Made by a program: the position numbers and the translations under genes. A stretch of 64,000 nucleotides of DNA, from the NCBI GenBank assembly GCA_963829055.1, contig CAWHHI010000006.1:160001-224000 (forward strand). Direction: 5' to 3'. The notes beneath the pieces are model-generated. The model saw only the letters and a list, made by a program, of their open reading frames with translations. It ran no database searches and had not been told where the DNA came from. Shown piece after piece: positions 1-64,000 of this stretch. Origin of the DNA: an uncultured Gemmatimonadaceae bacterium. Lineage in GTDB: Bacteria > Gemmatimonadota > Gemmatimonadetes > Gemmatimonadales > Gemmatimonadaceae. Numbering within the stretch: the first letter of the stretch is position 1; each line of letters begins with the position of its first letter.

Positions 1-58
1 TGCACGCATACTCTCCTCACCCGCCAGCCCTGGCGGCGTCCCGCTCCCGAGGTAGAGA

Positions 59-465
59 ATGACACCGCTCCGCGCCGCCTTCCGATTCTGCCGACTCGCT
101 GTCTGGTCTGCCTCCCCGCGTGCTACACGTGGACGCCGGTCGTGATCGCCCCTGCGCCTGCGCTTGGGAAGAATGCCAGCGTCCGCGTCGAGCGCGCTGG
201 CCAGAAACGAGCCGTCTACTTTACCCGCGCGCGAGTGGTCGGCGACAGCCTCCTCGGCCGCGGGGATGACGCCGCGCGGCTTCCCGCAGCCATGGCGGTT
301 GCCGACGTGCGGCGCGCTGAGCAACGACACTTCAGTGTCAAGCGAACGACGGGCCTGGTCATTGCCGCCGGCGTCGTCGCCGGGATCATCGCCGCGGCAC
401 TGGCCGACAATTCCGGGTACGGCCTCAAGGTGTGTGCGCCCGCGGAACGCTCGGTCATCTGTTAG
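59..465 (+). CDS. Hypothetical lipoprotein, probable frameshift near 5' end
   Basis: GAGG then ATG at 59; lipobox-like LPAC-YTW in the frame of ORF 142..465; C-terminal hydrophobic helix. Confidence 0.45.
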
Positions 466-509
466 AATCACGGCCGGCCAGCTACCAACCGCCGTTTATC
501 TTGCAGGCG

Positions 510-739
510 ATGAGGATTGTCTCTGTGTCCTTCGCTCACTGAGCTCGTGTTCGACCTCGGCCACGGCGACGCGCTCGTTGGCCGGACGAAGTTCTGCGTC
601 CACCCCGCGGACCGCGTCGATCGAGTCGAGAAAGTTGGCGGCACCAAGAACCCCAAGATCGACCGCATCATCACGCTGGCCCCTGACCTCGTCCTGCTGA
701 ACGAGGAAGAGAACCGCCGCGAGGACGCCGAGGCGCTCG
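510..739 (+). pseudogene. Truncated 5' duplicate of the metal/cobalamin-binding protein gene at 3498
   Basis: 518-739 matches 3508-3729 with 3 mismatches; stops abruptly after EDAEAL. Confidence 0.8.
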
Positions 740-880
740 CGATGGGCCCGGTGCTTAACTCGACAGCGCGCACGCCGGGGATCCGTCGCGAGATCGGGAT
801 GTGCCGCGACTCGTAGTAGGCGTCGAACGCGGCCGGTCGGCCGGGGGGTGAAACAGGACGAGCGCCTTAGCCATAGCCAT
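735..880 (-). pseudogene. Truncated EthD-family reductase (5' half only)
   Basis: GGAGAG RBS; with one indel reads MAMAKALVLFHPPAD(P)AAFDAYYESRHIPISRRIPGVRAVELSTGPIAS, an EthD-like N-terminus; runs into the duplicated fragment. Confidence 0.6.
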
Positions 881-1217
881 GGGATCTCTCCAACGTGTGG
901 GGACACCAGTGCGGGCGAATATGGCGGCGCGCCGGTGCGGCCACGCGCCGCCATCCGGAACGCACGAACCAGGAGGAATTCGGCTCACGCCGGAGCCGCG
1001 CAGCGGCCGTGCGCTCGATAGCCCGGCCGCCCTGATTGCCTCGCCATCCAGACGAGGCGAATGGCAACGCCGGATGTTGCCGCGGCGGGCACTGCGCGTC
1101 GGATGGCCGTTAGGTCACCCGACTTACTAGGTTGCACGCGTCAGCCGGGTAGACGGGTGTCGGTACTCGTACTGATCACATCCAGACAGTCCGGAATCGC
1201 CTCCGACTCTATCCCAC

Positions 1218-2621
1218 GTGACGCGCGATCCCCAAGCAACTCGCGATGGCCCGGCCGCGCGGCTTGATAGTCGCGCCGAGAGCGCCCTGCGAACGAATCC
1301 GGAGACGTGGCTCGCGGCCATTGTGGATTCATCCGATGACGCCATTATCGGGAAGACGCTCGATAGCGTGATTCGGAGTTGGAACGGCGGCGCACGCCGC
1401 ATTTTCGGCTACGACGCGGCAGAGATCGTCGGCAAGCCCATCACCCACCTGATCCCGCCAGAGCTCCATCACGAAGAGTCCCAGATCATCGCGCGGCTGC
1501 TCGAGGGGAAGCGCGTCGACCACTACGAGACGGTGCGTGTCCGCAAAGACGGCGCGCGGATCGACGTCTCGCTGAGCGTCTCACCGATCCGCAGCGCAGA
1601 CGGACAGATCATCGGTGCGGCCAAGGTCGTTCGCGACGTCACGGAAGCGAAACGGCTCCAGCGCGCCGAGCGCGAGTTGCTGGAGCAGCTCCAGGAACTC
1701 ACCAGCGAGCTCGAACAACAGATCGAGGAGGCTCAATCGCTCCAGGAAGAGGTCGAACAAGCGAACAATGATCTCGTAGCGTCGCTGGCGGATGCCGATT
1801 CGTCGCGAGAGCACGCGGAGGTCGCACGCCGGGAGGCCAACGACGCGCGCCACTCGGCGGAGGAGGCGAACGCCGCGAAGAGTCAGTTCCTGGCGACGAT
1901 GAGCCACGAGCTTCGGACCCCGCTCAACGCGATCGTGGGGTACGTCGACCTCCTCGACATCGGCGTTCACGGACCGCTCACGCCCGCACAGCGCGACGAC
2001 GTGGCCCGAATTCGGCGCAGCGGGGAGACGCTGCACCGCCTGGTCGAAGACGTGTTGAGCTTCGCCAGACTCGAATCCGGCAGGATCGAGTACCGGTACG
2101 ACGACGTGGTTCTCGATCAGTTTCTTGCGACCCTAGAGGGTTTTATCGCGCCTCGTCTCGCCCAGAAGAACCTCGAATACCACCTCGATTCCCGCCACGC
2201 CGCGGTGACCGTATCCGTGGACCGTGACAAGGTCGAGCAGATCATGCTCAACCTCCTCTCGAACGCCGTGAAGTTCACGGACCGAGGCCGCATTGACGTT
2301 CGCTGCGCGGTCGACGACGGCACCATCAGAATCGACGTCAAGGACACCGGCCGCGGGATTCCGGCGCCGTTGCTGGACTCGATTTTCGAGCCGTTTGTCC
2401 AGGGCGATCGATCGCTCACTCGCACCGCCGAAGGCACAGGCCTTGGCCTCTCCATAAGCCGACAGCTCGCGCGGGGGACGGGCGGCGACATTGTGGTCGA
2501 GAGCGTCCTGGGCGAAGGGTCGACGTTCTCGCTGATGCTCCCACGGAGGCGCGGCGAGAACGTCGGCATGGTGGAGACGAAGTGTGACACGAACGGAGCG
2601 CCTGGCGTACGGGGACGTTAG
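1218..2621 (+). CDS. PAS-domain sensor histidine kinase
   Basis: PAS (SSDDAIIGK..SWNGGA), coiled coil, H-box SHELRTPLN, N-box NLLSNAVKF, DTGRG, GTGLGL. Confidence 0.95.
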   Translation: MTRDPQATRDGPAARLDSRAESALRTNPETWLAAIVDSSDDAIIGKTLDSVIRSWNGGARRIFGYDAAEIVGKPITHLIPPELHHEESQIIARLLEGKRVDHYETVRVRKDGARIDVSLSVSPIRSADGQIIGAAKVVRDVTEAKRLQRAERELLEQLQELTSELEQQIEEAQSLQEEVEQANNDLVASLADADSSREHAEVARREANDARHSAEEANAAKSQFLATMSHELRTPLNAIVGYVDLLDIGVHGPLTPAQRDDVARIRRSGETLHRLVEDVLSFARLESGRIEYRYDDVVLDQFLATLEGFIAPRLAQKNLEYHLDSRHAAVTVSVDRDKVEQIMLNLLSNAVKFTDRGRIDVRCAVDDGTIRIDVKDTGRGIPAPLLDSIFEPFVQGDRSLTRTAEGTGLGLSISRQLARGTGGDIVVESVLGEGSTFSLMLPRRRGENVGMVETKCDTNGAPGVRGR

Positions 2622-2641
2622 GCGGGTTTGCGCCCGGCGCT

Positions 2642-3325
2642 TTAGCCCAGCGATAGCGTGCACAGGTGAGCGATCGCATGGGCAATGACCGCGTACTCGA
2701 ACCCGTACCTCGAGTACAGCCAGCCAAACAGCACGCCGGCGCCCCCATTCGCCAGGACGCTCGCAACCTGGACCGCCGGCGCGAGAGTCGACCCCGTCAG
2801 ATGGAACGCCGCCAGCAGGATCCCTGACGCCAGGACTCCGACCCACACTCGGCGGCGCGCGAGCCACACGACGGCGCTCATGAAGAACAGGTGCAGCACG
2901 ACCTCGAGCGTTATCGCCGCGAACGGTGTCGTTAGGATCCGGACGAGTAGCCCACCGGGCAACCGAGGGGCTCCTGTGAGACGAAGCGCTGCGACACCGG
3001 CAAGGCCAAACACGAGCCCCGCTGCTGCTGCGACCGCGAGCCCACCTGTCGAAAACCGGGCGGCCTCACGCACCTCGAACGCTCGCAGCAGCGGCATTGG
3101 CAGGTTGACGATGTCCGCGATTCGCAGGCCCATCCACGCTGCGAGCCCGGACGCGACCGTCGCGCCGACGACGAACGGCCACAGCGCGGACGTCGCGCGA
3201 CCGTCGGCGGCGCTCAGGAATGGGAGGTAGAGAACCGCGCCAAGCAGACTCGCGGCAGTGAGCGCCAGAAGTCGTCGCCGTACTGGCGGAGTGGCTGCCG
3301 CGGGGCCCGTCGTCGGCGTTGTCAT
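2642..3325 (-). CDS. CPBP/Abi (CAAX-type) intramembrane protease family protein
   Basis: Multi-TM; LEVVLH, AAFH, HAIAH motifs. Confidence 0.65.
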   Translation of the reverse strand: MTTPTTGPAAATPPVRRRLLALTAASLLGAVLYLPFLSAADGRATSALWPFVVGATVASGLAAWMGLRIADIVNLPMPLLRAFEVREAARFSTGGLAVAAAAGLVFGLAGVAALRLTGAPRLPGGLLVRILTTPFAAITLEVVLHLFFMSAVVWLARRRVWVGVLASGILLAAFHLTGSTLAPAVQVASVLANGGAGVLFGWLYSRYGFEYAVIAHAIAHLCTLSLG

Positions 3326-3497
3326 GGGTCGCTTACTTCATAGCGCAGCGGATCGCCGCTCGCCACCGCGTGGGGATCAGACGCGCATCGGCACTGCCGA
3401 AGGGGAGGCATCACACACTGAGGCCGGTGCACGAAGCGACACCCAGCGACCAGCACGACCACGCAGCACCCAGCCGCCGTAGACTATTTTCGACGAT

Positions 3498-4281
3498 ATG
3501 CGAATCGTGTCTCTGTGTCCTTCGCTCACTGAGCTCGTGTTCGACCTCGGCCACGGCGACGCGCTCGTTGGCCGGACGAAGTTCTGCGTCCACCCCGCGG
3601 ACCGCGTCGATCGAGTCGAGAAGGTCGGCGGCACCAAGAACCCCAAGATCGACCGCATCATCGCGCTGGCCCCTGACCTCGTCCTGCTGAACGAGGAAGA
3701 GAACCGCCGCGAGGACGCCGAGGCGCTCGAGGCAGCGGGGATCCGCTGTCACGTCAGCTTCCCGCGGACCGCGCTCGAGACTGCGGGCATGGTCCGCTCG
3801 ATCGCCGCGGCCATCGACGCGCGCGACGACGGAGAACGCATCGCCCGCGACATCGAGTCGCGTCACCAGCGGGTCGTCGACGCTGCGGTCGGACGCGAGG
3901 CTGCGCGTTTCGCGTACCTCATCTGGCGCGAGCCGTGGATGGCGGTCAACGGGGACACGTTTGTCAGCGCGTTGCTGACGGACGCCGGCGGGCACAACGT
4001 CTTCGCGTCGCACACCGACCGCTATCCGACGATCACGCCCGGAGAGCTCGCCGCCGCCGACCCGAACGTCGTGCTGCTGTCCACCGAGCCGTTCCCGTTC
4101 AAGTCGTCACACGCGGACGAGCTGGCGGAGTTGTCCGGGCTGCCGCGTGAGCGGTTCCAGATCGTGGATGGCGGAGATGCTCTCCTGGCACGGCTCGCGG
4201 ACGCCGGCTGGGATCGACTACGCCGAGCAGGTCATTGTTGGCAGTCATTCCGAGCGGAGCGCACGCGAAGCGCGCGCGTAG
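3498..4281 (+). CDS. Helical-backbone metal receptor / BtuF-like binding protein (frameshift ~4173)
   Basis: MRIVSLCPSLTE, VGGTKNP, EEN; corrected C-terminus VDGEMLSWHGSR...; stop TAG at 4279-4281 lies inside a repeat. Confidence 0.85.
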
Positions 4282-4374
4282 TCGAGGAATCGAGACGCTG
4301 GTCGGTAGAGGGCTCTCTACCGTTACGATCACGATTCCTCGACTGCGGGCCTTCGGCCCTCCGCTCGGAATGAC
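4244..4374. repeat. REP-like palindrome, subfamily A1
   Basis: GTCATTCCGAGCGGAG...GTCGAGGAATC / GATTCCTCGAC...CTCCGCTCGGAATGAC. Confidence 0.9.
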
Positions 4375-4380
4375 AAGGGC

Positions 4381-5169
4381 TCACGTCGGCACAATGCGGC
4401 GCACCTGGACCGTCCCGCCATGCTTGAGATGCGGACACTCGCGCGCGATGCGGAACGCCTCCGCCGAGTCGGCGGCCTGGATGAGGAAGAAACCGCCAAG
4501 CTCGTCCGACGACCCATGTGGAAGTTCCGTCGCGCCAGCCGCCGAGAGCATCGTGACCGGGTCGTCCGCCAGCTTCTCCGCGTTCACGAGCGCGCCGCTC
4601 TCACGAAGCCGCATTGCCCACGCGCTGTACTCCGCGACGATCGCCGCTTCGGCAATCGAGTCCGCGGCCGATTGCTGCGCACTGGACGGCGGTCGCTGCG
4701 CCGGACCGTGGAGCAGAAGCAGGTAGCGCGTCTTCGGTGACGCCGAAGCGGCCATCGCTTTCCCAGCGTCGTTGATCGGGCCAGCGACCGGACCGTTCAC
4801 GGCGCTGTCGGCGATAGCCGGCATTCGAGCCGAGCGTTGCCCGACCAGCACGCCAATCACCAGTGACGCGGCGATGGCCAACGCTCCCATCGCGATCCGT
4901 GGAGCTCGAGAGCCGCGTCCTGGTGTGGTGCGACCCCCATCCGTACCGCGCGCACGCGCGTCGATCAGCCGTTCGACACGGGCACCCGCGCCACTCGCCG
5001 CTGGAACGCGCAGCGCACCGAGCTCCGCCCACATCTCGCGCAGCCGCTCGGTCTCGGCCCTGCACGCTGAGCAACCCGCGAGGTGCTGATCGACCGCCGC
5101 CGCTCGATCAGCGTCGAGCGTCCCGGTCAGCCGTTCGATGAACTCCTCTCGCACGCGCTCGCATTCCAT
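4381..5169 (-). CDS. Zinc-finger (HxxxCxxC) anti-sigma factor fused to a C-terminal YciI/DGPF-like domain
   Basis: N-terminal HLAGCSAC, one TM helix, C-terminal RYLLLL..ELGGFFLIQAADSAEAFRIARECP..GGTVQVRRI. Confidence 0.8.
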   Translation of the reverse strand: MECERVREEFIERLTGTLDADRAAAVDQHLAGCSACRAETERLREMWAELGALRVPAASGAGARVERLIDARARGTDGGRTTPGRGSRAPRIAMGALAIAASLVIGVLVGQRSARMPAIADSAVNGPVAGPINDAGKAMAASASPKTRYLLLLHGPAQRPPSSAQQSAADSIAEAAIVAEYSAWAMRLRESGALVNAEKLADDPVTMLSAAGATELPHGSSDELGGFFLIQAADSAEAFRIARECPHLKHGGTVQVRRIVPT

Positions 5170-5244
5170 CGCTGCCTCTCAGTCGTCACGGGTCGTCGCA
5201 GGTCGTCGGACGCGTGCTTGTCTGGTGACACACCGTCCGGCTAC

Positions 5245-5273
5245 TTAGATCGGGCCCGGACCAGTTCTGTTAC
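5245..5273 (-). promoter_or_regulatory. Putative ECF promoter toward the anti-sigma gene
   Basis: GTAACA-N15-CGATCTAA on the minus strand, same boxes as the plus-strand copy. Confidence 0.75.
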
Positions 5274-5303
5274 GGCGACGGCGACGTCGGGGCGCGACGT
5301 CGT

Positions 5304-5332
5304 GTAACATCGCACGCCCGGGCTCGATCTAA
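5304..5332 (+). promoter_or_regulatory. Putative ECF promoter toward the sigma gene
   Basis: GTAACA-N15-CGATCTAA; AAC-containing -35 is typical of ECF promoters. Confidence 0.75.
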
Positions 5333-5364
5333 CGGCGAGGGATCTTGCCCGGAGGCGAGCGCGG

Positions 5365-5925
5365 GTGGCCGAACCGTCGGACGAAGAACTGATGCTCGCG
5401 CTCCAGCGCGGCGAGCTCGCGGCGTTCGACGCGCTGTTCCGTCGTCACTATGAGACGGTCCGCGCGTTATGCGCGCGCGTCTCATCTGACGCGACCACCG
5501 GAGACGACCTCGCGCAGGAGACGTTCCTCCGCGTGCTGCGGCACCGCGCGACGTTCCGCGGCGACGCGCGCTTCACGACGTGGGTCTACCGCATCGCGCG
5601 GAACGTGTGCCTCGAGCAGATGGCGCGTCACTCGCGCGACGTTCGCCTTGCGGAGCGGTGGAGTGTGGAGTCGGTGCCGGCGTCCGAGCCGGAGCAGAGT
5701 GATGATACCGAGCAACTCGCCGCCGCGATGTACGCACTCACCGCGGAGCAACGTGAGGTGCTGGTGCTCTGCCGGTATCACGACCTCCCTTTCTCGGAGA
5801 TCGGTGCGATCCTCGGCTGCACGGCCGGCGCGGCCCGTGTGCGCGCGCACCGTGCGCTCGCGGCCTTACGCGACGCGTATCTCAGCCTCAATGGCGGCGA
5901 GCGCATGCGTCGAGGCGGAGGCTGA
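5365..5925 (+). CDS. ECF sigma-70 family RNA polymerase sigma factor
   Basis: Region 2 DLAQETFLRV..FTTWVYRIARN; region 4 LTAEQREVLVL..FSEIGAILG..RVRAHRA; GGAGG RBS. Confidence 0.93.
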   Translation: MAEPSDEELMLALQRGELAAFDALFRRHYETVRALCARVSSDATTGDDLAQETFLRVLRHRATFRGDARFTTWVYRIARNVCLEQMARHSRDVRLAERWSVESVPASEPEQSDDTEQLAAAMYALTAEQREVLVLCRYHDLPFSEIGAILGCTAGAARVRAHRALAALRDAYLSLNGGERMRRGGG

Positions 5926-5940
5926 TAGACTCGAGAGAAA

Positions 5941-6287
5941 GCAATTCACCGGGGAGGACGCAGATCGCTTCGGCAAGCATCCAGAACAGAGAGTGTGAAC
6001 GGAAACGGCCGGAAACATCGGATCGGGCGGATCGGCCTGACGCCGGGAGGGTCGGTGCCGCAACGAGCCGTGATGGAAAGGGGAACGGCCGCGGGGACGC
6101 AGTGGTCTCACGAGGCCGTTCCCCTCCTTCAACGGCCCGTTCCACGATCCGTCCGGGTCGCGATGGATCCGGCCGTTTCAGTCGTTTCCGTCCAATCAGT
6201 TCTCACTCTGGCTTCTGGATGTCGTGTCGAAGCAGTCCGTCTGGATGGTTGCCCGAGCAGCCCTCTGCGTCCTCGGCGGTGAATTGC
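5941..6287. repeat. Long hairpin repeat, family B copy 1
   Basis: Terminal IR GCAATTCACCG/CGGTGAATTGC; 5993-6033 identical to 32369-32409. Confidence 0.85.
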
Positions 6288-6344
6288 AGTTCACCAGCGA
6301 GCAGCCGCCGACACACGTTAGGCACGCAAAAGCCGGAAGGCAGA

Positions 6345-6935
6345 TCAGAACCGAAACGCCAGCGACGGCATGAACATGCCATGCAGCGTGCCGAACGCGT
6401 TCGGCAGGTAGTGGTACTTCGCCTCGAGCGAGAGTCCCGCGTGCCCCGCCGGCGCGAGATCGATGCCGAGCCCACCCAACGCGCCTAACGTTGTCCCGAA
6501 GTTCGTCGACTCCGGTCCCCGCGCGTGGTACACGCCACCGCCGGCCAGGCCGAACAACCGCGGTGCCGCGGCGAGCGGACGGAACTCCGCCGACAGTGTG
6601 CCAGAGTACACCTGATCGGGATGGATCGCGAATCCGCGACACACGCTGCCCGCGACGCACGATGGCTCGGCCACCGCTCCCGATAACATCCCCGCGCTGA
6701 CATCGCCGCGGAACGCCAGTCGCGCCGACCAATGCCACAGGCCGCTGAGCTGCGCGTGAAGCCCGAAGTCGCCGGGCACAGCCACCACGTATCCGGTCGG
6801 GACAGTGGTACCGAGCGCGACGCCAAATCCGAGGCGACTCGGTCGCCCACCATTCGCCTGAGCGGCAACTACGGAACCCGAGGCGTACATAGCGGTTGCA
6901 GCGAGCAGTGCGAGTCTGACGGAGGCAATCGGCAT
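6345..6935 (-). CDS. Outer-membrane beta-barrel (OmpA/OmpW-like) protein
   Basis: Signal peptide, alternating beta strands, LEAKYHY, terminal FRF. Confidence 0.7.
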   Translation of the reverse strand: MPIASVRLALLAATAMYASGSVVAAQANGGRPSRLGFGVALGTTVPTGYVVAVPGDFGLHAQLSGLWHWSARLAFRGDVSAGMLSGAVAEPSCVAGSVCRGFAIHPDQVYSGTLSAEFRPLAAAPRLFGLAGGGVYHARGPESTNFGTTLGALGGLGIDLAPAGHAGLSLEAKYHYLPNAFGTLHGMFMPSLAFRF

Positions 6936-7141
6936 TCGGTCCTCGCGGCGTTGGCGCTCATGACGATGCGACAAGCGATCCCAATGCACTACCCACGCAC
7001 ACGCTGGGCGGTCACAGATCAGGGGCGAACCGCGGGCGGCCCGCTTCTGGCAGGTGCGCCCCGAACGTGAGTCGCGCCAACGGAGCTGAGCCAAGAGCGA
7101 ACCGGCTCGAAGCCACCACGAGGGAAGGGGAGGGTGCCGCC

Positions 7142-7567
7142 GTGGAAGACTGGACCGAAGACGACTGGATGGAATGGGTCGAGCAGACCTACGAGGCGCT
7201 CGATGCGAAGGACGTCGACGCGTTCGTTGCCCAGCTCACGCCTGGTGCGACGGTGCGCGTCGGCAACGGTGATCCCGTCGCCGGCCGCGTGGCCATTCGC
7301 GATGCGTATGGCCAGTTCTTCGGCGCGATCGGCAGCGTGAGCCACGCGTTCACGTCGCAGCTCCGTGTCGACGACACGCTCGTCATCGAGGAGATCGTCA
7401 CCTTCACGCGACGCGACGGCACCGCCGTCGTGCTGCCGGCGGCGACGATCTGCGAGCTGACCGAGGGCAAGGCCGATCGCATGCAGACCTACATCGACAT
7501 GTCGACGCTCTTCCCGCGCGACGACGTCCCCTCGTTATGCAGGGCAGGCGAGGGCGTCATCGCGTAA
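7142..7567 (+). CDS. SnoaL-like / NTF2 family protein
   Basis: YEALDAKDVDAF..GN..VAGR.AIR; GGAGG RBS before GTG at 7142. Confidence 0.8.
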   Translation: MEDWTEDDWMEWVEQTYEALDAKDVDAFVAQLTPGATVRVGNGDPVAGRVAIRDAYGQFFGAIGSVSHAFTSQLRVDDTLVIEEIVTFTRRDGTAVVLPAATICELTEGKADRMQTYIDMSTLFPRDDVPSLCRAGEGVIA

Positions 7568-7616
7568 TCGAATAGGCGCGGATCGCGGGTGACCCGTTTC
7601 CTCGCTTACTTACGGG

Positions 7617-8735
7617 ATGCCCGCGATCGCGCTCGCCACGTACGCCGCACTCCCCAACCTCGCCGCCGACGAGCATCCGCTCATCGCGCGCCTGGCCGAG
7701 CGAGACATCCGCGCCGTTCCCGCGGTGTGGGATGACCCCGCGGTCGCCTGGCAACAGTTCGCCGGCGTCATCGTTCGCTCCTGCTGGGATTATCATCTGC
7801 GTCCCGCGGAGTTCTTTCAATGGATCGACCGCGTGACGAGCCTCGGCGTTCCGATCTGGAATTCGCCGGCTACGCTCCGCTGGAATTCGCGCAAGACGTA
7901 CCTGCATGACCTAACGATCGGCGGCGTCCGCACCGTGCCGACGCTCTGGTTGCTCGGCGACAATCCTCGCCGAGCGACGGTGTCGCTGGCGGATGTGATC
8001 GAGGACACGGGGTGGGAGCACGTAGTCGTAAAGCCGGTCGTCTCGTCCTCGGCGCATGAGACGTGGGAGGTGTGGCGCGACGACGCTCGCGAGAACGCCG
8101 CGATGCACGACGCTCGGCTCCGCACGCTCATCGCACGACATGGCGTCATGGTGCAGCCGTTCGTCCCGGAGATCGCGTCGGACGGCGAGTTGTCGCTGCT
8201 GTTCTTCGGCGGCACGTTCAGCCATGCGGTGATCAAGCGCGTGCCGACAGGGACAGGTGAGTTCCGCGTGCAGCGAGAGTACGGCGGAACGCACGAGAGC
8301 GTGACGCCGCCGCCGGCGATCCTTCGTCAGGCGGAGCACGCGCTCCGCTCGGCGCCCGGTGAGTCGCTCTACGCCCGGGTGGATGGCGTCCTCCTCGACC
8401 GAAACCTGGTGGTGACGGAGGTCGAGCTTCTCGAACCGTCGCTATTTCTCGACGTCGTTCCGGAAGCCCCCGAGCGCTTCGCCGCCGCGATCGCGGCCGT
8501 CATTCCGAGCGCGTTGTCATTCCGAGCGGAGCCGCGAAGCGGCGCAGTCGAGGAATCCTCGGCGTCCGGTAGAGAGCCCTCTACCCCACAGGCCGACGAT
8601 TCCTCGACTCCGCGCGCCTTCGGCGCCTCCGCTCGGAATGACAGCCGTTCAAACCTTCGCGCGGCCCTCGGATGTCCCATCGATGCGCTTCCATCAGAAT
8701 CTGATGGGAGACCGCTCGGTCCCATCAAAACCTGA
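7617..8735 (+). CDS. ATP-grasp (RimK/GshB-like) protein with a repeat-derived C-terminal extension
   Basis: RSCWDY, WNSRKTYL, VVKP, VQPF, YARVD, EVELLEPSLF; tail after ~8499 is translated repeat. Confidence 0.85.
   Translation: MPAIALATYAALPNLAADEHPLIARLAERDIRAVPAVWDDPAVAWQQFAGVIVRSCWDYHLRPAEFFQWIDRVTSLGVPIWNSPATLRWNSRKTYLHDLTIGGVRTVPTLWLLGDNPRRATVSLADVIEDTGWEHVVVKPVVSSSAHETWEVWRDDARENAAMHDARLRTLIARHGVMVQPFVPEIASDGELSLLFFGGTFSHAVIKRVPTGTGEFRVQREYGGTHESVTPPPAILRQAEHALRSAPGESLYARVDGVLLDRNLVVTEVELLEPSLFLDVVPEAPERFAAAIAAVIPSALSFRAEPRSGAVEESSASGREPSTPQADDSSTPRAFGASARNDSRSNLRAALGCPIDALPSESDGRPLGPIKT
8499..8642. repeat. REP-like palindrome A1 with duplicated left end
   Basis: GTCATTCCGAGCG at 8499 and 8516; right end CGCTCGGAATGAC. 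Confidence 0.9.
8691..8707. promoter_or_regulatory. Putative PadR operator
   Basis: Perfect palindrome CCATCAGA-A-TCTGATGG ~40 bp upstream of padR; related sites at 8675 and 8720. Confidence 0.55.
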
Positions 8736-8745
8736 GGGCACTCGC

Positions 8746-9075
8746 GTGAACACAGATCTCGATCTCCTCCGCGGCACGCTCGATGTGCTGGTGCTCAAGT
8801 CGCTCATCTTCGGGGCGCGACACGGCTACGACGTCGCCGCGTGGATCTTCGAGACCTCGCGCGAGACCCTGCGTGTGGACGAGGGCGCTCTGTACACCTC
8901 GCTCCACCGCATGGAGAACCGCGGCTGGCTCGAGTCGGAGTGGGGCATGTCCGACAACAACCGGCGCGCGAAGTTCTACCAGCTCACCGCGAAAGGACGG
9001 GCACAGCTCAAGCGCAGCACCGCGGACTGGACGCGCTACGCCGAAGCCGTGTTCCTCGTCCTTCGCGCCGCCTGA
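8746..9075 (+). CDS. PadR-family regulator (Acidobacterial subtype)
   Basis: DLLRGTLDVLVLK, HGY, EGALY, NRRAKFYQLT. Confidence 0.93.
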   Translation: MNTDLDLLRGTLDVLVLKSLIFGARHGYDVAAWIFETSRETLRVDEGALYTSLHRMENRGWLESEWGMSDNNRRAKFYQLTAKGRAQLKRSTADWTRYAEAVFLVLRAA

Positions 9076-9088
9076 CGAGGACACGCTC

Positions 9089-11725
9089 ATGCCTATCGAC
9101 GGAATTCGCCGCGCTTTTCGTCGCACCGGACGCGACGCATCGACCGACGTCAGCGACGAGCTCGCGTTCCACTTCGCTCGCCGCGTGGACGACTTGGTCG
9201 CGCGAGGAATGTCGCCCGACGCTGCCCGCGCCGAAGCAGTCCGCGCATTCGGCGATGTCGACCACGTGCGTCGCGAGATGGAGCGCATGACGCGCGCTCG
9301 CCAGGGTCGCGTACGACGCGGCGAATGGCTGGGCGATCTCGCGTACGACGTGCGCTACGCCGCGCGAGGAATGCGACGCACCTGGGCGTTCACACTCGTC
9401 GCGCTGCTCACGCTCGCGCTCGGCATCGGCGCGACGACGGCGACGTTCAGCATCGTGAATGCGGTCCTGCTCCAGCCACTCGCGTTCCCTAACGCGGATC
9501 GCCTGGTTCGTGTGTGGGAACGCACCGACCGCGCGGACCGGGTTCAGCTCGCGACGCCGAACCTGCTCGATCTCAAGGAGCGCTCGCGAACGCTCGCGTA
9601 TCTCGCGGGCTACATGGGCGGAAGCACCGTCGTCCTGGGCGCCGATAAGCCGGTGCGCGCGCAGGCGTACGCAGTCACACGCGACTTCTTCGACGTGCTC
9701 GGCGTACGCCCCGTGCTCGGTCGCCCGTTCGTGCCTGACGAGGCCGTGGAGAATGGCCCGCGCGCGATCATCGTCAGTTACGACTTCTGGCAACGCTTCC
9801 TTGGCGGTACGCGCGACATAGAGCGGCGAGCGCTCGACATTTATGGGACGCGCTATCAGGTCGTGGGCGTCATGCCCGCGGGCTTCGCGTACCCGGCGGG
9901 AGCAGAGATCTGGATGGCGCGCGAGTTCGGCGCCGGCGAATCGCGCACGTCGCACAACTGGCAGGCCATCGGGCGCCTAACGCCGACAGCCACGATCGAG
10001 ACCGCACGGGCCGATCTCGATGGGATCATGCGCTCGCTCGCCGCGCAGTACGGAACGGCCATGAACGGCAGCGGGATCAACATCATGGGTCTCGCCGACT
10101 CGCTCGTCGGGGGCGTACGGCGTCCGCTGACGCTCATCTTCGGCGCGGTGGCGTTCGTGCTGCTCGTGGCGTGCGTCAACCTCGCGAGCGCGAACCTGGC
10201 GCGCGGTGAGTCGAGGCGGCAGGAGATGGCCGTGCGCGCCGCGCTCGGAGCAGGGCGCTCACGGCTCGCGCGCCAGTTGCTGGCCGAGAATGTGTTGATG
10301 GCGATCATTGGTGGCGCGTTCGCGCTGGTCGTCGGTTACGCGTTCACGCGCGCGCTGATCTGGATCGCGCCCGCCAACCTGCCGCGTCTCGCGGAAGTAC
10401 GACTCGATATCCGCGTCGCGGCATTCACGATTGCCCTCGCCACGCTGACGGGCGTGCTCATTGGCGTACTGCCGGCGATGCAGGTCGCGCGGTCTGCGTT
10501 GCGAGATGCGATCTCGGCAGGCGGACGCGCGGGCATCAGCGGCGACGGAGGAGCGAGTCGCAGGATTCTCATCGGTGCCGAGGTGGCGCTCGTGGTCATG
10601 CTGCTCGTTGGCGCGGGCCTGACGCTGCGAAGCTTCCGCACGCTGCTTCAGCAGGATCCCGGGTTCGACCCGACGGGCGTGCTGGCGGTGCAGGTCGATG
10701 TGCCAGCAACCAAGTACGGTGACAGCACACGCGCCGTCGCATTCTATGATCGCTTGTTAGGCGAGGCTCGTGCGTTGCCGTCCGTCACGAGCGTCGGCGT
10801 GATCAACATCGCGCCGCTCGACGCGTGGCACATCAATGGTGGCTTCGAGATCGCGGGTCGTGAGTCCAAGGGCGGCGCGAGCTATCGCGTCATTGGAGGG
10901 GATTACTTCCGCGCGATGTCGATTCCCCTGCGCCGCGGACGCCTGTTCCAGGAGAGCGATCGATCCGGCTCGCCTCACGTCGTCATCGTGAACGAAACGG
11001 CCGCCGCGAAGCTCTGGCCGGGAACGGATCCGATCGGTCAGCGCATCCGCTACACGGGCATGGACAGTCATAGCGACGACTGGATGACCGTCATCGGTGT
11101 GGTTGGCGACGTCCATCAGCTCGGGCTTGCCGTCCCGGCCGAGCCGGAGACGTATGTGCCGTTTGCGCAGCGTCCGGAGCGACTGGTGAACCAGGCGACG
11201 ATCGTCATGCGATCGACGTCCGATCCGGCATTGCTGTCGGCGGCCATCCGCGAGCGCATCCAGGCGGTGGACAGGGAAGTGCCGACGACGATCAAGACGT
11301 TCGATAGCGTGGTGCTCGCGTCCGTTGCTGACAGGCGATTCACGATGGTGGTGCTGAGCGCGTTCGGAGTCTTCGCGCTGTTTCTGGCGGCGGTCGGCAT
11401 CTACGGCGTGCTCGCGTACTCGGTGAATCGCCGCACGCGCGAGATCGGCGTCCGCATGGCGCTCGGCGCCGCACGAGGTCGCGTTCTTCGCATGATCCTG
11501 AGAGATGCGATGCGCGCGGTCGTCCCGGGCATAGGGGTCGGGATCGCCGGCGCCCTGATGCTGACGCGATTGATGTCGGGCCTGCTCTACGGGATTGCGC
11601 CGACGGATCCTCTGACGTTCGTGGCCGTGATCGCGGTGCTCGTGGTGGTGACGCTTGCGGCGAGCCTGGTCCCTGCGCGGCGCGCGACCAGGGTCGATCC
11701 CATGGAAGCGATTCGTGCTGCGTGA
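9089..11725 (+). CDS. ADOP-type duplicated MacB/FtsX ABC permease 1
   Basis: Prefix DELAFH..GMSPDAARAEAVRAFG; LALGIGA, LLVACVN, REIGVRMALGA, PARRATRVDP. Confidence 0.95.
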   Translation: MPIDGIRRAFRRTGRDASTDVSDELAFHFARRVDDLVARGMSPDAARAEAVRAFGDVDHVRREMERMTRARQGRVRRGEWLGDLAYDVRYAARGMRRTWAFTLVALLTLALGIGATTATFSIVNAVLLQPLAFPNADRLVRVWERTDRADRVQLATPNLLDLKERSRTLAYLAGYMGGSTVVLGADKPVRAQAYAVTRDFFDVLGVRPVLGRPFVPDEAVENGPRAIIVSYDFWQRFLGGTRDIERRALDIYGTRYQVVGVMPAGFAYPAGAEIWMAREFGAGESRTSHNWQAIGRLTPTATIETARADLDGIMRSLAAQYGTAMNGSGINIMGLADSLVGGVRRPLTLIFGAVAFVLLVACVNLASANLARGESRRQEMAVRAALGAGRSRLARQLLAENVLMAIIGGAFALVVGYAFTRALIWIAPANLPRLAEVRLDIRVAAFTIALATLTGVLIGVLPAMQVARSALRDAISAGGRAGISGDGGASRRILIGAEVALVVMLLVGAGLTLRSFRTLLQQDPGFDPTGVLAVQVDVPATKYGDSTRAVAFYDRLLGEARALPSVTSVGVINIAPLDAWHINGGFEIAGRESKGGASYRVIGGDYFRAMSIPLRRGRLFQESDRSGSPHVVIVNETAAAKLWPGTDPIGQRIRYTGMDSHSDDWMTVIGVVGDVHQLGLAVPAEPETYVPFAQRPERLVNQATIVMRSTSDPALLSAAIRERIQAVDREVPTTIKTFDSVVLASVADRRFTMVVLSAFGVFALFLAAVGIYGVLAYSVNRRTREIGVRMALGAARGRVLRMILRDAMRAVVPGIGVGIAGALMLTRLMSGLLYGIAPTDPLTFVAVIAVLVVVTLAASLVPARRATRVDPMEAIRAA

Positions 11726-11752
11726 TTGTCGCGGATCGTGGGTTCGGCATCG

Positions 11753-12160
11753 TCGCGCCGCGGTCGGTGAGGACTGCGATTGGGCGGATCTGTACTGCGA
11801 AACTACCGGATACACCTTTGCATTGAGGCAGCATTGCACCCGGCCGGCGGGAACTACGATTTCGCGGCTGAGACGGACGAAGCCGGATATTACGAAAGGC
11901 GAGCCATCCCTCTCGCCACGAGCCGGGATTCTTTGGGAACGGCCGCTCGGGACGCAGGCGTCTCCCGAGCGGCCGTTCCCATTCATTCATGGTCCGCCAC
12001 GACCCAGCGTCAGCGCAAAGCTGTATCCGGCTGTTTTGCCGTCGATCCGCCAAATCGCAGTTCCCACCGGCCCGGCGCGACGATGCGGGAATGCAAAGCC
12101 GTATCTGGTAGTTCGCCGTACAGATCCGTCCAATCGCAGTTCCCACTGGCCGCGGCGCGA
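11753..12160. mobile_element. MITE-like palindromic element, family C copy 1
   Basis: ~60 bp imperfect terminal IRs (TCGCGCCGCGG..CGATTGGGCGGATCTGTAC), inner IR units, central hairpin GGGAACGGCCGCTCGGGA/TCCCGAGCGGCCGTTCCC. Confidence 0.75.
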
Positions 12161-12217
12161 TGAGCTGGACCAGCGTACTTGCCGCCGATCGTCTTACCGG
12201 CGAGAGTTTGCCGCGCC

Positions 12218-13427
12218 ATGAATCCGACTCCCGCCGATACGCCGCCGATCTCGACGAACGTTCCCGGCGAGACCTCGCCTGCGTCCGCCGACCTCGGCGA
12301 GCTCGCCCTCGTCATGGGTGGCGGTGGCGCGCGCGGCGCGTATCAGGTCGGGCTGCTGCGCCACCTCGCGCGACGATTCCCCACGCTGCGCCTGCCCATT
12401 CTCACCGGCGTCTCGGCCGGCGCGCTCAATGTCGCGCACCTCGCGCAACATCAAGGGACATTCCTCGAGGCAGTGACGTCGCTCGAGCGGCTCTGGCGTT
12501 CGCTCAGCCCCGAGCAGGTGTACCGCGTCGACCCGCCGGCGCTCCTCGGCAACCTGGTTCGATGGGGCGTGCGCCTCGTCTCCGGAGGCACCGTCTCCGA
12601 AACGCAGACGCGAGGCCTCGTCGACACGACGCCGCTACGCGCGTTCCTGGAGCGTGCGCTCGCACCACAGGAGGGCGTCCTCGACGGCATCGACAAGAAC
12701 CTCGCTCGTGGAACACTGCGCGCCGTCGCGCTGAGCACGACCGACTACGGCACCGGGCAGTCGTTCGTCTGGATGCAGGGGCGCAACATCGAGGAATGGG
12801 AGCGCCCGAAGCGGCGCAGCTGTCTCCACGCGCCTAACGGTGGACCACGTCATGGGCTCGGCCGCGCTGCCGTTCCTGTTTCCGGCCGTGCGCATCGAGA
12901 ACTCGTGGCATGGCGACGGCGGCATCCGCCAGACGGCACCGCTTTCTCCGGCGTTGCACCTCGGCGCGCATAAGATCCTCGCGATCTCGACGCGCTACGA
13001 TCGCACGCAGGCGGAGGCGAACCGACCGCTCGTTCGCGGGTACCCGCCGCCGGCGCAGGTGCTGAGCGTCCTGTACAACGCCATCTTCCTCGATCTGATC
13101 GATCAGGACGTGCTGCGCCTCGAGAGGATGAACTACGTGCTGCGCAAACTGCCGCCCGACGAGCGCTCGGGGATGCGCGTGGTCAACATTCTCGTCCTGC
13201 GTCCATCACGGGATCTGGGCAAGCTGTCGCGCGAGTACGAGCCGCTGCTCCCAGGCTTCTTCCGCTTCCTGACGCGCGGACTCGGCACGCGTGAGACCGC
13301 GAGCCCGGACATTCTGAGTCTGGTGATGTTTCAGGAGAACTATCTCGGACGCCTGATCGAGCTCGGCGAGGAAGACGCCGAGGCGCGCGCGGATGAAATC
13401 GGAGAATTCGTGAGCACTCACTATTGA
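12218..13427 (+). CDS. Patatin-like phospholipase (frameshift ~12825)
   Basis: GGGARG, GVSAG, DGG motifs across two frames. Confidence 0.9.
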
Positions 13428-13464
13428 TTTGACGCGCGCCGCAAGGTGTTTGCTGTTACTGCCG

Positions 13465-13697
13465 AGGCCTGAGGAAGGAGGAGGGCGGACGGCGGAAGGC
13501 GGAGAAAAGGCGTTGTCATCCCGAGCAAAGCGCCATGTCATCCCGAGCGCAGCGAGGGATCTTCTCGAACGTCATCGGAGCCAGTCCGGCCACGATACCG
13601 TCACAGAAGGTCCCTCGTCGCTGTCGCTCCTCGGGATGACATGCGCGTTCCTCCGCCCTCCGCCCTCCGCCCTCCTCCTTCCTAAGCCCTCCGCCCT
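13465..13697. repeat. Composite hairpin: 7-mer arms around REP-like A2 (13514-13641)
   Basis: GGCGGA(A/G)-type left arm, (CTCCGCC)n right arm, TGTCATCCCGAGC...CTCGGGATGACA; between convergent genes. Confidence 0.88.
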
Positions 13698-15138
13698 CAC
13701 GGCTTCGGCCTCGCCCGATACTGCTCGTACAGCTTCGTGTGGCGGTCCGTGAGCGGAACCGCCTGGCCCCGAATGAACAGGTACTTCACGTTGCTGCGCA
13801 CATCGAGCGGGTTGCCCGTCGTCACCATGACGTTCGCGACCTTGCCCGCCTCGAGGCTGCCGTACTTGTCGGCCACGCCGAAGATCTGCGCCGGGATTGA
13901 TCGTCAGCGCCTTGATCGCCTCGTCCATGTCGAGCCCATACGCCGTCGACAGCGCCGCGTTGTACGGCAGGCTGCGCACGTCCGCCGCACTCGATGTCTG
14001 GAAGGCGATCTTCACGCCCGCCTTCGCGAGCACGCCCGGCTGCGCGTACAATGCGTCGTACGGATCCTCGGGACCTGGCGCCTGCGTCGTCGGGCCGACG
14101 ATCACGGGAATGCCGCGCGCGGCAAGCGTGTCGGCGACGCGCCACGCGTCGCGCGGTCCACGCAGGATGACCTTCAGCTTGAACGAGTCCGCGAGCGCGA
14201 GCACGCCGCGAATCTGATCGATCGAGCTCACGTCGAAGATCACCGGCATCTCGCCGCGGATCGCCGGGACGCAGCGACTCCATCGCCTGGTTGACGCGCG
14301 GAGCGTTAGGCACCGTGCCACCCGCTGCAACCTTCGCCTTCACCTCGGCGTACGACCGCGCGTCAGCGAACAGAGTCACGCATCGCACGCACCTGACGAC
14401 TCGCGGTCTCCGATGCGTCGCCCTGCGCGCGCCCGCCGAAGCCGCCGCCCCGCCCGCCGCCGCCGCTGGACGACGGATACGACATCACCTGCGCCGCGCG
14501 CGGCTTGATCGCCATCTCGTCTGGCGTCCAGCCCCACAGATCCATCAGCGCGGCACTGCCCGACATGAGCGCGCCGGTCGCCGACGTGATGACGGTGGTC
14601 ACGCCGTTCACGCGCGACACCGGAATCAGCTCGGAGCTGGCGTTGACGGCCGTGAGCGCGACGTCCTGCGGGTTGAAGTCACCGATCTCGCGCGTGTCCG
14701 TCGAGCCGGGAACGGATCCGATCTCGGTGAGGCCGAGCTCCGTGCCGCTGTCGATCATGCCGGGGTAGACGAACAGTCCCGGTGGCGTCGATGATGGTGG
14801 CGTCCGGCCGGCACCTGCACGTTCGCCCCGACGGACTGGATCGCCCGTTGGCGATGACGACGGTCCCGTTAGGTATCTGCGCCCCGACCACAGGCACGAC
14901 GGTGCCGCCGCGGATCACGTACGTCGGTCCCTGTGCCGCGAGCGCGATGCGCCATGTCATCCCGAGCGAATCGTCATTCCGAGCGCGCGCATCGAGGAAC
15001 GACGTGGAGTGAGGCCTCTCGAGACGGTCGCGACCTGACCGAGCGACGCGGCGCTCCGCTCGGAATGCACGACCCGCGCGGCTCTGCTCGGAATGACAGC
15101 TCGATTCCCGATTCCCGATTCCCGATTCCCGATCTCAT
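13697..15138 (-). CDS. Amidohydrolase-family protein 3 (lacks HxH; several frameshifts)
   Basis: [35 protein letters not shown], ends [13 protein letters not shown] 15138 overlaps upstream stop. Confidence 0.8.
14955..15133. repeat. Degenerate REP-like A1 plus (GATTCCC)n run in the 5' end of amidohydrolase 3
   Basis: GTCATCCCGAGCG/GTCATTCCGAGCG...GCTCGGAATGAC followed by about 4 GATTCCC units. Confidence 0.8.
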
Positions 15139-16727
15139 TGCTCCTCCGACGTGACACGCGGGCTGACGCTGTTTCATTTGTTCGATCAGCTGCTCGAGCG
15201 TTGGCGACGTCGAACGGTCGAAGAACACCCGACCGTCGATGAGCGTCATGTCCACGCGCGCGTTAGGCGCGAACGGGTGCGCCGTGAAGATCGCCAGGTC
15301 CGCGTCCTTCCCGACCTCGATCGACCCCACGCGCTTGTCGATGCCCAGCTGCTTCGCGGCGTTGAGCGTGATCATCTCATCTTGAGCGCCTCCTGCTCCG
15401 ACGCGCCGCCGTAATGCATCGCCTTCGCCGCCTCCTGGTACAGCCGGCGCGCGCGCTCGTCCGAGTCGGAGTTGATCGTCACCACCACGCCGCGCTCCGC
15501 CATCAGCGCCGCGTTGAAGGGAATCGCGTCCCACGCTTCCATCTTGTAGGCCCACTCGTCGGCGAACGTGCTCGCGCCGCTGCCCGCCTTCGCCAGCTCG
15601 TCCGCGACCTTGTAGCCCTCGAGCACGTGCTGGAACGTCGCGACGCGGAAGCCGAAGTCCTTCGCGACGCGCAGCATCATCAGGATCTCGTCCGACGCGA
15701 TACGAGTGGCAGTGCACGAGACGCTTGCCCTCGAGCACCTCGACGAGCGCGTCGAGCTCGAGGTCGCGCGCCGGCGGAATGAGCGCCGCACGCTGGGCGG
15801 CCGTCGTCGCCGCCTTCTTCTTCGCATCGTACGCCTGCCATTCCTTCCGATACTCCTGCGCGCGGGTGAACGCGTCGCGGAGCAGGTCTTCCACACCCAT
15901 GCGCGTGCGCGGGAACCGACCCTGCTGACCCGGCGCCAGCGTGCGGTTCGTCTGCCGCACGTTCTCACCTAACGCGAACTTGATCCCCGGCGGCGCGCCC
16001 TCGAACATCAGGCTGTCCACCGGCAATCCGTAGCGCAGCTTCACGACCGCGTTCTGTCCGCCGATCGTGTTGGCGGAGCCGTGCAGGATGTTCAGCGTCG
16101 TCGTCCCACCGGCGAGCTGCCGGTACAGACTGATCCCGTCCTGCCGCAGCACGTCCTCGATGCGCACCATCGACGTGATCGACAGCGTGCCCTCGTTGAT
16201 CGCCTCGGCGGCCGAGTGGGAGTGGGCATCGATGATGCCGGGCGTGACGTACTTGCCGGTGCCGTCGATGACCTTCGCGCCCGGCAGGCACCGCGACGTC
16301 AGCCCCGACGGCCGCGATCTTCCCGTCGCGGATGACGATCGTGCCCTTCTGGATCGTGCCGCTGGACGCGGTCATGATGGTCGCGTTCGTGATCGCGACG
16401 AGCTTGCCGGCCGTCGGGTATCGGCAGCGACACGGCCGTGAGGTCGAGTTGCTGCTGCGTGCTCGGTGCTGCGGCGGCTGGTTGCTGACCGGCGGCCTGT
16501 GCGCCTAACGGCGCCGCCGCGAGCATGATTGTCATTCCGAGCGGCGCGTAGCGGCGCGAGTGCCTCGGGCGCAGGTCCTGGATCCGAGAGGGCAAGCCGC
16601 CACCGAGCCAACGATTCCTCGACTGCGCGCCTCGGCGCTCCGCTCGGAATGACGCCGCGATCAGCGACCGCACGAGCGTCCGACCACGCCGTTCCCGCTG
16701 CCCTGTTCCCTGTTCCCGGTCAGTCAT
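15135..16727 (-). CDS. Amidohydrolase-family protein 2 (intact HxH; several frameshifts)
   Basis: [54 protein letters not shown]. Confidence 0.88.
16531..16653. repeat. REP-like A1 inserted in frame (123 bp) in the signal-peptide region
   Basis: GTCATTCCGAGCGG...CGCTCGGAATGAC; ORF 16299..16727 is open through it. Confidence 0.85.
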
Positions 16728-18434
16728 GGTTTCTTCTCCGCCGTGAACGTCATGTTCCCCATCTCACCCGCGCGCAGACGGCCCGTCATGCGGTTGCCAG
16801 CAGTATCGACCTCGGCCTCGAAGTTCACCGTCGTCCGCTCGCCGCCGATCTGGAACGACGCCGTCCACGACGCGTTGCGGCCGTTCACGCGACCGTCCGA
16901 GATCGCGGCGTTGCCGATCTCCGAGATCATCGAGCCGTCGATCGCATCGGCAGTCTGCGTCAACGTCATGGTCGATGTGATCGCGCCCTGCGGACCGTTG
17001 ACCGTCATCGTCCACGTCCCGGCGACCTGCGCGGTCTCGCCGCCGCCAGTCCGGCCACCGCCGCCAGCTCCGCCGCCCGCGCGCTGACCGTTGCGCGCAG
17101 CGGCGGTAGTCGGAACCACGTCGTAGTCGATGCCATCGACGAACACCGTGCGGATGCGCGCGTTGTCCGCGAGCGGCGGTCCGTCCGACACGACGAGGTC
17201 CGCGATCTTCCCCGGCTCGATGCTGCCGAGTTGATCGCCGACACCGGCGATTTCGGCGGCACGAATCGTCAGCGCTTCCACCGCGACCTCGCGCGGCAAC
17301 CCCGCGGCGATCGCCTTGCGGACGTTCGCGATGAAGTCGTTAGGCTTGAGCGCGCCCGGCGCGAGCGCGAACTTGACGCCGGCGCGGTTGAGCGTCGCCG
17401 CGTTCGCCTCGAGGATCTTCCGCACCGAGGCGTCGCGCGAGGCGCTGTCGTTGAGCTCGCGGCGTTGCGCACCACGATACGCCCATCCCGTCACTTCCAC
17501 CGCCTGTGGAAAGTCGAGCGAGACCACGACCGGCCGCGCGCCTTTCAGCGCATCGAGCGCTCGGAACGCCTCCGTGGCGCCGACGATCGTCAGCTTGAGG
17601 TCGAACTCCTTCGCGATGTCCACCGCGCGACGAATCTCGTTCTCGTTGTTCGCGGCGAAGAACGCGGGCAGTCTGACCACGCACCACGGGCACGAGTGCG
17701 TCGAGATCCGCGTTGTAGGCGGGACGCGGCACGCCGCGCTGCCCGGCCTTGTAGCGATCCATCAGCAGCCCATGACGCTGCGCGTCGTAGAGTTGCTGTC
17801 GCTCGTAGGCGATGACACCGAGGAGCGTGCCGGGATACCGGCCGGCGACGCCCTGGAATCCCATGTGCATCCCGACCGGCGCCTTCACCACGAAGTGCGC
17901 CGCGGAATCGTCGCGCAGGGGGATGAGCGCCGAGAGTCCGCGGAACGCGCCGCGCGAGGGGGCGACCAGGGCCGTCGTTATGCCGACATCGCGCGAGGCA
18001 CGAATGTCGGCGGCCGCGGGCGCGACCTCAGTGGCGATCACTCGTCCCGGCTCGAGGCCGACGTAGCGCACCTGCGCGCCGGCATTCTGCGCGGCGCCAC
18101 CGCCACCACCGCCGAATCCGGCTTGCTGCGCGGGCGGCGTCGGCAGTCCCATCGACGACGTCAGGTCGATGAAGCCGGGGTAGACGGTTCGACCGCTCAG
18201 GTCGACGACGCGCGCGTCACCGGGCGGCGTTATGTTCGCGCCAACGGCTTCGATGAGCCCGTTCCGGATGACGATCGTGCCTTTCTCGATCGTCCCTTTC
18301 GTGACGGTCTCGATCCGGGCGTTGGTGAGCGCCCAGGTACCTGACTGAGCTTGGTCCTGGGCCTGGGCGGCGCGCGGCACGACGAGCGCGACGCCCAGGA
18401 GGAAGCCGCTCGCAAGCGGCGGGGCGAGACGCAT
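16724..18434 (-). CDS. Amidohydrolase-family protein 1 (lacks HxH) with C-terminal beta domain; frameshift ~17675
   Basis: Signal peptide, ALTNARI, YPGFIDLTSS, GSIEPGKIADL, VAGTWTMTV. Confidence 0.85.
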
Positions 18435-18522
18435 GCAGGCTCTCCTGAGATGTGAGCATGGGGCCAGACGAACGACGCCCGATGCTATCCCTGAGTCGCG
18501 TGCGAGGGCAAGCCTACCGCTG

Positions 18523-19366
18523 CTACCTGGCGGCGACTGTCGCCGCGCTCTGCTTCGAGAGGAACGTGTACAAGCCGTTCACCTCTTCATCCGTGAGATA
18601 GGCGAAGCGGCCTCGCGCAGTCCGAGCCATGAGGTCGAGCTTCCGTCCGTCCCGCGGAATGCCTTCACGCATGAGCTTCGCGAACTCCTCGGCGGAGTAG
18701 GCGGCGACGACCGAGAGCGCGGGCGTGTCGGGGCCCCCCTCGAGCTTCATCCCGTGGCACTCGGTGCAGGAGGATTTCGCGGTGTACTCCCCCAAGGGCC
18801 ACCGGCTCCGGGCCCTTCCGGGGCCGAGGCGCGTCATGCGCGATGTTCAGTGGCTCGAGCTTGTACTGACCCGTGACGAGCCCCACCCGCGCCAGGATGC
18901 GCATTGCGGTTGCCGGAAGCGAATCCGGCTGAGCTGGCAGCGTACGTAAGTAGGCGATGAGGGAACCCAGGTCCTCATCGTCGAGGTTGTAGAACATTGA
19001 CGATGGCATGACGGCGACGCCTCGGCCATTGGGGCGCACACCATGTCGCAGCAGGCGAGCCAGGTCGGAGTCGGAGTAGGCACGAATGGCTTTCGGAACG
19101 TTAGGCGCGACGAGGCGCGCGATCATCCGGTCGTCGAAGAACACCTCACCCCTCATGCCCTCGCCGTGGCAGCCCGCACAGCCGCGGGTCGCGTAGACGT
19201 GCTGGCCGCGCGCGAGCGCCGCCATGCCGACGGGAATGGTGATCGGGGTGGCCGGGATGTCGAACGTCTGCCGCAGCCGATACTCGCTGACGCCGTAGAT
19301 CACTATCAATGCGATCGCCACAATCGAGCCGAGGCCGATCGCGAGCCACTTCAGAACCCGTTTCAC
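18523..19366 (-). CDS. Membrane-anchored dihaem cytochrome c (frameshift ~18790)
   Basis: N-terminal TM, CAGCH and CTECH haem motifs; AGGAGG RBS. Confidence 0.85.
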
Positions 19367-19451
19367 TGTTCGCCTCCTATGACGGTGTCATTCCGGCAGC
19401 GGCAGGCCAGTACCAAGTGCGTCAGCGACTGCTCAGCAGGAGGGTCAGGCA

Positions 19452-21027
19452 TCAGGTCCGATCCGCCGGCTTAGGTCGCCTAGTCGACGCTGGCTCTGCC
19501 ACCGCGTAAGGTCTCGACTCCGTGCTGACTCGCTGACGCTCCGCTCGGGATGATGCCAGGCCCAAACCGCCTAACGAAATCCGATTAGGAATCGGCCGCC
19601 GGCCCGAGAGCTCTTTCACCAATCGATAAAGAAACTCCTGCCCGTCGTAGAAGGACTTGATCAGCACGCGCTCGTCCCGCCCATGCGCGCGGGAATCATC
19701 CATATCCCCGAACAATCCCGACACGCCATACGTCGGGATCCCACCCTGCCGCAGTTGCCGCCCGTCGGTTGCCCCCGTGCCCATGATCGGGACCACGGGC
19801 ACTCCCGGCCACATCTCGCTCGTCAGCTTCTCGATCGGGCGCAACACTTCATCGGACAGCGGGGATGGTGGACCACCGCGAGGCTCGGGCGCGGGCGACA
19901 CGTGCACCGCCGTGTCGCCCGCTATCCTGACGAGGCTCGCCTGCACGTCCTTGATGTCGTGGTCGGGCAGAACCCGGCAGTTCACGTTGGCGCGCGCGAG
20001 CTGCGGCAGCGCGTTAGGCGCGTGACCGCCCGTGAGCTGCGTCGCCACGCACGTCGTGCGGAGCATGGAGTTGTACACCGGCTGCATCGAGAGCCGTCGC
20101 ACGGCCGCCGAGTCGCGTCGGGTTCTTCGCCACCGCGCGCATGTCCGCCGCCGTCTGGCCCGTCTCGGCCTGCGCGAGGCGCTCGAAGTACGCCTTCGTC
20201 ACCGGGTTCAGCATCACCGGAAAGTCGAAGCGCTCGAGCCGCGCCAGCGCGTCGGACAGATGGTAGATCGCGTTGTCACGGACCGGTCGCGAGCTGTGCC
20301 CACCCTTGTTCCGCACCTCGAACGTGAAGTCGTAGTACACCTTCTCGGCCGCCTGCACGTTATGCACGAACGGCTTGCCATTCTTGAGGAAGCCGCCACC
20401 GCCCTCGTTGAGCGCGTACGCCGCGTCGATCAGATCGCGTTTGTTCGCGAGCAGCCACTCGACGCCGTTGTGATCGCCGCCCTCTTCGTCCGACGTGAGC
20501 GCCACGATGAGGTCGCGGTCGGGAACGTACCCCTCCTGCTTCATCCGGATCAGGTTCGCGATCCAGATCGCGGCCATCGCCTTGTCGTCGCCGGTGCCGC
20601 GTCCGTAGTAGTAGCCGTCCTTCTCCGTGAACGTGAACGGGTCGATGCTCCAGTCATCGCGACGCGCGGCGACGACGTCGAGATGCGCGAGCAGGAGGAC
20701 CGGCTTGCGTCCCGCCGCGCCGGAGCCGCGAAGGCGCGCGACGAGATTGCCATCGCGTGGACCGGCGCTCAGGACCTGAACGTCGTTACCCGAAAATCCC
20801 GCCGCCCGGAGACGCGCCGCCATCGCTTCGGCCGCCTGCGTCGTGCCGCCGGGATCGGCATCCGTGGTCGTGTTGATCTCGACGAGCTCTTTATAGATGT
20901 CGCGCGCGAGCTGCTGGTGCGCCTTGAGCGCACCCTGCGCCGTTACCAGGCGAGGCAGCGACGCGGTCGCGGCGACGAGAGCGATTGCGATGAAACGGGC
21001 AAACACGGGGCGGCAACTGATGGCCAT
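19452..21027 (-). CDS. M20/M25/M40 metallo-hydrolase (frameshift ~20115; true 3' end may be ~19585)
   Basis: LAHLDVV, GRGTGDDK, DEE, GGHSS, GATD, AHG. Confidence 0.9.
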
Positions 21028-21132
21028 GTCCAATCTCCGGCAGAGGCGCGGGTTATTGTCTTGCTGTAACGGAGAAAGTGCAGGCGGTGCGCACGCGGCG
21101 TAAAGGACGGCCGACGTCTCGCCCCACACGTC

Positions 21133-21162
21133 TTGACCGCGGTGACTACGCGGACGTACACT
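21133..21162 (+). promoter_or_regulatory. Putative sigma-70 promoter of padR
   Basis: TTGACC-N18-TACACT; similar to 41705-41734. Confidence 0.45.
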
Positions 21163-21191
21163 TTGGCGACCTACCCATAGGGAACCAATGT

Positions 21192-21530
21192 ATGCCGCCT
21201 CTGCCGTCCCGCGCCGATCTCCTGCCTGGTACCCTGGCCATGCTCGTCCTCAAGACACTCTCGGTCGGGACGATGCATGGCTATGGCATTGCTCAGCACA
21301 TCGAGCGCCTGTCGGAGGACGTACTGCGCGTGCAGGAGGGGACGCTCTACCCGGCGCTCCAGGTGATGGAAGTGAAGGGCTGGGTTCGCTCGGAGTGGAA
21401 GCTGACGCCCACAAAGCGTCGCGCGCGCTACTACTCGATCACGGCTGCTGGTCGGAAGCAGCTCGCGCAGGACGCACAGGAGTTCGATCGCGTCGTCGCG
21501 GCGGTGACGCGCGTTATGCAGCCCGCGTGA
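21192..21530 (+). CDS. PadR-family regulator (Acidobacterial subtype)
   Basis: DLLPGTLAMLVLK, HGYGI, EGTLYPAL, RRARYY. Confidence 0.93.
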   Translation: MPPLPSRADLLPGTLAMLVLKTLSVGTMHGYGIAQHIERLSEDVLRVQEGTLYPALQVMEVKGWVRSEWKLTPTKRRARYYSITAAGRKQLAQDAQEFDRVVAAVTRVMQPA

Positions 21531-21654
21531 GCGCAATGCCCGTCCATGTCGCAGTGCTTGCGAACCGGCTCCACATGACAGCGCTCACCATGATGCAGGA
21601 CGCGCTCGACCCGACGTTCATGCGCGTGGTCGACTTCACGATGAGGGCACATCG

Positions 21655-24355
21655 ATGATCTCCTGGCTCCGTGGCCTCTGGCTGCGCCTCAGATACTACG
21701 TTCTCCGCGCGCGGTACGATCGCGAGATGGAAGAAGAGATGCGTTTCCACGTCGAGCTTCGCGCGGCAGAGCATCAGCACGCGGGTATGACGGAGGAGGA
21801 AGCGCGAGACGCCGCGACGCGACGGTTCGGCAACCGCACATCGCTGCAGGAATCACGACGCTCGGCCGTCGGCTTCCCGACGCTCGACACGCTCGGTCAG
21901 GATGTTCGGTACGTCCTGAGAGCGATCCGCCACTCGCCAGGCTTCAGCGCGATGGTGGTCCTCACGTTAGGCCTCGCGATTGGCGCCAACGCGGCGATGT
22001 TCGGGATCATCGATCGGCTCCTGCTTCGCGGACCGGCGTTCGTGGTCGATCCGGACCGCGTCGTGCGCGTGTACGTCACGGAGAAGGACGGCAACTTCGG
22101 CGAGTCGACCGGAAGCGTCGTCGGGTTCGTCACGTACGACCATCTGCGCGCAACCGCCCATGATTTCGAGGATCTCGCGGTCTACTCGCGAACCGAGGTG
22201 ACTGTCGGGCGAGGCATGGATGCCCAGCGGATTCAGCTGGGCCGAGTGTCGTGGAATTTCTTCCCGATGCTGGGCGTTAGGCCGGTGGTGGGTCGCTTCT
22301 TTGGCGCCGACGAGGATCGTCTGCCGCAGGGCGAGAACGTCGTCGTTCTGGACGAGGGCTACTGGAAGCGGTCGTTTGCGGGTGATCGCGGCGTGATCGG
22401 CCGTCCGCTCGTCATGGGTGGTGTGACGTACACCATCGTTGGCGTGGCGCCCCGAGGGTTCACGGGCGTCGAGCTCGAGCGTCGCGACGCGTGGGTGCCG
22501 ATCAGCCTGACGTACTGGGGGCCGGGCAGCGATTGGGCGACTGGCTGGGACATCAACTGGCTTCAGATCGTCGGCCGACTCAAGCCCGGTGTCACGCTGG
22601 CGCAGGCAGGTGCCGATGCCACCGCTGCTCACCGGCGCGCGTACGACGGTCCGGCGAACCATACGATGCGCACCGCGCGGCTCTCGGTAGCGCCGCTGCG
22701 CTTCAATCGGAGCGCCGAGGAGACGACCGAAGCGCGTGTGTCTCGCTGGCTGGTCGCGGTCGCCGCGATCATGCTGCTCATTGCCTGCGCGAACGTCGCG
22801 AACCTCATGCTCGCGCGAGCGACGCGTCGGAGACGCGAAGTGGCGGTGCGTCTCGCGCTCGGCATCGGTCGCGGCCGGCTCATCCGGCTACTCGTAGCGG
22901 AGAGCGTGGCACTCGCACTCCTCGGCGGTGCGGCGGGGCTTCTGGTTGCGTTCGTGGGCGGGCGGTTCGTGCGCGGCGTGCTGCTGCCTAACGTCGAATG
23001 GACGGACTCGACGATCGACGCTCGCGTCCTCATCGTGACGGCGCTCGCGGCGGTGGCGACTGGCGTACTGGTCGGGCTCATCCCGGCGTTTCAGGGGACG
23101 CGCCTCGAGCTCACGTCCGCGCTCAAGTCGGGCGTCCGCGAAGGCGGCGCACAGCGCAGTCGCGTTCGTACCATGCTCACGGTCACACAAGCGGCGCTGT
23201 CCGTGGTCCTGCTGGTGGGCGCCGGACTGTTCGTCCGAAGTCTGTGGAACGTCTATCGTCTTCAGCTCGGCATCGAGCCCGACAAGGTGCTCACGGTGGC
23301 GTTCGACTGGCCGACCATCGCCGACCGATCGGACGAAGGCAAACAGCGTCAGCGCCAGCGGCAAGACATGTTCTACGATGAAGCCCTGGCGCGCGTGCGC
23401 ACGTTGCCGGGCGTCGAGCGCGCTGGTGTCGTGGTGGGCACGCCGTTCCAGTCATCGGCGAGCACCGATCTGCGCTTGCCCGGGCGCGATTCGATACCTC
23501 AGCTCGCGGGCGGCGGCCCGTACATTCGCGCGGTGTCGGACGGCTACTTCGCGACCGCCGGCACGCGCGTGTTGCGAGGACGCGACTTCACGGCAGCTGA
23601 TGTCTCGAGCGCGGCACGTGTGGCGATCGTGAACGAGACGATGGCTCGCACGCTGTGGCCTAACGCGGACCCGATCGGCGAGTGCCTGTTGATCGACACG
23701 CTTGCCGTGCTCGAGCGTCGTCGGCGTCGTCGAGGATGCTCGCCGCTTCTCGCTCCGCGAGAAGCCCGCGATGCAGTACTACATCCCGCTCGGCGAAGAG
23801 CACGCGATCGGATTCGGTGGACGGCGTATGTTCGTGCGGCCGCGCGGCGATGCATCCGCGCTCCGTGAGACGTTGCGCGCAGAGATGCTGCGCCTGAATC
23901 CGGGGCTCGCGTTCGTGACGGTGGAGCCGCTGCAGGATTCGCTCGACCCACAGATCCGCCCGTGGAGGTTGGGCGCAACGATGTTCGGCTTGTTCGGCGC
24001 GCTCGCGTTGCTCGTGGCGGCAATTGGCCTGTACAGCGTCATCTCGTATCTCGTGACGCAGCGTCGCCACGAGCTCGGCGTTCGCATCGCGCTCGGCGCG
24101 CAGATGGGGAACATTGTCGGGATGGTCGTGCGCTATGGTGTGGGATTGGCGGTGGTGGGCATCGTCATCGGCATGGTGCTGGCACTCAACGCGTCGCGGC
24201 TGATCGAGCCGCTGCTGTTCGAGACGTCGCCGCGGAACCCGCTCGTGTTCATGCTGGTGGCGGCGGTGCTGTTGGTGGTCGCGTTGGTGGCGAGCGTGAT
24301 CCCGGCGTGGCGTGCCTCACGAGTCGATCCCATCGAGGCGCTGAGGACGGAATAG
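21655..24355 (+). CDS. ADOP-type duplicated permease 2 (frameshift ~23702)
   Basis: Prefix EEEMRFH..GMTEEEARDAATRRFGN; LLIACANVANL; ELGVRIALGA; RASRVDPIEALRTE. Confidence 0.93.
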
Positions 24356-24357
24356 TC

Positions 24358-24545
24358 GGAGGCGCGGAGGGCGGAAGGCGGAAGGCGGAAGGCGGAGAAA
24401 AGCGTGTCATCCCGAGGAGCGGCAGCGACGAGGGACCTTCTGCGATGCCATCGTAGCCAGTGCGGCCACGAGCACGTTCACAGAAGATCCCTCGCTGCCG
24501 CTCGGGATGACACTCTTTCCCGCCCTCCGCCTTCCGCCCTCCGCT
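24358..24545. repeat. Composite hairpin: (GGCGGAA)n arms around REP-like A2 (24405-24512)
   Basis: Heptamer arms inverted about TGTCATCCCGAG...CTCGGGATGACA. Confidence 0.88.
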
Positions 24546-24690
24546 TTCCGACCATGGGTACACTGACCCATGTGCGCGCGACTCCTCGTAGCGAGTTTGC
24601 CTGCGCGCGGTGACGATCACCGCGACGACGCAAACCACAACGACCGCGCGCGCTCACGGTGCGCGGCTGACGGAAACAGGAGCCGCTACG

Positions 24691-25578
24691 ATGCCGTACC
24701 GACCCGCCACTACTTCGACCCTCGCCACGATTGCCGCCGCATTCGTTCTCGCCGCCTGCACCGATCCGACGCCCACCGCCGCCGGTCCTGGCGTGGTCAC
24801 GCCCTCCCTCGATCGTGCCGGTGATGCGCCCGGTACCCATCGGCAATACGGCACGCCCATCAAGCTCGGCAACGGTAAGGCGCGCAGCTATGTCGTGCTG
24901 AACAGGGGTGTGCCCGTCGAAGTCGGCGTCGCGCTCGATGAGAGCGCCCTCGATGGCCTGCGTCCACCGATGCCGCCGATGGCAGGCGACCCCAATGGTG
25001 GTGGCGAGCACGCACACGTCGACATGGACAGGTACTCGCTCGCGATGCCCGCGCAGAATCCGACGCCGTACAAGTTCATCGAGCTCGACTGGAATCCCGC
25101 GGGCCACGAGCCGGAGAACATCTACACGATTCCGCACTTCGACTTCCACTTCTACAAGATCGCGGTGGCCGAGCGCGACGCGATTGTGCCGAGTGATCCC
25201 GCGTTCATGACGAAGTCCGCCAACGTCCCGGCGGATGAGTTCATGCCCGCGTTCGCGTTCTCGCCGCCGCCGCGCGTCGCGATCCCGCAGATGGGCGTGC
25301 ACTGGGTCGATATCCGCACTCCCGAGCTGCAGCCGCCACCCAACAACAAGCGGTTCACATCGACGTTCATCAACGGCACGTACAACGGCGCGGTGATTTT
25401 CCAGGAGCCGATGATCACGCGCGAGTTCATTCTCTCGAAGCCGAACGTCACGCTGCAGATCCCGGTCGCCGCGCGCGTCACGCCGGCCGGCTATTACCCG
25501 ACCGCTTACAGCATCACGTATGACGAGCAGGCCAAGGAACATCGCATTGCGCTGACGCAGTTGGAGTGGAGAAACTGA
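24691..25578 (+). CDS. DUF5602-like lipoprotein
   Basis: Lipobox LAAC; WNPAGHEP..YTIPHFDFHFY, MGVHW, EPMIT. Confidence 0.75.
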   Translation: MPYRPATTSTLATIAAAFVLAACTDPTPTAAGPGVVTPSLDRAGDAPGTHRQYGTPIKLGNGKARSYVVLNRGVPVEVGVALDESALDGLRPPMPPMAGDPNGGGEHAHVDMDRYSLAMPAQNPTPYKFIELDWNPAGHEPENIYTIPHFDFHFYKIAVAERDAIVPSDPAFMTKSANVPADEFMPAFAFSPPPRVAIPQMGVHWVDIRTPELQPPPNNKRFTSTFINGTYNGAVIFQEPMITREFILSKPNVTLQIPVAARVTPAGYYPTAYSITYDEQAKEHRIALTQLEWRN

Positions 25579-25580
25579 GC

Positions 25581-25743
25581 AATCGGGAATCGGGAATCGG
25601 GAATCGGGAATCGACGAACCCCGGGAGGCTCGACGTGAGCGTCCCGGGGTTGTCGCTTGTCGACCAGCGACCAGCACGAGCGACCAGCGACCAGCTCTCG
25701 ATTCCCGATTCCCGATTCCCGATTCCCGATTCCCGATTCCCGA
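25581..25743. repeat. Inverted (GGGAATC)n/(GATTCCC)n arms enclosing a hairpin and a (GACCAGC)n block
   Basis: About 4 GGGAATC units, 6 GATTCCC units; 25661-25696 identical to 51915-51950. Confidence 0.9.
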
Positions 25744-25756
25744 CTAGCTTCTCGTC

Positions 25757-27752
25757 GTGCATGAAATCCCCGTTCTTCGCGACCTCGTCATCCTCGTCGC
25801 GATCGCCATCCCGGTCGTCATCGTCGCGCAGCGGCTGCGCGTCCCGACCGTCGTCGGATTTCTGCTCACCGGCATCGCTATCGGGCCTAACGCGCTCGGG
25901 CTCGTCGCACAGCCGGACTCCGTCGCCGCGCTGGCCGAAGTAGGGGTCGTCCTGCTGCTGTTCGCGATCGGGCTCGAGCTGTCCTTGTCGCGCATCGTGC
26001 GCATGGGGCAGTGGGTAATTCGCGGCGGTGGCCTCCAGGTGCTCGCGACCATCGCCGTCATCGCCGTCGCGTCAATGACGTTCGGAACGGCGCCGCGACT
26101 CGCGGTCTTCTTCGGCGCGCTGTTCGCGCTCTCGTCCACGGCGATCGTCCTCAAGGTCTACAACGATCGCGCCGAGCTGGATACGCCACACGGCCGAGTC
26201 GTCGTCGCGATCCTGCTGTTTCAGGATCTCTGCGTCGTGCCGCTCATGCTCGGTGCGCCGGTGCTCGCGGGATCCGCGGCGAGCACGGGCGAGTCCATTC
26301 GGACGATCATCGTGAGCGTTGTTGTCGTCGGCGACGCTGGTGCTTGGCGGGCGACTCTTCGTTCCCTACGCGCTACGACGCATCGCCGAGTTGCGAAACC
26401 GCGAGATCTTCACGCTGTCGGTCGTCTTCATCGGACTCGGCGCCGCCTATCGTGACGTCCGCGTTCGGCATGTCGCTCGCACTCGGCGCGTTCCTCGCTG
26501 GGCTGATCATCTCGGAGTCGGACTACGGCCTCCAGGCGCTGTCCGACGTGCTCCCGTTCCGCGACACGTTCAGCGGCATCTTCTTCATCTCCGTCGGGAT
26601 GTTGTTGGACATCGGCTACGTCGTCGCGCATGCGTGGACTCGTTCTGTCGGTCACGTTCGCGGTGATGCTCGTGAAGGCACTGATCGTCATCTGCGGTCG
26701 TTAGGCTGCTCAAGCGATCGCTCCGCATCGGGATTCTCAGCGGATTCGGGCTCGCCCAGGTCGGCGAGTTCTCCTTCGTGCTTGCCGGGAGCGGCATCAC
26801 GCTCGGTCTCCTCGACCGCCGATCAGTATCAACTATTTCTTGGTGCGTCGGTGCTGTCGATGCTGGCCGCGCCGTTCGTCATCGCGAGCGGCGACCGTGT
26901 CGCGGAATGGGCGTCACGCGCGAGTCACGGGTCAGACGTCTCGATCCCCACGCCAGGAGATGACCGACCGTCCGCGCACTCCGCGATCACGTCATCATCG
27001 TCGGGTATGGTCTGAACGGACGGAACCTCGCGCTCGCCCTCGAGTCGGCGCACATCCCGTACGTCGTGCTCGAGCAGAACGGACAGCTCGTGCGACGCGC
27101 TCGGCTCGAGCGCACGCCGATCTTCTTCGGCGACGGCACGCGGACCGAGGTGCTCGAGAAGGTCGGTATCGAGCACGCGCGCGTGCTGGTGTTCGCGATC
27201 GCCGCGCCGGCCGAGGAGCGCCGTGGCGTCGCGGTCGCGCGGCATCTGAGCAAGAGCGTGCGCATCGTGGTGCGAACGCGCTACGTCTCGGAGATCGAGG
27301 AGCTGCGACGGCTGGGCGCCGATGAGGTGATTCCCGAGGAGCTCGAGACGTCGGTCGAGATCTTCGCGCGCGTGCTGCGGCGGTATGGCGTCGAGGTGAA
27401 TCGGATCCGTCGGCTGGTGGATGAGGTCCGCGGCGATCACTACGGGATGTTCCTGACGCGCGAACGCTCGGTGACGACGCGGATCGGCGATGCGCTCGCC
27501 CCGTTAGGCGAGCGTGTGCGCCTGCAGACGGTGGTCGTCGAGGCAGGTGCGTTGGCGGTGAAGCGAAGTCCGGCGTCGCTGGGCCTTCGGAAGACGACCG
27601 GTGCTACGGTCATCGCGGTGGTCCGCGCCGGTGCCGTGACGTACTCGCCGGAGCCGACGACCGAATTCGAGGAAGGCGATGAAGTCCTGCTGGTCGGAGA
27701 TGCCGGGGCGCTGGAGAAGGCTCGTACGCTCTTCGAAGCTGTGGCGCGCTGA
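25757..27752 (+). CDS. CPA2 cation:proton antiporter with TrkA-N and TrkA-C domains (multiple frameshifts)
   Basis: LAEVGVVLLLFAIGLE, LSSTAIV, ILLFQD, IIVGYGLNG, GDGT, GATVIAV. Confidence 0.9.
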
Positions 27753-27758
27753 GGTTCG

Positions 27759-28087
27759 TCGCGCCGCGGTCGGTGGGAACTACGATTGGCGCGGATGACA
27801 CGGAAAACGGCCGGATACAACTTTGCATTGACACTGGCTCATTGCCGGACACTGAAATAATGGGAACGGCCGCTCGGGAGCCTCCTGCGTCCCGAGCGGC
27901 CGTTCTCAAAATTCCGGCTCGTGGCGAGAGGAGCCGGAATCTACCGAGCAGTATCCTGCTTCTTTCGTTTCATCCGCCCAATCGTAGTTCTCACCGACTC
28001 CGGCGCGAGGATGCGTGGATGCAAAGCCGTATCCGGTAGTTTCGCCAGTACAGATCTGCACAATCGTAGTTCCCACCGGCCCCGCGA
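27759..28087. mobile_element. Family C element copy 2
   Basis: TCGCGCCGCGGTCGGTGGGAACTACGATTGG end, central hairpin, two reverse units. Confidence 0.75.
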
Positions 28088-28144
28088 GATGACGCCTGAA
28101 GGATCCGCTCCGCGAGCGCAGCGACTCTGACCGAATCTTCAAGA

Positions 28145-28978
28145 ATGGGGGTTGTGGACGATCGTCGCGCGCGGCAAATCCAGACCATGACTATCGATTG
28201 GCGTCGGACTGTCATGGACGTCCGGAAGGCAATGTGGCGGCTCGGTACCCGATCGGCCCTGCGTTATGACCTGCAGCGCGCACGTCACGCGCTCGGCATC
28301 GCTCCACCGGTAGTCGAGCTGACCGCGCGACGATCGCGTTACCGCCTCAGCGCCCGTCCGAGCTCCACTGACTTCATCGTGTTCGGTCAGACGTTCATTG
28401 GTGAGCCATACGCCTGCCTCGATGACCTGACTGGCGTCGACTTCATCATCGATTGCGGGGCGAACGTCGGGTTCGCGTCGGCGTTCCTGCTTTCGCGCTT
28501 CCCTGACGCGTCACTCGTCGCCATCGAACCGGACCCGGACACGTTCCGGATCCTGGAGCGCAACCTCGCGCCTTACGGACCGCGCGTTCGAGCCGAACAG
28601 GCGGGGGTCTGGTCGCACGCGACTGACCTGCGCATCGAAGAGCGTCCGTATCGCGGCGGTGGAGCGTGGGCGCGTCAGGTCAGAGAGTGTGCGCCCGGTG
28701 AGGTCCCAACGCTGCACGCGGTCGACATCCCAACGGTGCTCGCCCAGAGCGGACACGATCGCATCTCGATTCTCAAGATCGACATCGAGGGGGCAGAACA
28801 CGCGGTGTTCTCCGCGCCTAACGTCGCCAGCTGGCTGCCGCTCGTGGACTGCCTGGTGATCGAGCTGCACGACGATACGCACTTCGGCCCGTGCACCGAG
28901 GTCTTTCAGCGCGCGATCGCCGATCAGCCGTTCGACGTGAGTCACGTCGGTGAGCTGACAGTCTGCCGACGCGTATGA
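28145..28978 (+). CDS. FkbM-family methyltransferase
   Basis: IIDCGANVG, AIEP, LKIDIEGAE, IELH. Confidence 0.9.
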   Translation: MGVVDDRRARQIQTMTIDWRRTVMDVRKAMWRLGTRSALRYDLQRARHALGIAPPVVELTARRSRYRLSARPSSTDFIVFGQTFIGEPYACLDDLTGVDFIIDCGANVGFASAFLLSRFPDASLVAIEPDPDTFRILERNLAPYGPRVRAEQAGVWSHATDLRIEERPYRGGGAWARQVRECAPGEVPTLHAVDIPTVLAQSGHDRISILKIDIEGAEHAVFSAPNVASWLPLVDCLVIELHDDTHFGPCTEVFQRAIADQPFDVSHVGELTVCRRV

Positions 28979-28989
28979 GCGCCCCAGTT

Positions 28990-29056
28990 CAAAACCGTAT
29001 CCGGTAGTTTCGCGGTACCGATCCGCCCAGTCGTAGTTCGGCCGGCCTGGCCCGAT
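28990..29056. repeat. Single family C unit
   Basis: CCGTATCCGGTAGTTTCGC..GATCCGCCCAGTCGTAGTTC matches 28021-28083 in the same orientation. Confidence 0.75.
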
Positions 29057-29125
29057 GATGCGTCGATGCATGGCGGGTGGCGCGCCTTCCGTCCCATCGA
29101 TCTGGACAGAATCCGCCCGCGATAT

Positions 29126-29159
29126 TATATCGACGCTAGATATATCGATCGCCGATCTA
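29126..29159. promoter_or_regulatory. Tandem putative PadR operators
   Basis: TATATC-N7-GATATA and overlapping TATATC-N7-GATCTA in an AT-rich patch upstream of padR. Confidence 0.6.
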
Positions 29160-29190
29160 GTTTCCGCCATCCCCGCGGGATTATCGCCTG

Positions 29191-29559
29191 ATGAAAACGC
29201 GACCGCCCGACCCGCAGACCCTCCTGCCGCTCCCCGTCTCGGAGTTCCAGATCCTGCTCGCGCTCGCCGACGAGGAGCGTCACGGCTACGCCATCAAGCG
29301 CGAGGTCGCGGACCGCACCAACGGCGACGTGCAGCTCGGACCCGGCACACTGTACGGCGCCATCAAGCGCATGGTGAGCAGCGGCTTCATCGAGGAAAGC
29401 GATGAGCGGCCCGACCCCGACCTCGACGACGAGCGCCGCCGCTACTACCGCATCACGTCGTTAGGTCGCCAGGTGGCGGTCGCCGAAGCGCGACGCATGG
29501 AGCGACTCGTCGGCATCGCGCGCGCCAAGCGACTCCTCGGCCGACCCGAGCCGGCATGA
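29191..29559 (+). CDS. PadR-family regulator (second subtype)
   Basis: LPLP..FQILLALADEERHGYAI, GPGTLYG, DERRRYY; ATGA overlap with permease. Confidence 0.93.
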   Translation: MKTRPPDPQTLLPLPVSEFQILLALADEERHGYAIKREVADRTNGDVQLGPGTLYGAIKRMVSSGFIEESDERPDPDLDDERRRYYRITSLGRQVAVAEARRMERLVGIARAKRLLGRPEPA

Positions 29560-32309
29560 CCCGCCTCGACGGTCCCGGCCGGTTCGCGACCACCTTCGTT
29601 CGCGCGCTGCTCCGGCTGTATCCAACAGCGTTCCGCGAACGCTACGGCCGCGAGGTCGAACAGCTCGTGCGTACCGCGTGGGCAGATCGACCCGCTTCCG
29701 GCGCCGAACGCCCGGTCGCGTTCTGGGCGTTGGTTGCGGCTGACCTCACGATCGGCGCCACACGCGAACGCCTCGCGACAGTGCGTGAGTGGCGTCGAAG
29801 CAGGGAACGTCGCCGACTCGCGCGCACGCACGCTTCCATCAATGGGCCTTCAACTCAGGACGGCGGTATGGGCACGCTGGCGCAGGACCTCCGGTACGCG
29901 TGGCGCACGGTCCGCAAGAGTCCGGGCTTCGCGCTCGTCGTCATCACGTCGCTCGCGTTAGGGATCGGCGCGAACACGCTCATCTATAGTGTGGTGGACG
30001 GCATCGTTCTGCGACCGTTCCCGTACCCTAACGCGGACCGCCTCGTCGCCATCGGCGTGACGTACCCCGCGATGAACGGCGAGCGACGGTTCATCGAGGC
30101 CGTTTCGCCGCCCGAATACAACGACATCCGCGCTGGCGTCTCATCGATCCAGCAGGCGTTCGCGTTCGACCTCGGCAATCGCAACATCTCGGGTGGCGAT
30201 CAGCCCGAGCGCGTGTTCACCGGGTTCATCTGGGGCGATCCCATGGCGTCCATCGGCGTTCGCCCGCTGCTCGGCCGCAGCTTCCGCCCCGAGGAGACGA
30301 CGGCGCAGCGGACCGGCCGTCGCGGTGATCAGTCATCGCATCTGGCAATCCCGGTTCGGAGGCGACTCGGCGATCATCGGCAAATCCATTCGCGTGAACG
30401 GCCAGCCGACCGACATCGTCGGCGTCATGCCACCCGGGTTCCTGCTCGTCGGCACCGACCTGTGGCTGCCCATGGGTGTCGAGCCGTCTGCGATTCCGCG
30501 TCAGGCACGGCAGTGGACGGTGATCGGGCGGCTGCGCGACGGCGCGACGATGGCGCAGGCGAACGCCGAGGTGAAGGCGCTGGCCGGGCGTATCGAGCGC
30601 GAGTACGGGCGCGAGCGAAAGGAGTACGCCGGCTGGCGGATGGAAGTCGACACGTGGACGAATGCCGTCGTCGGCGGATACAAGCCGGCGGGACGAATCC
30701 TGCTCGGCGCGGTCGCGCTCGTGCTGGTGATCGCCTGCGCGAACATCGCGAGCCTGCTGCTGGCGCGGGCCACGGCGCGGCAGCGCGAGCTCGCCGTGCG
30801 TCGAGCGCTCGGGGCGGGGACGAGCGCGCATTGCGCGACAGCTGCTCACGGAGAGTCTGCTGCTCGCGATCGTCGGCGGATCCGTCGGACTCCTGCTGGC
30901 GTACGCGTTGCTCGGTCCGACGATCGTCGCTCTTCCCGCAGCAGCTGCGAGACGCCGGCGTCGCGGCGACCATCAACGGACGCGTTCTGCTCTACACGTT
31001 AGGTGCCGCGGTCGCGTCCGGCTTGTTGTTCGGCGTCGCGCCGGCACTGCAGGGCCTGCGTGGCGGTGGACGGGAGTGGCTCACCGGCGAGGGCGCGGCC
31101 GGCCGCCTGACGACCAGCGCCGGCGGGCGACGCGTGCGCAACGCATTCGTCGTGGCGGAGATCGCGCTCTCGCTCATGCTGCTCGTTGGTGCGGGCGTGC
31201 TGCTCCGCAGCTTCACGCGGCTGCAGCACGTGGATCCCGGATTCGACACGCGCAACGTGCTCACGATGCGCCTGTCGCTGCCGCGCGAGCAGTACAAGAA
31301 CGACGCCGTGGGCGTGTTCTTCGAGGACGTCTCGCGGCGACTCGCGACCGTGCCGGGCGTGCGTTCGGCCGGCGCGACCACGCAGTTCCCGCCAGGCAAC
31401 TCGTTCGCGACCAGGTCTCACCGTCGATGGTCAGTCGCAGCCGACCGACCAGGCGCCAATGGTCGACATCACGAACGTCGCCGGCGACTACTTCGAGGCG
31501 ATGGGCTACACGCTCAAGGCGGGTCGCCTGCTCACGACGACGGACGACGAGAAATCGCCGCTGGTGGCCGTCGTGACCGAGGGCGGCGGCTCGACGATTC
31601 TTCGGAGGCGGTAGCGCGCTCGGACGTCGCATCGCGCTTGGCGATGACGACGCCGCGGAGATGGGTGGAGGTCGTGGGCGTGGTGGCCGACGTGCGCAAT
31701 CACGGTCTCACCGAGGCGCCGACGCCCGAGGTGTTCGTTCCGGTGCGCCAGCAGATCGCCGGCTGGAACAACCAGCTCTTCCTGACGATCCGCACGCAAT
31801 CGGATCCGCTCGCGATGCTTCCGGCCGTTAGGCGGACCATCGCGCAGGTCGATCCGCTCCAGCCGGTGTACGCGATCCGCACACTCGATGGCGCGTTCGC
31901 GGAGGCTGTCGCACAGCGTCGAGCGGCCATGCTGCTGATCACGATCTTCGCCGGTGTGGCGCTCGTGCTCGCGGCGGTCGGGATCTACGGTCTCATGTCG
32001 TACATGGTGAACGAGCGGACGCACGAGATCGGCATTCGCATGGCGCTCGGCGCCGTCGGCGGCGACGTGTTAGGCATGGTCGTGCGGCAGACGCTGCGGC
32101 TCGTCGTCATCGGCGCGGTGCTCGGGCTGGCCGGCGCGCTGGCACTCGGCCGCGCCCTCACGAGTCTCGTCTTCGAGGTGAAGCCGAGCGACCCGACGAC
32201 GCTGGCGGTCGTGACGGTGCTGTTGGCGCTCGTCGCGCTGGCGGCGACGCTCGTGCCCGCGCTGCGGGCTACACGCGTGACGCCGCTGGTCGCTCTGCGC
32301 CGGGACTAA
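29556..32309 (+). CDS. ADOP-type duplicated permease 3 (multiple frameshifts)
   Basis: Prefix LLRLYPTAFRERYGRE; QDLRYA, LVIACANIA, EIGIRMALGA, ALRRD. Confidence 0.9.
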   Translation: MTRLDGPGRFATTFVRALLRLYPTAFRERYGREVEQLVRTAWADRPASGAERPVAFWALVAADLTIGATRERLATVREWRRSRERRRLARTHASINGPSTQDGGMGTLAQDLRYAWRTVRKSPGFALVVITSLALGIGANTLIYSVVDGIVLRPFPYPNADRLVAIGVTYPAMNGERRFIEAVSPPEYNDIRAGVSSIQQAFAFDLGNRNISGGDQPERVFTGFIWGDPMASIGVRPLLGRSFRPEETTAQRTGRRGDQSSHLAIPVRRRLGDHRQIHSRERPADRHRRRHATRVPARRHRPVAAHGCRAVCDSASGTAVDGDRAAARRRDDGAGERRGEGAGRAYRARVRARAKGVRRLADGSRHVDECRRRRIQAGGTNPARRGRARAGDRLREHREPAAGAGHGAAARARRASSARGGDERALRDSCSRRVCCSRSSADPSDSCWRTRCSVRRSSLFPQQLRDAGVAATINGRVLLYTLGAAVASGLLFGVAPALQGLRGGGREWLTGEGAAGRLTTSAGGRRVRNAFVVAEIALSLMLLVGAGVLLRSFTRLQHVDPGFDTRNVLTMRLSLPREQYKNDAVGVFFEDVSRRLATVPGVRSAGATTQFPPGNSFATRSHRRWSVAADRPGANGRHHERRRRLLRGDGLHAQGGSPAHDDGRREIAAGGRRDRGRRLDDSSEAVARSDVASRLAMTTPRRWVEVVGVVADVRNHGLTEAPTPEVFVPVRQQIAGWNNQLFLTIRTQSDPLAMLPAVRRTIAQVDPLQPVYAIRTLDGAFAEAVAQRRAAMLLITIFAGVALVLAAVGIYGLMSYMVNERTHEIGIRMALGAVGGDVLGMVVRQTLRLVVIGAVLGLAGALALGRALTSLVFEVKPSDPTTLAVVTVLLALVALAATLVPALRATRVTPLVALRRD

Positions 32310-32322
32310 ATAGTGTGGCAGG

Positions 32323-32643
32323 TTCCCGCGGGGACGCAGTAAGCTCCAGCACGCATCCAGAACCGAGGGTGTGAACGGAAACGGCCGGAAACATCGGATC
32401 GGGCGGATCCCAATGGACAGTCGGCCAACGAGCCGTGATGAGGAACGGCCTCCGGGACGAGTGCGCGAGGCCGTTCCCTTTTCAACCGGCCCCGGCTCCA
32501 AGATCCATCCGGGTCGCGATGGGATCAGGCCGCTGTCAGTCGTTTCCGCCTGATCGGTTCACACTCTGGGTTCTGGATGTCGTGTCGAAGCGGTTCGTCC
32601 GGATGGTGTGCCGAAGCATTCCTCGGCGTCCTCTGCGGTGAAA
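32323..32643. repeat. Family B long hairpin copy 2
   Basis: Colinear homology to 5941-6287. Confidence 0.85.
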
Positions 32644-32728
32644 CGGCGTTGTTGTCTCGCATCGGGGCGGCGCGCGTGGTAACGTGACCCCGTGAGGGCG
32701 CCCCTCGCGCCCTCGAAACGGGGGTACC

Positions 32729-34503
32729 ATGACGACCGATCGATCGACCGACGTCGGCGCGTTCCTCGACGCCCGCGAGTTTCTGCTCGCACACCGCGAC
32801 CGATACGATCACGCGTACGCGCGATTTCCAGTGGCCGCGGCTCGAGCGCTTCAACTGGGCGCTCGACTACTTCGACGCCATGGCGCGCGGGAATGACCGG
32901 CCAGCGCTCCGGATCGTCCGCGATGATGGCAGCGACCGCTCCTTCTCGTTCGCCGAGCTCTCGCGCCGCAGCAATCAGGTCGCCAACGCGCTCCGCGTCG
33001 CTCGGCGCCCGTCGCGGCGACCGACTGCTGCTCATGCTGCCGAACGTCGTGCAGACGTGGGAGACGATCCTCGCCTGCATGAAGCTCGGCGTCGTCGTGT
33101 ACCGGCGACGCCGCAGCTGACACCCCTGGACCTCGCGGACCGTTTCGAGCGCGGCGCGGTGCGCCACGTCGTGACCGACGGCGACGGCGCGCTCAAGTTC
33201 GCGACGCTGCCCGGCGACTACACGCGGCTCATCGTCGGCGTCGGATCTGCCGGGATGGACGCGATTCGAGACGCGCGCACGAGGTGCCTGACGCGTTCGA
33301 GCCGGACGGCGACACCGACGGCGAGCGATCCGACTGCTTCTCTACTTCACCTCGGGCACGACGGCGAAGCCGAAGCTCGTGCTGCACACGCACGCGAGCT
33401 ATCCGGTCGGGCATCTGTCCACGATGTACTGGATCGGCCTGCGCGAGGGCGACGTGCACTGGAACATCAGCTCGCCGGGTTGGGCCAAGCACGCGTGGAG
33501 CAGCGTCTTCGCGCCGTGGAACGCGGGCGCGACGATCTTCGTCTTCGACTACCAGCGCTTCGACGCGAAGCGCGTGCTCGACACGATCGTGCGCTGCGGC
33601 GTGACGACGCTCTGCGCGCCGCCCACCGTCTGGCGGATGCTGATCGGCGAGAATCTCGGCGACGTATCGCGTGGCGCTGCGCGAGGTCGCGAGCGCCGGC
33701 GAGCCGCTCAACCCCGAGGTCATCGAGCGCGTGCAGCACGCCTGGGGCCTAACGATTCGCGACGGCTACGGCCAGACCGAGACGACGGCGCAGGTCGGCA
33801 ACTCGCCCGGCCAGCCGGTGCACGCCGGGATCGATGGGACGCCCGCTGCCCGGCTACCGCATCGCGCTGCTCGATGCCGACGGCAGAGCCGGCCGACGAG
33901 GGTGAGATCGCGCTGCCGCTCACGGCGCTCGAGAGTGGCGGGCACCGCCGCTCGGTCTCATGGTCGGCTACCTCGACGACGAGTCGCGCAGCGGCGGCGC
34001 GATGTCGGGCGGCTACTACCGACACCGGCGACGTCGCCCAGCGCGACGCGGACGGCTACATCACCTACGTCGGTCGCGCGGACGACGTGTTCAAGAGCTC
34101 CGACTATCGCATCAGTCCGTTCGAGATCGAGAGCGCGCTGATCGAGCATGCGCTCGTGGCCGAGGCGGCGGTGGTGCCGAGCCCGGACGCGATGCGCCTG
34201 TCGGTGCCGAAGGCGTTCTGCGTGCTGCGCGGCGACGCGACACCGATCGCGCGAGGTGGCGCTCGAGATCTTCCGCTTCGTGCGCGAGCGCCTGCCGGCG
34301 TACAAGCGCGTTAGGCGCCTCGAGTTCGCGCGAGCTGCCGAAGACGATCTCCGGAAAGATCCGTCGCGTGGAGCTGCGGGCGCTCGAGCAGCGCCGTCAC
34401 GCGGCGGGCGAGCGAGGCGCAGCTGGAGTTCCGGGAGGAGGATTTCCCGGAGCTGCGCGACGCGAGATCCAGCGTGGCCGCGCAATCTCGGCGAGTGCCT
34501 TAG
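32729..34503 (+). CDS. AMP-binding acyl-CoA synthetase (many frameshifts)
   Basis: FNWALDYFD, YFTSGTTAKPK, SAGEPLNPE, DGYGQTET, GRADDVFK, LPKTISGKIRR. Confidence 0.9.
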
Positions 34504-34526
34504 TCATCCCGAAGTCCGCTGAGCCG

Positions 34527-34810
34527 ACAGGACAACAGCAACCGGCAACGGCAACGACAACGGCAACGACAACGAACAGCAGACAGGATGGCCAGGATTC
34601 GCAGGATTGCAGAGACGTCTCACGGGACGGTCGCGATCCGCTCGCTCGGAATCCTGTCAATCCTGACAATCCTGTCCTCTTTGTCGTTGTTGTCATCGCG
34701 AGCGCGGCCGCTCGTGGCTGAGCGGACGGATGGAGGCTCAATTCGGAAGGTCGTACGTAGTCGCTGGTCCATCCTGCAAATCCTGGCCATCCTGTCTGCT
34801 GCTGTTGGTC
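34527..34810. repeat. 9-mer-armed hairpin family D (core 34583-34676) plus extra half site
   Basis: CAGGAT-periodic left arm, ATCCTG-periodic right arm; homologous to 42288-42379; flanking RCAACG hexamers. Confidence 0.8.
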
Positions 34811-34925
34811 GTTTCGACGAACCGAGATCTCTGAATCGGAGAATCCGAAGCAATTCGCACAATCCTGTCCGTAGGTCCCGGGATACCGTAAGTCCGCCCA
34901 CCACGCTCGGGTTCGGGAGAGGTGT

Positions 34926-37399
34926 ATGAACTTCGACCTTCGTTACGCGCTGCGACGACTCATCCGTGCCCGCGGCTTCACGCTGGCCGCGTCGCTCACC
35001 ATCGCGCTCGGCGTCGGCGCCAACACGGCGATCTTCAGCCTCGTCAACGCGCTTCTGCTCCGGCCGCCGGTGGCCGTGACCGAGCCCGAGCGCCTCGTCG
35101 GCGCTGTTCACGAGCGACTACAGCGGGCCGCCATTCGGGGCGTCCTCGTTCGCCGACATCGACGGACTTCGACAACGCAGGCGACGGACGTCTTCACCGG
35201 CGTCATGGGGTTCTCGCCCGCGGCCAGCCGCCGTCGGGTCCGACGACAACCTCGAGCGTGTCGCGGCCGAGAGTCGTCACCGACAACTATTTCCAGGTGC
35301 TCGGCACGACGCCCGTCGCGCGGGCGCGGCTTCGGGCCCGAGCAGCGCGTGCAGGGCGGCGAGCCGGTCGCGGTGATCTCGTACTCGCTCTGGCAGCGAC
35401 GCTTCGGCGGCGATCCGGCAATCGTCGGCAAGCCGCTTCGCATGAACGCGCGCGAGTTCACCATCATCGGCGTGGCACCGGCCGGGTTTTCGGGATCGCT
35501 CCGCGGACTCGTCGTGGACGTCTGGGTGCCGGCTTCGATCGGCGCCTACGTCGGCATGGGCGCCGACGCCTTCACCTCACGCGGCGATCGCGGCGCATTC
35601 GTGTACGCTCGGCTCAAGCCCGGCGTCACGATCGAACAGGCGCAGGCGCGCATGAGCGTCGTCGCGCGTCAGCTCACCGCCGCGTATCCGGGCAACTGGA
35701 CGGACGTCACGCAAGAAGGGCCGGCGCATCACGCTGCTCCCCGAGCGCGAGACGCGCATCCCGCCGCAGGTACGCGGGCCGGCGCTCGGCTTCGTCGCGC
35801 TGCTCATGGGGACTGTCGGTCTCGTGCTGCTCGTGTGCTGCGCGAATGTCGCTGGTCTGCTGCTCGCGCGCGCCGCCGAGCCGGCTCAAGGAAGTCGGCA
35901 TCCGCATCTCGCTCGGCGCCAGCCGCGGGCGGATCATCCGGCAGATGCTGACCGAGAGCGTGTTGCTCGCCGCGTTAGGCGGCGTGGTTGGGATTGGCGG
36001 CCGCCGTCTGGGCCGGTCGGGCGCTCATGGCGGTCGGCACGCCGTCGCAGGTTCCGGTGCCGATCGCGCTCAATCTGCACGCCGGATCTACCGCGTGCTC
36101 GCGTTCACGCTCGCGATCACGCTCGATCACGGGCGTCGTGTTCGGGCTCGCGCCGGCGTTGCGCGCGAGTCGAGCCGACGTCGTGACGCGCGCTCAAGAC
36201 CGACACGCCAGCGCATGCGAGTCGGCGGTCGCCGCTTCTCGCTGCAGGGCGCACTCGTCGTCGGTCAGGTCTCGCTGTCGATGCTGCTGCTGGTCGGCGC
36301 GCTGCTGTTCCTGCGCACGCTCGCGCGGCCGCGACGATCGATCCGGGATTCCGGGTCGACAACATGCTGCTGCTCGACATCTCGCCGCGCCCGGGTGAGG
36401 AGGGACGAGTGGATCCCATGCAGATCGCGCTGGCCGTGCGCGATCGCGTCGCGGCGATCCCGGGCGTCACGAACGTGAGCTGGGCGAGCGACGTCCCGCT
36501 CGGACTCGACGGAGGACGACGCGGCCTGCGCGTGCAGGGGTATCGGCCGCGCGACGGCGAGGACATGGAGTTCCACTACACGATGGTCGGCCCACGGTAC
36601 TTCGAGACGATGCAGGTGCCGCTCGTGCGCGGTCGCGGGTTCACGGACGCCGATCGACCCGGTGCGCCACTCGTGGTCGTCGTGAACGAGTCGTTCGCGA
36701 AGAAGTTCTGGGGCAATGCGGACCCGATCGGCAAACGCCTCAGCATCAGCGGCGAGAGCGGCCCATGGCTGGAGGTCGTCGGCTCGCCCGCGACGGCAAG
36801 TACGTCTCGATCGCGGAATCGCCCACGCCGTACGTGTACTACCCGCAGCTGCAGAACCCCGACGCGTCACGCTGCACGTGCGCACGACGGGTGACCCGAA
36901 GCGCTTGCTGACCGCGGTGCGTCGCGAGGTGGCGACGGTGGCGCCGACCTGGATGATCGAGCGTCCGCGCACGCTCGACGAGCACATCGGCGCGTCGCTG
37001 CTGCCGCAGCGCATCGCGGCGGGCATCCTCGGCGTCGTTCGGCGTGGTCGCGCTGCTGCTCGCGGCGGTGGGACTCTATGGCGTGGTGGCGTTCGCGGTC
37101 GCGCAGCGCACGCGCGAGATCGGCATCCGCGTCGCGCTCGGTGCGCAGAGCAGCGAGGTGCTGCGACTCATGCTGCGTCAGGGGATGACGCTGGCGGGTA
37201 TTGGGCTGCTGGTCGGATTGCCGCTGGCGATCGGAGCGGGGAAGCTGGTGTCGGGGTTCCTGCTCGGGGCGGGTGCGGCGGATCCGCTCGTGTTCATAGT
37301 TGCGGCGGTGACGCTCGGGCTCGTGACGCTCGTGGCGAGCTACGTCCCTGCTCGGCGGGCATCACGGGTCGACCCCATGCGGCGCTGCGCTCCCAGTAG
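34926..37399 (+). CDS. ADOP-type duplicated permease 4, no N-terminal prefix (many frameshifts)
   Basis: [54 protein letters not shown]. Confidence 0.88.
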
Positions 37400-37547
37400 C
37401 GCGTATTCGGCATCGCTAGTGGTCAGCACAGCGGCAGCGCATCCGATCGCAATGCCATCCGGACGCTCGTGGCTGCGAGCTGAACCGCTACTGGTCCAAC
37501 CATTCGCGATCAACTACTGTCCAAATGCATATAGTCACTAGGCCAGT

Positions 37548-37924
37548 ATGCCAAAGACACCACCGTTCCTGCCGCCGGAGTCGTTCCTTCCGGTAAAGCC
37601 CGTCGAGTTCCTGATCCTGATGACCGTCGCCACCGGCGAACGGCACGGGTACGGGATCATGCTCGACATCGCCGAGCGAACCGGCGGCGCCGTACGGCTC
37701 GAGGCCGGTGGGCTTTATCGCAGCATCCGCCGACTGCTCGGCGACAAGCTCCTCACCGAATCCGCCCAGGCGTCCCGCGGCCGATCTCGATGACGAGCGC
37801 CGCCGCTACTACGCGCTCACGCCGCTCGGCAAGCGCGTGCTGGCGGCCGAGGTGCTGAGGCTTCGCGCGCTGGTGCGGGCGGCGGAGGCGAGTCAGGATC
37901 ATCGACCCGGAGCCCGCGCGATGA
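37548..37924 (+). CDS. PadR-family regulator (second subtype; frameshifts)
   Basis: LPVKPVEFLILM..ERHGYGI, GGLYR, DDERRRYY. Confidence 0.88.
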
Positions 37925-40684
37925 TCGCGGCGCCAGATCCGCGATCGATGGCGGACCGCTGCTATCGCGCGCTCCTTCGGCTGTACCCGCGGGATTTCCG
38001 CGAGCGGTTCGGGCCGACATGGTGGACTTCTTCCGCGACCGTCGGCCGCCGCGCGGCGAGCAGGCGGCACGTTAGGCGTCGCGTGGGCGTGGGTCGTCGC
38101 CATCGCCGACGTCCTGCGCATCGCGACGCTCGAGCGCGCTCGACGACATCGCCCGCCGGTTCGGGCGCGCGCGCGACGCACGGACCACACCACGCAGGCG
38201 GCACGCATCACACTCGACTCGAGGAACGAGGACATGTTCGCGACGCTCATGGGCGACATCCGGTACGCACTGCGCGGCATGATGACGAAGCGCGCCTTCT
38301 CCGCGATCGTGCTCGCGACGCTGGCGTTAGGTATCGGCGCGAACGTCGCGATCTTCAGTGTGGTGAACGGCGTGCTGCTTCGCCCGCTGCCGTATCCTGA
38401 CGCCGATCGCGTGGTGCAGGTGGCGCACCAGGAGCCGTACACCGCGTGTCCGAGCCGGAGTTCGTCGACTATCGCAACGGCACGAAGCGGTTCGAACGGC
38501 TCGCCGCGTTCACGATGGATGCGGCGACGCTGACGGGCGACCGCGATCCCGAGCGCGTCGAAGTCGCGAAGGTCTCGGACGGTTTCTTCTCCATCCTGAA
38601 GGTTCCAGCCGCGTTAGGCCGGACGTTCGTTCCTGAGGAGGATCTGCGGCACGGCTATCCCGCGTCTGGCCACGGTGCTGAGCCATGGACTCTGGACGCG
38701 GCGGTTCGGCGGGGACTCATCCATCGTCGGCAAGGAGATCCGTGTCAACGACGTCAGCGTCACCGTCGTCGGCGTGATGCCGGAGCGGTTCGATTTCCCG
38801 TCGACCGAAACGGCAATGTGGACGCCGCTGCGTCTCAACTACGACACGCTCTGGACGCGGAACAATCACTACCTGCAACTCATCGGGCGACTCGCGCCCG
38901 GATCGTCGCCGGCGGCGCTGCGGAACGACCTCAATACGATGACGAAGCAGTTCGTGGTCGACTATCCGACGATCTACTCGCGCACGACCCCGCCCGTGGC
39001 CACGGTGACGCCGCTGCCCGATCAGCTACTCGGCAAGACGCGCGCGTATCTGCTGGCGCTGCTGGGCGCGGTCGGGTTCGTGCTGCTCATCGCCTGCGTG
39101 AACGTCGCGAACCTGCTGCTGGCGCGCGGCGAGGCGCGACGGAAGGAGCTCGCCATTCGCACGGCGTTAGGCGCATCGCGAAGCCGGCTCGCGCGGCAGG
39201 TGATGACCGAGAGCGTGCTGTACGCGGTCGTCGGTGGCGTACTCGGCGTGCTGCTCGCGTGGTGGGGTCAGCACGCGCTTCGTGCCCTGGGACCGGCGTC
39301 GATCCCCCGCCTCTCGGAAGTCGGCATCGACGGCGGCGTCCTCGCGTTCGCGCTCCTCGTGACGACGGTGACGGGCGTGCTGTTCGGCGTGATCCCGGCG
39401 GTGCGTGGCTCGCGCGGCGACACCATCCGGACGCTGCGGGAAGGTGGGAAGACATCGTCGCAGTCGGGAATCGGGCGGGCGCGGGGCGTGCTCGTCGTGT
39501 CGGAGGTGGCGCTCGCCGTCGTGCTGCTCACGGGCGCCGGTCTCATGGTGCGGAGTCTCTGGAAGCTTCAGGCCATCGACCTCGGCATCAAACCCGAGAA
39601 CGTGCTGACGATGCGCGTGTCGTTCCCGACGCCACCGGCCGCGCTCAACGAACCCTCGGGACAGGACCGCCAGATCGCGCAATTCTATCGTGAGCTCGGC
39701 GAGCGCGTGCAGGCGCTGCCGGGCGTCAGATCTGCGGGCGCGGTGGGTTACCTCCCGATCGGCGGTGCCTTCAGCATCTGGTCGATCCTGATCGATGGGT
39801 CACCGCAGGTGCCGGTGAGTCAGGCGCCGTCGGCGATGCCGCAGCAGGTGACGCCGGGGTATTTCCGAACGATGGGAATTCCGGTCGTGCGCGGACGCGA
39901 GTTCACGATCGCTGATGGCAACGACGCGCCGCTCGTCGCGCTCGTGAACGAGACGGCGGCGAAGAAGCTCTGGCCGGGCAAGAGCCCGATCGGCGGTACG
40001 CTCAAGATGCTGGGCGAGACGGCGCCGTGGGCGACCGTCGTCGGCGTCGTGAAGGACGTACGCTCGGCCGGCTATCAGGCTGACGTTCCGCCGACGATGT
40101 ACTTCCCGCACGCACAGGCGGGCAAGAGTGCGTACTACACGCCGTCGGCGATGAATCTCGTGATCAAGGCGAGCGGGGATCCGCGGACGCTCGCGGGTCC
40201 GGTGCGCGCGATCGTCAAGCAGCTGAGCCCGACGACTCCGGTGTCGGAGGTGCGGACGATGGAGGACGTGGTGGCGGCGTCCGTCGCGAGCCGACGATTC
40301 AGCACGGAGCTGCTCGCGGGCTTCGCGGCGCTCGCGCTGGTGCTCGCGGGAATCGGCATCTACGGCGTGATCGCGTACGACGTCTCGCAGCGCACGTACG
40401 AGATCGGGCTGCGGATGGCGTTAGGCGCGCAGAGCGGGCAGGTGGCCGGCATGATGCTCGGCCGCGGCGTGCGGATGGTCGCGCTGGGCCTCGTGCTCGG
40501 CGTCGCGGGCTCGCTGGCGGTGACGGGCGTCCTCCAGTCGGTGCTCGTCGACGTGAGCCGTCTCGATCCACTGACGATCGTCGGGGTGGTCACGGTGCTG
40601 GCGATCGTGGCGTCGTGCGCGGCGTATCTGCCGGCTCGTCGAGCCAGCGCCGTGGATCCGATGATCGCCTTGCGCCGAGACTGA
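37921..40684 (+). CDS. ADOP-type duplicated permease 5 (frameshifts in 5' part)
   Basis: Prefix [55 protein letters not shown]. Confidence 0.9.
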
Positions 40685-40685
40685 A

Positions 40686-40832
40686 TGTCATTCCGAGCGA
40701 GCCGCGACGAGGGAGTCGAGGAATCGCATTGCTCAGGTAGCCAGCCTTCTGACGCTCGAGAGGTCTCGCATGACCTCGACTCAGCTTCGCTGACGCTCGG
40801 GATGACACCGCTTGCGGCTCGCTCGGAATGAC
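40686..40832. repeat. REP-like A1 with duplicated right end
   Basis: TGTCATTCCGAGCG...GCTCGGGATGACA...GCTCGGAATGAC between convergent genes. Confidence 0.85.
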
Positions 40833-40837
40833 GAACG

Positions 40838-41551
40838 TCAGGCGTTCGACGGCCTGACGCGATACGGGCCGCTGACCATGATTTCGACGCGACGATTCAT
40901 GCGCCAGGCTTGCGCGAGCGCGGCGCTGATGACGAGCAGCGTCACAACGTGGCCGAGGCCCTCGAGTACCGGCGCGGCCATCGCGAGCAGGAGGAGCGCG
41001 CCGAGGTCGATCGCCGACGCGCCTAACGACGGAGTCGGCGCGGTGTACGGGGTGACGGGAGTGCCGACGGCCAGAAACGTCTCACCACCAATTGCCGGCG
41101 CCGCAATGTCGGCCGTCGATATCGCTGACGTGCGACTGAATCCCTTCAGGACGAACGGGACGTACGTGCTGACGATCGTGAGATACGTCAGCGCGACGGC
41201 GAGCCACTGGTAGCGACGTCCACCGCGTCCGCGTGCGCCGACGCGCACCGCCTTGCCGACCATGAAGCCGACGAGCAGCGTGACGAAGATCACCTCGCGT
41301 CCAGTCGCCGCGAGCACGCCGAAATAGATCGCCGCGCCAGCGACAGCCGCCGCGATCCCGAAGCCGAGTGCGCGTGAGAAGCGGTCGTGGCCGGCACGAT
41401 CGGTGGCCGGTGCCGCCATCCGCGCGTGACACGCGGCACAGATGACGCCTTCGTCCGCCTCGTAGTACGTGTCCACGATCGGTCCTCGGCACTCCGCACA
41501 TGGCGCCGTCCCGACGGGCGTGATGGCTTCCACGACGTCGAACGTCGGCAC
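40838..41551 (-). CDS. Hypothetical membrane protein with N-terminal CxxC..CxxC zinc finger
   Basis: CAEC..CAAC then several TM helices, GGRRYQWLAVALTY. Confidence 0.7.
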   Translation of the reverse strand: MPTFDVVEAITPVGTAPCAECRGPIVDTYYEADEGVICAACHARMAAPATDRAGHDRFSRALGFGIAAAVAGAAIYFGVLAATGREVIFVTLLVGFMVGKAVRVGARGRGGRRYQWLAVALTYLTIVSTYVPFVLKGFSRTSAISTADIAAPAIGGETFLAVGTPVTPYTAPTPSLGASAIDLGALLLLAMAAPVLEGLGHVVTLLVISAALAQAWRMNRRVEIMVSGPYRVRPSNA

Positions 41552-41704
41552 GTCGCTCGCGAGTCGTGTGGTTGGAAGCACGGAAGGAGGAAGGCGGAAG
41601 GAGGAGGGCGGATGGCGGAAACGGACTACTCTCTGAGCGTCGCTGGCGTACGAGGTAGACGACCAGCGACGTGGCGGCGACACGCCCTGCCAGGCGCGCA
41701 TGCC

Positions 41705-41744
41705 TTGACCTTCGACAATAGTGCTGCGTACTCTGATGTCGAAG
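41705..41744 (+). promoter_or_regulatory. Putative promoter/operator of the orphan padR
   Basis: TTGACC-N18-TACTCT overlapped by IR CTTCGACA (41710) / TGTCGAAG (41737). Confidence 0.55.
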
Positions 41745-41797
41745 CGCGAGGTATCGCGCCTCCGTCTCCTCCGGCCTCCTTCCTCACTTCCGCGACA

Positions 41798-42127
41798 GTG
41801 TCCGACCGCGCCGATCTCCTTCAGGGAACGCTCGACCTGCTGATTCTCAAGAGCCTCCTCATCGCGCCGCTGCACGGGTGGGGCATCTCCAAGCGGATCC
41901 GCGAGCTCTCACGTGACGTGCTCCAGGTGAACCAGGGATCGCTCTATCCGGCACTGTACCGCCTCGAGGATCGCGGCTGGGTGGTGTCGGAATGGGGCAC
42001 GTCACCCGAAGGCCGCCGCGCGAAGTTCTACAAGCTCACGGCCGTCGGGCGAAAGCAGCTCGCGACCGAGCAGGACAGCTGGCGTCGCTTCGCGCTCGCG
42101 ATCGAGCACGTGCTGCAGGGTGCCTAA
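41798..42127 (+). CDS. PadR-family regulator (Acidobacterial subtype), no downstream permease
   Basis: DLLQGTLDLLILK, HGWGI, QGSLYPAL, RRAKFY. Confidence 0.93.
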   Translation: MSDRADLLQGTLDLLILKSLLIAPLHGWGISKRIRELSRDVLQVNQGSLYPALYRLEDRGWVVSEWGTSPEGRRAKFYKLTAVGRKQLATEQDSWRRFALAIEHVLQGA

Positions 42128-42130
42128 CGA

Positions 42131-42560
42131 GGCCTTAGGAAGGAGGAGGGCGGAAGGACGGAGGCTGAGGGCGGAGGTAGAGCGGTGTCATCCCGAGCGC
42201 CAGCGAGGGATCTTCTCGAACGGGATCGTAGCCGATCCGGCTACGTCTACTGAGCGACAGGCAGACAGCGAACGGCAACAGCAAGAGACAGGATTGCCAG
42301 GATTTGCAGGATTGGAGAGACGTCGCAGGGACAGTCCCTACCCGCCTGCCCGGAATCCTGTCAATCCTGCAATCCTGTCTGCTGTTCGTCGTTGTCCCGG
42401 GGAGCGGCAGCGACCAGGGACCTACGTGAACTACTCGTGGCCGGTCAGGCTACAATGCCATTCGAGAAGATCCCTCGCTGCGCTCGGGATGACACGCCCT
42501 TTCTCCCGCCCTCCGCTCGTCCGAAGGCCTCCTTCCTCAGGCCTCCTTCCTACGGCCTCT
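42131..42560. repeat. Triple-nested palindrome (7-mer arms / REP A2 / family D)
   Basis: A2 ends at 42186 and 42494; D core 42288-42379; outer GGAAGGAGG/CCTCCTTCC arms. Confidence 0.88.
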
Positions 42561-42581
42561 GACTGCGGCCGTCGGCCGCAG

Positions 42582-43086
42582 TCAGTGTCCCGTCCTCTCC
42601 ACCGTCGCGCCGGTGAAATTCTCCGTGCCGACGTCCTTGCCCGCTGAGAGCGAGCGCACGTAGGTCACGAGCGACCAGATCTGCTCGTTCGAGATGCGGC
42701 CGCCCCACGCCGGCATGCCGTCCGGGCGGCCCTGGTAGATCGACTCGAACACCTCCGCCGAACCGCCGCCGAAGTGCCAGCGATTGTCCGCCAGGCTCGG
42801 GCCCATCGCGCCGGAGCCGTCCGCGCCGTGACAGTCGATGCAGTTGTACGACACGTACAGCTGCGAGCCGATCTTCTTCGCGTTCGCGTTGCCCTCGAGT
42901 GGGTTCACGAGCGCGAGCGGACGATCGTGCGACGGGAATCCGGGCGGTATGTGCTCCGGGTGCGCCACGAATCGGATCGAGTCGCTCGCTTGCGCGTTAG
43001 GCGCGGGCGTCCCCTGACGCGGCCGCGCTGCAGCCGCCCGCCGCGAGCACGAACGTGGCACCGACCAATATCTGCAATGAGCGCAT
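42582..43086 (-). CDS. Monohaem cytochrome c, XoxG/MxaG-like partner (frameshift ~43035)
   Basis: [25 protein letters not shown]; directly downstream of the PQQ dehydrogenase. Confidence 0.85.
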
Positions 43087-43099
43087 GTGCGTTTATCCT

Positions 43100-43136
43100 C
43101 GATTCCCGATTCCCGATTCCCGATTCCCGATTCCCG
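43100..43136. repeat. (GATTCCC)n heptamer run
   Basis: 5 tandem units between the dehydrogenase and cytochrome genes. Confidence 0.9.
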
Positions 43137-43141
43137 CTGTC

Positions 43142-45014
43142 CTACAACGAGAACACGAACAGCATCCCCCCCCAGCTCGTCCATCTCCCCAGATCCGGCA
43201 GCGTCGAGCCACGCTCCCTCACGTCGTACGGCAGATTCGCGGCCACGTCGCCGGCTATCAGCAGGCCCATGTCGCCGCCGATGCCCGGAGTACACCGCGA
43301 CGTACTGTTTGCCATCGGGGCCCAGGTACGTCATCGGATTACCAACGACGCCCGAGCCGACCTTGAACTTCCAGAGCTCCTTGCCCGAGCTCGCGTCCAC
43401 CGCCTTGAACCAGCCGTCGAGCGTGCCGTAGAACACGACGCCGCCCGCCGTCGCGAGCGCGCCGCCCCAGACCGGGAACGGCTCCTGGATGCCCCAGACT
43501 TTCTTGCCGGTCGTCGCGTCCCACGCGATGAACTCGCCGCCGTGGCCGCCCGGCTCCCTTCTTCTCAGGCGCGTTCGCGCCGATGTACGGCGTGCCCGGG
43601 ATGTAGCTCACTGGGCGCACCTCGAAGTCCATGCAGAGGTTGTTCGTCGGCACGTAGAACAGCCCGGTCTGCGGCGAGAATGCGGCGGGCTGCTGATTCT
43701 TGCCGCCCTCGAGACTCGGGCAGATGTCTTTCACCAGCTTTCCTTCGGCGGTCATCTTCTCGGGGACGACCGTGGGGCGTCCCGTCTTCATGTCGACGCC
43801 CGTGGACCAGTTCATCGGCACGAACGGTTGCGCGACGAGGACTTCGCCGGTCGCGCGATCGAGCGTGTAGCCGTAGCCGTTGCGGTCGAAGTGGACGAGC
43901 GCCTTGCGCGTCGTGCCGCCTAACGGGAGATCGACGAGGATGTTCTCGTTCACGGCGTCGTAGTCCCACATGTCGTGCGGCGTCACCTGGAACGCCCAGC
44001 GCAACTCTCCCGTGTCGGCGTCGCGCGCGAGGATGGCGCACGACCACTTGTTGTCGCCCTTGCGCATGCCCTCGTTCCACGGCCCCGGGTTGCTCGTGCC
44101 GTAGTAGACGAGGTTGAGCTCCGGGTCGTACGACAGCCAGCCCCACACCGCGCCGCCACCCTGTCTTCCACGTTTCTCCCGGCCAACTCGTTAGGCCGAG
44201 GTTGGTGCCGTTGTCCTGGGGGTAGAAGGCCTTGAAGCGCGGGCCGACCTTCACGTCCTTGTCGCTGCCCGTGCTGTAGCCGCGCCAGAGCTCCTTGCCG
44301 CGTCTTCGTGTCGATCGCGGCGATCCAGCCTCGCACGCCCATCTCGCCGCCGCTCGAGCCGACGATGACTTTTCCCTTCACGACGATCGGCGCCATCGTG
44401 ATCGTCTCGCCGCGATCGACGTCGGCCATCTTCGTGCGCCAGAGCTGTTTGCCCGTGGCGGCGTCGACCGCGACCGTGTGGCCGTCGAGCAGGTTGTAGA
44501 AGATCTTGCCGTCGGCGAACGCGGCGCCGCGATTGACGACGTCGCAGCACGCCTGGCCCGCGGCCGTCTGTGCGTTCTCCGGGCGGAACTTCCACTTGAG
44601 CGGCTGGCCCGGCTGCGTCAGGTCGATCGCGTACGACACGTTAGGGTAGGGCGTCACGAGGTACATCGTGTTGTTCACGACGAGCGGCTGGCCCTCGTGT
44701 CCGCGGAGCACGCCGGTCGAGAACGTCCACGACGCGTGGATGTTGGCCGCGTTGCCAGGCGTGATCTGCGCGAGATCGCTGAATCGCGAGCTCGCGTAGT
44801 CGCCGGCGGGCATCTGCCATTCGCCGGGCGGGGTCGAGCGTGGTACACCGATGCGTGTGCCCGCGACTGATGATGCAGCGCCGGTGGCCCTGGCCGTGCC
44901 GGCCCCTTGTGCCGCACCGCTGTCCGTTCGCGCGGTCTGGTCGCCGCGGGCGCAGGCAACCGAGCATGCCAGCGCGATAATCGTTAGGCGGAGGCTCTTC
45001 GCGTCGCGTCTCAT
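43142..45014 (-). CDS. PQQ-dependent methanol/ethanol-family dehydrogenase, XoxF-like, probably lanthanide-dependent (frameshifts)
   Basis: [57 protein letters not shown]. Confidence 0.9.
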
Positions 45015-45481
45015 CGGCGACCCGCGGGCACGAGGTAGTCCTGCGCGGCGATGATCTGCCATTGTCCGTCGCGCTTGAGCCACGTGTCCGTGAAACGATA
45101 GCGTCGGTCGAACGGCTTGCCGCCGCTCCGCCCGCGCATGACGAGCCAGCCGGTCACGATCATGGTGTTCCCGTACGATTGGGTGGCGAGCTTCTCGTTG
45201 CGCGCTTCGGTGACGGTATCAGTGCCGGAGACGATATCCCGCGTCAACTCGGCCCCATTCTGCATGCGATCGTCCTCGGTGTACGTGAAGCCGGGCGCGA
45301 GAAGTCGCTTGAACGTCGCGGCGTCGCGCTTCACGACCGCCTTGGCCCATGCCTCTTCGAGGTCGAGGACCGCGCGTTCGTCAGCGCTCGGTGCGGAAGC
45401 CGCTTTGGGTTGTTGGGCGACAAGATCGATGCTCGGCCACGCGAGCGCGGTGAGGACAACGAACAAGCCAGTGGACTTCAT
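45011..45481 (-). CDS. Exported NTF2/DUF4440 family protein
   Basis: Signal peptide, WAKAVVKRD, YRFTDTWLKRDGQWQII; ATGA overlap with the dehydrogenase. Confidence 0.8.
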   Translation of the reverse strand: MKSTGLFVVLTALAWPSIDLVAQQPKAASAPSADERAVLDLEEAWAKAVVKRDAATFKRLLAPGFTYTEDDRMQNGAELTRDIVSGTDTVTEARNEKLATQSYGNTMIVTGWLVMRGRSGGKPFDRRYRFTDTWLKRDGQWQIIAAQDYLVPAGRR

Positions 45482-45560
45482 AGGCGCGTCGGCTGGAGGG
45501 GATGTCGGAGCCGCATGACCATGCAACTGTCGAGCGCGAGCGTCCAGAGGAGCTAGCAGA

Positions 45561-45712
45561 ACTGCTTCGACCCGACATCCAGAACCAAGGTGGTTCCGGG
45601 AAAAACCTGGAACAACTGAAATGGCCTGATGCCATCACGACCGCGACGAACCGTCGCCCAAGGAGCGATCCGTCCGATCAGCTGTTTCGGGCCGTTTCCG
45701 TCAGCACTCTGG
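45561..45712 (-). repeat. Family B element copy 3, inverted and lacking the central core
   Basis: Reverse complement has GACGGAAACGGCCCGAAACA..GATCGGACGGATC and GGTTCTGGATGTCGGGTCGAAGCAGT. Confidence 0.7.
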
Positions 45713-45767
45713 GATCTTCTCGATCATTGTTTCCAGTGGTGGACGACTCGATTCCCATCGAGGATGG

Positions 45768-45954
45768 CCGCACTGCGCAACGCAGAACGCTCTGACTGCG
45801 CAGATGGGCGCAGAAAAGCAATGCGGTGCTGCTGTAGCTGTTTCTGCGGACTCTGAGCGCTCTGAGTCTTCAGCGTTGCGTAGTGCGGAGTCGCGCCGAT
45901 CCAGCCGGCTACGATGCCATCACAGACGATCCCTCGCTGGCGCTCGGGATGACA
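45768..45954. repeat. CGCAGA/TCTGCG-armed hairpin plus right half of REP A2
   Basis: CCGCACTGCGCAACGC..GCGTTGCGTAGTGCGG; GATCCCTCGCT..GCTCGGGATGACA. Confidence 0.7.
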
Positions 45955-45967
45955 ACGCTGTAGTCCT

Positions 45968-46858
45968 CTAGTGCTCCCGAACACCCCGCGCCAGTGAGCT
46001 ACTGAACGATCGGAGCTCCAGACTATTCGCTCGGCCCTCCGATTCCGGGAAGATGATCTGTACCTCCGTCTCCATCCCGAACAGCTTCCCGCCGCGGTAG
46101 AAGCTGAGCCGGAACTCGCCGTCGTTGCGATCCGGCACGAGGTCGGCCACCGGGTCGTAGCCCCACAGCGGCGGTGTCATGCGGGCGTGGAGACGGCCGC
46201 CCGAATCCGACACCTCGAACGTCGTCTCCGGAACGCCGCCCTGTGGCCCCGCCTGCGATCCCGTCGTCGATCCCGTGGCAGACCCGGCAGGCGTTAGGCG
46301 ATACCGACCGACGTATCGCGCGCGGTCACCTTCCGCCACCTCGCGCTGCCGCGACGGCGCCACCGTGACGCGCAACGGGATGACCGTCGTCCCCCACTGC
46401 AGGTCGAGCGTCGCGCCATCCCGAGTGACGACCGGGAACGAGAACGTGAGCGTCTCCAGTGGCGGGCCCGCGACCGGCTTCACCGTGAGACGCAGCTGCT
46501 CGTCGCTCGACGACGGCGGCTGCGTGTGGAAGCGATGCGAGTCGCGGCTGAACATCACCGTCCAGCTGTCCTGCCCCGGAATCATCCACACCGAGTACTT
46601 GCCCTTCGGGAGCGAATCGCCGTTCACGAGCACCGGCTTGTCGACATCGATCGTCGTCGCCCAGTTCGCGCCGGGCGTCCATTGGCGGCCCCAGTGAACG
46701 ACGTCGGGGAAGGGCGTGCGACCGCGTGCGACGGGACGCGAGTACTCGATGGTGATCGTCGTGCCGTCGATGGTCTGCGAGACCGAGCCCTTCTCGCTCG
46801 CCAGCTGCGCCCGTATGAGCGAGGGCACGAGCGCGAGCCCAAGCCCGAACCTGATCAC
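45968..46858 (-). CDS. DUF2911-domain exported protein
   Basis: ITIEYSRPVARGR, WTPGANWAT, LPKGKYSVWMIP, LQWG. Confidence 0.85.
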   Translation of the reverse strand: MIRFGLGLALVPSLIRAQLASEKGSVSQTIDGTTITIEYSRPVARGRTPFPDVVHWGRQWTPGANWATTIDVDKPVLVNGDSLPKGKYSVWMIPGQDSWTVMFSRDSHRFHTQPPSSSDEQLRLTVKPVAGPPLETLTFSFPVVTRDGATLDLQWGTTVIPLRVTVAPSRQREVAEGDRARYVGRYRLTPAGSATGSTTGSQAGPQGGVPETTFEVSDSGGRLHARMTPPLWGYDPVADLVPDRNDGEFRLSFYRGGKLFGMETEVQIIFPESEGRANSLELRSFSSSLARGVREH

Positions 46859-46868
46859 CGGAACCCGA

Positions 46869-47294
46869 TCAGCCAAACTTGGCGTCGATCGCGGCTCGAA
46901 TCTCGTCGAGGCTCTTGCCCTGCTTGTGCAGGCGGTAGGCGAGGCGCCCTTCGCCCTGACAGATCTGGCAATGCCCGGCCATGCCCTCCGCCTCGTAGCA
47001 CGACAGTAGCGAATACTTCCCCTCGAGCGCCGAGCATCCACACTGGCAGCGGATGCCGTCGACGACCTCCGGGATCTCGCGCACCATATCGAACACTGGC
47101 GCGGCGTCCGCGTGCTCGGCCCCGAGCTGATCCTTGGTGAGGACCTTGGCCGAGGTGATACCGGGCCGAGGCGTTGGATGGTCGCCGATGTGGGCGGACG
47201 CGACCATTGGTGACGCGCACAGGACGCGCCTGGCACCGGCGGACGTCAGGAAGAGGGCGGGGAGCGAGGCGACGAATTGGCGACGGGTCGTCAT
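46869..47294 (-). CDS. PCYCGC-motif-like Cys-rich protein with Tat-like signal
   Basis: TRRQF signal; CQCGC..SLLSCY..CQIC..GKSLDEIRAAID. Confidence 0.75.
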   Translation of the reverse strand: MTTRRQFVASLPALFLTSAGARRVLCASPMVASAHIGDHPTPRPGITSAKVLTKDQLGAEHADAAPVFDMVREIPEVVDGIRCQCGCSALEGKYSLLSCYEAEGMAGHCQICQGEGRLAYRLHKQGKSLDEIRAAIDAKFG

Positions 47295-47400
47295 GGGTCT
47301 GATAGTCGGGGCGGGGCGGCGTGCAATCAAGGTTTGGATGCTTTGGATTGACGCATGGTTCACAGAACTACAATGCCCGGGTTCCTGTTCCAGGTCTGGA

Positions 47401-47814
47401 TCATCGCGCCGGGGCCGGTGGGAACTACGATTGGGCGGATGAACGGCAAAACAGCCGGATAGGTGTCATTCCGAGCGGGCCTGACGCGTCCTCCGCATGC
47501 GGAACGACAGGCCGGCTCTGCAGTCGACGCATCCGTCGCGCCGCGGCCTGAGGAACGGCGATTTCGCGGATGACGCCGAAGGAGCAGGATCGATCCCGTT
47601 CGGGACGGCCCCTCGCGCAACGAGCCGGAATTCTTGGGAACGGCCGCTCGGGACGCAGGAGTCTCCCGAGCGGCCGTCCCCATTCATTCAGGGTCCGGCG
47701 AGAGCCAGCGTCAATGCAAAGTCGTATCCGGCCGTTTTCCGTGTCATCCGCGTCATCGTAGTTAACACCGGCCCCGGCGAGCCGATGCCTGGCTGCAAAG
47801 CCGCGGCGCGATGA
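47401..47814. mobile_element. Family C element copy 4
   Basis: Terminal IR TCATCGCGCC/GGCGCGATGA, GGGAACTACGATTGGGCGGAT unit, central hairpin, REP fragment at 47464. Confidence 0.75.
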
Positions 47815-47818
47815 ACCG

Positions 47819-50800
47819 TCAATCGCCCGGTGCCGGTACCGGCTCGGCGCGATGAGCCATCGGCTTCTTCCGGAAACGTGCCATCAGCGCCTCACGCCAG
47901 CCCGCCAGAATGTCGTACACCGTCGGGATCACGAACAACGTCAGCAGCGTCGACGTGATCACGCCGCCGATCACCGCGCGGCCTAACGGTGCCCGGAAAT
48001 CGCCGCCCTCGCCGTGGCCTAACGCGACCGGGATCATGCCCGCGATCAGCGCCAGCGTCGTCATGAGGATCGGCCGCAAACGGATACGGCCGGCCTCCAC
48101 CAGCGCCTCGTGACGTCCCATCCCGCGCTCGACGCCCCACTTCGCGAAGTCGATCAACAGGATCGCGTTCTTCGCCACGATCCCCATGAGCAGGATCACG
48201 CCGATGAGGCTCATGATGTTGAGCGAATCGCGCGTGATCAGCAGCGCCAGCACCACGCCGATGAGCGACAGCGGCAGCGATACCAGAATCGCCAGCGGGT
48301 CGAGGAAGCTCCCGAACTGCACCACGAGAATCAGGTACATCAGCATCACCGCGATGCCGAGCGCGATGAAGATGTTCCCGAACACCTCCTGCTGGCTCTC
48401 GACCTGGCCGCCCTGGATGATCTGGTAGCCCGGCGGCATGCGGATGTCCGCGATCGACCGGTTGATCGCCTGCGAGACGTTGCCTAACGACTCACCCTGA
48501 ATGTTCGCGCCGACCGTGATCACGCGATGGCGGTCGAGGTGCGTGATCTGTGCCGGCCCCGTGCCGCGGGAGAGCCGCGCCACCTGGCCGAGCGGGACGA
48601 CTGTGGGGCCGTTCGCGCCGTTCGAGGGCAGCACGAGCGGAATGCGCGCGACGTCCGCCGCGTTCTCACGCGACTCCGGCGCCAGCCTGACGCGCACATA
48701 ACGCGACTCGCCGCTGGGATCGACCCACGTTCCCGCGTCGACACCCGCGAACGCCGGCCGCAATGCCTGCGCGATCTGCGCGATGCTCACGCCGAGCTGG
48801 CCCGCGACGCCGCGCTCGATCTGCACACGGAGCTCCGGTTTCAGACCACGCGACGACAGGCCGACGTCCGTCGCGCCACGAACCTTCTTCACGCGATCCG
48901 AGATCTGCTCGGCCAACTGATTCAGGACCGTGTTGTCGGGACCCGTGAGCTGCAGCTGCACCTGCTTCTGATTGCCGCCGAAGCCGGACGCGAACGTGTA
49001 CGCCGTCACGCCGCCGACGCTCGCGAATTCCTTCCGCAGTTGCTGCGCGAGCTCCTCCTGAGAGACCTCACGCTGCGCTTTCGGTTTGAGGCGGACGTAG
49101 ATGCTGCCGTTGTCCACGCCGCCGGCGCCTGACGCGCTGCCGATGGTCGTGTACGTGTAGAGCACCTGATCCTTGTGCGCCCGCGCGAGCGACGCCACGC
49201 GCTCCGCCTGCTGCGTCGTGTACTGCAGGCTCGAGCCGGGCGGCAGCTCGACCGCGATGTTGATCTCGCTCTGGTCGCTCACAGGAACGAAGCCGAACGC
49301 GCCGAACTTCGCCTGCAGGACGATCGCGGCGACGAACGTGCCGATCGCGAGCGCCACCATGACCGCGCGATGCTCCAGCGCCCACGCGATGCCGTGCTTG
49401 TAGCGCTCGGCCTGCGCGTCGAACCAGTGGTTGAACCGCTCGAGCGTGCGCGCGACGATGTTCCGGCGCTCGTGCGCCTCGAGCTGTGGGTCGGCCCAGT
49501 AGGCCGACAGCATCGGGTCGAGCGAGAACGAGACGAAGAGCGAGACGAGAACGGCCGCGGCAATCGTCAGGGCAAACGGCTTGAACCACTGACCCGCGAA
49601 GCCGGACATGAAGCCGACCGGGACGAACACGGCGACGATGGAGAAGCTCGTCGCCGCCACGGCCAGGCCGATCTCATCCGTGCCCTTCTGCGATGCGACG
49701 TAGTGATCTTCGCCGAGCTCGATGTGCCTGACGATGTTCTCGCGGACGACGATCGCGTCGTCGATCAGAATGCCGATCGCGAGCGAGAGGCCTAACAAGC
49801 TCATCGTGTTCAGCGTGAAGCCGAGCAGCCAGAGCGGGATGAACGCGGCGAGCACGGACACGGGAAGCGCGAGACCCGTGATCACCGTCGAGCGCCACGA
49901 GATGAGGAACAGGAAGACCACGAGGACGGTGAGGATCGCGCCCTCGAACAGCGTCTCTTCGACGTTGCGCACGGAATTCTCGACGCGCGCACCGGCGTCG
50001 CGCACGATCTCGATGCGCGTGCCCGCGGGGAGCGTTGCCTGCAACGCGGTGAGCCGCGCCTTGACGCCGTTCGCCACGAACGCCGTGCTGTATCCCTTCG
50101 ACTTCGTGATGTCGATGCCGATCGCCGGGCGTCCGTTGTACAGCGCCGCCGACCTTGGCTCCGCGTTCCCGGCATCGACGTCGGCGACCTGGCCGAGCGT
50201 GATCGCCTGACCGGCGCGTTGCGTGACGACGAGGCCGAGGAAGTCCTGCGGGTCTTCGAGGCGACCTTCGAGGCGGATCGTCTGCTCGGTGACTGACGTG
50301 CTGACCTGGCCGACTGGCGCCGCGAGATTCTGCGCGCGCAACGCGGCGACGACCTGATCCACGCCGATTCGCGAGGCCGCGAGCGCGGCAGGTCGGAGCG
50401 TGACGTTGAGCGTCGCACTATCGCCGCCAACGACGTTCACCTGTGCGACGCCCGCGACCGCGCGCAGCTCGCCACCGATCTGCTGGTCGGCGAGCTGTGT
50501 GAGCTGCGGAACCGTCAGCGACGTGGACGTCAGCGCGACCGAAACGATTGGAAGGTCGTTCGGGTCGAAGCGCTGGACGATCGGCTCGAGAATTTCCTGC
50601 GGCAGCTGTCCGCGGACCGCGGAGATGGCGTCGCGCACGTCCTGCGTCGCCTGATCGACCGGCTTCTCGAAGACGAAGGTGACGATGATCTGCGTGAAGC
50701 CATCGGTCGTCGTCGAGTTGATCTTGTCGACGCCGCTGATGCCGGACAGCCGATCCTCGATGCGATCGACGACCTCGCGTTCGACGATGTCGGGCGAGGC

Positions 50801-50959
50801 GCCGGGGTAGCCGATGCCGATGAAGACGATCGGCGCCTGGATGTCGGGGAACTCGTCTGTCTGAAGCTTGTAGAGCGCCGCGAGCCCGAAGGCGACGAGC
50901 GCGAGCATCGTCACGATCGTGACGATCGGTCGCTTGATGGCGAAGTCGGAGATGAACAC
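47819..50959 (-). CDS. RND efflux transporter permease (AcrB/MdtC family)
   Basis: 1046 aa; [32 protein letters not shown]. Confidence 0.96.
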
Positions 50960-50980
50960 GTGGGTCTCGCTGAGGCCAGT

Positions 50981-51745
50981 TTAGCGCCGCAGCAGCGGGC
51001 GAGGGTCGACAGGCATTCCCGTCCACCAACGCGCGACGTCGGTCGTGCGGGCGATGGCGAAATGTAGATGTGGAACGTCGGGCGGCGCGTTGCCGGTGGT
51101 CCCGACGAAGCCCAGGGTATCGCCGCGCTGGAGCGGCATCCCGTTGGCGAGGCCGCTCGCGTATCGGTCGAGGTGCGCGTACATGAGCACGAACCGATCG
51201 CTCGGGTCTGATGCGTAGACCATCAGCCCGCCCGCCTCGCTCGTGAACAGCCGTTGGACGGTACCGCCGGTCGCGGAGAGCACGGGTGTCCCGCGCGGCG
51301 CCGGGATGTCGAGCGCATTATGGCGTCGGGACCCGCGTGCCTCGTCGAACGTATCGAGCAGGTCTTTCGGCTCGACGCCCGCTACGGGGACGATGAGCGT
51401 GGCGGCCAGCTCCGACAACTCGATCGCGGTGGGTCGCACAGCGTTGCTGTCGTTGGGTGCGGCGGCGGCGACGAGTGTGTCGGACGCGAGCGCGGCTGGC
51501 GTGGGTGGCGCCTTGGTCGCGGGAATGAGCCCGCGGGCGCTGTCGCGCGTGGGGAGGGGCGTCTCGACTTCTCCGGCGCCGGTCCGGACGGCGACGCGGC
51601 TCGAGTCCGCGCGTGCGACCTGCGCGCCGCCGCGCCGGATCTCGATGAATCCGGTCTTGACGAGGGCGCCGAGGGTGATGGCGACGAGCCCGATGATGGC
51701 GATGGCGGCAGGGCCGACACGGCCGTGGCGTTGTTGGAGTTGCAT
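50981..51745 (-). CDS. M23 family metallopeptidase
   Basis: HNALD, YAHL, GTTGNA, HLH. Confidence 0.9.
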   Translation of the reverse strand: MQLQQRHGRVGPAAIAIIGLVAITLGALVKTGFIEIRRGGAQVARADSSRVAVRTGAGEVETPLPTRDSARGLIPATKAPPTPAALASDTLVAAAAPNDSNAVRPTAIELSELAATLIVPVAGVEPKDLLDTFDEARGSRRHNALDIPAPRGTPVLSATGGTVQRLFTSEAGGLMVYASDPSDRFVLMYAHLDRYASGLANGMPLQRGDTLGFVGTTGNAPPDVPHLHFAIARTTDVARWWTGMPVDPRPLLRR

Positions 51746-51914
51746 GGTGGTATAGTTCAGGTGCAAACGCCGGGCTAGTACGACAAGCTGCGCGCTGCGC
51801 TGCACGCTGGGCACGTCTGCCGACGGCTGCAGGCTGCGGCCGCACGCTGCGCGCTGCTGCCAATACCGCCCCGTCACCCACGCGCTGGTCGCTGCGCGCA
51901 GTCACAAGCAGCGG

Positions 51915-51981
51915 CGACCAGCGACCAGCACGAGCGACCAGCGACCAGCTTGCCGTTCCCCGTTCCCGGTTCCCCGTTCCC
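51915..51981. repeat. (GACCAGC)n and (GTTCCC(C/G))n heptamer runs
   Basis: 36 bp identical to 25661-25696. Confidence 0.85.
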
Positions 51982-52829
51982 TAGCCTTTGATCCAGTCTA
52001 CCGCCTGCCGCGCAATCTCTGGCGGCACCGCGTGCGGGCCGTCGAATTCCTTGTACTGCACGTCGTAACGCGCCTGCTGCAGCTGCGGCACGATGCGGCG
52101 ACTGCACTGGTCGATTGGCAGGATCTCGTCGCGCGTCCCGTGCGAGATGAATACGTGCGGACGCGCGTGCGGGTCGATCGGAAGGACGAAGCCTGGCGAG
52201 AACGCGATCACGCGCTGGAACAGGTCTCCGTTCGTGAGGCCGACGCCGAGCGCGTAGGTCGCGCCGTCGGAGAATCCTTCGATCGTTAGGCGGGCCGGGT
52301 CGATCGCCACCCGCCCGAACACCATTCCGAGCGCGCGGTCGATGAACGCGATGTCCGGGCCGTACTGGCTGCGGATCGCGTCCCACGTCGTGCCGCGGGA
52401 TTCGGGCGCGAGCAGTACGAGGCCGGCGTCGTCGGCCAGCTCGCGGAACGGGCGAAGCGCGCCGCGCGCGGATCCTGTCGCGCCGTGCAGCATGAGAACG
52501 AGCGGCGCCGGCGTCGTGGGCACGTAGCCCGCGGGCACGTAGAGCAGCCCGTCGCGCGCGCCTCCGAGCGAGAGCGGTTGCTCGCCAGGCGTGATCGAGC
52601 CGGTCGGGGTTCCTGGCCGCGCGGTGAGGCGACCACCGGTTGGCAGCGCGAGCGCATCCTTCACTCCACCAACATTACAGGCGGCGGCGAGCGCTCCAGC
52701 CGCGCCCGCTCCAGCGGCGGAGAGAAACGACCGCCGCGAGATGGGTAAACCGCGCGAGCTGCGAGACCAACCGTTGAACGGTGTCACGGGAGCCGTCGAG
52801 GCGAATGTGAGAGCGTCCGATGCGCTCAC
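51981..52829 (-). CDS. Phospholipase/carboxylesterase (alpha/beta hydrolase) with Tat-like signal; start uncertain
   Basis: SRRSFL, LHGATG, GFSDG, HGTRD, FDGPH. Confidence 0.88.
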   Translation of the reverse strand: MSASDALTFASTAPVTPFNGWSRSSRGLPISRRSFLSAAGAGAAGALAAACNVGGVKDALALPTGGRLTARPGTPTGSITPGEQPLSLGGARDGLLYVPAGYVPTTPAPLVLMLHGATGSARGALRPFRELADDAGLVLLAPESRGTTWDAIRSQYGPDIAFIDRALGMVFGRVAIDPARLTIEGFSDGATYALGVGLTNGDLFQRVIAFSPGFVLPIDPHARPHVFISHGTRDEILPIDQCSRRIVPQLQQARYDVQYKEFDGPHAVPPEIARQAVDWIKG

Positions 52830-52881
52830 CCATGCTATGGCCGGCGGCGGCTACCGCAAGAAGTCTGGGACGAACGTGTCG

Positions 52882-53063
52882 GTCATTCCGAGCGAAGGCC
52901 GAAGGCCGCAGTCGAGGAATCCTCGGCCCGTAGCGCAGTTGGAGTCGAGGACTCGCCGAGTGCATCGACCTGGCCAGAGGGACCGCTGACTACTCGTACC
53001 GGGACGCCAACGATTCCTCGACTCGCTGACGCTCGCTCGGAATGACAACCCGCTCGGAATGAC
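52882..53063. repeat. REP-like A1 with duplicated right end
   Basis: GTCATTCCGAGCG...CGCTCGGAATGAC twice. Confidence 0.88.
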
Positions 53064-53959
53064 TCCCAGTGAGCTGAGACACCAGCGTCTTGCAGCGCCA
53101 CCTGCCACACCAGCGGCTGACCCGGGAGATCCTCGCGCCGCAGCGTGCGGATGCTCGCGATGTCGTCGTCGGACACGAGCGACTGCGCACCCAGTGCGCT
53201 CACCGCGATGTTCGACCGCTTCGCCATCAGCCCCTCGGCGCCAATGCGCACCGCGCGTCCGTCGCGTGCGATGAGCGCGCCGGTCAGCTGCACCACAGCC
53301 ACCGGCTTCTCGAGCGACGTCAGCCACGGCACAGACACCGAGTAGCCAGTACCGAGTTCGACTTCCTTCGACATGCCGAGCCCCTTCTGGCGCGGCCAGT
53401 ACTGCCCGAGCTCGAGCGTGATGAGCAACGCATGGTCGGTTGTCGCGCTGTCGAGCGCGGTCCCCAACCACCCGATCCATTGCTCGGACGGACGACCAAC
53501 GGACAGCTGCAATCGCCGATTCGCACCGCCGACCTCCAGCTCACCCTCTTCGACGCAGTCGCCAGTCGCGTCGAGGTTGCAGCCGAAGTGGACGTCAGGC
53601 ACGGTGCCGACTTCCGCTGCCATCGGCTTCAGGCGCGCCGACACCCCGAGCGAGTCGAGATACGCATTCATCTCCGCCACGAGTGACTCGGCGGTCGATC
53701 CGCTGCCGCCCTTCGGCTCGAAGAGCGCGGCCTGTTCCGCGCCTCGTTGATAGCGGATGGGAAGGTGCGCGACGCGTGCCTGGCCCGCCGCGACCGCGGC
53801 GCCGGCATAGAACGGAGGCTGCTCGAACGACTTTGGGGCGACGCCGCTGCGATACGTCGCGCCGGTGGACGCGCACGCCGCCGAGAGGGCGGCGATGGCG
53901 ATCAGCGAGAGAGAAACGAGGGCTCTATGGACGCTCATGGGGGGTGACTTGGTTTTCAT
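52883..53959 (-). CDS. Hypothetical lipoprotein; C-terminus runs into a repeat
   Basis: Lipobox-like AAC; long ORF; both candidate end frames stop within the REP. Confidence 0.65.
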   Translation of the reverse strand: MKTKSPPMSVHRALVSLSLIAIAALSAACASTGATYRSGVAPKSFEQPPFYAGAAVAAGQARVAHLPIRYQRGAEQAALFEPKGGSGSTAESLVAEMNAYLDSLGVSARLKPMAAEVGTVPDVHFGCNLDATGDCVEEGELEVGGANRRLQLSVGRPSEQWIGWLGTALDSATTDHALLITLELGQYWPRQKGLGMSKEVELGTGYSVSVPWLTSLEKPVAVVQLTGALIARDGRAVRIGAEGLMAKRSNIAVSALGAQSLVSDDDIASIRTLRREDLPGQPLVWQVALQDAGVSAHWESFRAGCHSERASASRGIVGVPVRVVSGPSGQVDALGESSTPTALRAEDSSTAAFGLRSE

Positions 53960-54012
53960 GCCGAACCCTGCGCTCTACCGACCGGTCACATACGTCGCGC
54001 GCATTCGCGACG

Positions 54013-54511
54013 TTAGGCAGTGCCCCACGCGCCGAGCTGCTGGCGAACCGCCACGAGCTGACCGAGGTGGTAGGCGTTATGATCGGCGACGAGCAGGATC
54101 TCGCGGATGTACGTCTGGCCGTCCCCGTGCGGGATCTTCGCGAACAGATCGATCGATTGATCCTCCGCGAGCGCCTCGAGTGCGGCGCGGTCTTCGCGGA
54201 ACGCGCTGATGGCGTCATCCCACGCGGAAGGTCGACGGCGGCTCCGCGGACGACGGCCAGTAGTCGTCGGGCCACTTCATCTCCTCGTACTTCGGGTTGA
54301 CGCAGAAGTCGAGGATGTCGTGCTGCGTGATTCGCATGTGCTCGAGGAGCTCCCACGCAGAGTGCGGGAACTTCTCTACGCGGACGCCGCGCAGCTTGGG
54401 CGCGAGGCCTTCGACGGACTTCTCGAAACCGACGTGGGCGTCCTGCCAACCGAGGATGCGGCGGAGCTGCGCGCGGAGGGGTGCATCGGATGCGGCGGAG
54501 GCGGTTGTCAT
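54013..54511 (-). CDS. DinB-family protein (frameshift ~54230)
   Basis: HSAWELLEH, WPDDYWP, REILLVADHNAYHLGQ. Confidence 0.88.
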
Positions 54512-54837
54512 GTGTCGATGGGCTGGGGGCCGGATGCGGTGAAGGCCACCATCACGCCCTAACGTGTTGGTGGCCTTCTCAGACCGAACGGCGCGGTGGT
54601 CGTCGGTCAGCCATTACAGCGAGCTTACCAGCGAGCCTTAGCGGCTCCCGGCGATCCGCGCCGTACTAGGGTCAGTAGACAATGGATCACCTCCTCGATT
54701 CGCGGGTGAACTTGCGGGCGACGAAAATAATGTAATGCGTGTTACGCCGATGTGGGCAAGGGGTTGCCGCTGAGATGTCGTGCGACGAATGGGCAGCCGA
54801 GCGCGGCAATTTGTCGCTACGAGCGTCAGTGATTGAC

Positions 54838-55088
54838 GTCATCCCGAGGAGCGCCAGAGCCTGCCCCGTAGGCCATTACGGCTGGCTCTCGGCGACTCGA
54901 ACGGCGGAACGCAGAGCGCTCTGACCGCGCAGAAGACGCAGAAAACAACGTTTGTCATCCCGAGCGACAGCGAGGGACCTTCTCGAACGTCATCGTGGCT
55001 GGCCATGCCACGAGTACTTCATAGAAGGTCCCTCGCTGCGCTCGGGATGACACGCCTTCTCGGGATGACAGGCCTCCTCGGGATGACA
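54838..55088. repeat. REP-like A2 cluster with triplicated right end
   Basis: Half site at 54838, full copy 54953-55052, extra CGGGATGACA ending at 55070 and 55088. Confidence 0.85.
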
Positions 55089-55123
55089 CGTTGCCCCGCC
55101 GCGTCAGGCGGCGTCATCCTTGA

Positions 55124-56030
55124 ATGGCGCGCAGACCATCCATCGGAGAAACGCTACTCGGCGGTGTGATCATCGCGCTCGTCGCATTCGTGGCGTCGCA
55201 GGTGCTCGCATCACCGCGCCGAGCGAGCGACAAGCCAGTGCGCACGCTCACTGCGCGAGACAGCGCCGCAATTGTCTGAGCAGTACAGGAGTCAGCTGTC
55301 GGCGCGCCGGGGGGCAGTACGATGTGCCGGAGTGGCTCGCCTCAGTGCAGATCGAACGACTCCAGGCTGCCGCTGAGCGCGACGTCGCAGGCCGCGACGC
55401 GCTGCCGGCGATGTCGGTGGACTCGGTGCGCTCGACGATCGCTGCCGCGAGGACGGGACGTACCTGCGCGCGATGCTGGCTGAGGATGACAACATCATCA
55501 CGCGCTGGCGCGAGCGCGCGGAACCGATCCGTGTGTGGGTGCAACCGCAGTCGGCGGAGCAGGGGTTCTCGCCAGAGCTGGTCTCTCCGACGCGTCGCGC
55601 GTTCCTCGTGTGGAACGAGCTCGCGCTCGGCGTCACGTTCGAGATGATCGACGACTCGACGCAAGCGGATGTGCACGTGACGTGGACTGCGCGAATGCCG
55701 AAGGCAACGCAGCTCGGCACGACGTTCCGGATGACGGGCGGCAGCGGGTGGATCGCGTTCGCGCACGTGGTGCTCTCGACGTCGTACGACATCTACACGG
55801 TGCAGAACGCGGCGCGTCATGAGGCGGGACACGTGCTGGGGCTGGATCATTCGCCGGACATGCGCGACATCATGGCCGCGGCGACGGAGGGCCGGCAGTA
55901 CGAGCTGACGGTCGCGGATCGCCAGACGGCAGTGTGGCTCTACAGGTTGCCGCCGGGGAAGAATCCGCTAGGCTCGAGGAAGGAGGCCGGAGGAGCCATG
56001 GAAGCGGATGGCGCATGGCGAACGGCGTGA
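55124..56030 (+). CDS. Matrixin-family (M10) metalloprotease (frameshifts in 5' part)
   Basis: N-terminal TM; HEAGHVLGLDH plus Met-turn DIM. Confidence 0.8.
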
Positions 56031-56041
56031 CCCGAGCCATG

Positions 56042-56147
56042 TGTCATCCCGAGCGGCAGCGAGGGATCTTCCGTGACGTCATCGTAGCCACCTTGGCCAC
56101 GAGTAGTTCACAGAAGGTCCCTCGTCGCTTCGCTCCTCGGGATGACA
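56042..56147. repeat. REP-like A2
   Basis: TGTCATCCCGAGCG..GAGGGATCTTC / GAAGGTCCCTCG..CTCGGGATGACA. Confidence 0.9.
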
Positions 56148-56618
56148 CCGGCGCCGCCATCACCACTGCCGTTCGAGATTCGCGCCTCGCCCATGCAGGG
56201 GCTCGGGGCGTTCGCCACCGACGCCATTCCGGCCGGCGTTAGGCTCATCGAGTACGCCGGGCAGCGGCTCACGCCCGCGGAGGCCGAGGCGCGGTATCCC
56301 GATGTGCCTGGCGAGCGGCATCACACGTATTTGTTCGCCATCGATGACGACGACGGCAACGAGGTCGTCGTCGACGCCGCCGTCGACGGGAACGAGGCGC
56401 GGTTCATCAACCACTCGTGCGCGCCGAACTGCGACGCCGTCGTCGAGCACGGGCGCATCTGGATCGAGACGATTCGCGACATCGCGCCGGGCGAGGAGCT
56501 GGCGTACGACTACGCGTACATCCTCGAAGAGCGCCACACGCCAGCGGCCAAGCGTCGGTTCCCGTGTCACTGCGGCGCGGCGACGTGTCGCGGGACCATC
56601 CTGGCGAAGAAACGTTAG
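56142..56618 (+). CDS. SET-domain protein-lysine methyltransferase with post-SET
   Basis: GLGAFA, ARFINHSCAPNC, GEELAYDY, CHCGAATCRG. Confidence 0.95.
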   Translation: MTPAPPSPLPFEIRASPMQGLGAFATDAIPAGVRLIEYAGQRLTPAEAEARYPDVPGERHHTYLFAIDDDDGNEVVVDAAVDGNEARFINHSCAPNCDAVVEHGRIWIETIRDIAPGEELAYDYAYILEERHTPAAKRRFPCHCGAATCRGTILAKKR

Positions 56619-56644
56619 GCCGCGCTTCCGAGTGGGGCGAGCCA

Positions 56645-56764
56645 CGTCATTCCGAGCGAGCGGAGCGAGTCGAGGAATCGCGATTGTCCCGATAGAGGGG
56701 CCCCTCTGCCCGTATGATCGCGATTCCTCGACTGCGCCGCTTCGCGGCTTCGCTCGGAATGACA
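56645..56764. repeat. REP-like A1
   Basis: CGTCATTCCGAGCG..GTCGAGGAATCGCGAT / ATCGCGATTCCTCGAC..GCTCGGAATGAC. Confidence 0.9.
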
Positions 56765-56814
56765 CAGGTCCCCGATCACCACGAGCCTAACGTGGACGAT
56801 CGGGCCTCGGGGCG

Positions 56815-57427
56815 TCACCCGTTGACCGCGACGAGATTCATGTACTCGATCCACACCGTGGCCAGCGCGTCGAGCCGAGCACGCAACGCGGCAGCCGACG
56901 CGGGCGCGAGCATGGCGAACGGGTCGGTCGCGAGACGCTGCTTCATCTCGGGGCTCGCCCGCGCCGTGTCGATCTCCATCGGCCCGGGAATCTTCCCCTG
57001 AAAGTCGAGCGTCTCGAACACGCGGTTCACCGTGCGACGCGTTGCCTCGTACCGCTCCGGCGACGCGCCAATCGCCTGCGCTGCGGCCGGCGCGGTGCTC
57101 GACTCGAACGCCGCCTGACTCGCCGCGCCACGCTCCGCCGGCGTCTTCGCGCTGTCACCGCGCAGCCTTCGCCGCCTTCACGAGCTCGATCTCCTTCCGC
57201 AAACCCTTCTCGTACGCGTCGAGGTCGGCCTCGGTGAATGCGAACGGCGTCTCGTTCGTCGTCCGGACACCCGTGCCGACCGCTGGCGGCACGACGCGGC
57301 TGCTAGCGTCCACAGCACTGTCACCCCCGGTCGCGGCCGGCGGTTTTTCAGTCGTGCAGGCGGCGCAAGCAGCGCTCAGCACAATGGCGAGGGCGCAGTT
57401 CAGTCGTCGAAAGAAAGGCGTGGCCAT
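56815..57427 (-). CDS. Hypothetical lipoprotein (frameshifts)
   Basis: Lipobox-like AAC; joins ORF pieces 57155.. and 56815..57030. Confidence 0.55.
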
Positions 57428-57661
57428 GGGCGGTCTCACGGGGAGAAGGGCAGCGATATCTCCGGAAAAAGTACGCCTGTCGCACCCGCCCATGCCACAC
57501 GTTTCGCGCCCCGCCGAAGATTGACGCGAGCGCGGCCTGGCGAGCCCGTCGTCGTCGAGTGATCCGGGGTGCGATGATTCTTGCCATTGCATCGTGATCG
57601 GAGGCGGCGCTCGATTCCCGACACGGCGCCCAGTCTTTCGCCCTCGATTCGACTCTGACGC

Positions 57662-58327
57662 ATGGCTGGAACACCGAGAATGCTGACCCGCCTGATTGCC
57701 GCGCTGCATCGCTGGGCAGAATCCGGCTGGGCCGGCGCCGCGACGGCGTCCTGGGAGGTCCTTCAGAGCTCCGTGGTGCCGGGCCCGAGTGGCGCGGTGT
57801 TCGCGCCGCTGGTCGTGGCCGATCCCGGGCGCGGCCCACGGCTGGCCGCGTGGGGCGCGGCCGGCGCGATCGCCGGCGGGTGCATCGCGTTCCTCATCGG
57901 CGCCCGGGCCTTCGACAGCCTCGGCCTCCCAGTCCTGTCGGCGTTAGGCGTCAGCCACGAGACGCTGGCGTCGAGCGCGACAATGTTCGCACGGCACGGA
58001 TGGATGCTCGTCTTCGTGAGCACGGTCTCGCCGCTGTCCACGAAGCTCACGTGCATAGCCGCCGGCGCGTTCGGGCTGCCGTTCGTCGAGTTCGTTCCGG
58101 CGCTCATCGTCGGGCGCATCATTCGATTCGCGGCACTGACGGTTCTGCTGCGCTTCGCTGGCGAGCGGCTCTGGCTCGCCTCGCTCGTCGCCGGACTGAC
58201 CCTCGCCGATGTAGTCGAACTGACGTCATCTGGGGTCAGACTCGAGTCTGACCCCAATCGTGAACGGCAGCTGGTTGCTGCGCAGTCGCTGGGTGACATC
58301 AGGGCCCTGTCGCTGGCGTTCGGGTGA
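57662..58327 (+). CDS. DedA/YqaA (VTT-domain) membrane protein
   Basis: QSSVVPGP, SPLSTKL..IAAG, GRIIRF; hydrophobic. Confidence 0.75.
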   Translation: MAGTPRMLTRLIAALHRWAESGWAGAATASWEVLQSSVVPGPSGAVFAPLVVADPGRGPRLAAWGAAGAIAGGCIAFLIGARAFDSLGLPVLSALGVSHETLASSATMFARHGWMLVFVSTVSPLSTKLTCIAAGAFGLPFVEFVPALIVGRIIRFAALTVLLRFAGERLWLASLVAGLTLADVVELTSSGVRLESDPNRERQLVAAQSLGDIRALSLAFG

Positions 58328-58498
58328 CGCTGCGAGCTCCGGAGCGTACGAGCCGCGGCACGCACTCAGCGTCGAACCCAGCAACCAGCACGACCACCCA
58401 GCAACCAAGCTTGCTGGCCTGTTTCGACGGTTGGCCGCGAATCAGGCATACCTCCCGCGTGAGTGGCACGCCCGTTTGCCACCGCCTGAGGAGCCACG

Positions 58499-60310
58499 AT
58501 GCCTGACTCAAAGCCGACCGTTTCCGATCAACTGCTCGATCGCCTCGAAGCGTGGGGCGTGCGCCGACTGTTCGGCTTTCCCGGCGACGGCATCAACGGC
58601 GTCATGGGCGCGCTCAATCGCGCCGACGGTCGATTCGAGTTCGTGCAGGTCGCTCACGAAGAGCTCGCCGGTCTCATGGCGACGGCGCACGCGAAGTTCA
58701 CCGGTGAGGTCGGCGTCTGCGTGTGCACGAGCGGGCCCGGCGCGATTCACATGCTGAACGGACTCTACGATGCGAAGCTCGACCACCAGCCCGTCGTCGC
58801 GCTCGTCGGCCAGCAAGCGTTCGCCGGGGTCGGCGGCAGCACTCAGCAGGAGACGAACCTGCGCGCGCTGCTGCAGGATGTCGCGAGCAGCTACCTCGAA
58901 ACCGTCGTCAAGCCAGAGCAACTCGCGCACGTCGTCGACCGCGCGTTTCGCGCCGCCCTCGGCGGACGCACCGTCGCGGCGATCATCCTGCCGCACGACG
59001 TTCAACTCGAGGACGCCGTCGTCGACCCGCCGCACAAGCACGGCCGCCAGCACTCAGCTCCTGGATTCACGCCGTCCCGTCCGGTGCCGCCTGACGAGTT
59101 GCTACGTCAGGCGGCGGACGTACTGAACGCGGGACGCAAGGTCGCGATCCTCGTCGGCGCGGGCGCGTTGCACGCGAGCGAGCAGGTGATGCAGGTCGCG
59201 GAGCGGCTCGGCGCCGGTGTCGCGAAGGCGTTGTTAGGCAAGGCCGTGTTGCCTGACGATTTGCCGTACGTCACCGGCGCGGTCGGCTGGCTCGGCACGT
59301 CGGCGAGCAATCGCATGATGCGCGAATGCGATACGCTGCTCATGATCGGGACCAACTTCCCGTACACGGAGTTCCTCCCGAAGTCGGGTCAGGCGCGCGG
59401 AGTCCAGATCGACGTGGAGCCGAGGAATCTCGCGCTGCGCTATCCGATCGAGGTGCCCATCATCGGCGACGCGGCGGACACCCTAACGAGACTGCTGCCG
59501 CTGCTGGACGAGACGCGCCAGGAGAGTTGGCGCGGCGACATCGAGCAATGGGCGCGCGACGCATGGGCGACGGCCGAGCGGCACGCGCATGCGCAGGCCA
59601 ATCCGGTCAACCCGCAGCTCGTGGTGTGGGAGCTCGACCAGCGTCTGCCTGACAACTCGATCCTGACGGCGGACTCGGGAACGGCCGCGGTATGGCTCGC
59701 GCGATGCATTCGCATCCGTGAAGGCATGAGCGCGTCGCTGTCAGGCGGACTGGCGACGATGGGCTGTGCGGTCCCGTACGCCCTGGCGGCGAAGCTCGCA
59801 CATCCGGACCGCCCTGTGTTCGGCCTCGTGGGCGACGGCGCGATGCAGATGATCGGGCTGAACGCGCTGATCGATGTCGCGAAGCAATGGCGCGCGGCGA
59901 ACAATGGCGGGCGCCCATGGCGCGATCAGCGGTTGGTGCTACTGGTGCTCAACAACCGGGATCTCAACTTCGTGACGTGGGAGCAGCGTGCGATGGACGG
60001 CGATCCGCGTTATGTGGCGTCGCAGGCGCTGCCGGATCTGCCTTACGCGGACTTCGCCCGGATGCTCGGCCTCGACGGCGTGCGCGTGGAACGCCCGGAG
60101 GATATCGGCGCGGCGTGGGACCGCGCGCTGGCGGCGGATCGTCCGTTCGTCATCGACGCGGTGGTGGACGCCGCGGTCCCGACGCTGCCGCCGGAGCTGG
60201 AGAAAGAGCAAGAAGACAAACTCACCCAGGCTCTGTCGAACGGAGATCCCGACGCCGATGCTGTGTTGGAGCAGTTACAGCTCCAAGAGGTCGTACAGAG
60301 CCAAGAATAA
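58499..60310 (+). CDS. Thiamine-pyrophosphate-requiring protein (pyruvate oxidase/dehydrogenase-like)
   Basis: FGFPGDGIN, HEE, TSGPG, GDGAMQM..LNN. Confidence 0.93.
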   Translation: MPDSKPTVSDQLLDRLEAWGVRRLFGFPGDGINGVMGALNRADGRFEFVQVAHEELAGLMATAHAKFTGEVGVCVCTSGPGAIHMLNGLYDAKLDHQPVVALVGQQAFAGVGGSTQQETNLRALLQDVASSYLETVVKPEQLAHVVDRAFRAALGGRTVAAIILPHDVQLEDAVVDPPHKHGRQHSAPGFTPSRPVPPDELLRQAADVLNAGRKVAILVGAGALHASEQVMQVAERLGAGVAKALLGKAVLPDDLPYVTGAVGWLGTSASNRMMRECDTLLMIGTNFPYTEFLPKSGQARGVQIDVEPRNLALRYPIEVPIIGDAADTLTRLLPLLDETRQESWRGDIEQWARDAWATAERHAHAQANPVNPQLVVWELDQRLPDNSILTADSGTAAVWLARCIRIREGMSASLSGGLATMGCAVPYALAAKLAHPDRPVFGLVGDGAMQMIGLNALIDVAKQWRAANNGGRPWRDQRLVLLVLNNRDLNFVTWEQRAMDGDPRYVASQALPDLPYADFARMLGLDGVRVERPEDIGAAWDRALAADRPFVIDAVVDAAVPTLPPELEKEQEDKLTQALSNGDPDADAVLEQLQLQEVVQSQE

Positions 60311-60317
60311 ACAGCAA

Positions 60318-60425
60318 GCTGGTAGCTGGGTGCGTCGTGCTTGTTGCTGGGTGACGCTGGATGCGGGCTGGGTGCTCCACCCAGCGTCACCCAGCAACAA
60401 GCACGACCACACCCAGCAACCAGCT
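60318..60425. terminator. Long heptamer-built hairpin between convergent genes (family E)
   Basis: GTCGTGCTTGTTGCTGGGTGACGCTGG / CCAGCGTCACCCAGCAACAAGCACGAC; right arm resembles 58377-58407 and 3442-3474. Confidence 0.65.
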
Positions 60426-60433
60426 GCAGTCGG

Positions 60434-62134
60434 CTATGGCTTTGTGGCTGACATCTGCTCAGCAAGCTTCAACGCCGAGTACGCGTTGACGATGCCACCC
60501 GTGATCGAGAGCGATCCGAACGGAATCGTCTCGCCGTTCTCCGCACCAGGCCGAACGACCTTCTGATCCGCATAACGCGTCGACGAATCCATGATGATTC
60601 GCTTCACGTCCGCGGCCGAGAGGTTCGGGTAGTAGGACATGAGCATCGCCGCGAGGCCCGAGACCACCGGGGCCGCCATGCTCGTGCCGCTCTCGCGCTC
60701 GTAGCCGCCGCCCGGCACCGTCGACAGGATGTCCACGCCCGGCGCGAACACGTCCACCTGCGCCTTGCCGTAGTTCGAGAACGGCGCCGCCAGGCTGTCG
60801 AGGCCCTTCCACGACGACGCACCCACCTCGATCCAGTTGTTAGGCTTGCCGCCCGTCAGGTACACCGGCGTCGGGAAGCTCGGCTTCTCCGCCAGGTTCT
60901 CGCCGTCGTTGCCCGCCGCGTGGACCATCAGCACGCCCTTGGAGTCCGCGTACTTCACTGCCTCGTCCACCGCCGCTTTCTCCGGCGAGAAGCCCTTGCC
61001 GAAGCTCATGTTGATGACGCTCGCACCGTTGTCCACCGCATAACGAATCGCGTTCGCGATGTCCTTGTCGCGCTCGTCGCCGTCCGGCACCGTGCGGACC
61101 ATCATGATCTTCACGTTCGTCGCGATGCCGTCGATGCCGCCCGACGTGCCGCGTACGCCGCCGATGATGCCCGAGACGTGCGTGCCGTGCTTCGCGTCCG
61201 GACCCATCACGTCCGGGTTGCCATAGCGACGCTCGGACGTGTTCGCGTAGTTGTCGCCGACAATGAGTCGTGCATCATAGTCGGGGTTGAGGCCGTACTT
61301 CGCTTTCCCCTCAGCGTCCTTCTGCGCATCCGCGAGGTCCTGCGGCGAGATGCCGGCGTCGGCGAGACGGAGCCACATGACCTTCGCCTGCTGCGTCTCC
61401 GAGCTCGTTGGCTGGAATGCGGTGACCTTCGCGCGCGTCAGCGTATCGGGACCCATGGCGCGATGGAGGATCTCGTTCGCGCGCGTCATCACCACCGAGA
61501 TCTGCTGGAGCTGCTGCGACATCTGCGCGTTCTGGCCGCGCGCCTTCTCGAACTCCTCAGCCGCGCGCTTGCACGTCGCGTCGTCAGGCTTCGGCAGCCC
61601 CGAACCGGCGCCGGCGCCGCCGGGCTTCGTGCAGCGCGCGTAGAGTCGCGTCACCTCGAGTGCGTCGTACTGCACATCCTTGCCGTCCTTCCCGCCGATG
61701 AAGTTCCAGCCGTAGCGGTCGTCCGTGTAGCCGTTGTTGTCGTCGTCCTTGCCGTTGCCGGCGACCTCTTTCGGGTTCGTCCAGAGATTCGCCTTGAGGC
61801 TCACGTGCGCGGTGTCGACGCCGCCGTCGATGACCGCGACGATCACGGTCTTCTTCGGCTGCTTCCCGGCGAGCAGCTCACGCTCGGCGCGGCGAGCACT
61901 GATGCCGGCGACGCGATCGGACGACACGTCGAGCAGCTGCCAGTCGCGCGGCGCCTCGGCGAGCGGCTCGCCTCGCGCGGGCGCAGGTGTCGCGGCAGGC
62001 GGCGGAGTGGTGGGCGCCGGCGTAGTGGCGGTCGGGGCCGGTACCGGCGTCGGCTTCTCGGTGACGGTCTTTGCCGGCGCGCAGGCGGCCAGCATCGCGA
62101 GCGCAATGAAACGAAGTGACGTGTGCGGCTTCAT
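60434..62134 (-). CDS. S8 subtilisin-family serine peptidase, lipoprotein
   Basis: LAAC lipobox; VIDGG, HGTHVSG, AAGN, GTSMAAP. Confidence 0.96.
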   Translation of the reverse strand: MKPHTSLRFIALAMLAACAPAKTVTEKPTPVPAPTATTPAPTTPPPAATPAPARGEPLAEAPRDWQLLDVSSDRVAGISARRAERELLAGKQPKKTVIVAVIDGGVDTAHVSLKANLWTNPKEVAGNGKDDDNNGYTDDRYGWNFIGGKDGKDVQYDALEVTRLYARCTKPGGAGAGSGLPKPDDATCKRAAEEFEKARGQNAQMSQQLQQISVVMTRANEILHRAMGPDTLTRAKVTAFQPTSSETQQAKVMWLRLADAGISPQDLADAQKDAEGKAKYGLNPDYDARLIVGDNYANTSERRYGNPDVMGPDAKHGTHVSGIIGGVRGTSGGIDGIATNVKIMMVRTVPDGDERDKDIANAIRYAVDNGASVINMSFGKGFSPEKAAVDEAVKYADSKGVLMVHAAGNDGENLAEKPSFPTPVYLTGGKPNNWIEVGASSWKGLDSLAAPFSNYGKAQVDVFAPGVDILSTVPGGGYERESGTSMAAPVVSGLAAMLMSYYPNLSAADVKRIIMDSSTRYADQKVVRPGAENGETIPFGSLSITGGIVNAYSALKLAEQMSATKP

Positions 62135-62380
62135 GGGAATCCTTGCGTGCGGTCGGAAGCACGAGCGGCGCGCGTGGCGACGCTCAGACTACGGATGTCG
62201 ATATGCGTGACTCCCGCAGACGGCCAGGAGGCGGCGGGCTGGGATGCTCGACGGGTGCTAGCTGAAGCTAACGCCCAGACTTCGCTCTGTGCGAGGACTG
62301 TGCGACAGGCGGTGGTATGCCCGCTGACCGCACGACCGGACGGCATTGTGCTGCATGACATCGCTTTGTTTACGGGAGCT

Positions 62381-62412
62381 GGGAACGGGGAACCGGGGAC
62401 CGGGAACAGGGG
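62381..62412. repeat. (GGGAACN)n heptamer run
   Basis: GGGAACG-GGGAACC-GGGGACC-GGGAACA. Confidence 0.7.
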
Positions 62413-62416
62413 CTGC

Positions 62417-63777
62417 ATGCCGCGAGCTCTCATACGTCTCGTTGGGATCCTTGCGCGCCATCGCCAGCGGCGCCTGCGGACGCCCGCTCGGCAACGAGCC
62501 GCACCCAGACGGCGCGCGATCCCGTCGCGAGCCCCGCAACGACCCCGCTCGCGCTCGTCGGAGTGCGGGTCGTCCCGATGACGTCGAACGTCGTGCTGGT
62601 CGATCAGACGATCATCGTGCGCGACGGCGTCGTCACCGCGCTCGGGCCGTCCGCAGCCACACCGGTTCCAGCCGGCGCGACCGTCGTTACAGCGGCGGCG
62701 GCCGCTACGTCATGCCGGCGCTCATCGACATGCACGTGCACCTGTCGAGCGCCGATCTCGACGCGTACGTCAACGCGGGCATCGGCACCGTGCGCAACAT
62801 GTGGGGCTTCGCGTCGATCGCGACGATGCAGCGCGACATTGAAGCCGGCGCGCGCGTGGGCCCGACGATCATCAGTGCGAGCCCGGGGCTCGACGGTCCG
62901 CCGGCTCAGTGGCCCGGCACGCTGCTCATCACCGATGCGCGTGAGGCGCGCGCGCTCGTGCGCGCACAGGCCGACGCCGGCTGGCCATACCTCAAGGTCT
63001 ACACGCGCCTCACGCCGGAAGTGTTCGACTCGGTGATGGTCGCTGCGCGCTCATTTGGCATCACGCCGATCGGTCACGTGCCATTCGAGGTAGACGTGTT
63101 GCACGCGATGGACGCGGGCATGAAGTCGATCGAGCACTTCACGGGCTACGACCGCGTCGGTGAGTCGCACGCGCCGCGCGGGGACGTGGGGGTGGGCGGA
63201 CGCGGACCCGTCGCGCTTCGCGTCGTTGGTCGAGGCGACGGTGCGAGCGGGTGTGTGGAACTGCCCGACGCTCGCGATCTTCGACGAGCTCGCGAAGCAG
63301 CATACGGCGGCTGAGCGAGCGGCGATCGTTCGAAATCGCGGTCTGTTCGTGCGCGAGCTCTCACGTGCGGGCGCTCGTATCCTCCTCGGCACCGACGCCG
63401 GAATCGATGTCGTAGCGCCGGGCGAGTCGGTGCACGACGAGCTACGCGAGATGGTCGCGGCGGGCCTAACGCCGTTCGACGCCTTGCGCGCGGGTACGAC
63501 GAGTGCCGCGGAGTTCCTCGGCCGACCTGATCTGGGCCGAGTGGCAGTGGGCGCGCGTGCGGACCTGTTGCTGCTGGAAGGGAATCCGCTGGCTGATGTC
63601 GCGAACGCGCATCGCATGGACGGCGTGGTCCTGCGAGGCGCCTGGCGCCCGGCGCATCCCGAGGAGCGCATGAGCTGTCATCCGGGAGCGCAGCGACGAG
63701 GGACCTTCGGTGAAGTACTCGTGGCCCGACCGGCTACGATGCCATCACACAAGGTCCCTCGCTGCCGCTCGGGATGA
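62417..63777 (+). CDS. Amidohydrolase-family protein (frameshifts; stop inside repeat)
   Basis: MPALIDMHVH, LKVY, GH, SIEH, LGTDAG, GRVAVGARADL. Confidence 0.87.
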
Positions 63778-63779
63778 CA
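63676..63779. repeat. REP-like A2
   Basis: TGTCATCCGGGAGCG..GAGGGACCTT / AAGGTCCCTCG..GCTCGGGATGACA. Confidence 0.88.
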
Positions 63780-63863
63780 CGCGCTCGGCGACTTCGGCGC
63801 GACTCCCAACCAATCGACACGCGCCGTGGTCATATACATCGTGACCTTCGAATGGATGGCGTG

Positions 63864-64000
63864 ATGAGCAAGCGAGCAGGCAGTCGGAGCGGATCGAGGG
63901 ACGAATCGACTGGTGAGCCGTTTACTCGGCGGGAATGGATCGTGGCCGGCGGGTCGGTTCTCCTGGCGGCCTGCGCGAGCCGGCTCGGTGCCTGACACGT
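63864..64000 (+). CDS. Possible 5' end of a Tat-exported lipoprotein (partial)
   Basis: TRREW..LLAAC; in-frame TGA at 63993 may be an indel artefact. Confidence 0.35.

Follow-up and report, generated by a model that had tools for sequence, protein, structure and literature searches.

A dispersed octamer at about one copy per kilobase in a soil bacterium of the Gemmatimonadaceae, and its possible role as a lineage-specific self-tag

HIP1 (GCGATCGC) of cyanobacteria is a hyper-abundant octamer that runs through genes regardless of reading frame; this palindrome has been connected with methyltransferases. Chi, KOPS and AIMS are short asymmetric words that are over-represented, read by DNA translocases and skewed with replication. 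Among the uptake sequences, DUS of the Neisseriaceae and USS of the Pasteurellaceae, spacing of the Neisseria DUS matches the length of conversion tracts, according to the available portion of PMC2397512. Here we describe a soil bacterium of the family Gemmatimonadaceae in which one 8-letter word occurs about once per kb, in genes and in spacers. The full word is CGTTAGGC, and its heptamer core is CGTTAGG/CCTAACG.

Abundance of the word and its placement in genes

The window, a stretch of 64,000 nucleotides, contains 59 exact heptamers, 35 on the plus and 24 on the minus strand (Table 1), and an earlier sequence-only reading had arrived at just this count and these positions by eye. Its estimate that about 7 would be expected was too high, as 100 dinucleotide-preserving shuffles of the window gave a mean of 2.74 (sd 1.71, maximum 7) and none reached 59, an enrichment of about 20-fold. 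The octamer accounts for 45 of the 59 copies. Most TTAG/CTAA tetramers do lie in the word (59 of 78 fall inside the heptamer), and the roughly five TGTTAGG/CCTAACA variants proposed are exactly five, at 10755, 32068, 49791, 59232 and 60838. The whole genome (G000, 7.78 Mb) holds 6391 heptamers, equally divided between the strands (3237 and 3154), and 5004 octamers, or about one per 1.2 kb. The octamer reaches 49 times its order-2 Markov expectation and ranks first among the genome's words at k=7–9. Called genes carry 3820 copies, compared with 335 ± 17 in 10 synonymous (codon) shuffles, an excess of about 11-fold, so the count is far from matching a codon-shuffled null.

The flanks of the copies carry almost no information, indicating that the word is not a repeat element. 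An assembly or base-calling artefact is likewise disfavoured: seven other assemblies of the genus contain the word just as often, and the window stretch is present in contigs from 20 public runs that belong to 14 studies.

Inside the genes of G000 the word occurs in each of the four stop-free frames (1444, 532, 1120 and 710 copies). The word spells 59.7% of P-N-[VADEG] tripeptides and 28.7% of [STPA]-L-G tripeptides, against a codon background in which CCT accounts for 8.4% of the codons for Pro and TTA for 1.6% of those for Leu. Enrichment thus acts at the DNA level, independent of frame and overriding codon bias, and the frame counts, codon bias and synonymous shuffles all uphold the earlier inference to this effect. 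The word has also raised the frequency of the tripeptides that it encodes, and in this way has changed protein sequences: the G000 proteome contains 1885 PN[VADEG] versus 1080 of its reverse, and 5215 [STPA]LG versus 4152. A proteome effect is likewise reported for known uptake sequences in the part of PMC2817400 consulted.

In the window, the codons previously assigned at 9488, 9976, 21965 and 22275 match the gene calls. The suggestion that the word supplies the stop codons of four genes stands for 2619 and 56616; the stop at 42125 ends only an ORF of the ORF list, and at 54013 the claim is not confirmed, there being no ORF of at least 150 aa in the window's ORF list that ends at 54014–54016. 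Two further stops are supplied by the word, the TAA of gene 20014–21129 and the TAG of gene 33379–34314.

Table 1. Exact heptamer matches in the window, with gene context taken from the gene calls and the ORF list
Position	Strand	Context
1108..1114	+	no gene called
2616..2622	+	TAG 2619-2621, stop of PAS histidine kinase gene 1218-2621
2930..2936	+	antisense in gene 2642-3325(-), nnC-CTA-ACG
6316..6322	+	no gene called
6484..6490	-	no gene called
7910..7916	-	gene 7617-8735(+), nnC-CTA-ACG
9488..9494	-	MacB/FtsX permease gene 8783-11725(+), CCT-AAC-Gnn
9976..9982	-	MacB/FtsX permease gene 8783-11725(+), nnC-CTA-ACG
12833..12839	-	no gene called
14304..14310	+	no gene called
14867..14873	+	ORF 14782-15012(+), nCG-TTA-GGn
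15261..15267	+	no gene called
15968..15974	-	edge of called ORF 15372-15968(-)
16504..16510	-	no gene called
17338..17344	+	gene 16724-17680(-), CCT-AAC-Gnn
19099..19105	+	gene 18665-19366(-), CCT-AAC-Gnn
19570..19576	-	no gene called
20012..20018	+	TAA 20014-20016 (- strand), stop of M20 peptidase gene 20014-21129(-)
21965..21971	+	MacB/FtsX gene 21655-23868(+), nCG-TTA-GGn
22275..22281	+	MacB/FtsX gene 21655-23868(+), nnC-GTT-AGG
22987..22993	-	MacB/FtsX gene 21655-23868(+), CCT-AAC-Gnn
23659..23665	-	MacB/FtsX gene 21655-23868(+), CCT-AAC-Gnn
25886..25892	-	gene 25757-26455(+), CCT-AAC-Gnn
26699..26705	+	no gene called
27502..27508	+	gene 27066-27752(+), nCG-TTA-GGn
28817..28823	-	gene 28145-28978(+), CCT-AAC-Gnn
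29459..29465	+	ORF 29191-29559(+), nCG-TTA-GGn
29956..29962	+	MacB/FtsX gene 29556-32309(+), nCG-TTA-GGn
30027..30033	-	MacB/FtsX gene 29556-32309(+), CCT-AAC-Gnn
30997..31003	+	MacB/FtsX gene 29556-32309(+), nCG-TTA-GGn
31826..31832	+	MacB/FtsX gene 29556-32309(+), nnC-GTT-AGG
33748..33754	-	gene 33379-34314(+), CCT-AAC-Gnn
34309..34315	+	TAG 34312-34314, stop of gene 33379-34314(+)
35973..35979	+	no gene called
38070..38076	+	no gene called
38325..38331	+	ORF 38234-38533(+), nCG-TTA-GGn
38612..38618	+	no gene called
39165..39171	+	MacB/FtsX gene 38675-40684(+), nCG-TTA-GGn
40419..40425	+	MacB/FtsX gene 38675-40684(+), nCG-TTA-GGn
41022..41028	-	gene 40838-41875(-), nCG-TTA-GGn
42123..42129	-	TAA 42125-42127 ends listed ORF 41387-42127(+), absent from gene calls
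42995..43001	+	no gene called
43919..43925	-	gene 43339-44148(-), nCG-TTA-GGn
44189..44195	+	no gene called
44639..44645	+	no gene called
44982..44988	+	no gene called
46292..46298	+	DUF2911 gene 45968-47236(-), nnC-CTA-ACG
47982..47988	-	AcrB-type RND pump gene 47819-50959(-), nCG-TTA-GGn; private to window genome among three orthologues
48018..48024	-	AcrB-type RND pump gene 47819-50959(-), nCG-TTA-GGn; common to G001 and G005 orthologues
48483..48489	-	AcrB-type RND pump gene 47819-50959(-), nCG-TTA-GGn; private, orthologues CCSAGCG (CTC/CTG Leu)
52284..52290	+	gene 51981-52829(-), nnC-CTA-ACG
54011..54017	+	no gene called; earlier stop-codon role not confirmed
54558..54564	-	no gene called
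56237..56243	+	ORF 56142-56618(+), nnC-GTT-AGG
56613..56619	+	TAG 56616-56618, stop of ORF 56142-56618(+)
56786..56792	-	no gene called; just past unrelated 120-bp palindromic repeat
57942..57948	+	gene 57662-58327(+), nCG-TTA-GGn
59482..59488	-	TPP enzyme gene 58499-60310(+), nnC-CTA-ACG
63465..63471	-	gene 63160-63777(+), nnC-CTA-ACG

Polarity, spacing and turnover

The word is orientation-independent and locally saturating. Neighbours share a strand in 51.7% of cases, and copies avoid one another at distances under about 300 bp in either relative orientation. Their pair density falls to 0.3 of the expected value at 25–100 bp, is 0.55 of it at 100–200 bp and reaches about 1 beyond 400 bp, with the same dip for same- and opposite-orientation pairs. 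Only 1.8% of synonymous opportunities are realised within 50 bp of another copy, versus 17–21% at 300–1200 bp. These features bear on whether the word could be a Chi-like signal, read on single-stranded DNA by a helicase-nuclease of the AddAB/AdnAB type and switching that enzyme from degradation to recombination, thereby marking DNA as self. Chi words are likewise short, non-palindromic and over-represented, and each is specific to its species; the density of about one copy per 2.4 kb in each orientation is within their range; and on C15 of G000 two PDDEXK_1 nuclease-domain genes lie side by side, as in AddAB/AdnAB pairs. However, a search for replichore skew gave 51.8% co-orientation with GC skew (1259 versus 1172 in positive-GC-skew bins), so the Chi/KOPS-like polarity among the roles first suggested is not seen, and a one-direction signal does not predict that opposite-orientation copies repel as strongly as same-orientation ones. 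To our knowledge, a 49-fold enrichment in very rare codons also exceeds anything described for Chi, and we consider a Chi-like role improbable.

We compared orthologous regions of G000 and G001 (105.7 kb at 79.4% identity). The two genomes share 39 sites and have 30 and 26 private ones, and with a background 7-mer identity of 26% retention at orthologous places is about twice background. A private site of the other genome lies within 500 bp for 32 of 63 private sites, compared with 18.1 ± 4.1 expected. Sites are therefore conserved above background, yet they turn over, and lost ones are replaced nearby. Copies arise by substitution inside conserved genes and not by insertion.

Under a modification-linked bias in mutation or repair, of the kind proposed for HIP1, a methyltransferase would mark the word and short-patch repair would convert near-cognates to it. 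Most one-letter variants of the octamer are indeed depleted (0.2–0.8 of expectation) and a few are enriched (TGTTAGGC 14.8-fold, CGTTAGGT 17-fold and CGTTATGC 7.7-fold). Such a bias acts at each site autonomously, though, and predicts neither repulsion between copies nor local compensation; T:G-to-C:G repair cannot create the TTA core; and private sites are at least two letters away from the orthologue in 40 of 56 cases, versus 53% in the background. The C5 enzyme expected of the HIP1-like role suggested earlier is missing, since a search for C5 methyltransferases (PF00145) had no match in the eight motif-rich genomes. Across 41 relatives PF00145 occurs in four, all copy-poor except for a fragmentary match in G020, which has an intermediate count. 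This explanation is very improbable.

Distribution among genomes and candidate roles

The word is hyper-abundant only in scattered genera of one order. All seven genomes of the genus, together with G014, G240, G297 and G304, have 2500–6400 octamers, and a dozen genera hold 350–1100. Outside the order none of 102 genomes exceeds 70, and there are motif-poor close relatives as well (G293 with 66 copies, G007 with 38). No alternative dispersed word was found in the four motif-poor relatives sampled (G007, G012, G016 and G293), so there is no sign of "dialects" as in Neisseriaceae. Foreign DNA in the assembly lacks the word as well. Some contigs end in motif-free stretches, where FtsK, FolD and chorismate synthase are encoded a second time at about 50% identity; these stretches therefore come from another organism.

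Our preferred reading, put forward tentatively and by analogy with known systems, is that CGTTAGGC may be a self-tag specific to its lineage, comparable to DNA-uptake sequences and propagated through biased transmission; it fits every statistical feature tested and was among the roles first proposed. A protein of these bacteria would read the double-stranded octamer regardless of orientation. Segments with at least one copy would then be passed on preferentially, most plausibly through preferential uptake of conspecific DNA via a type IV pilus and ComEC followed by homologous recombination. New copies would in this way become fixed at any place where the encoded protein can accommodate them, and would accumulate until there is one in every few hundred bases. 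The reader would then belong to the uptake machinery, and the bacteria would be transformable. G000 encodes ComEC, ComFB, an HHH_3 protein, DprA, a secretin and seven prepilin-type proteins, but such genes are near-universal and say little. The ComP_DUS domain had no match in the eight motif-rich genomes, and because two pilin-type candidates are present in rich and poor genomes alike, no reader has been identified. In the literature searched we found no documentation of natural transformation in this phylum and no paper containing both "Gemmatimonad" and "uptake sequence". An integrative element of about 15 kb in G304 argues against an uptake tag, as the word is no less dense there than in the rest of the genome, whereas in Neisseria the mobile elements reportedly lack DUS (PMC7371117).

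All of the statistics are also what one would expect if a spaced binding site were under direct selection. The word could be bound by an abundant intracellular protein, involved for example in nucleoid organisation, in loading a protein that spreads or forms loops, or in marking self for a defence system. Direct selection would then maintain roughly one site in every few hundred bases, without any role in DNA transfer. The orientation-independent repulsion below 300 bp, local replacement, conservation above background and, in G304, equal density on all four replicons including the small integrative element are as compatible with stabilising selection on local site density as with drive. Selection at each site, however, would have to beat costs in codon usage and amino acids at more than 6000 sites, and close relatives essentially without the word would be odd for a core chromosome function. 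We know of no sequence-specific nucleoid protein with thousands of exact 8-bp sites, and regard an intracellular site as rather unlikely.

The word had been thought undescribed, and indeed no paper was found on it as a dispersed genomic word. Its GTTAGGC, however, matches the consensus GTTRRRY of integron core sites (PMC3053210). An integron system could therefore spread or keep the word if the integrase, or a relative, acted on dispersed copies as on an attC/attI core. The octamer marks attC hairpins in relatives that are otherwise poor in it (19 in G027:C95:1-20000), and arrays abut intI on G027:C80 and G025:C26. G000 has its own intI and one attC hairpin closed by the word, and integrases score above the cut-off in 24 of 41 relatives. 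Integrase presence nevertheless does not track the word, as many motif-poor genomes have full-length genes, while G002 and G004 have only Xer-like scores and G014 only integrase fragments. Of the 16 words that GTTRRRY allows, only GTTAGGC and GTTAGGT are enriched; pairs of inverse core and core spaced as in attC (within 150 bp) number 54 versus 53 in the opposite arrangement; and the preceding base is C in 20 of 24 attC sites versus 13% of dispersed copies. With the origin of copies by substitution rather than insertion also against it, this is the least probable explanation considered here.

Comparison with known systems

The integron core and inverse core (GTTRRRY and RYYYAAC, the R' and R'' boxes) share the letters of the word as GTTAGGC/GCCTAAC, but over 99% of copies are single in ordinary genes, unpaired, with a different 5' neighbour and uncorrelated with integrase. 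HIP1 is a palindrome, whereas CGTTAGGC is an asymmetric word, and the search for a C5 methyltransferase in eight motif-rich genomes had no match. Unlike Chi, KOPS and AIMS, the word is unskewed, and its copies interfere regardless of orientation. It differs from DUS and USS in belonging to another phylum, in measuring just 8 bp, with flanks that carry next to no signal, and in being built of very rare codons with far higher synonymous saturation (up to 60%); inverted-pair terminators, a ComP_DUS homologue and, in four poor relatives, dialects are absent. Like DUS and USS, it is a short non-palindromic word at about one copy per kb on both strands, lying in several frames of genes and in spacers and raising the tripeptides it encodes (PMC2817400, in part). 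Also like them (PMC2397512 and PMC2817400), it is missing from foreign DNA, lineage-specific, constrained in its spacing, and conserved yet turning over.

A free-standing octamer

The sequence-only reading had counted about 59 copies of the heptamer CGTTAGG/CCTAACG in the window. The count is exactly 59 (35 on the forward and 24 on the reverse strand), the positions it named for individual copies were correct, and 100 dinucleotide-preserving shuffles of the window gave a mean of 2.74 and a maximum of 7. The five TGTTAGG/CCTAACA variants that it reported were also found, and its remark that TTAG/CTAA tetramers fall mostly within the word holds for 59 of the 78 in the window. Forty-five of the 59 copies extend to the octamer CGTTAGGC.

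Across the whole assembly (genome G000; 7,784,024 bases in 20 contigs, 66.7% G+C), in which the window is C6:160001-224000, the heptamer occurs 6391 times (3237 + 3154) and is followed by C (5004 copies), T (827), G (428) or A (132). It is preceded by C in only 13%; the relative entropy of the flanks is at most 0.17 bit at every position except +8, and at most 0.1 bit outside these two neighbouring bases. Since these flanks are nearly empty, the word is a free-standing octamer and not part of a repeat element; a dispersed element of the REP or MITE type was ruled out because there is no conserved sequence outside the core. The 5004 occurrences of CGTTAGGC compare with 102 expected under an order-2 Markov model (49x), the octamer and its sub-words head the over-representation lists for k = 6 to 9, and 72% of all TTAG in the genome lies inside the word. 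Clear enrichment of one-letter variants is limited to TGTTAGGC (14.8x), CGTTAGGT (17x), CGTTAGGG (9x) and a secondary word, CGTTATGC (583 versus 75.5 expected, 7.7x), whose sole difference from the main word is at position 6; most other such variants are depleted. The remaining over-represented 8- to 10-mers of G000 (TCGGAATGA, AGTCGAGGAA, TCCGCTCGGA) are explained by a MITE-like repeat, itself without the CGTTAGG word, with 81 matches on both strands (about 40 loci) in G000 and numerous ones in the related genomes G003 and G004.

A systematic base-calling artefact had been named as a possible source of the motif. Against that explanation, seven other assemblies of the genus are just as rich in the word, and contigs from 20 public sequencing runs, spread over 14 soil, rhizosphere and sediment studies, contain positions 44001-54000 of the window. 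Among the 40 of 513 variable places listed from read mapping, none lies in a copy, with 0.2 expected. A literature search found the word in no bacterial context, and no paper pairing Gemmatimonad* with 'uptake sequence'.

Codons, orientation and spacing

Genes were called with a crude caller of our own (6198 calls covering 69% of G000), so the 2138 copies for which no gene was called represent an upper bound on those in spacers; a further 447 lie at gene edges. Within genes, 1976 copies are in sense and 1830 in antisense, and all four stop-free frames are occupied (nCG-TTA-GGn 1444, nnC-GTT-AGG 532, CCT-AAC-Gnn 1120, nnC-CTA-ACG 710). The enrichment had been described as synonymous and independent of frame, and it stands against a codon-shuffled null, with 3820 in-gene copies versus 335 +/- 17 in 10 synonymous shuffles (11x). 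The word encodes 59.7% of the 1885 P-N-[VADEG] tripeptides and 28.7% of 5034 [STPA]-L-G opportunities in a genome whose Pro codons are CCT in 8.4% of cases and whose Leu codons are TTA in 1.6%; 54% of the TTA codons sit in the word, as do 205 of 1846 TAG and 249 of 764 TAA stops in our gene calls. Protein sequences are themselves shifted by the word, PN[VADEG] being 1.75x as frequent as the reversed tripeptide (1885 versus 1080) and [STPA]LG 1.26x (5215 versus 4152), with no shift in the protein frequency of VR and LT. Findlay and Redfield describe a like tripeptide enrichment for known uptake sequences (PMC2817400). The process that maintains the word acts on DNA, not on protein.

The replichore-skew check proposed earlier showed no polarity, with 51.8% co-orientation with GC skew; the strand counts were 1259 versus 1172 in 50-kb bins of positive skew and 1750 versus 1771 in bins of negative skew. 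Of 6371 pairs of adjacent copies, 51.7% have both members on the same strand. Copies avoid one another: 1.0%, 2.3% and 6.4% of gaps are shorter than 50, 100 and 200 bp, versus 4.1%, 8.0% and 15.3% for an exponential of the same mean, and the density of pairs relative to expectation rises from 0.3 at 25-100 bp through about 0.55 at 100-200 bp and 0.8 at 200-300 bp to 1 beyond 400 bp. Synonymous opportunities are realised in 1.8% of cases less than 50 bp from another copy, 7% at 100-200 bp, 17-21% at 300-1200 bp and 0.5% beyond 4 kb. This repulsion is alike for same-strand and opposite-strand pairs. The process is thus indifferent to orientation, and one copy in a stretch of a few hundred bases is enough to saturate it, the interference length being 300-500 bp. 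Sites of the Chi or KOPS type are strongly co-oriented with replication and function in one orientation, and a Chi-like signal, being read in one direction, does not predict such indifference. RecC was not found in G000 (86% complete), which alone excludes nothing. Close pairs show no preference for the inverted arrangement; terminators made of inverted pairs were rejected as there is no excess of such pairs, and among copy clusters, considered as marks of a regulator's own promoter, the largest holds four copies and none stands out.

The evolution of individual sites was followed in the AcrB-type pump gene of the window, aligned with its orthologues in two relatives, G001 and G005 (the loci L001 and L002 apparently derive from the same two genomes). 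The nearest database matches of its product were from MAGs at 88-89% identity and a Roseisolibacter sp. at 73%. Among eight motif columns, one is common to all three genes, two are found in the window only, four in G001 and G005 only and one in G005 only; four of the seven non-universal columns have CCSAGCG as the other allele, a change between TTA and CTC/CTG for Leu in which two letters differ together. A longer alignment of G001 with G000 (105.7 kb, 79.4% identity) bore out the expectation of conservation at orthologous places: 39 sites are shared, 30 are found in G000 only and 26 in G001 only, so that 57-60% of each genome's sites are shared versus a 26% background of 7-mer identity. Non-shared sites differ by 1, 2, 3 and 4 letters in 16, 18, 17 and 5 cases, and background 7-mers do so in 47%, 32%, 14% and 5%; Treangen et al. 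report the same excess divergence in young DUS (PMC2397512). When alignment gaps are taken in (32 sites in G001 only and 31 in G000 only), 32 of the 63 private sites lie no more than 500 bp from a private site of the other genome, versus 18.1 +/- 4.1 at random (P = 0.0005, 2000 simulations), and 20 lie within 300 bp of one versus 11.7 expected. Private sites are replaced locally, and what the process maintains is local density and not exact positions. A site-autonomous mutational bias predicts neither this holding of density nor local saturation. Words of the HIP1 type are palindromic and have a cognate cytosine methyltransferase; in contrast, the present word is asymmetric, and C5 methyltransferases (PF00145) were found in none of eight motif-rich genomes (those with thousands of octamers), in a search for the C5 family.

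Distribution, foreign DNA and integrons

Among 41 relatives, all seven genomes of the genus of G000 have octamer counts of 2501-5112, and the count is 6360 in G014 (5.1 Mb), which belongs to another genus. Five others (G010, G019, G020, G036, G040) have 345-605 each, and the remainder mostly 5-60, below the reversed-word control. In a phylum survey of 301 genomes, G240 and G297 have about 4000 each and G304 has 4469; G293, which bears the genus label of G240 and G297, has 66. Another nine genomes have 450-1100, three of them belonging to a single genus of a second family, and none of 102 genomes outside the order exceeds 70. Four motif-poor genomes in these tallies (G013, G085, G124, G203) are unpublished, and no conclusion depends on them. 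Named genomes gave 30 copies (Roseisolibacter sp.), 12 (a Gemmatimonadales chromosome) and 17 (a Gemmatimonas MAG), and two MAGs from outside the Gemmatimonadota gave 3 (Rubricoccaceae) and 5 (Vicinamibacteria). The same word is the top 8-mer in sampled DNA of G014, G010 and G040, and was not among the top words in 41 kb sampled from G036. Copy density grades continuously across genomes between 3 and 1247 per Mb. In a quick PolA tree built for 27 genomes, 11 of 24 inner branches were unresolved and the rich genomes were not united in one supported clade; given this poor resolution, we claim only that the rich lineages form no single supported clade. The process is switched on to varying degrees in scattered lineages.

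In the complete genome G304 the word occurs at 0.62-0.86 per kb in samples of all four replicons. Its contig G304:C4 (20,952 bases) begins to repeat after 14,997 bases, which makes it a circle of roughly 15 kb. A tyrosine integrase and a DUF5906 protein are encoded on this circle, whose word density of 0.86 per kb equals that of the chromosome. Candidates for other hyper-abundant words, or 'dialects', in poor relatives proved to be local repeats only, and no alternative dispersed word was found in samples of G007 (260 kb), G012 (66 kb), G016 (40 kb) or G293 (170 kb). The over-represented candidate in G007 is a local repeat family, TCGTCTATCGTGGATC, and G293 has heptamer tandem arrays, (CTGCTTT)n and (CTGAACC)n, at many spacer loci (L166-L177), in inverted pairs about 50-130 bp apart.

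The longest motif-free stretches of G000 all lie at contig ends (see the table). They carry housekeeping genes, some of them split, and their FtsK, FolD, chorismate synthase and DAHP synthase are second copies with 47-59% identity to those elsewhere in G000. Judged by this gene content, all three are probably DNA of another organism joined during assembly. The word is a cheap marker of native versus foreign or mis-binned DNA in these genomes, and it flagged three chimeric contig ends here.

Coordinates of features in the window and elsewhere in G000 (C, contig; L097, extracted locus C20:198001-216000)
Feature	Location	Strand	Remarks
Longest motif-free stretch	C6:5440-55038		Contig end
Longest motif-free stretch	C6:591808-623330		Contig end
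Longest motif-free stretch	C11:1-44055		Contig end
Palindromic MITE-like repeat	window 56646-56764		About 120 bp; arms GTCATTCCGAGCG... and ...CGCTCGGAATGAC
MacB_PCD/FtsX 'duplicated permease' genes	window 8783-11725, 21655-23868, 29556-32309, 34922-36478, 38675-40684		Five within 32 kb
AcrB-type RND pump gene	window 47819-50959
Integron integrase gene	C20:208041-208958; L097 10008-10985	-	265.7 bits, just above cut-off
attC-like hairpin, one clear	L097 7102-7190		3' side of integrase gene, same orientation
attC-like ends	L097 7717, 9189		3' side of integrase gene, same orientation

The integron core site is given as GTTRRRY and the inverse core as RYYYAAC (PMC3053210), of which GTTAGGC and GCCTAAC are instances. 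We took as attC a GTTRRRY and an RYYYAAC 50-150 nt apart in a hairpin, in arrays beside intI. In the motif-poor G027 nearly all copies lie in same-strand arrays; one (G027:C95:1-20000, L084) has 19 attC units of 72-136 nt that start with GCCTAAC and end with (C)CGTTAGGC, and three units were folded, each giving a long hairpin (about -31 to -34 kcal/mol) that shows the unpaired triplet characteristic of attC. Arrays on the short contigs G027:C80 and G025:C26 adjoin integron-integrase genes, and all three are chromosomal integron cassette arrays in motif-poor relatives. G000 has an integrase gene of its own, and one site next to it also conforms to this definition of attC (see the table). The dispersed copies are not attC sites, since they are solitary, have another 5' neighbour and show no excess of pairs, and the integrase does not track the word. 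Inverse-core/core pairs within 150 bp in G000 number 54 in the '-+' and 53 in the '+-' arrangement, only 2 of 16 GTTRRRY words are enriched there, integrase genes occur in 24 of the 41 relatives regardless of the word, and no integron integrase was found in the motif-rich G002 and G004. The match to the integron core site suggests a testable connection of transformation with cassette capture. It is conceivable, though improbable, that the transfer machinery (uptake or other) of these Gemmatimonadales reads the octamer that closes attC, with word-flanked cassettes preferentially imported and the genome-wide spread a by-product; this would be a previously undescribed direct coupling of transformation to integrons via a cassette-capture device.

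Comparison with uptake sequences

The uptake genes of G000 (ComEC, ComFB, an HHH_3 protein, DprA, a secretin and seven prepilin-type proteins) are common and widespread, and their presence does not show competence. The candidate readers, a PilA-like pilin and a 340-aa pilin-like protein, were rejected as they are present in rich and poor genomes alike. With such genes common and no reader identified, a self-tag of the uptake type has, in our judgement, somewhat less than an even chance of being correct. Under it, a copy of the word on a DNA fragment would raise the chance of that fragment's transmission, and the properties of the word are those that such a tag would show; PMC2397512 discusses this as the molecular-drive model of uptake sequences. 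Direct stabilising selection on a spaced binding site predicts the properties of the word equally well and, on the same grounds, we consider it unlikely, though to be taken seriously. The Chi-like, modification-linked and integrase-linked explanations together take up most of the remaining probability.

If the word is an uptake-type tag, its setting is an abundant, barely cultured soil phylum; to our knowledge, only two families, both of Proteobacteria, have established sequence-specific self-tags for DNA exchange, and this phylum lies beyond both. Close relatives with thousands versus almost no copies provide natural contrasts, and the origin, reading and decay of such tags would become testable outside pathogens.

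The DUS of Neisseriaceae and USS of Pasteurellaceae are each one short word with hundreds to thousands of copies in a genome, about one per kb, on both strands without replication polarity and within genes in several frames, and are lineage-specific and lacking in foreign DNA. Their spacing is constrained on the scale of the fragments transferred, and competent cells prefer DNA that carries them over DNA that does not. In Neisseria a ComP-type minor pilin is the dedicated DUS receptor. Unlike the Neisseria DUS, the present word occurs without a ComP_DUS homologue (PF16732, none in eight motif-rich genomes), and any receptor for it may be non-homologous to ComP. It resembles DUS and USS in copy number, density and excess over composition expectation, in its equal presence on both strands without replication polarity, in its use of several frames with the tripeptides it can encode raised, in its constrained spacing, measured here between copies, and in its lineage specificity, being rich only in scattered genera of one order and lacking in foreign DNA. 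Compared with the established tags, it shows a stronger override of codon use and a measurable interference length.
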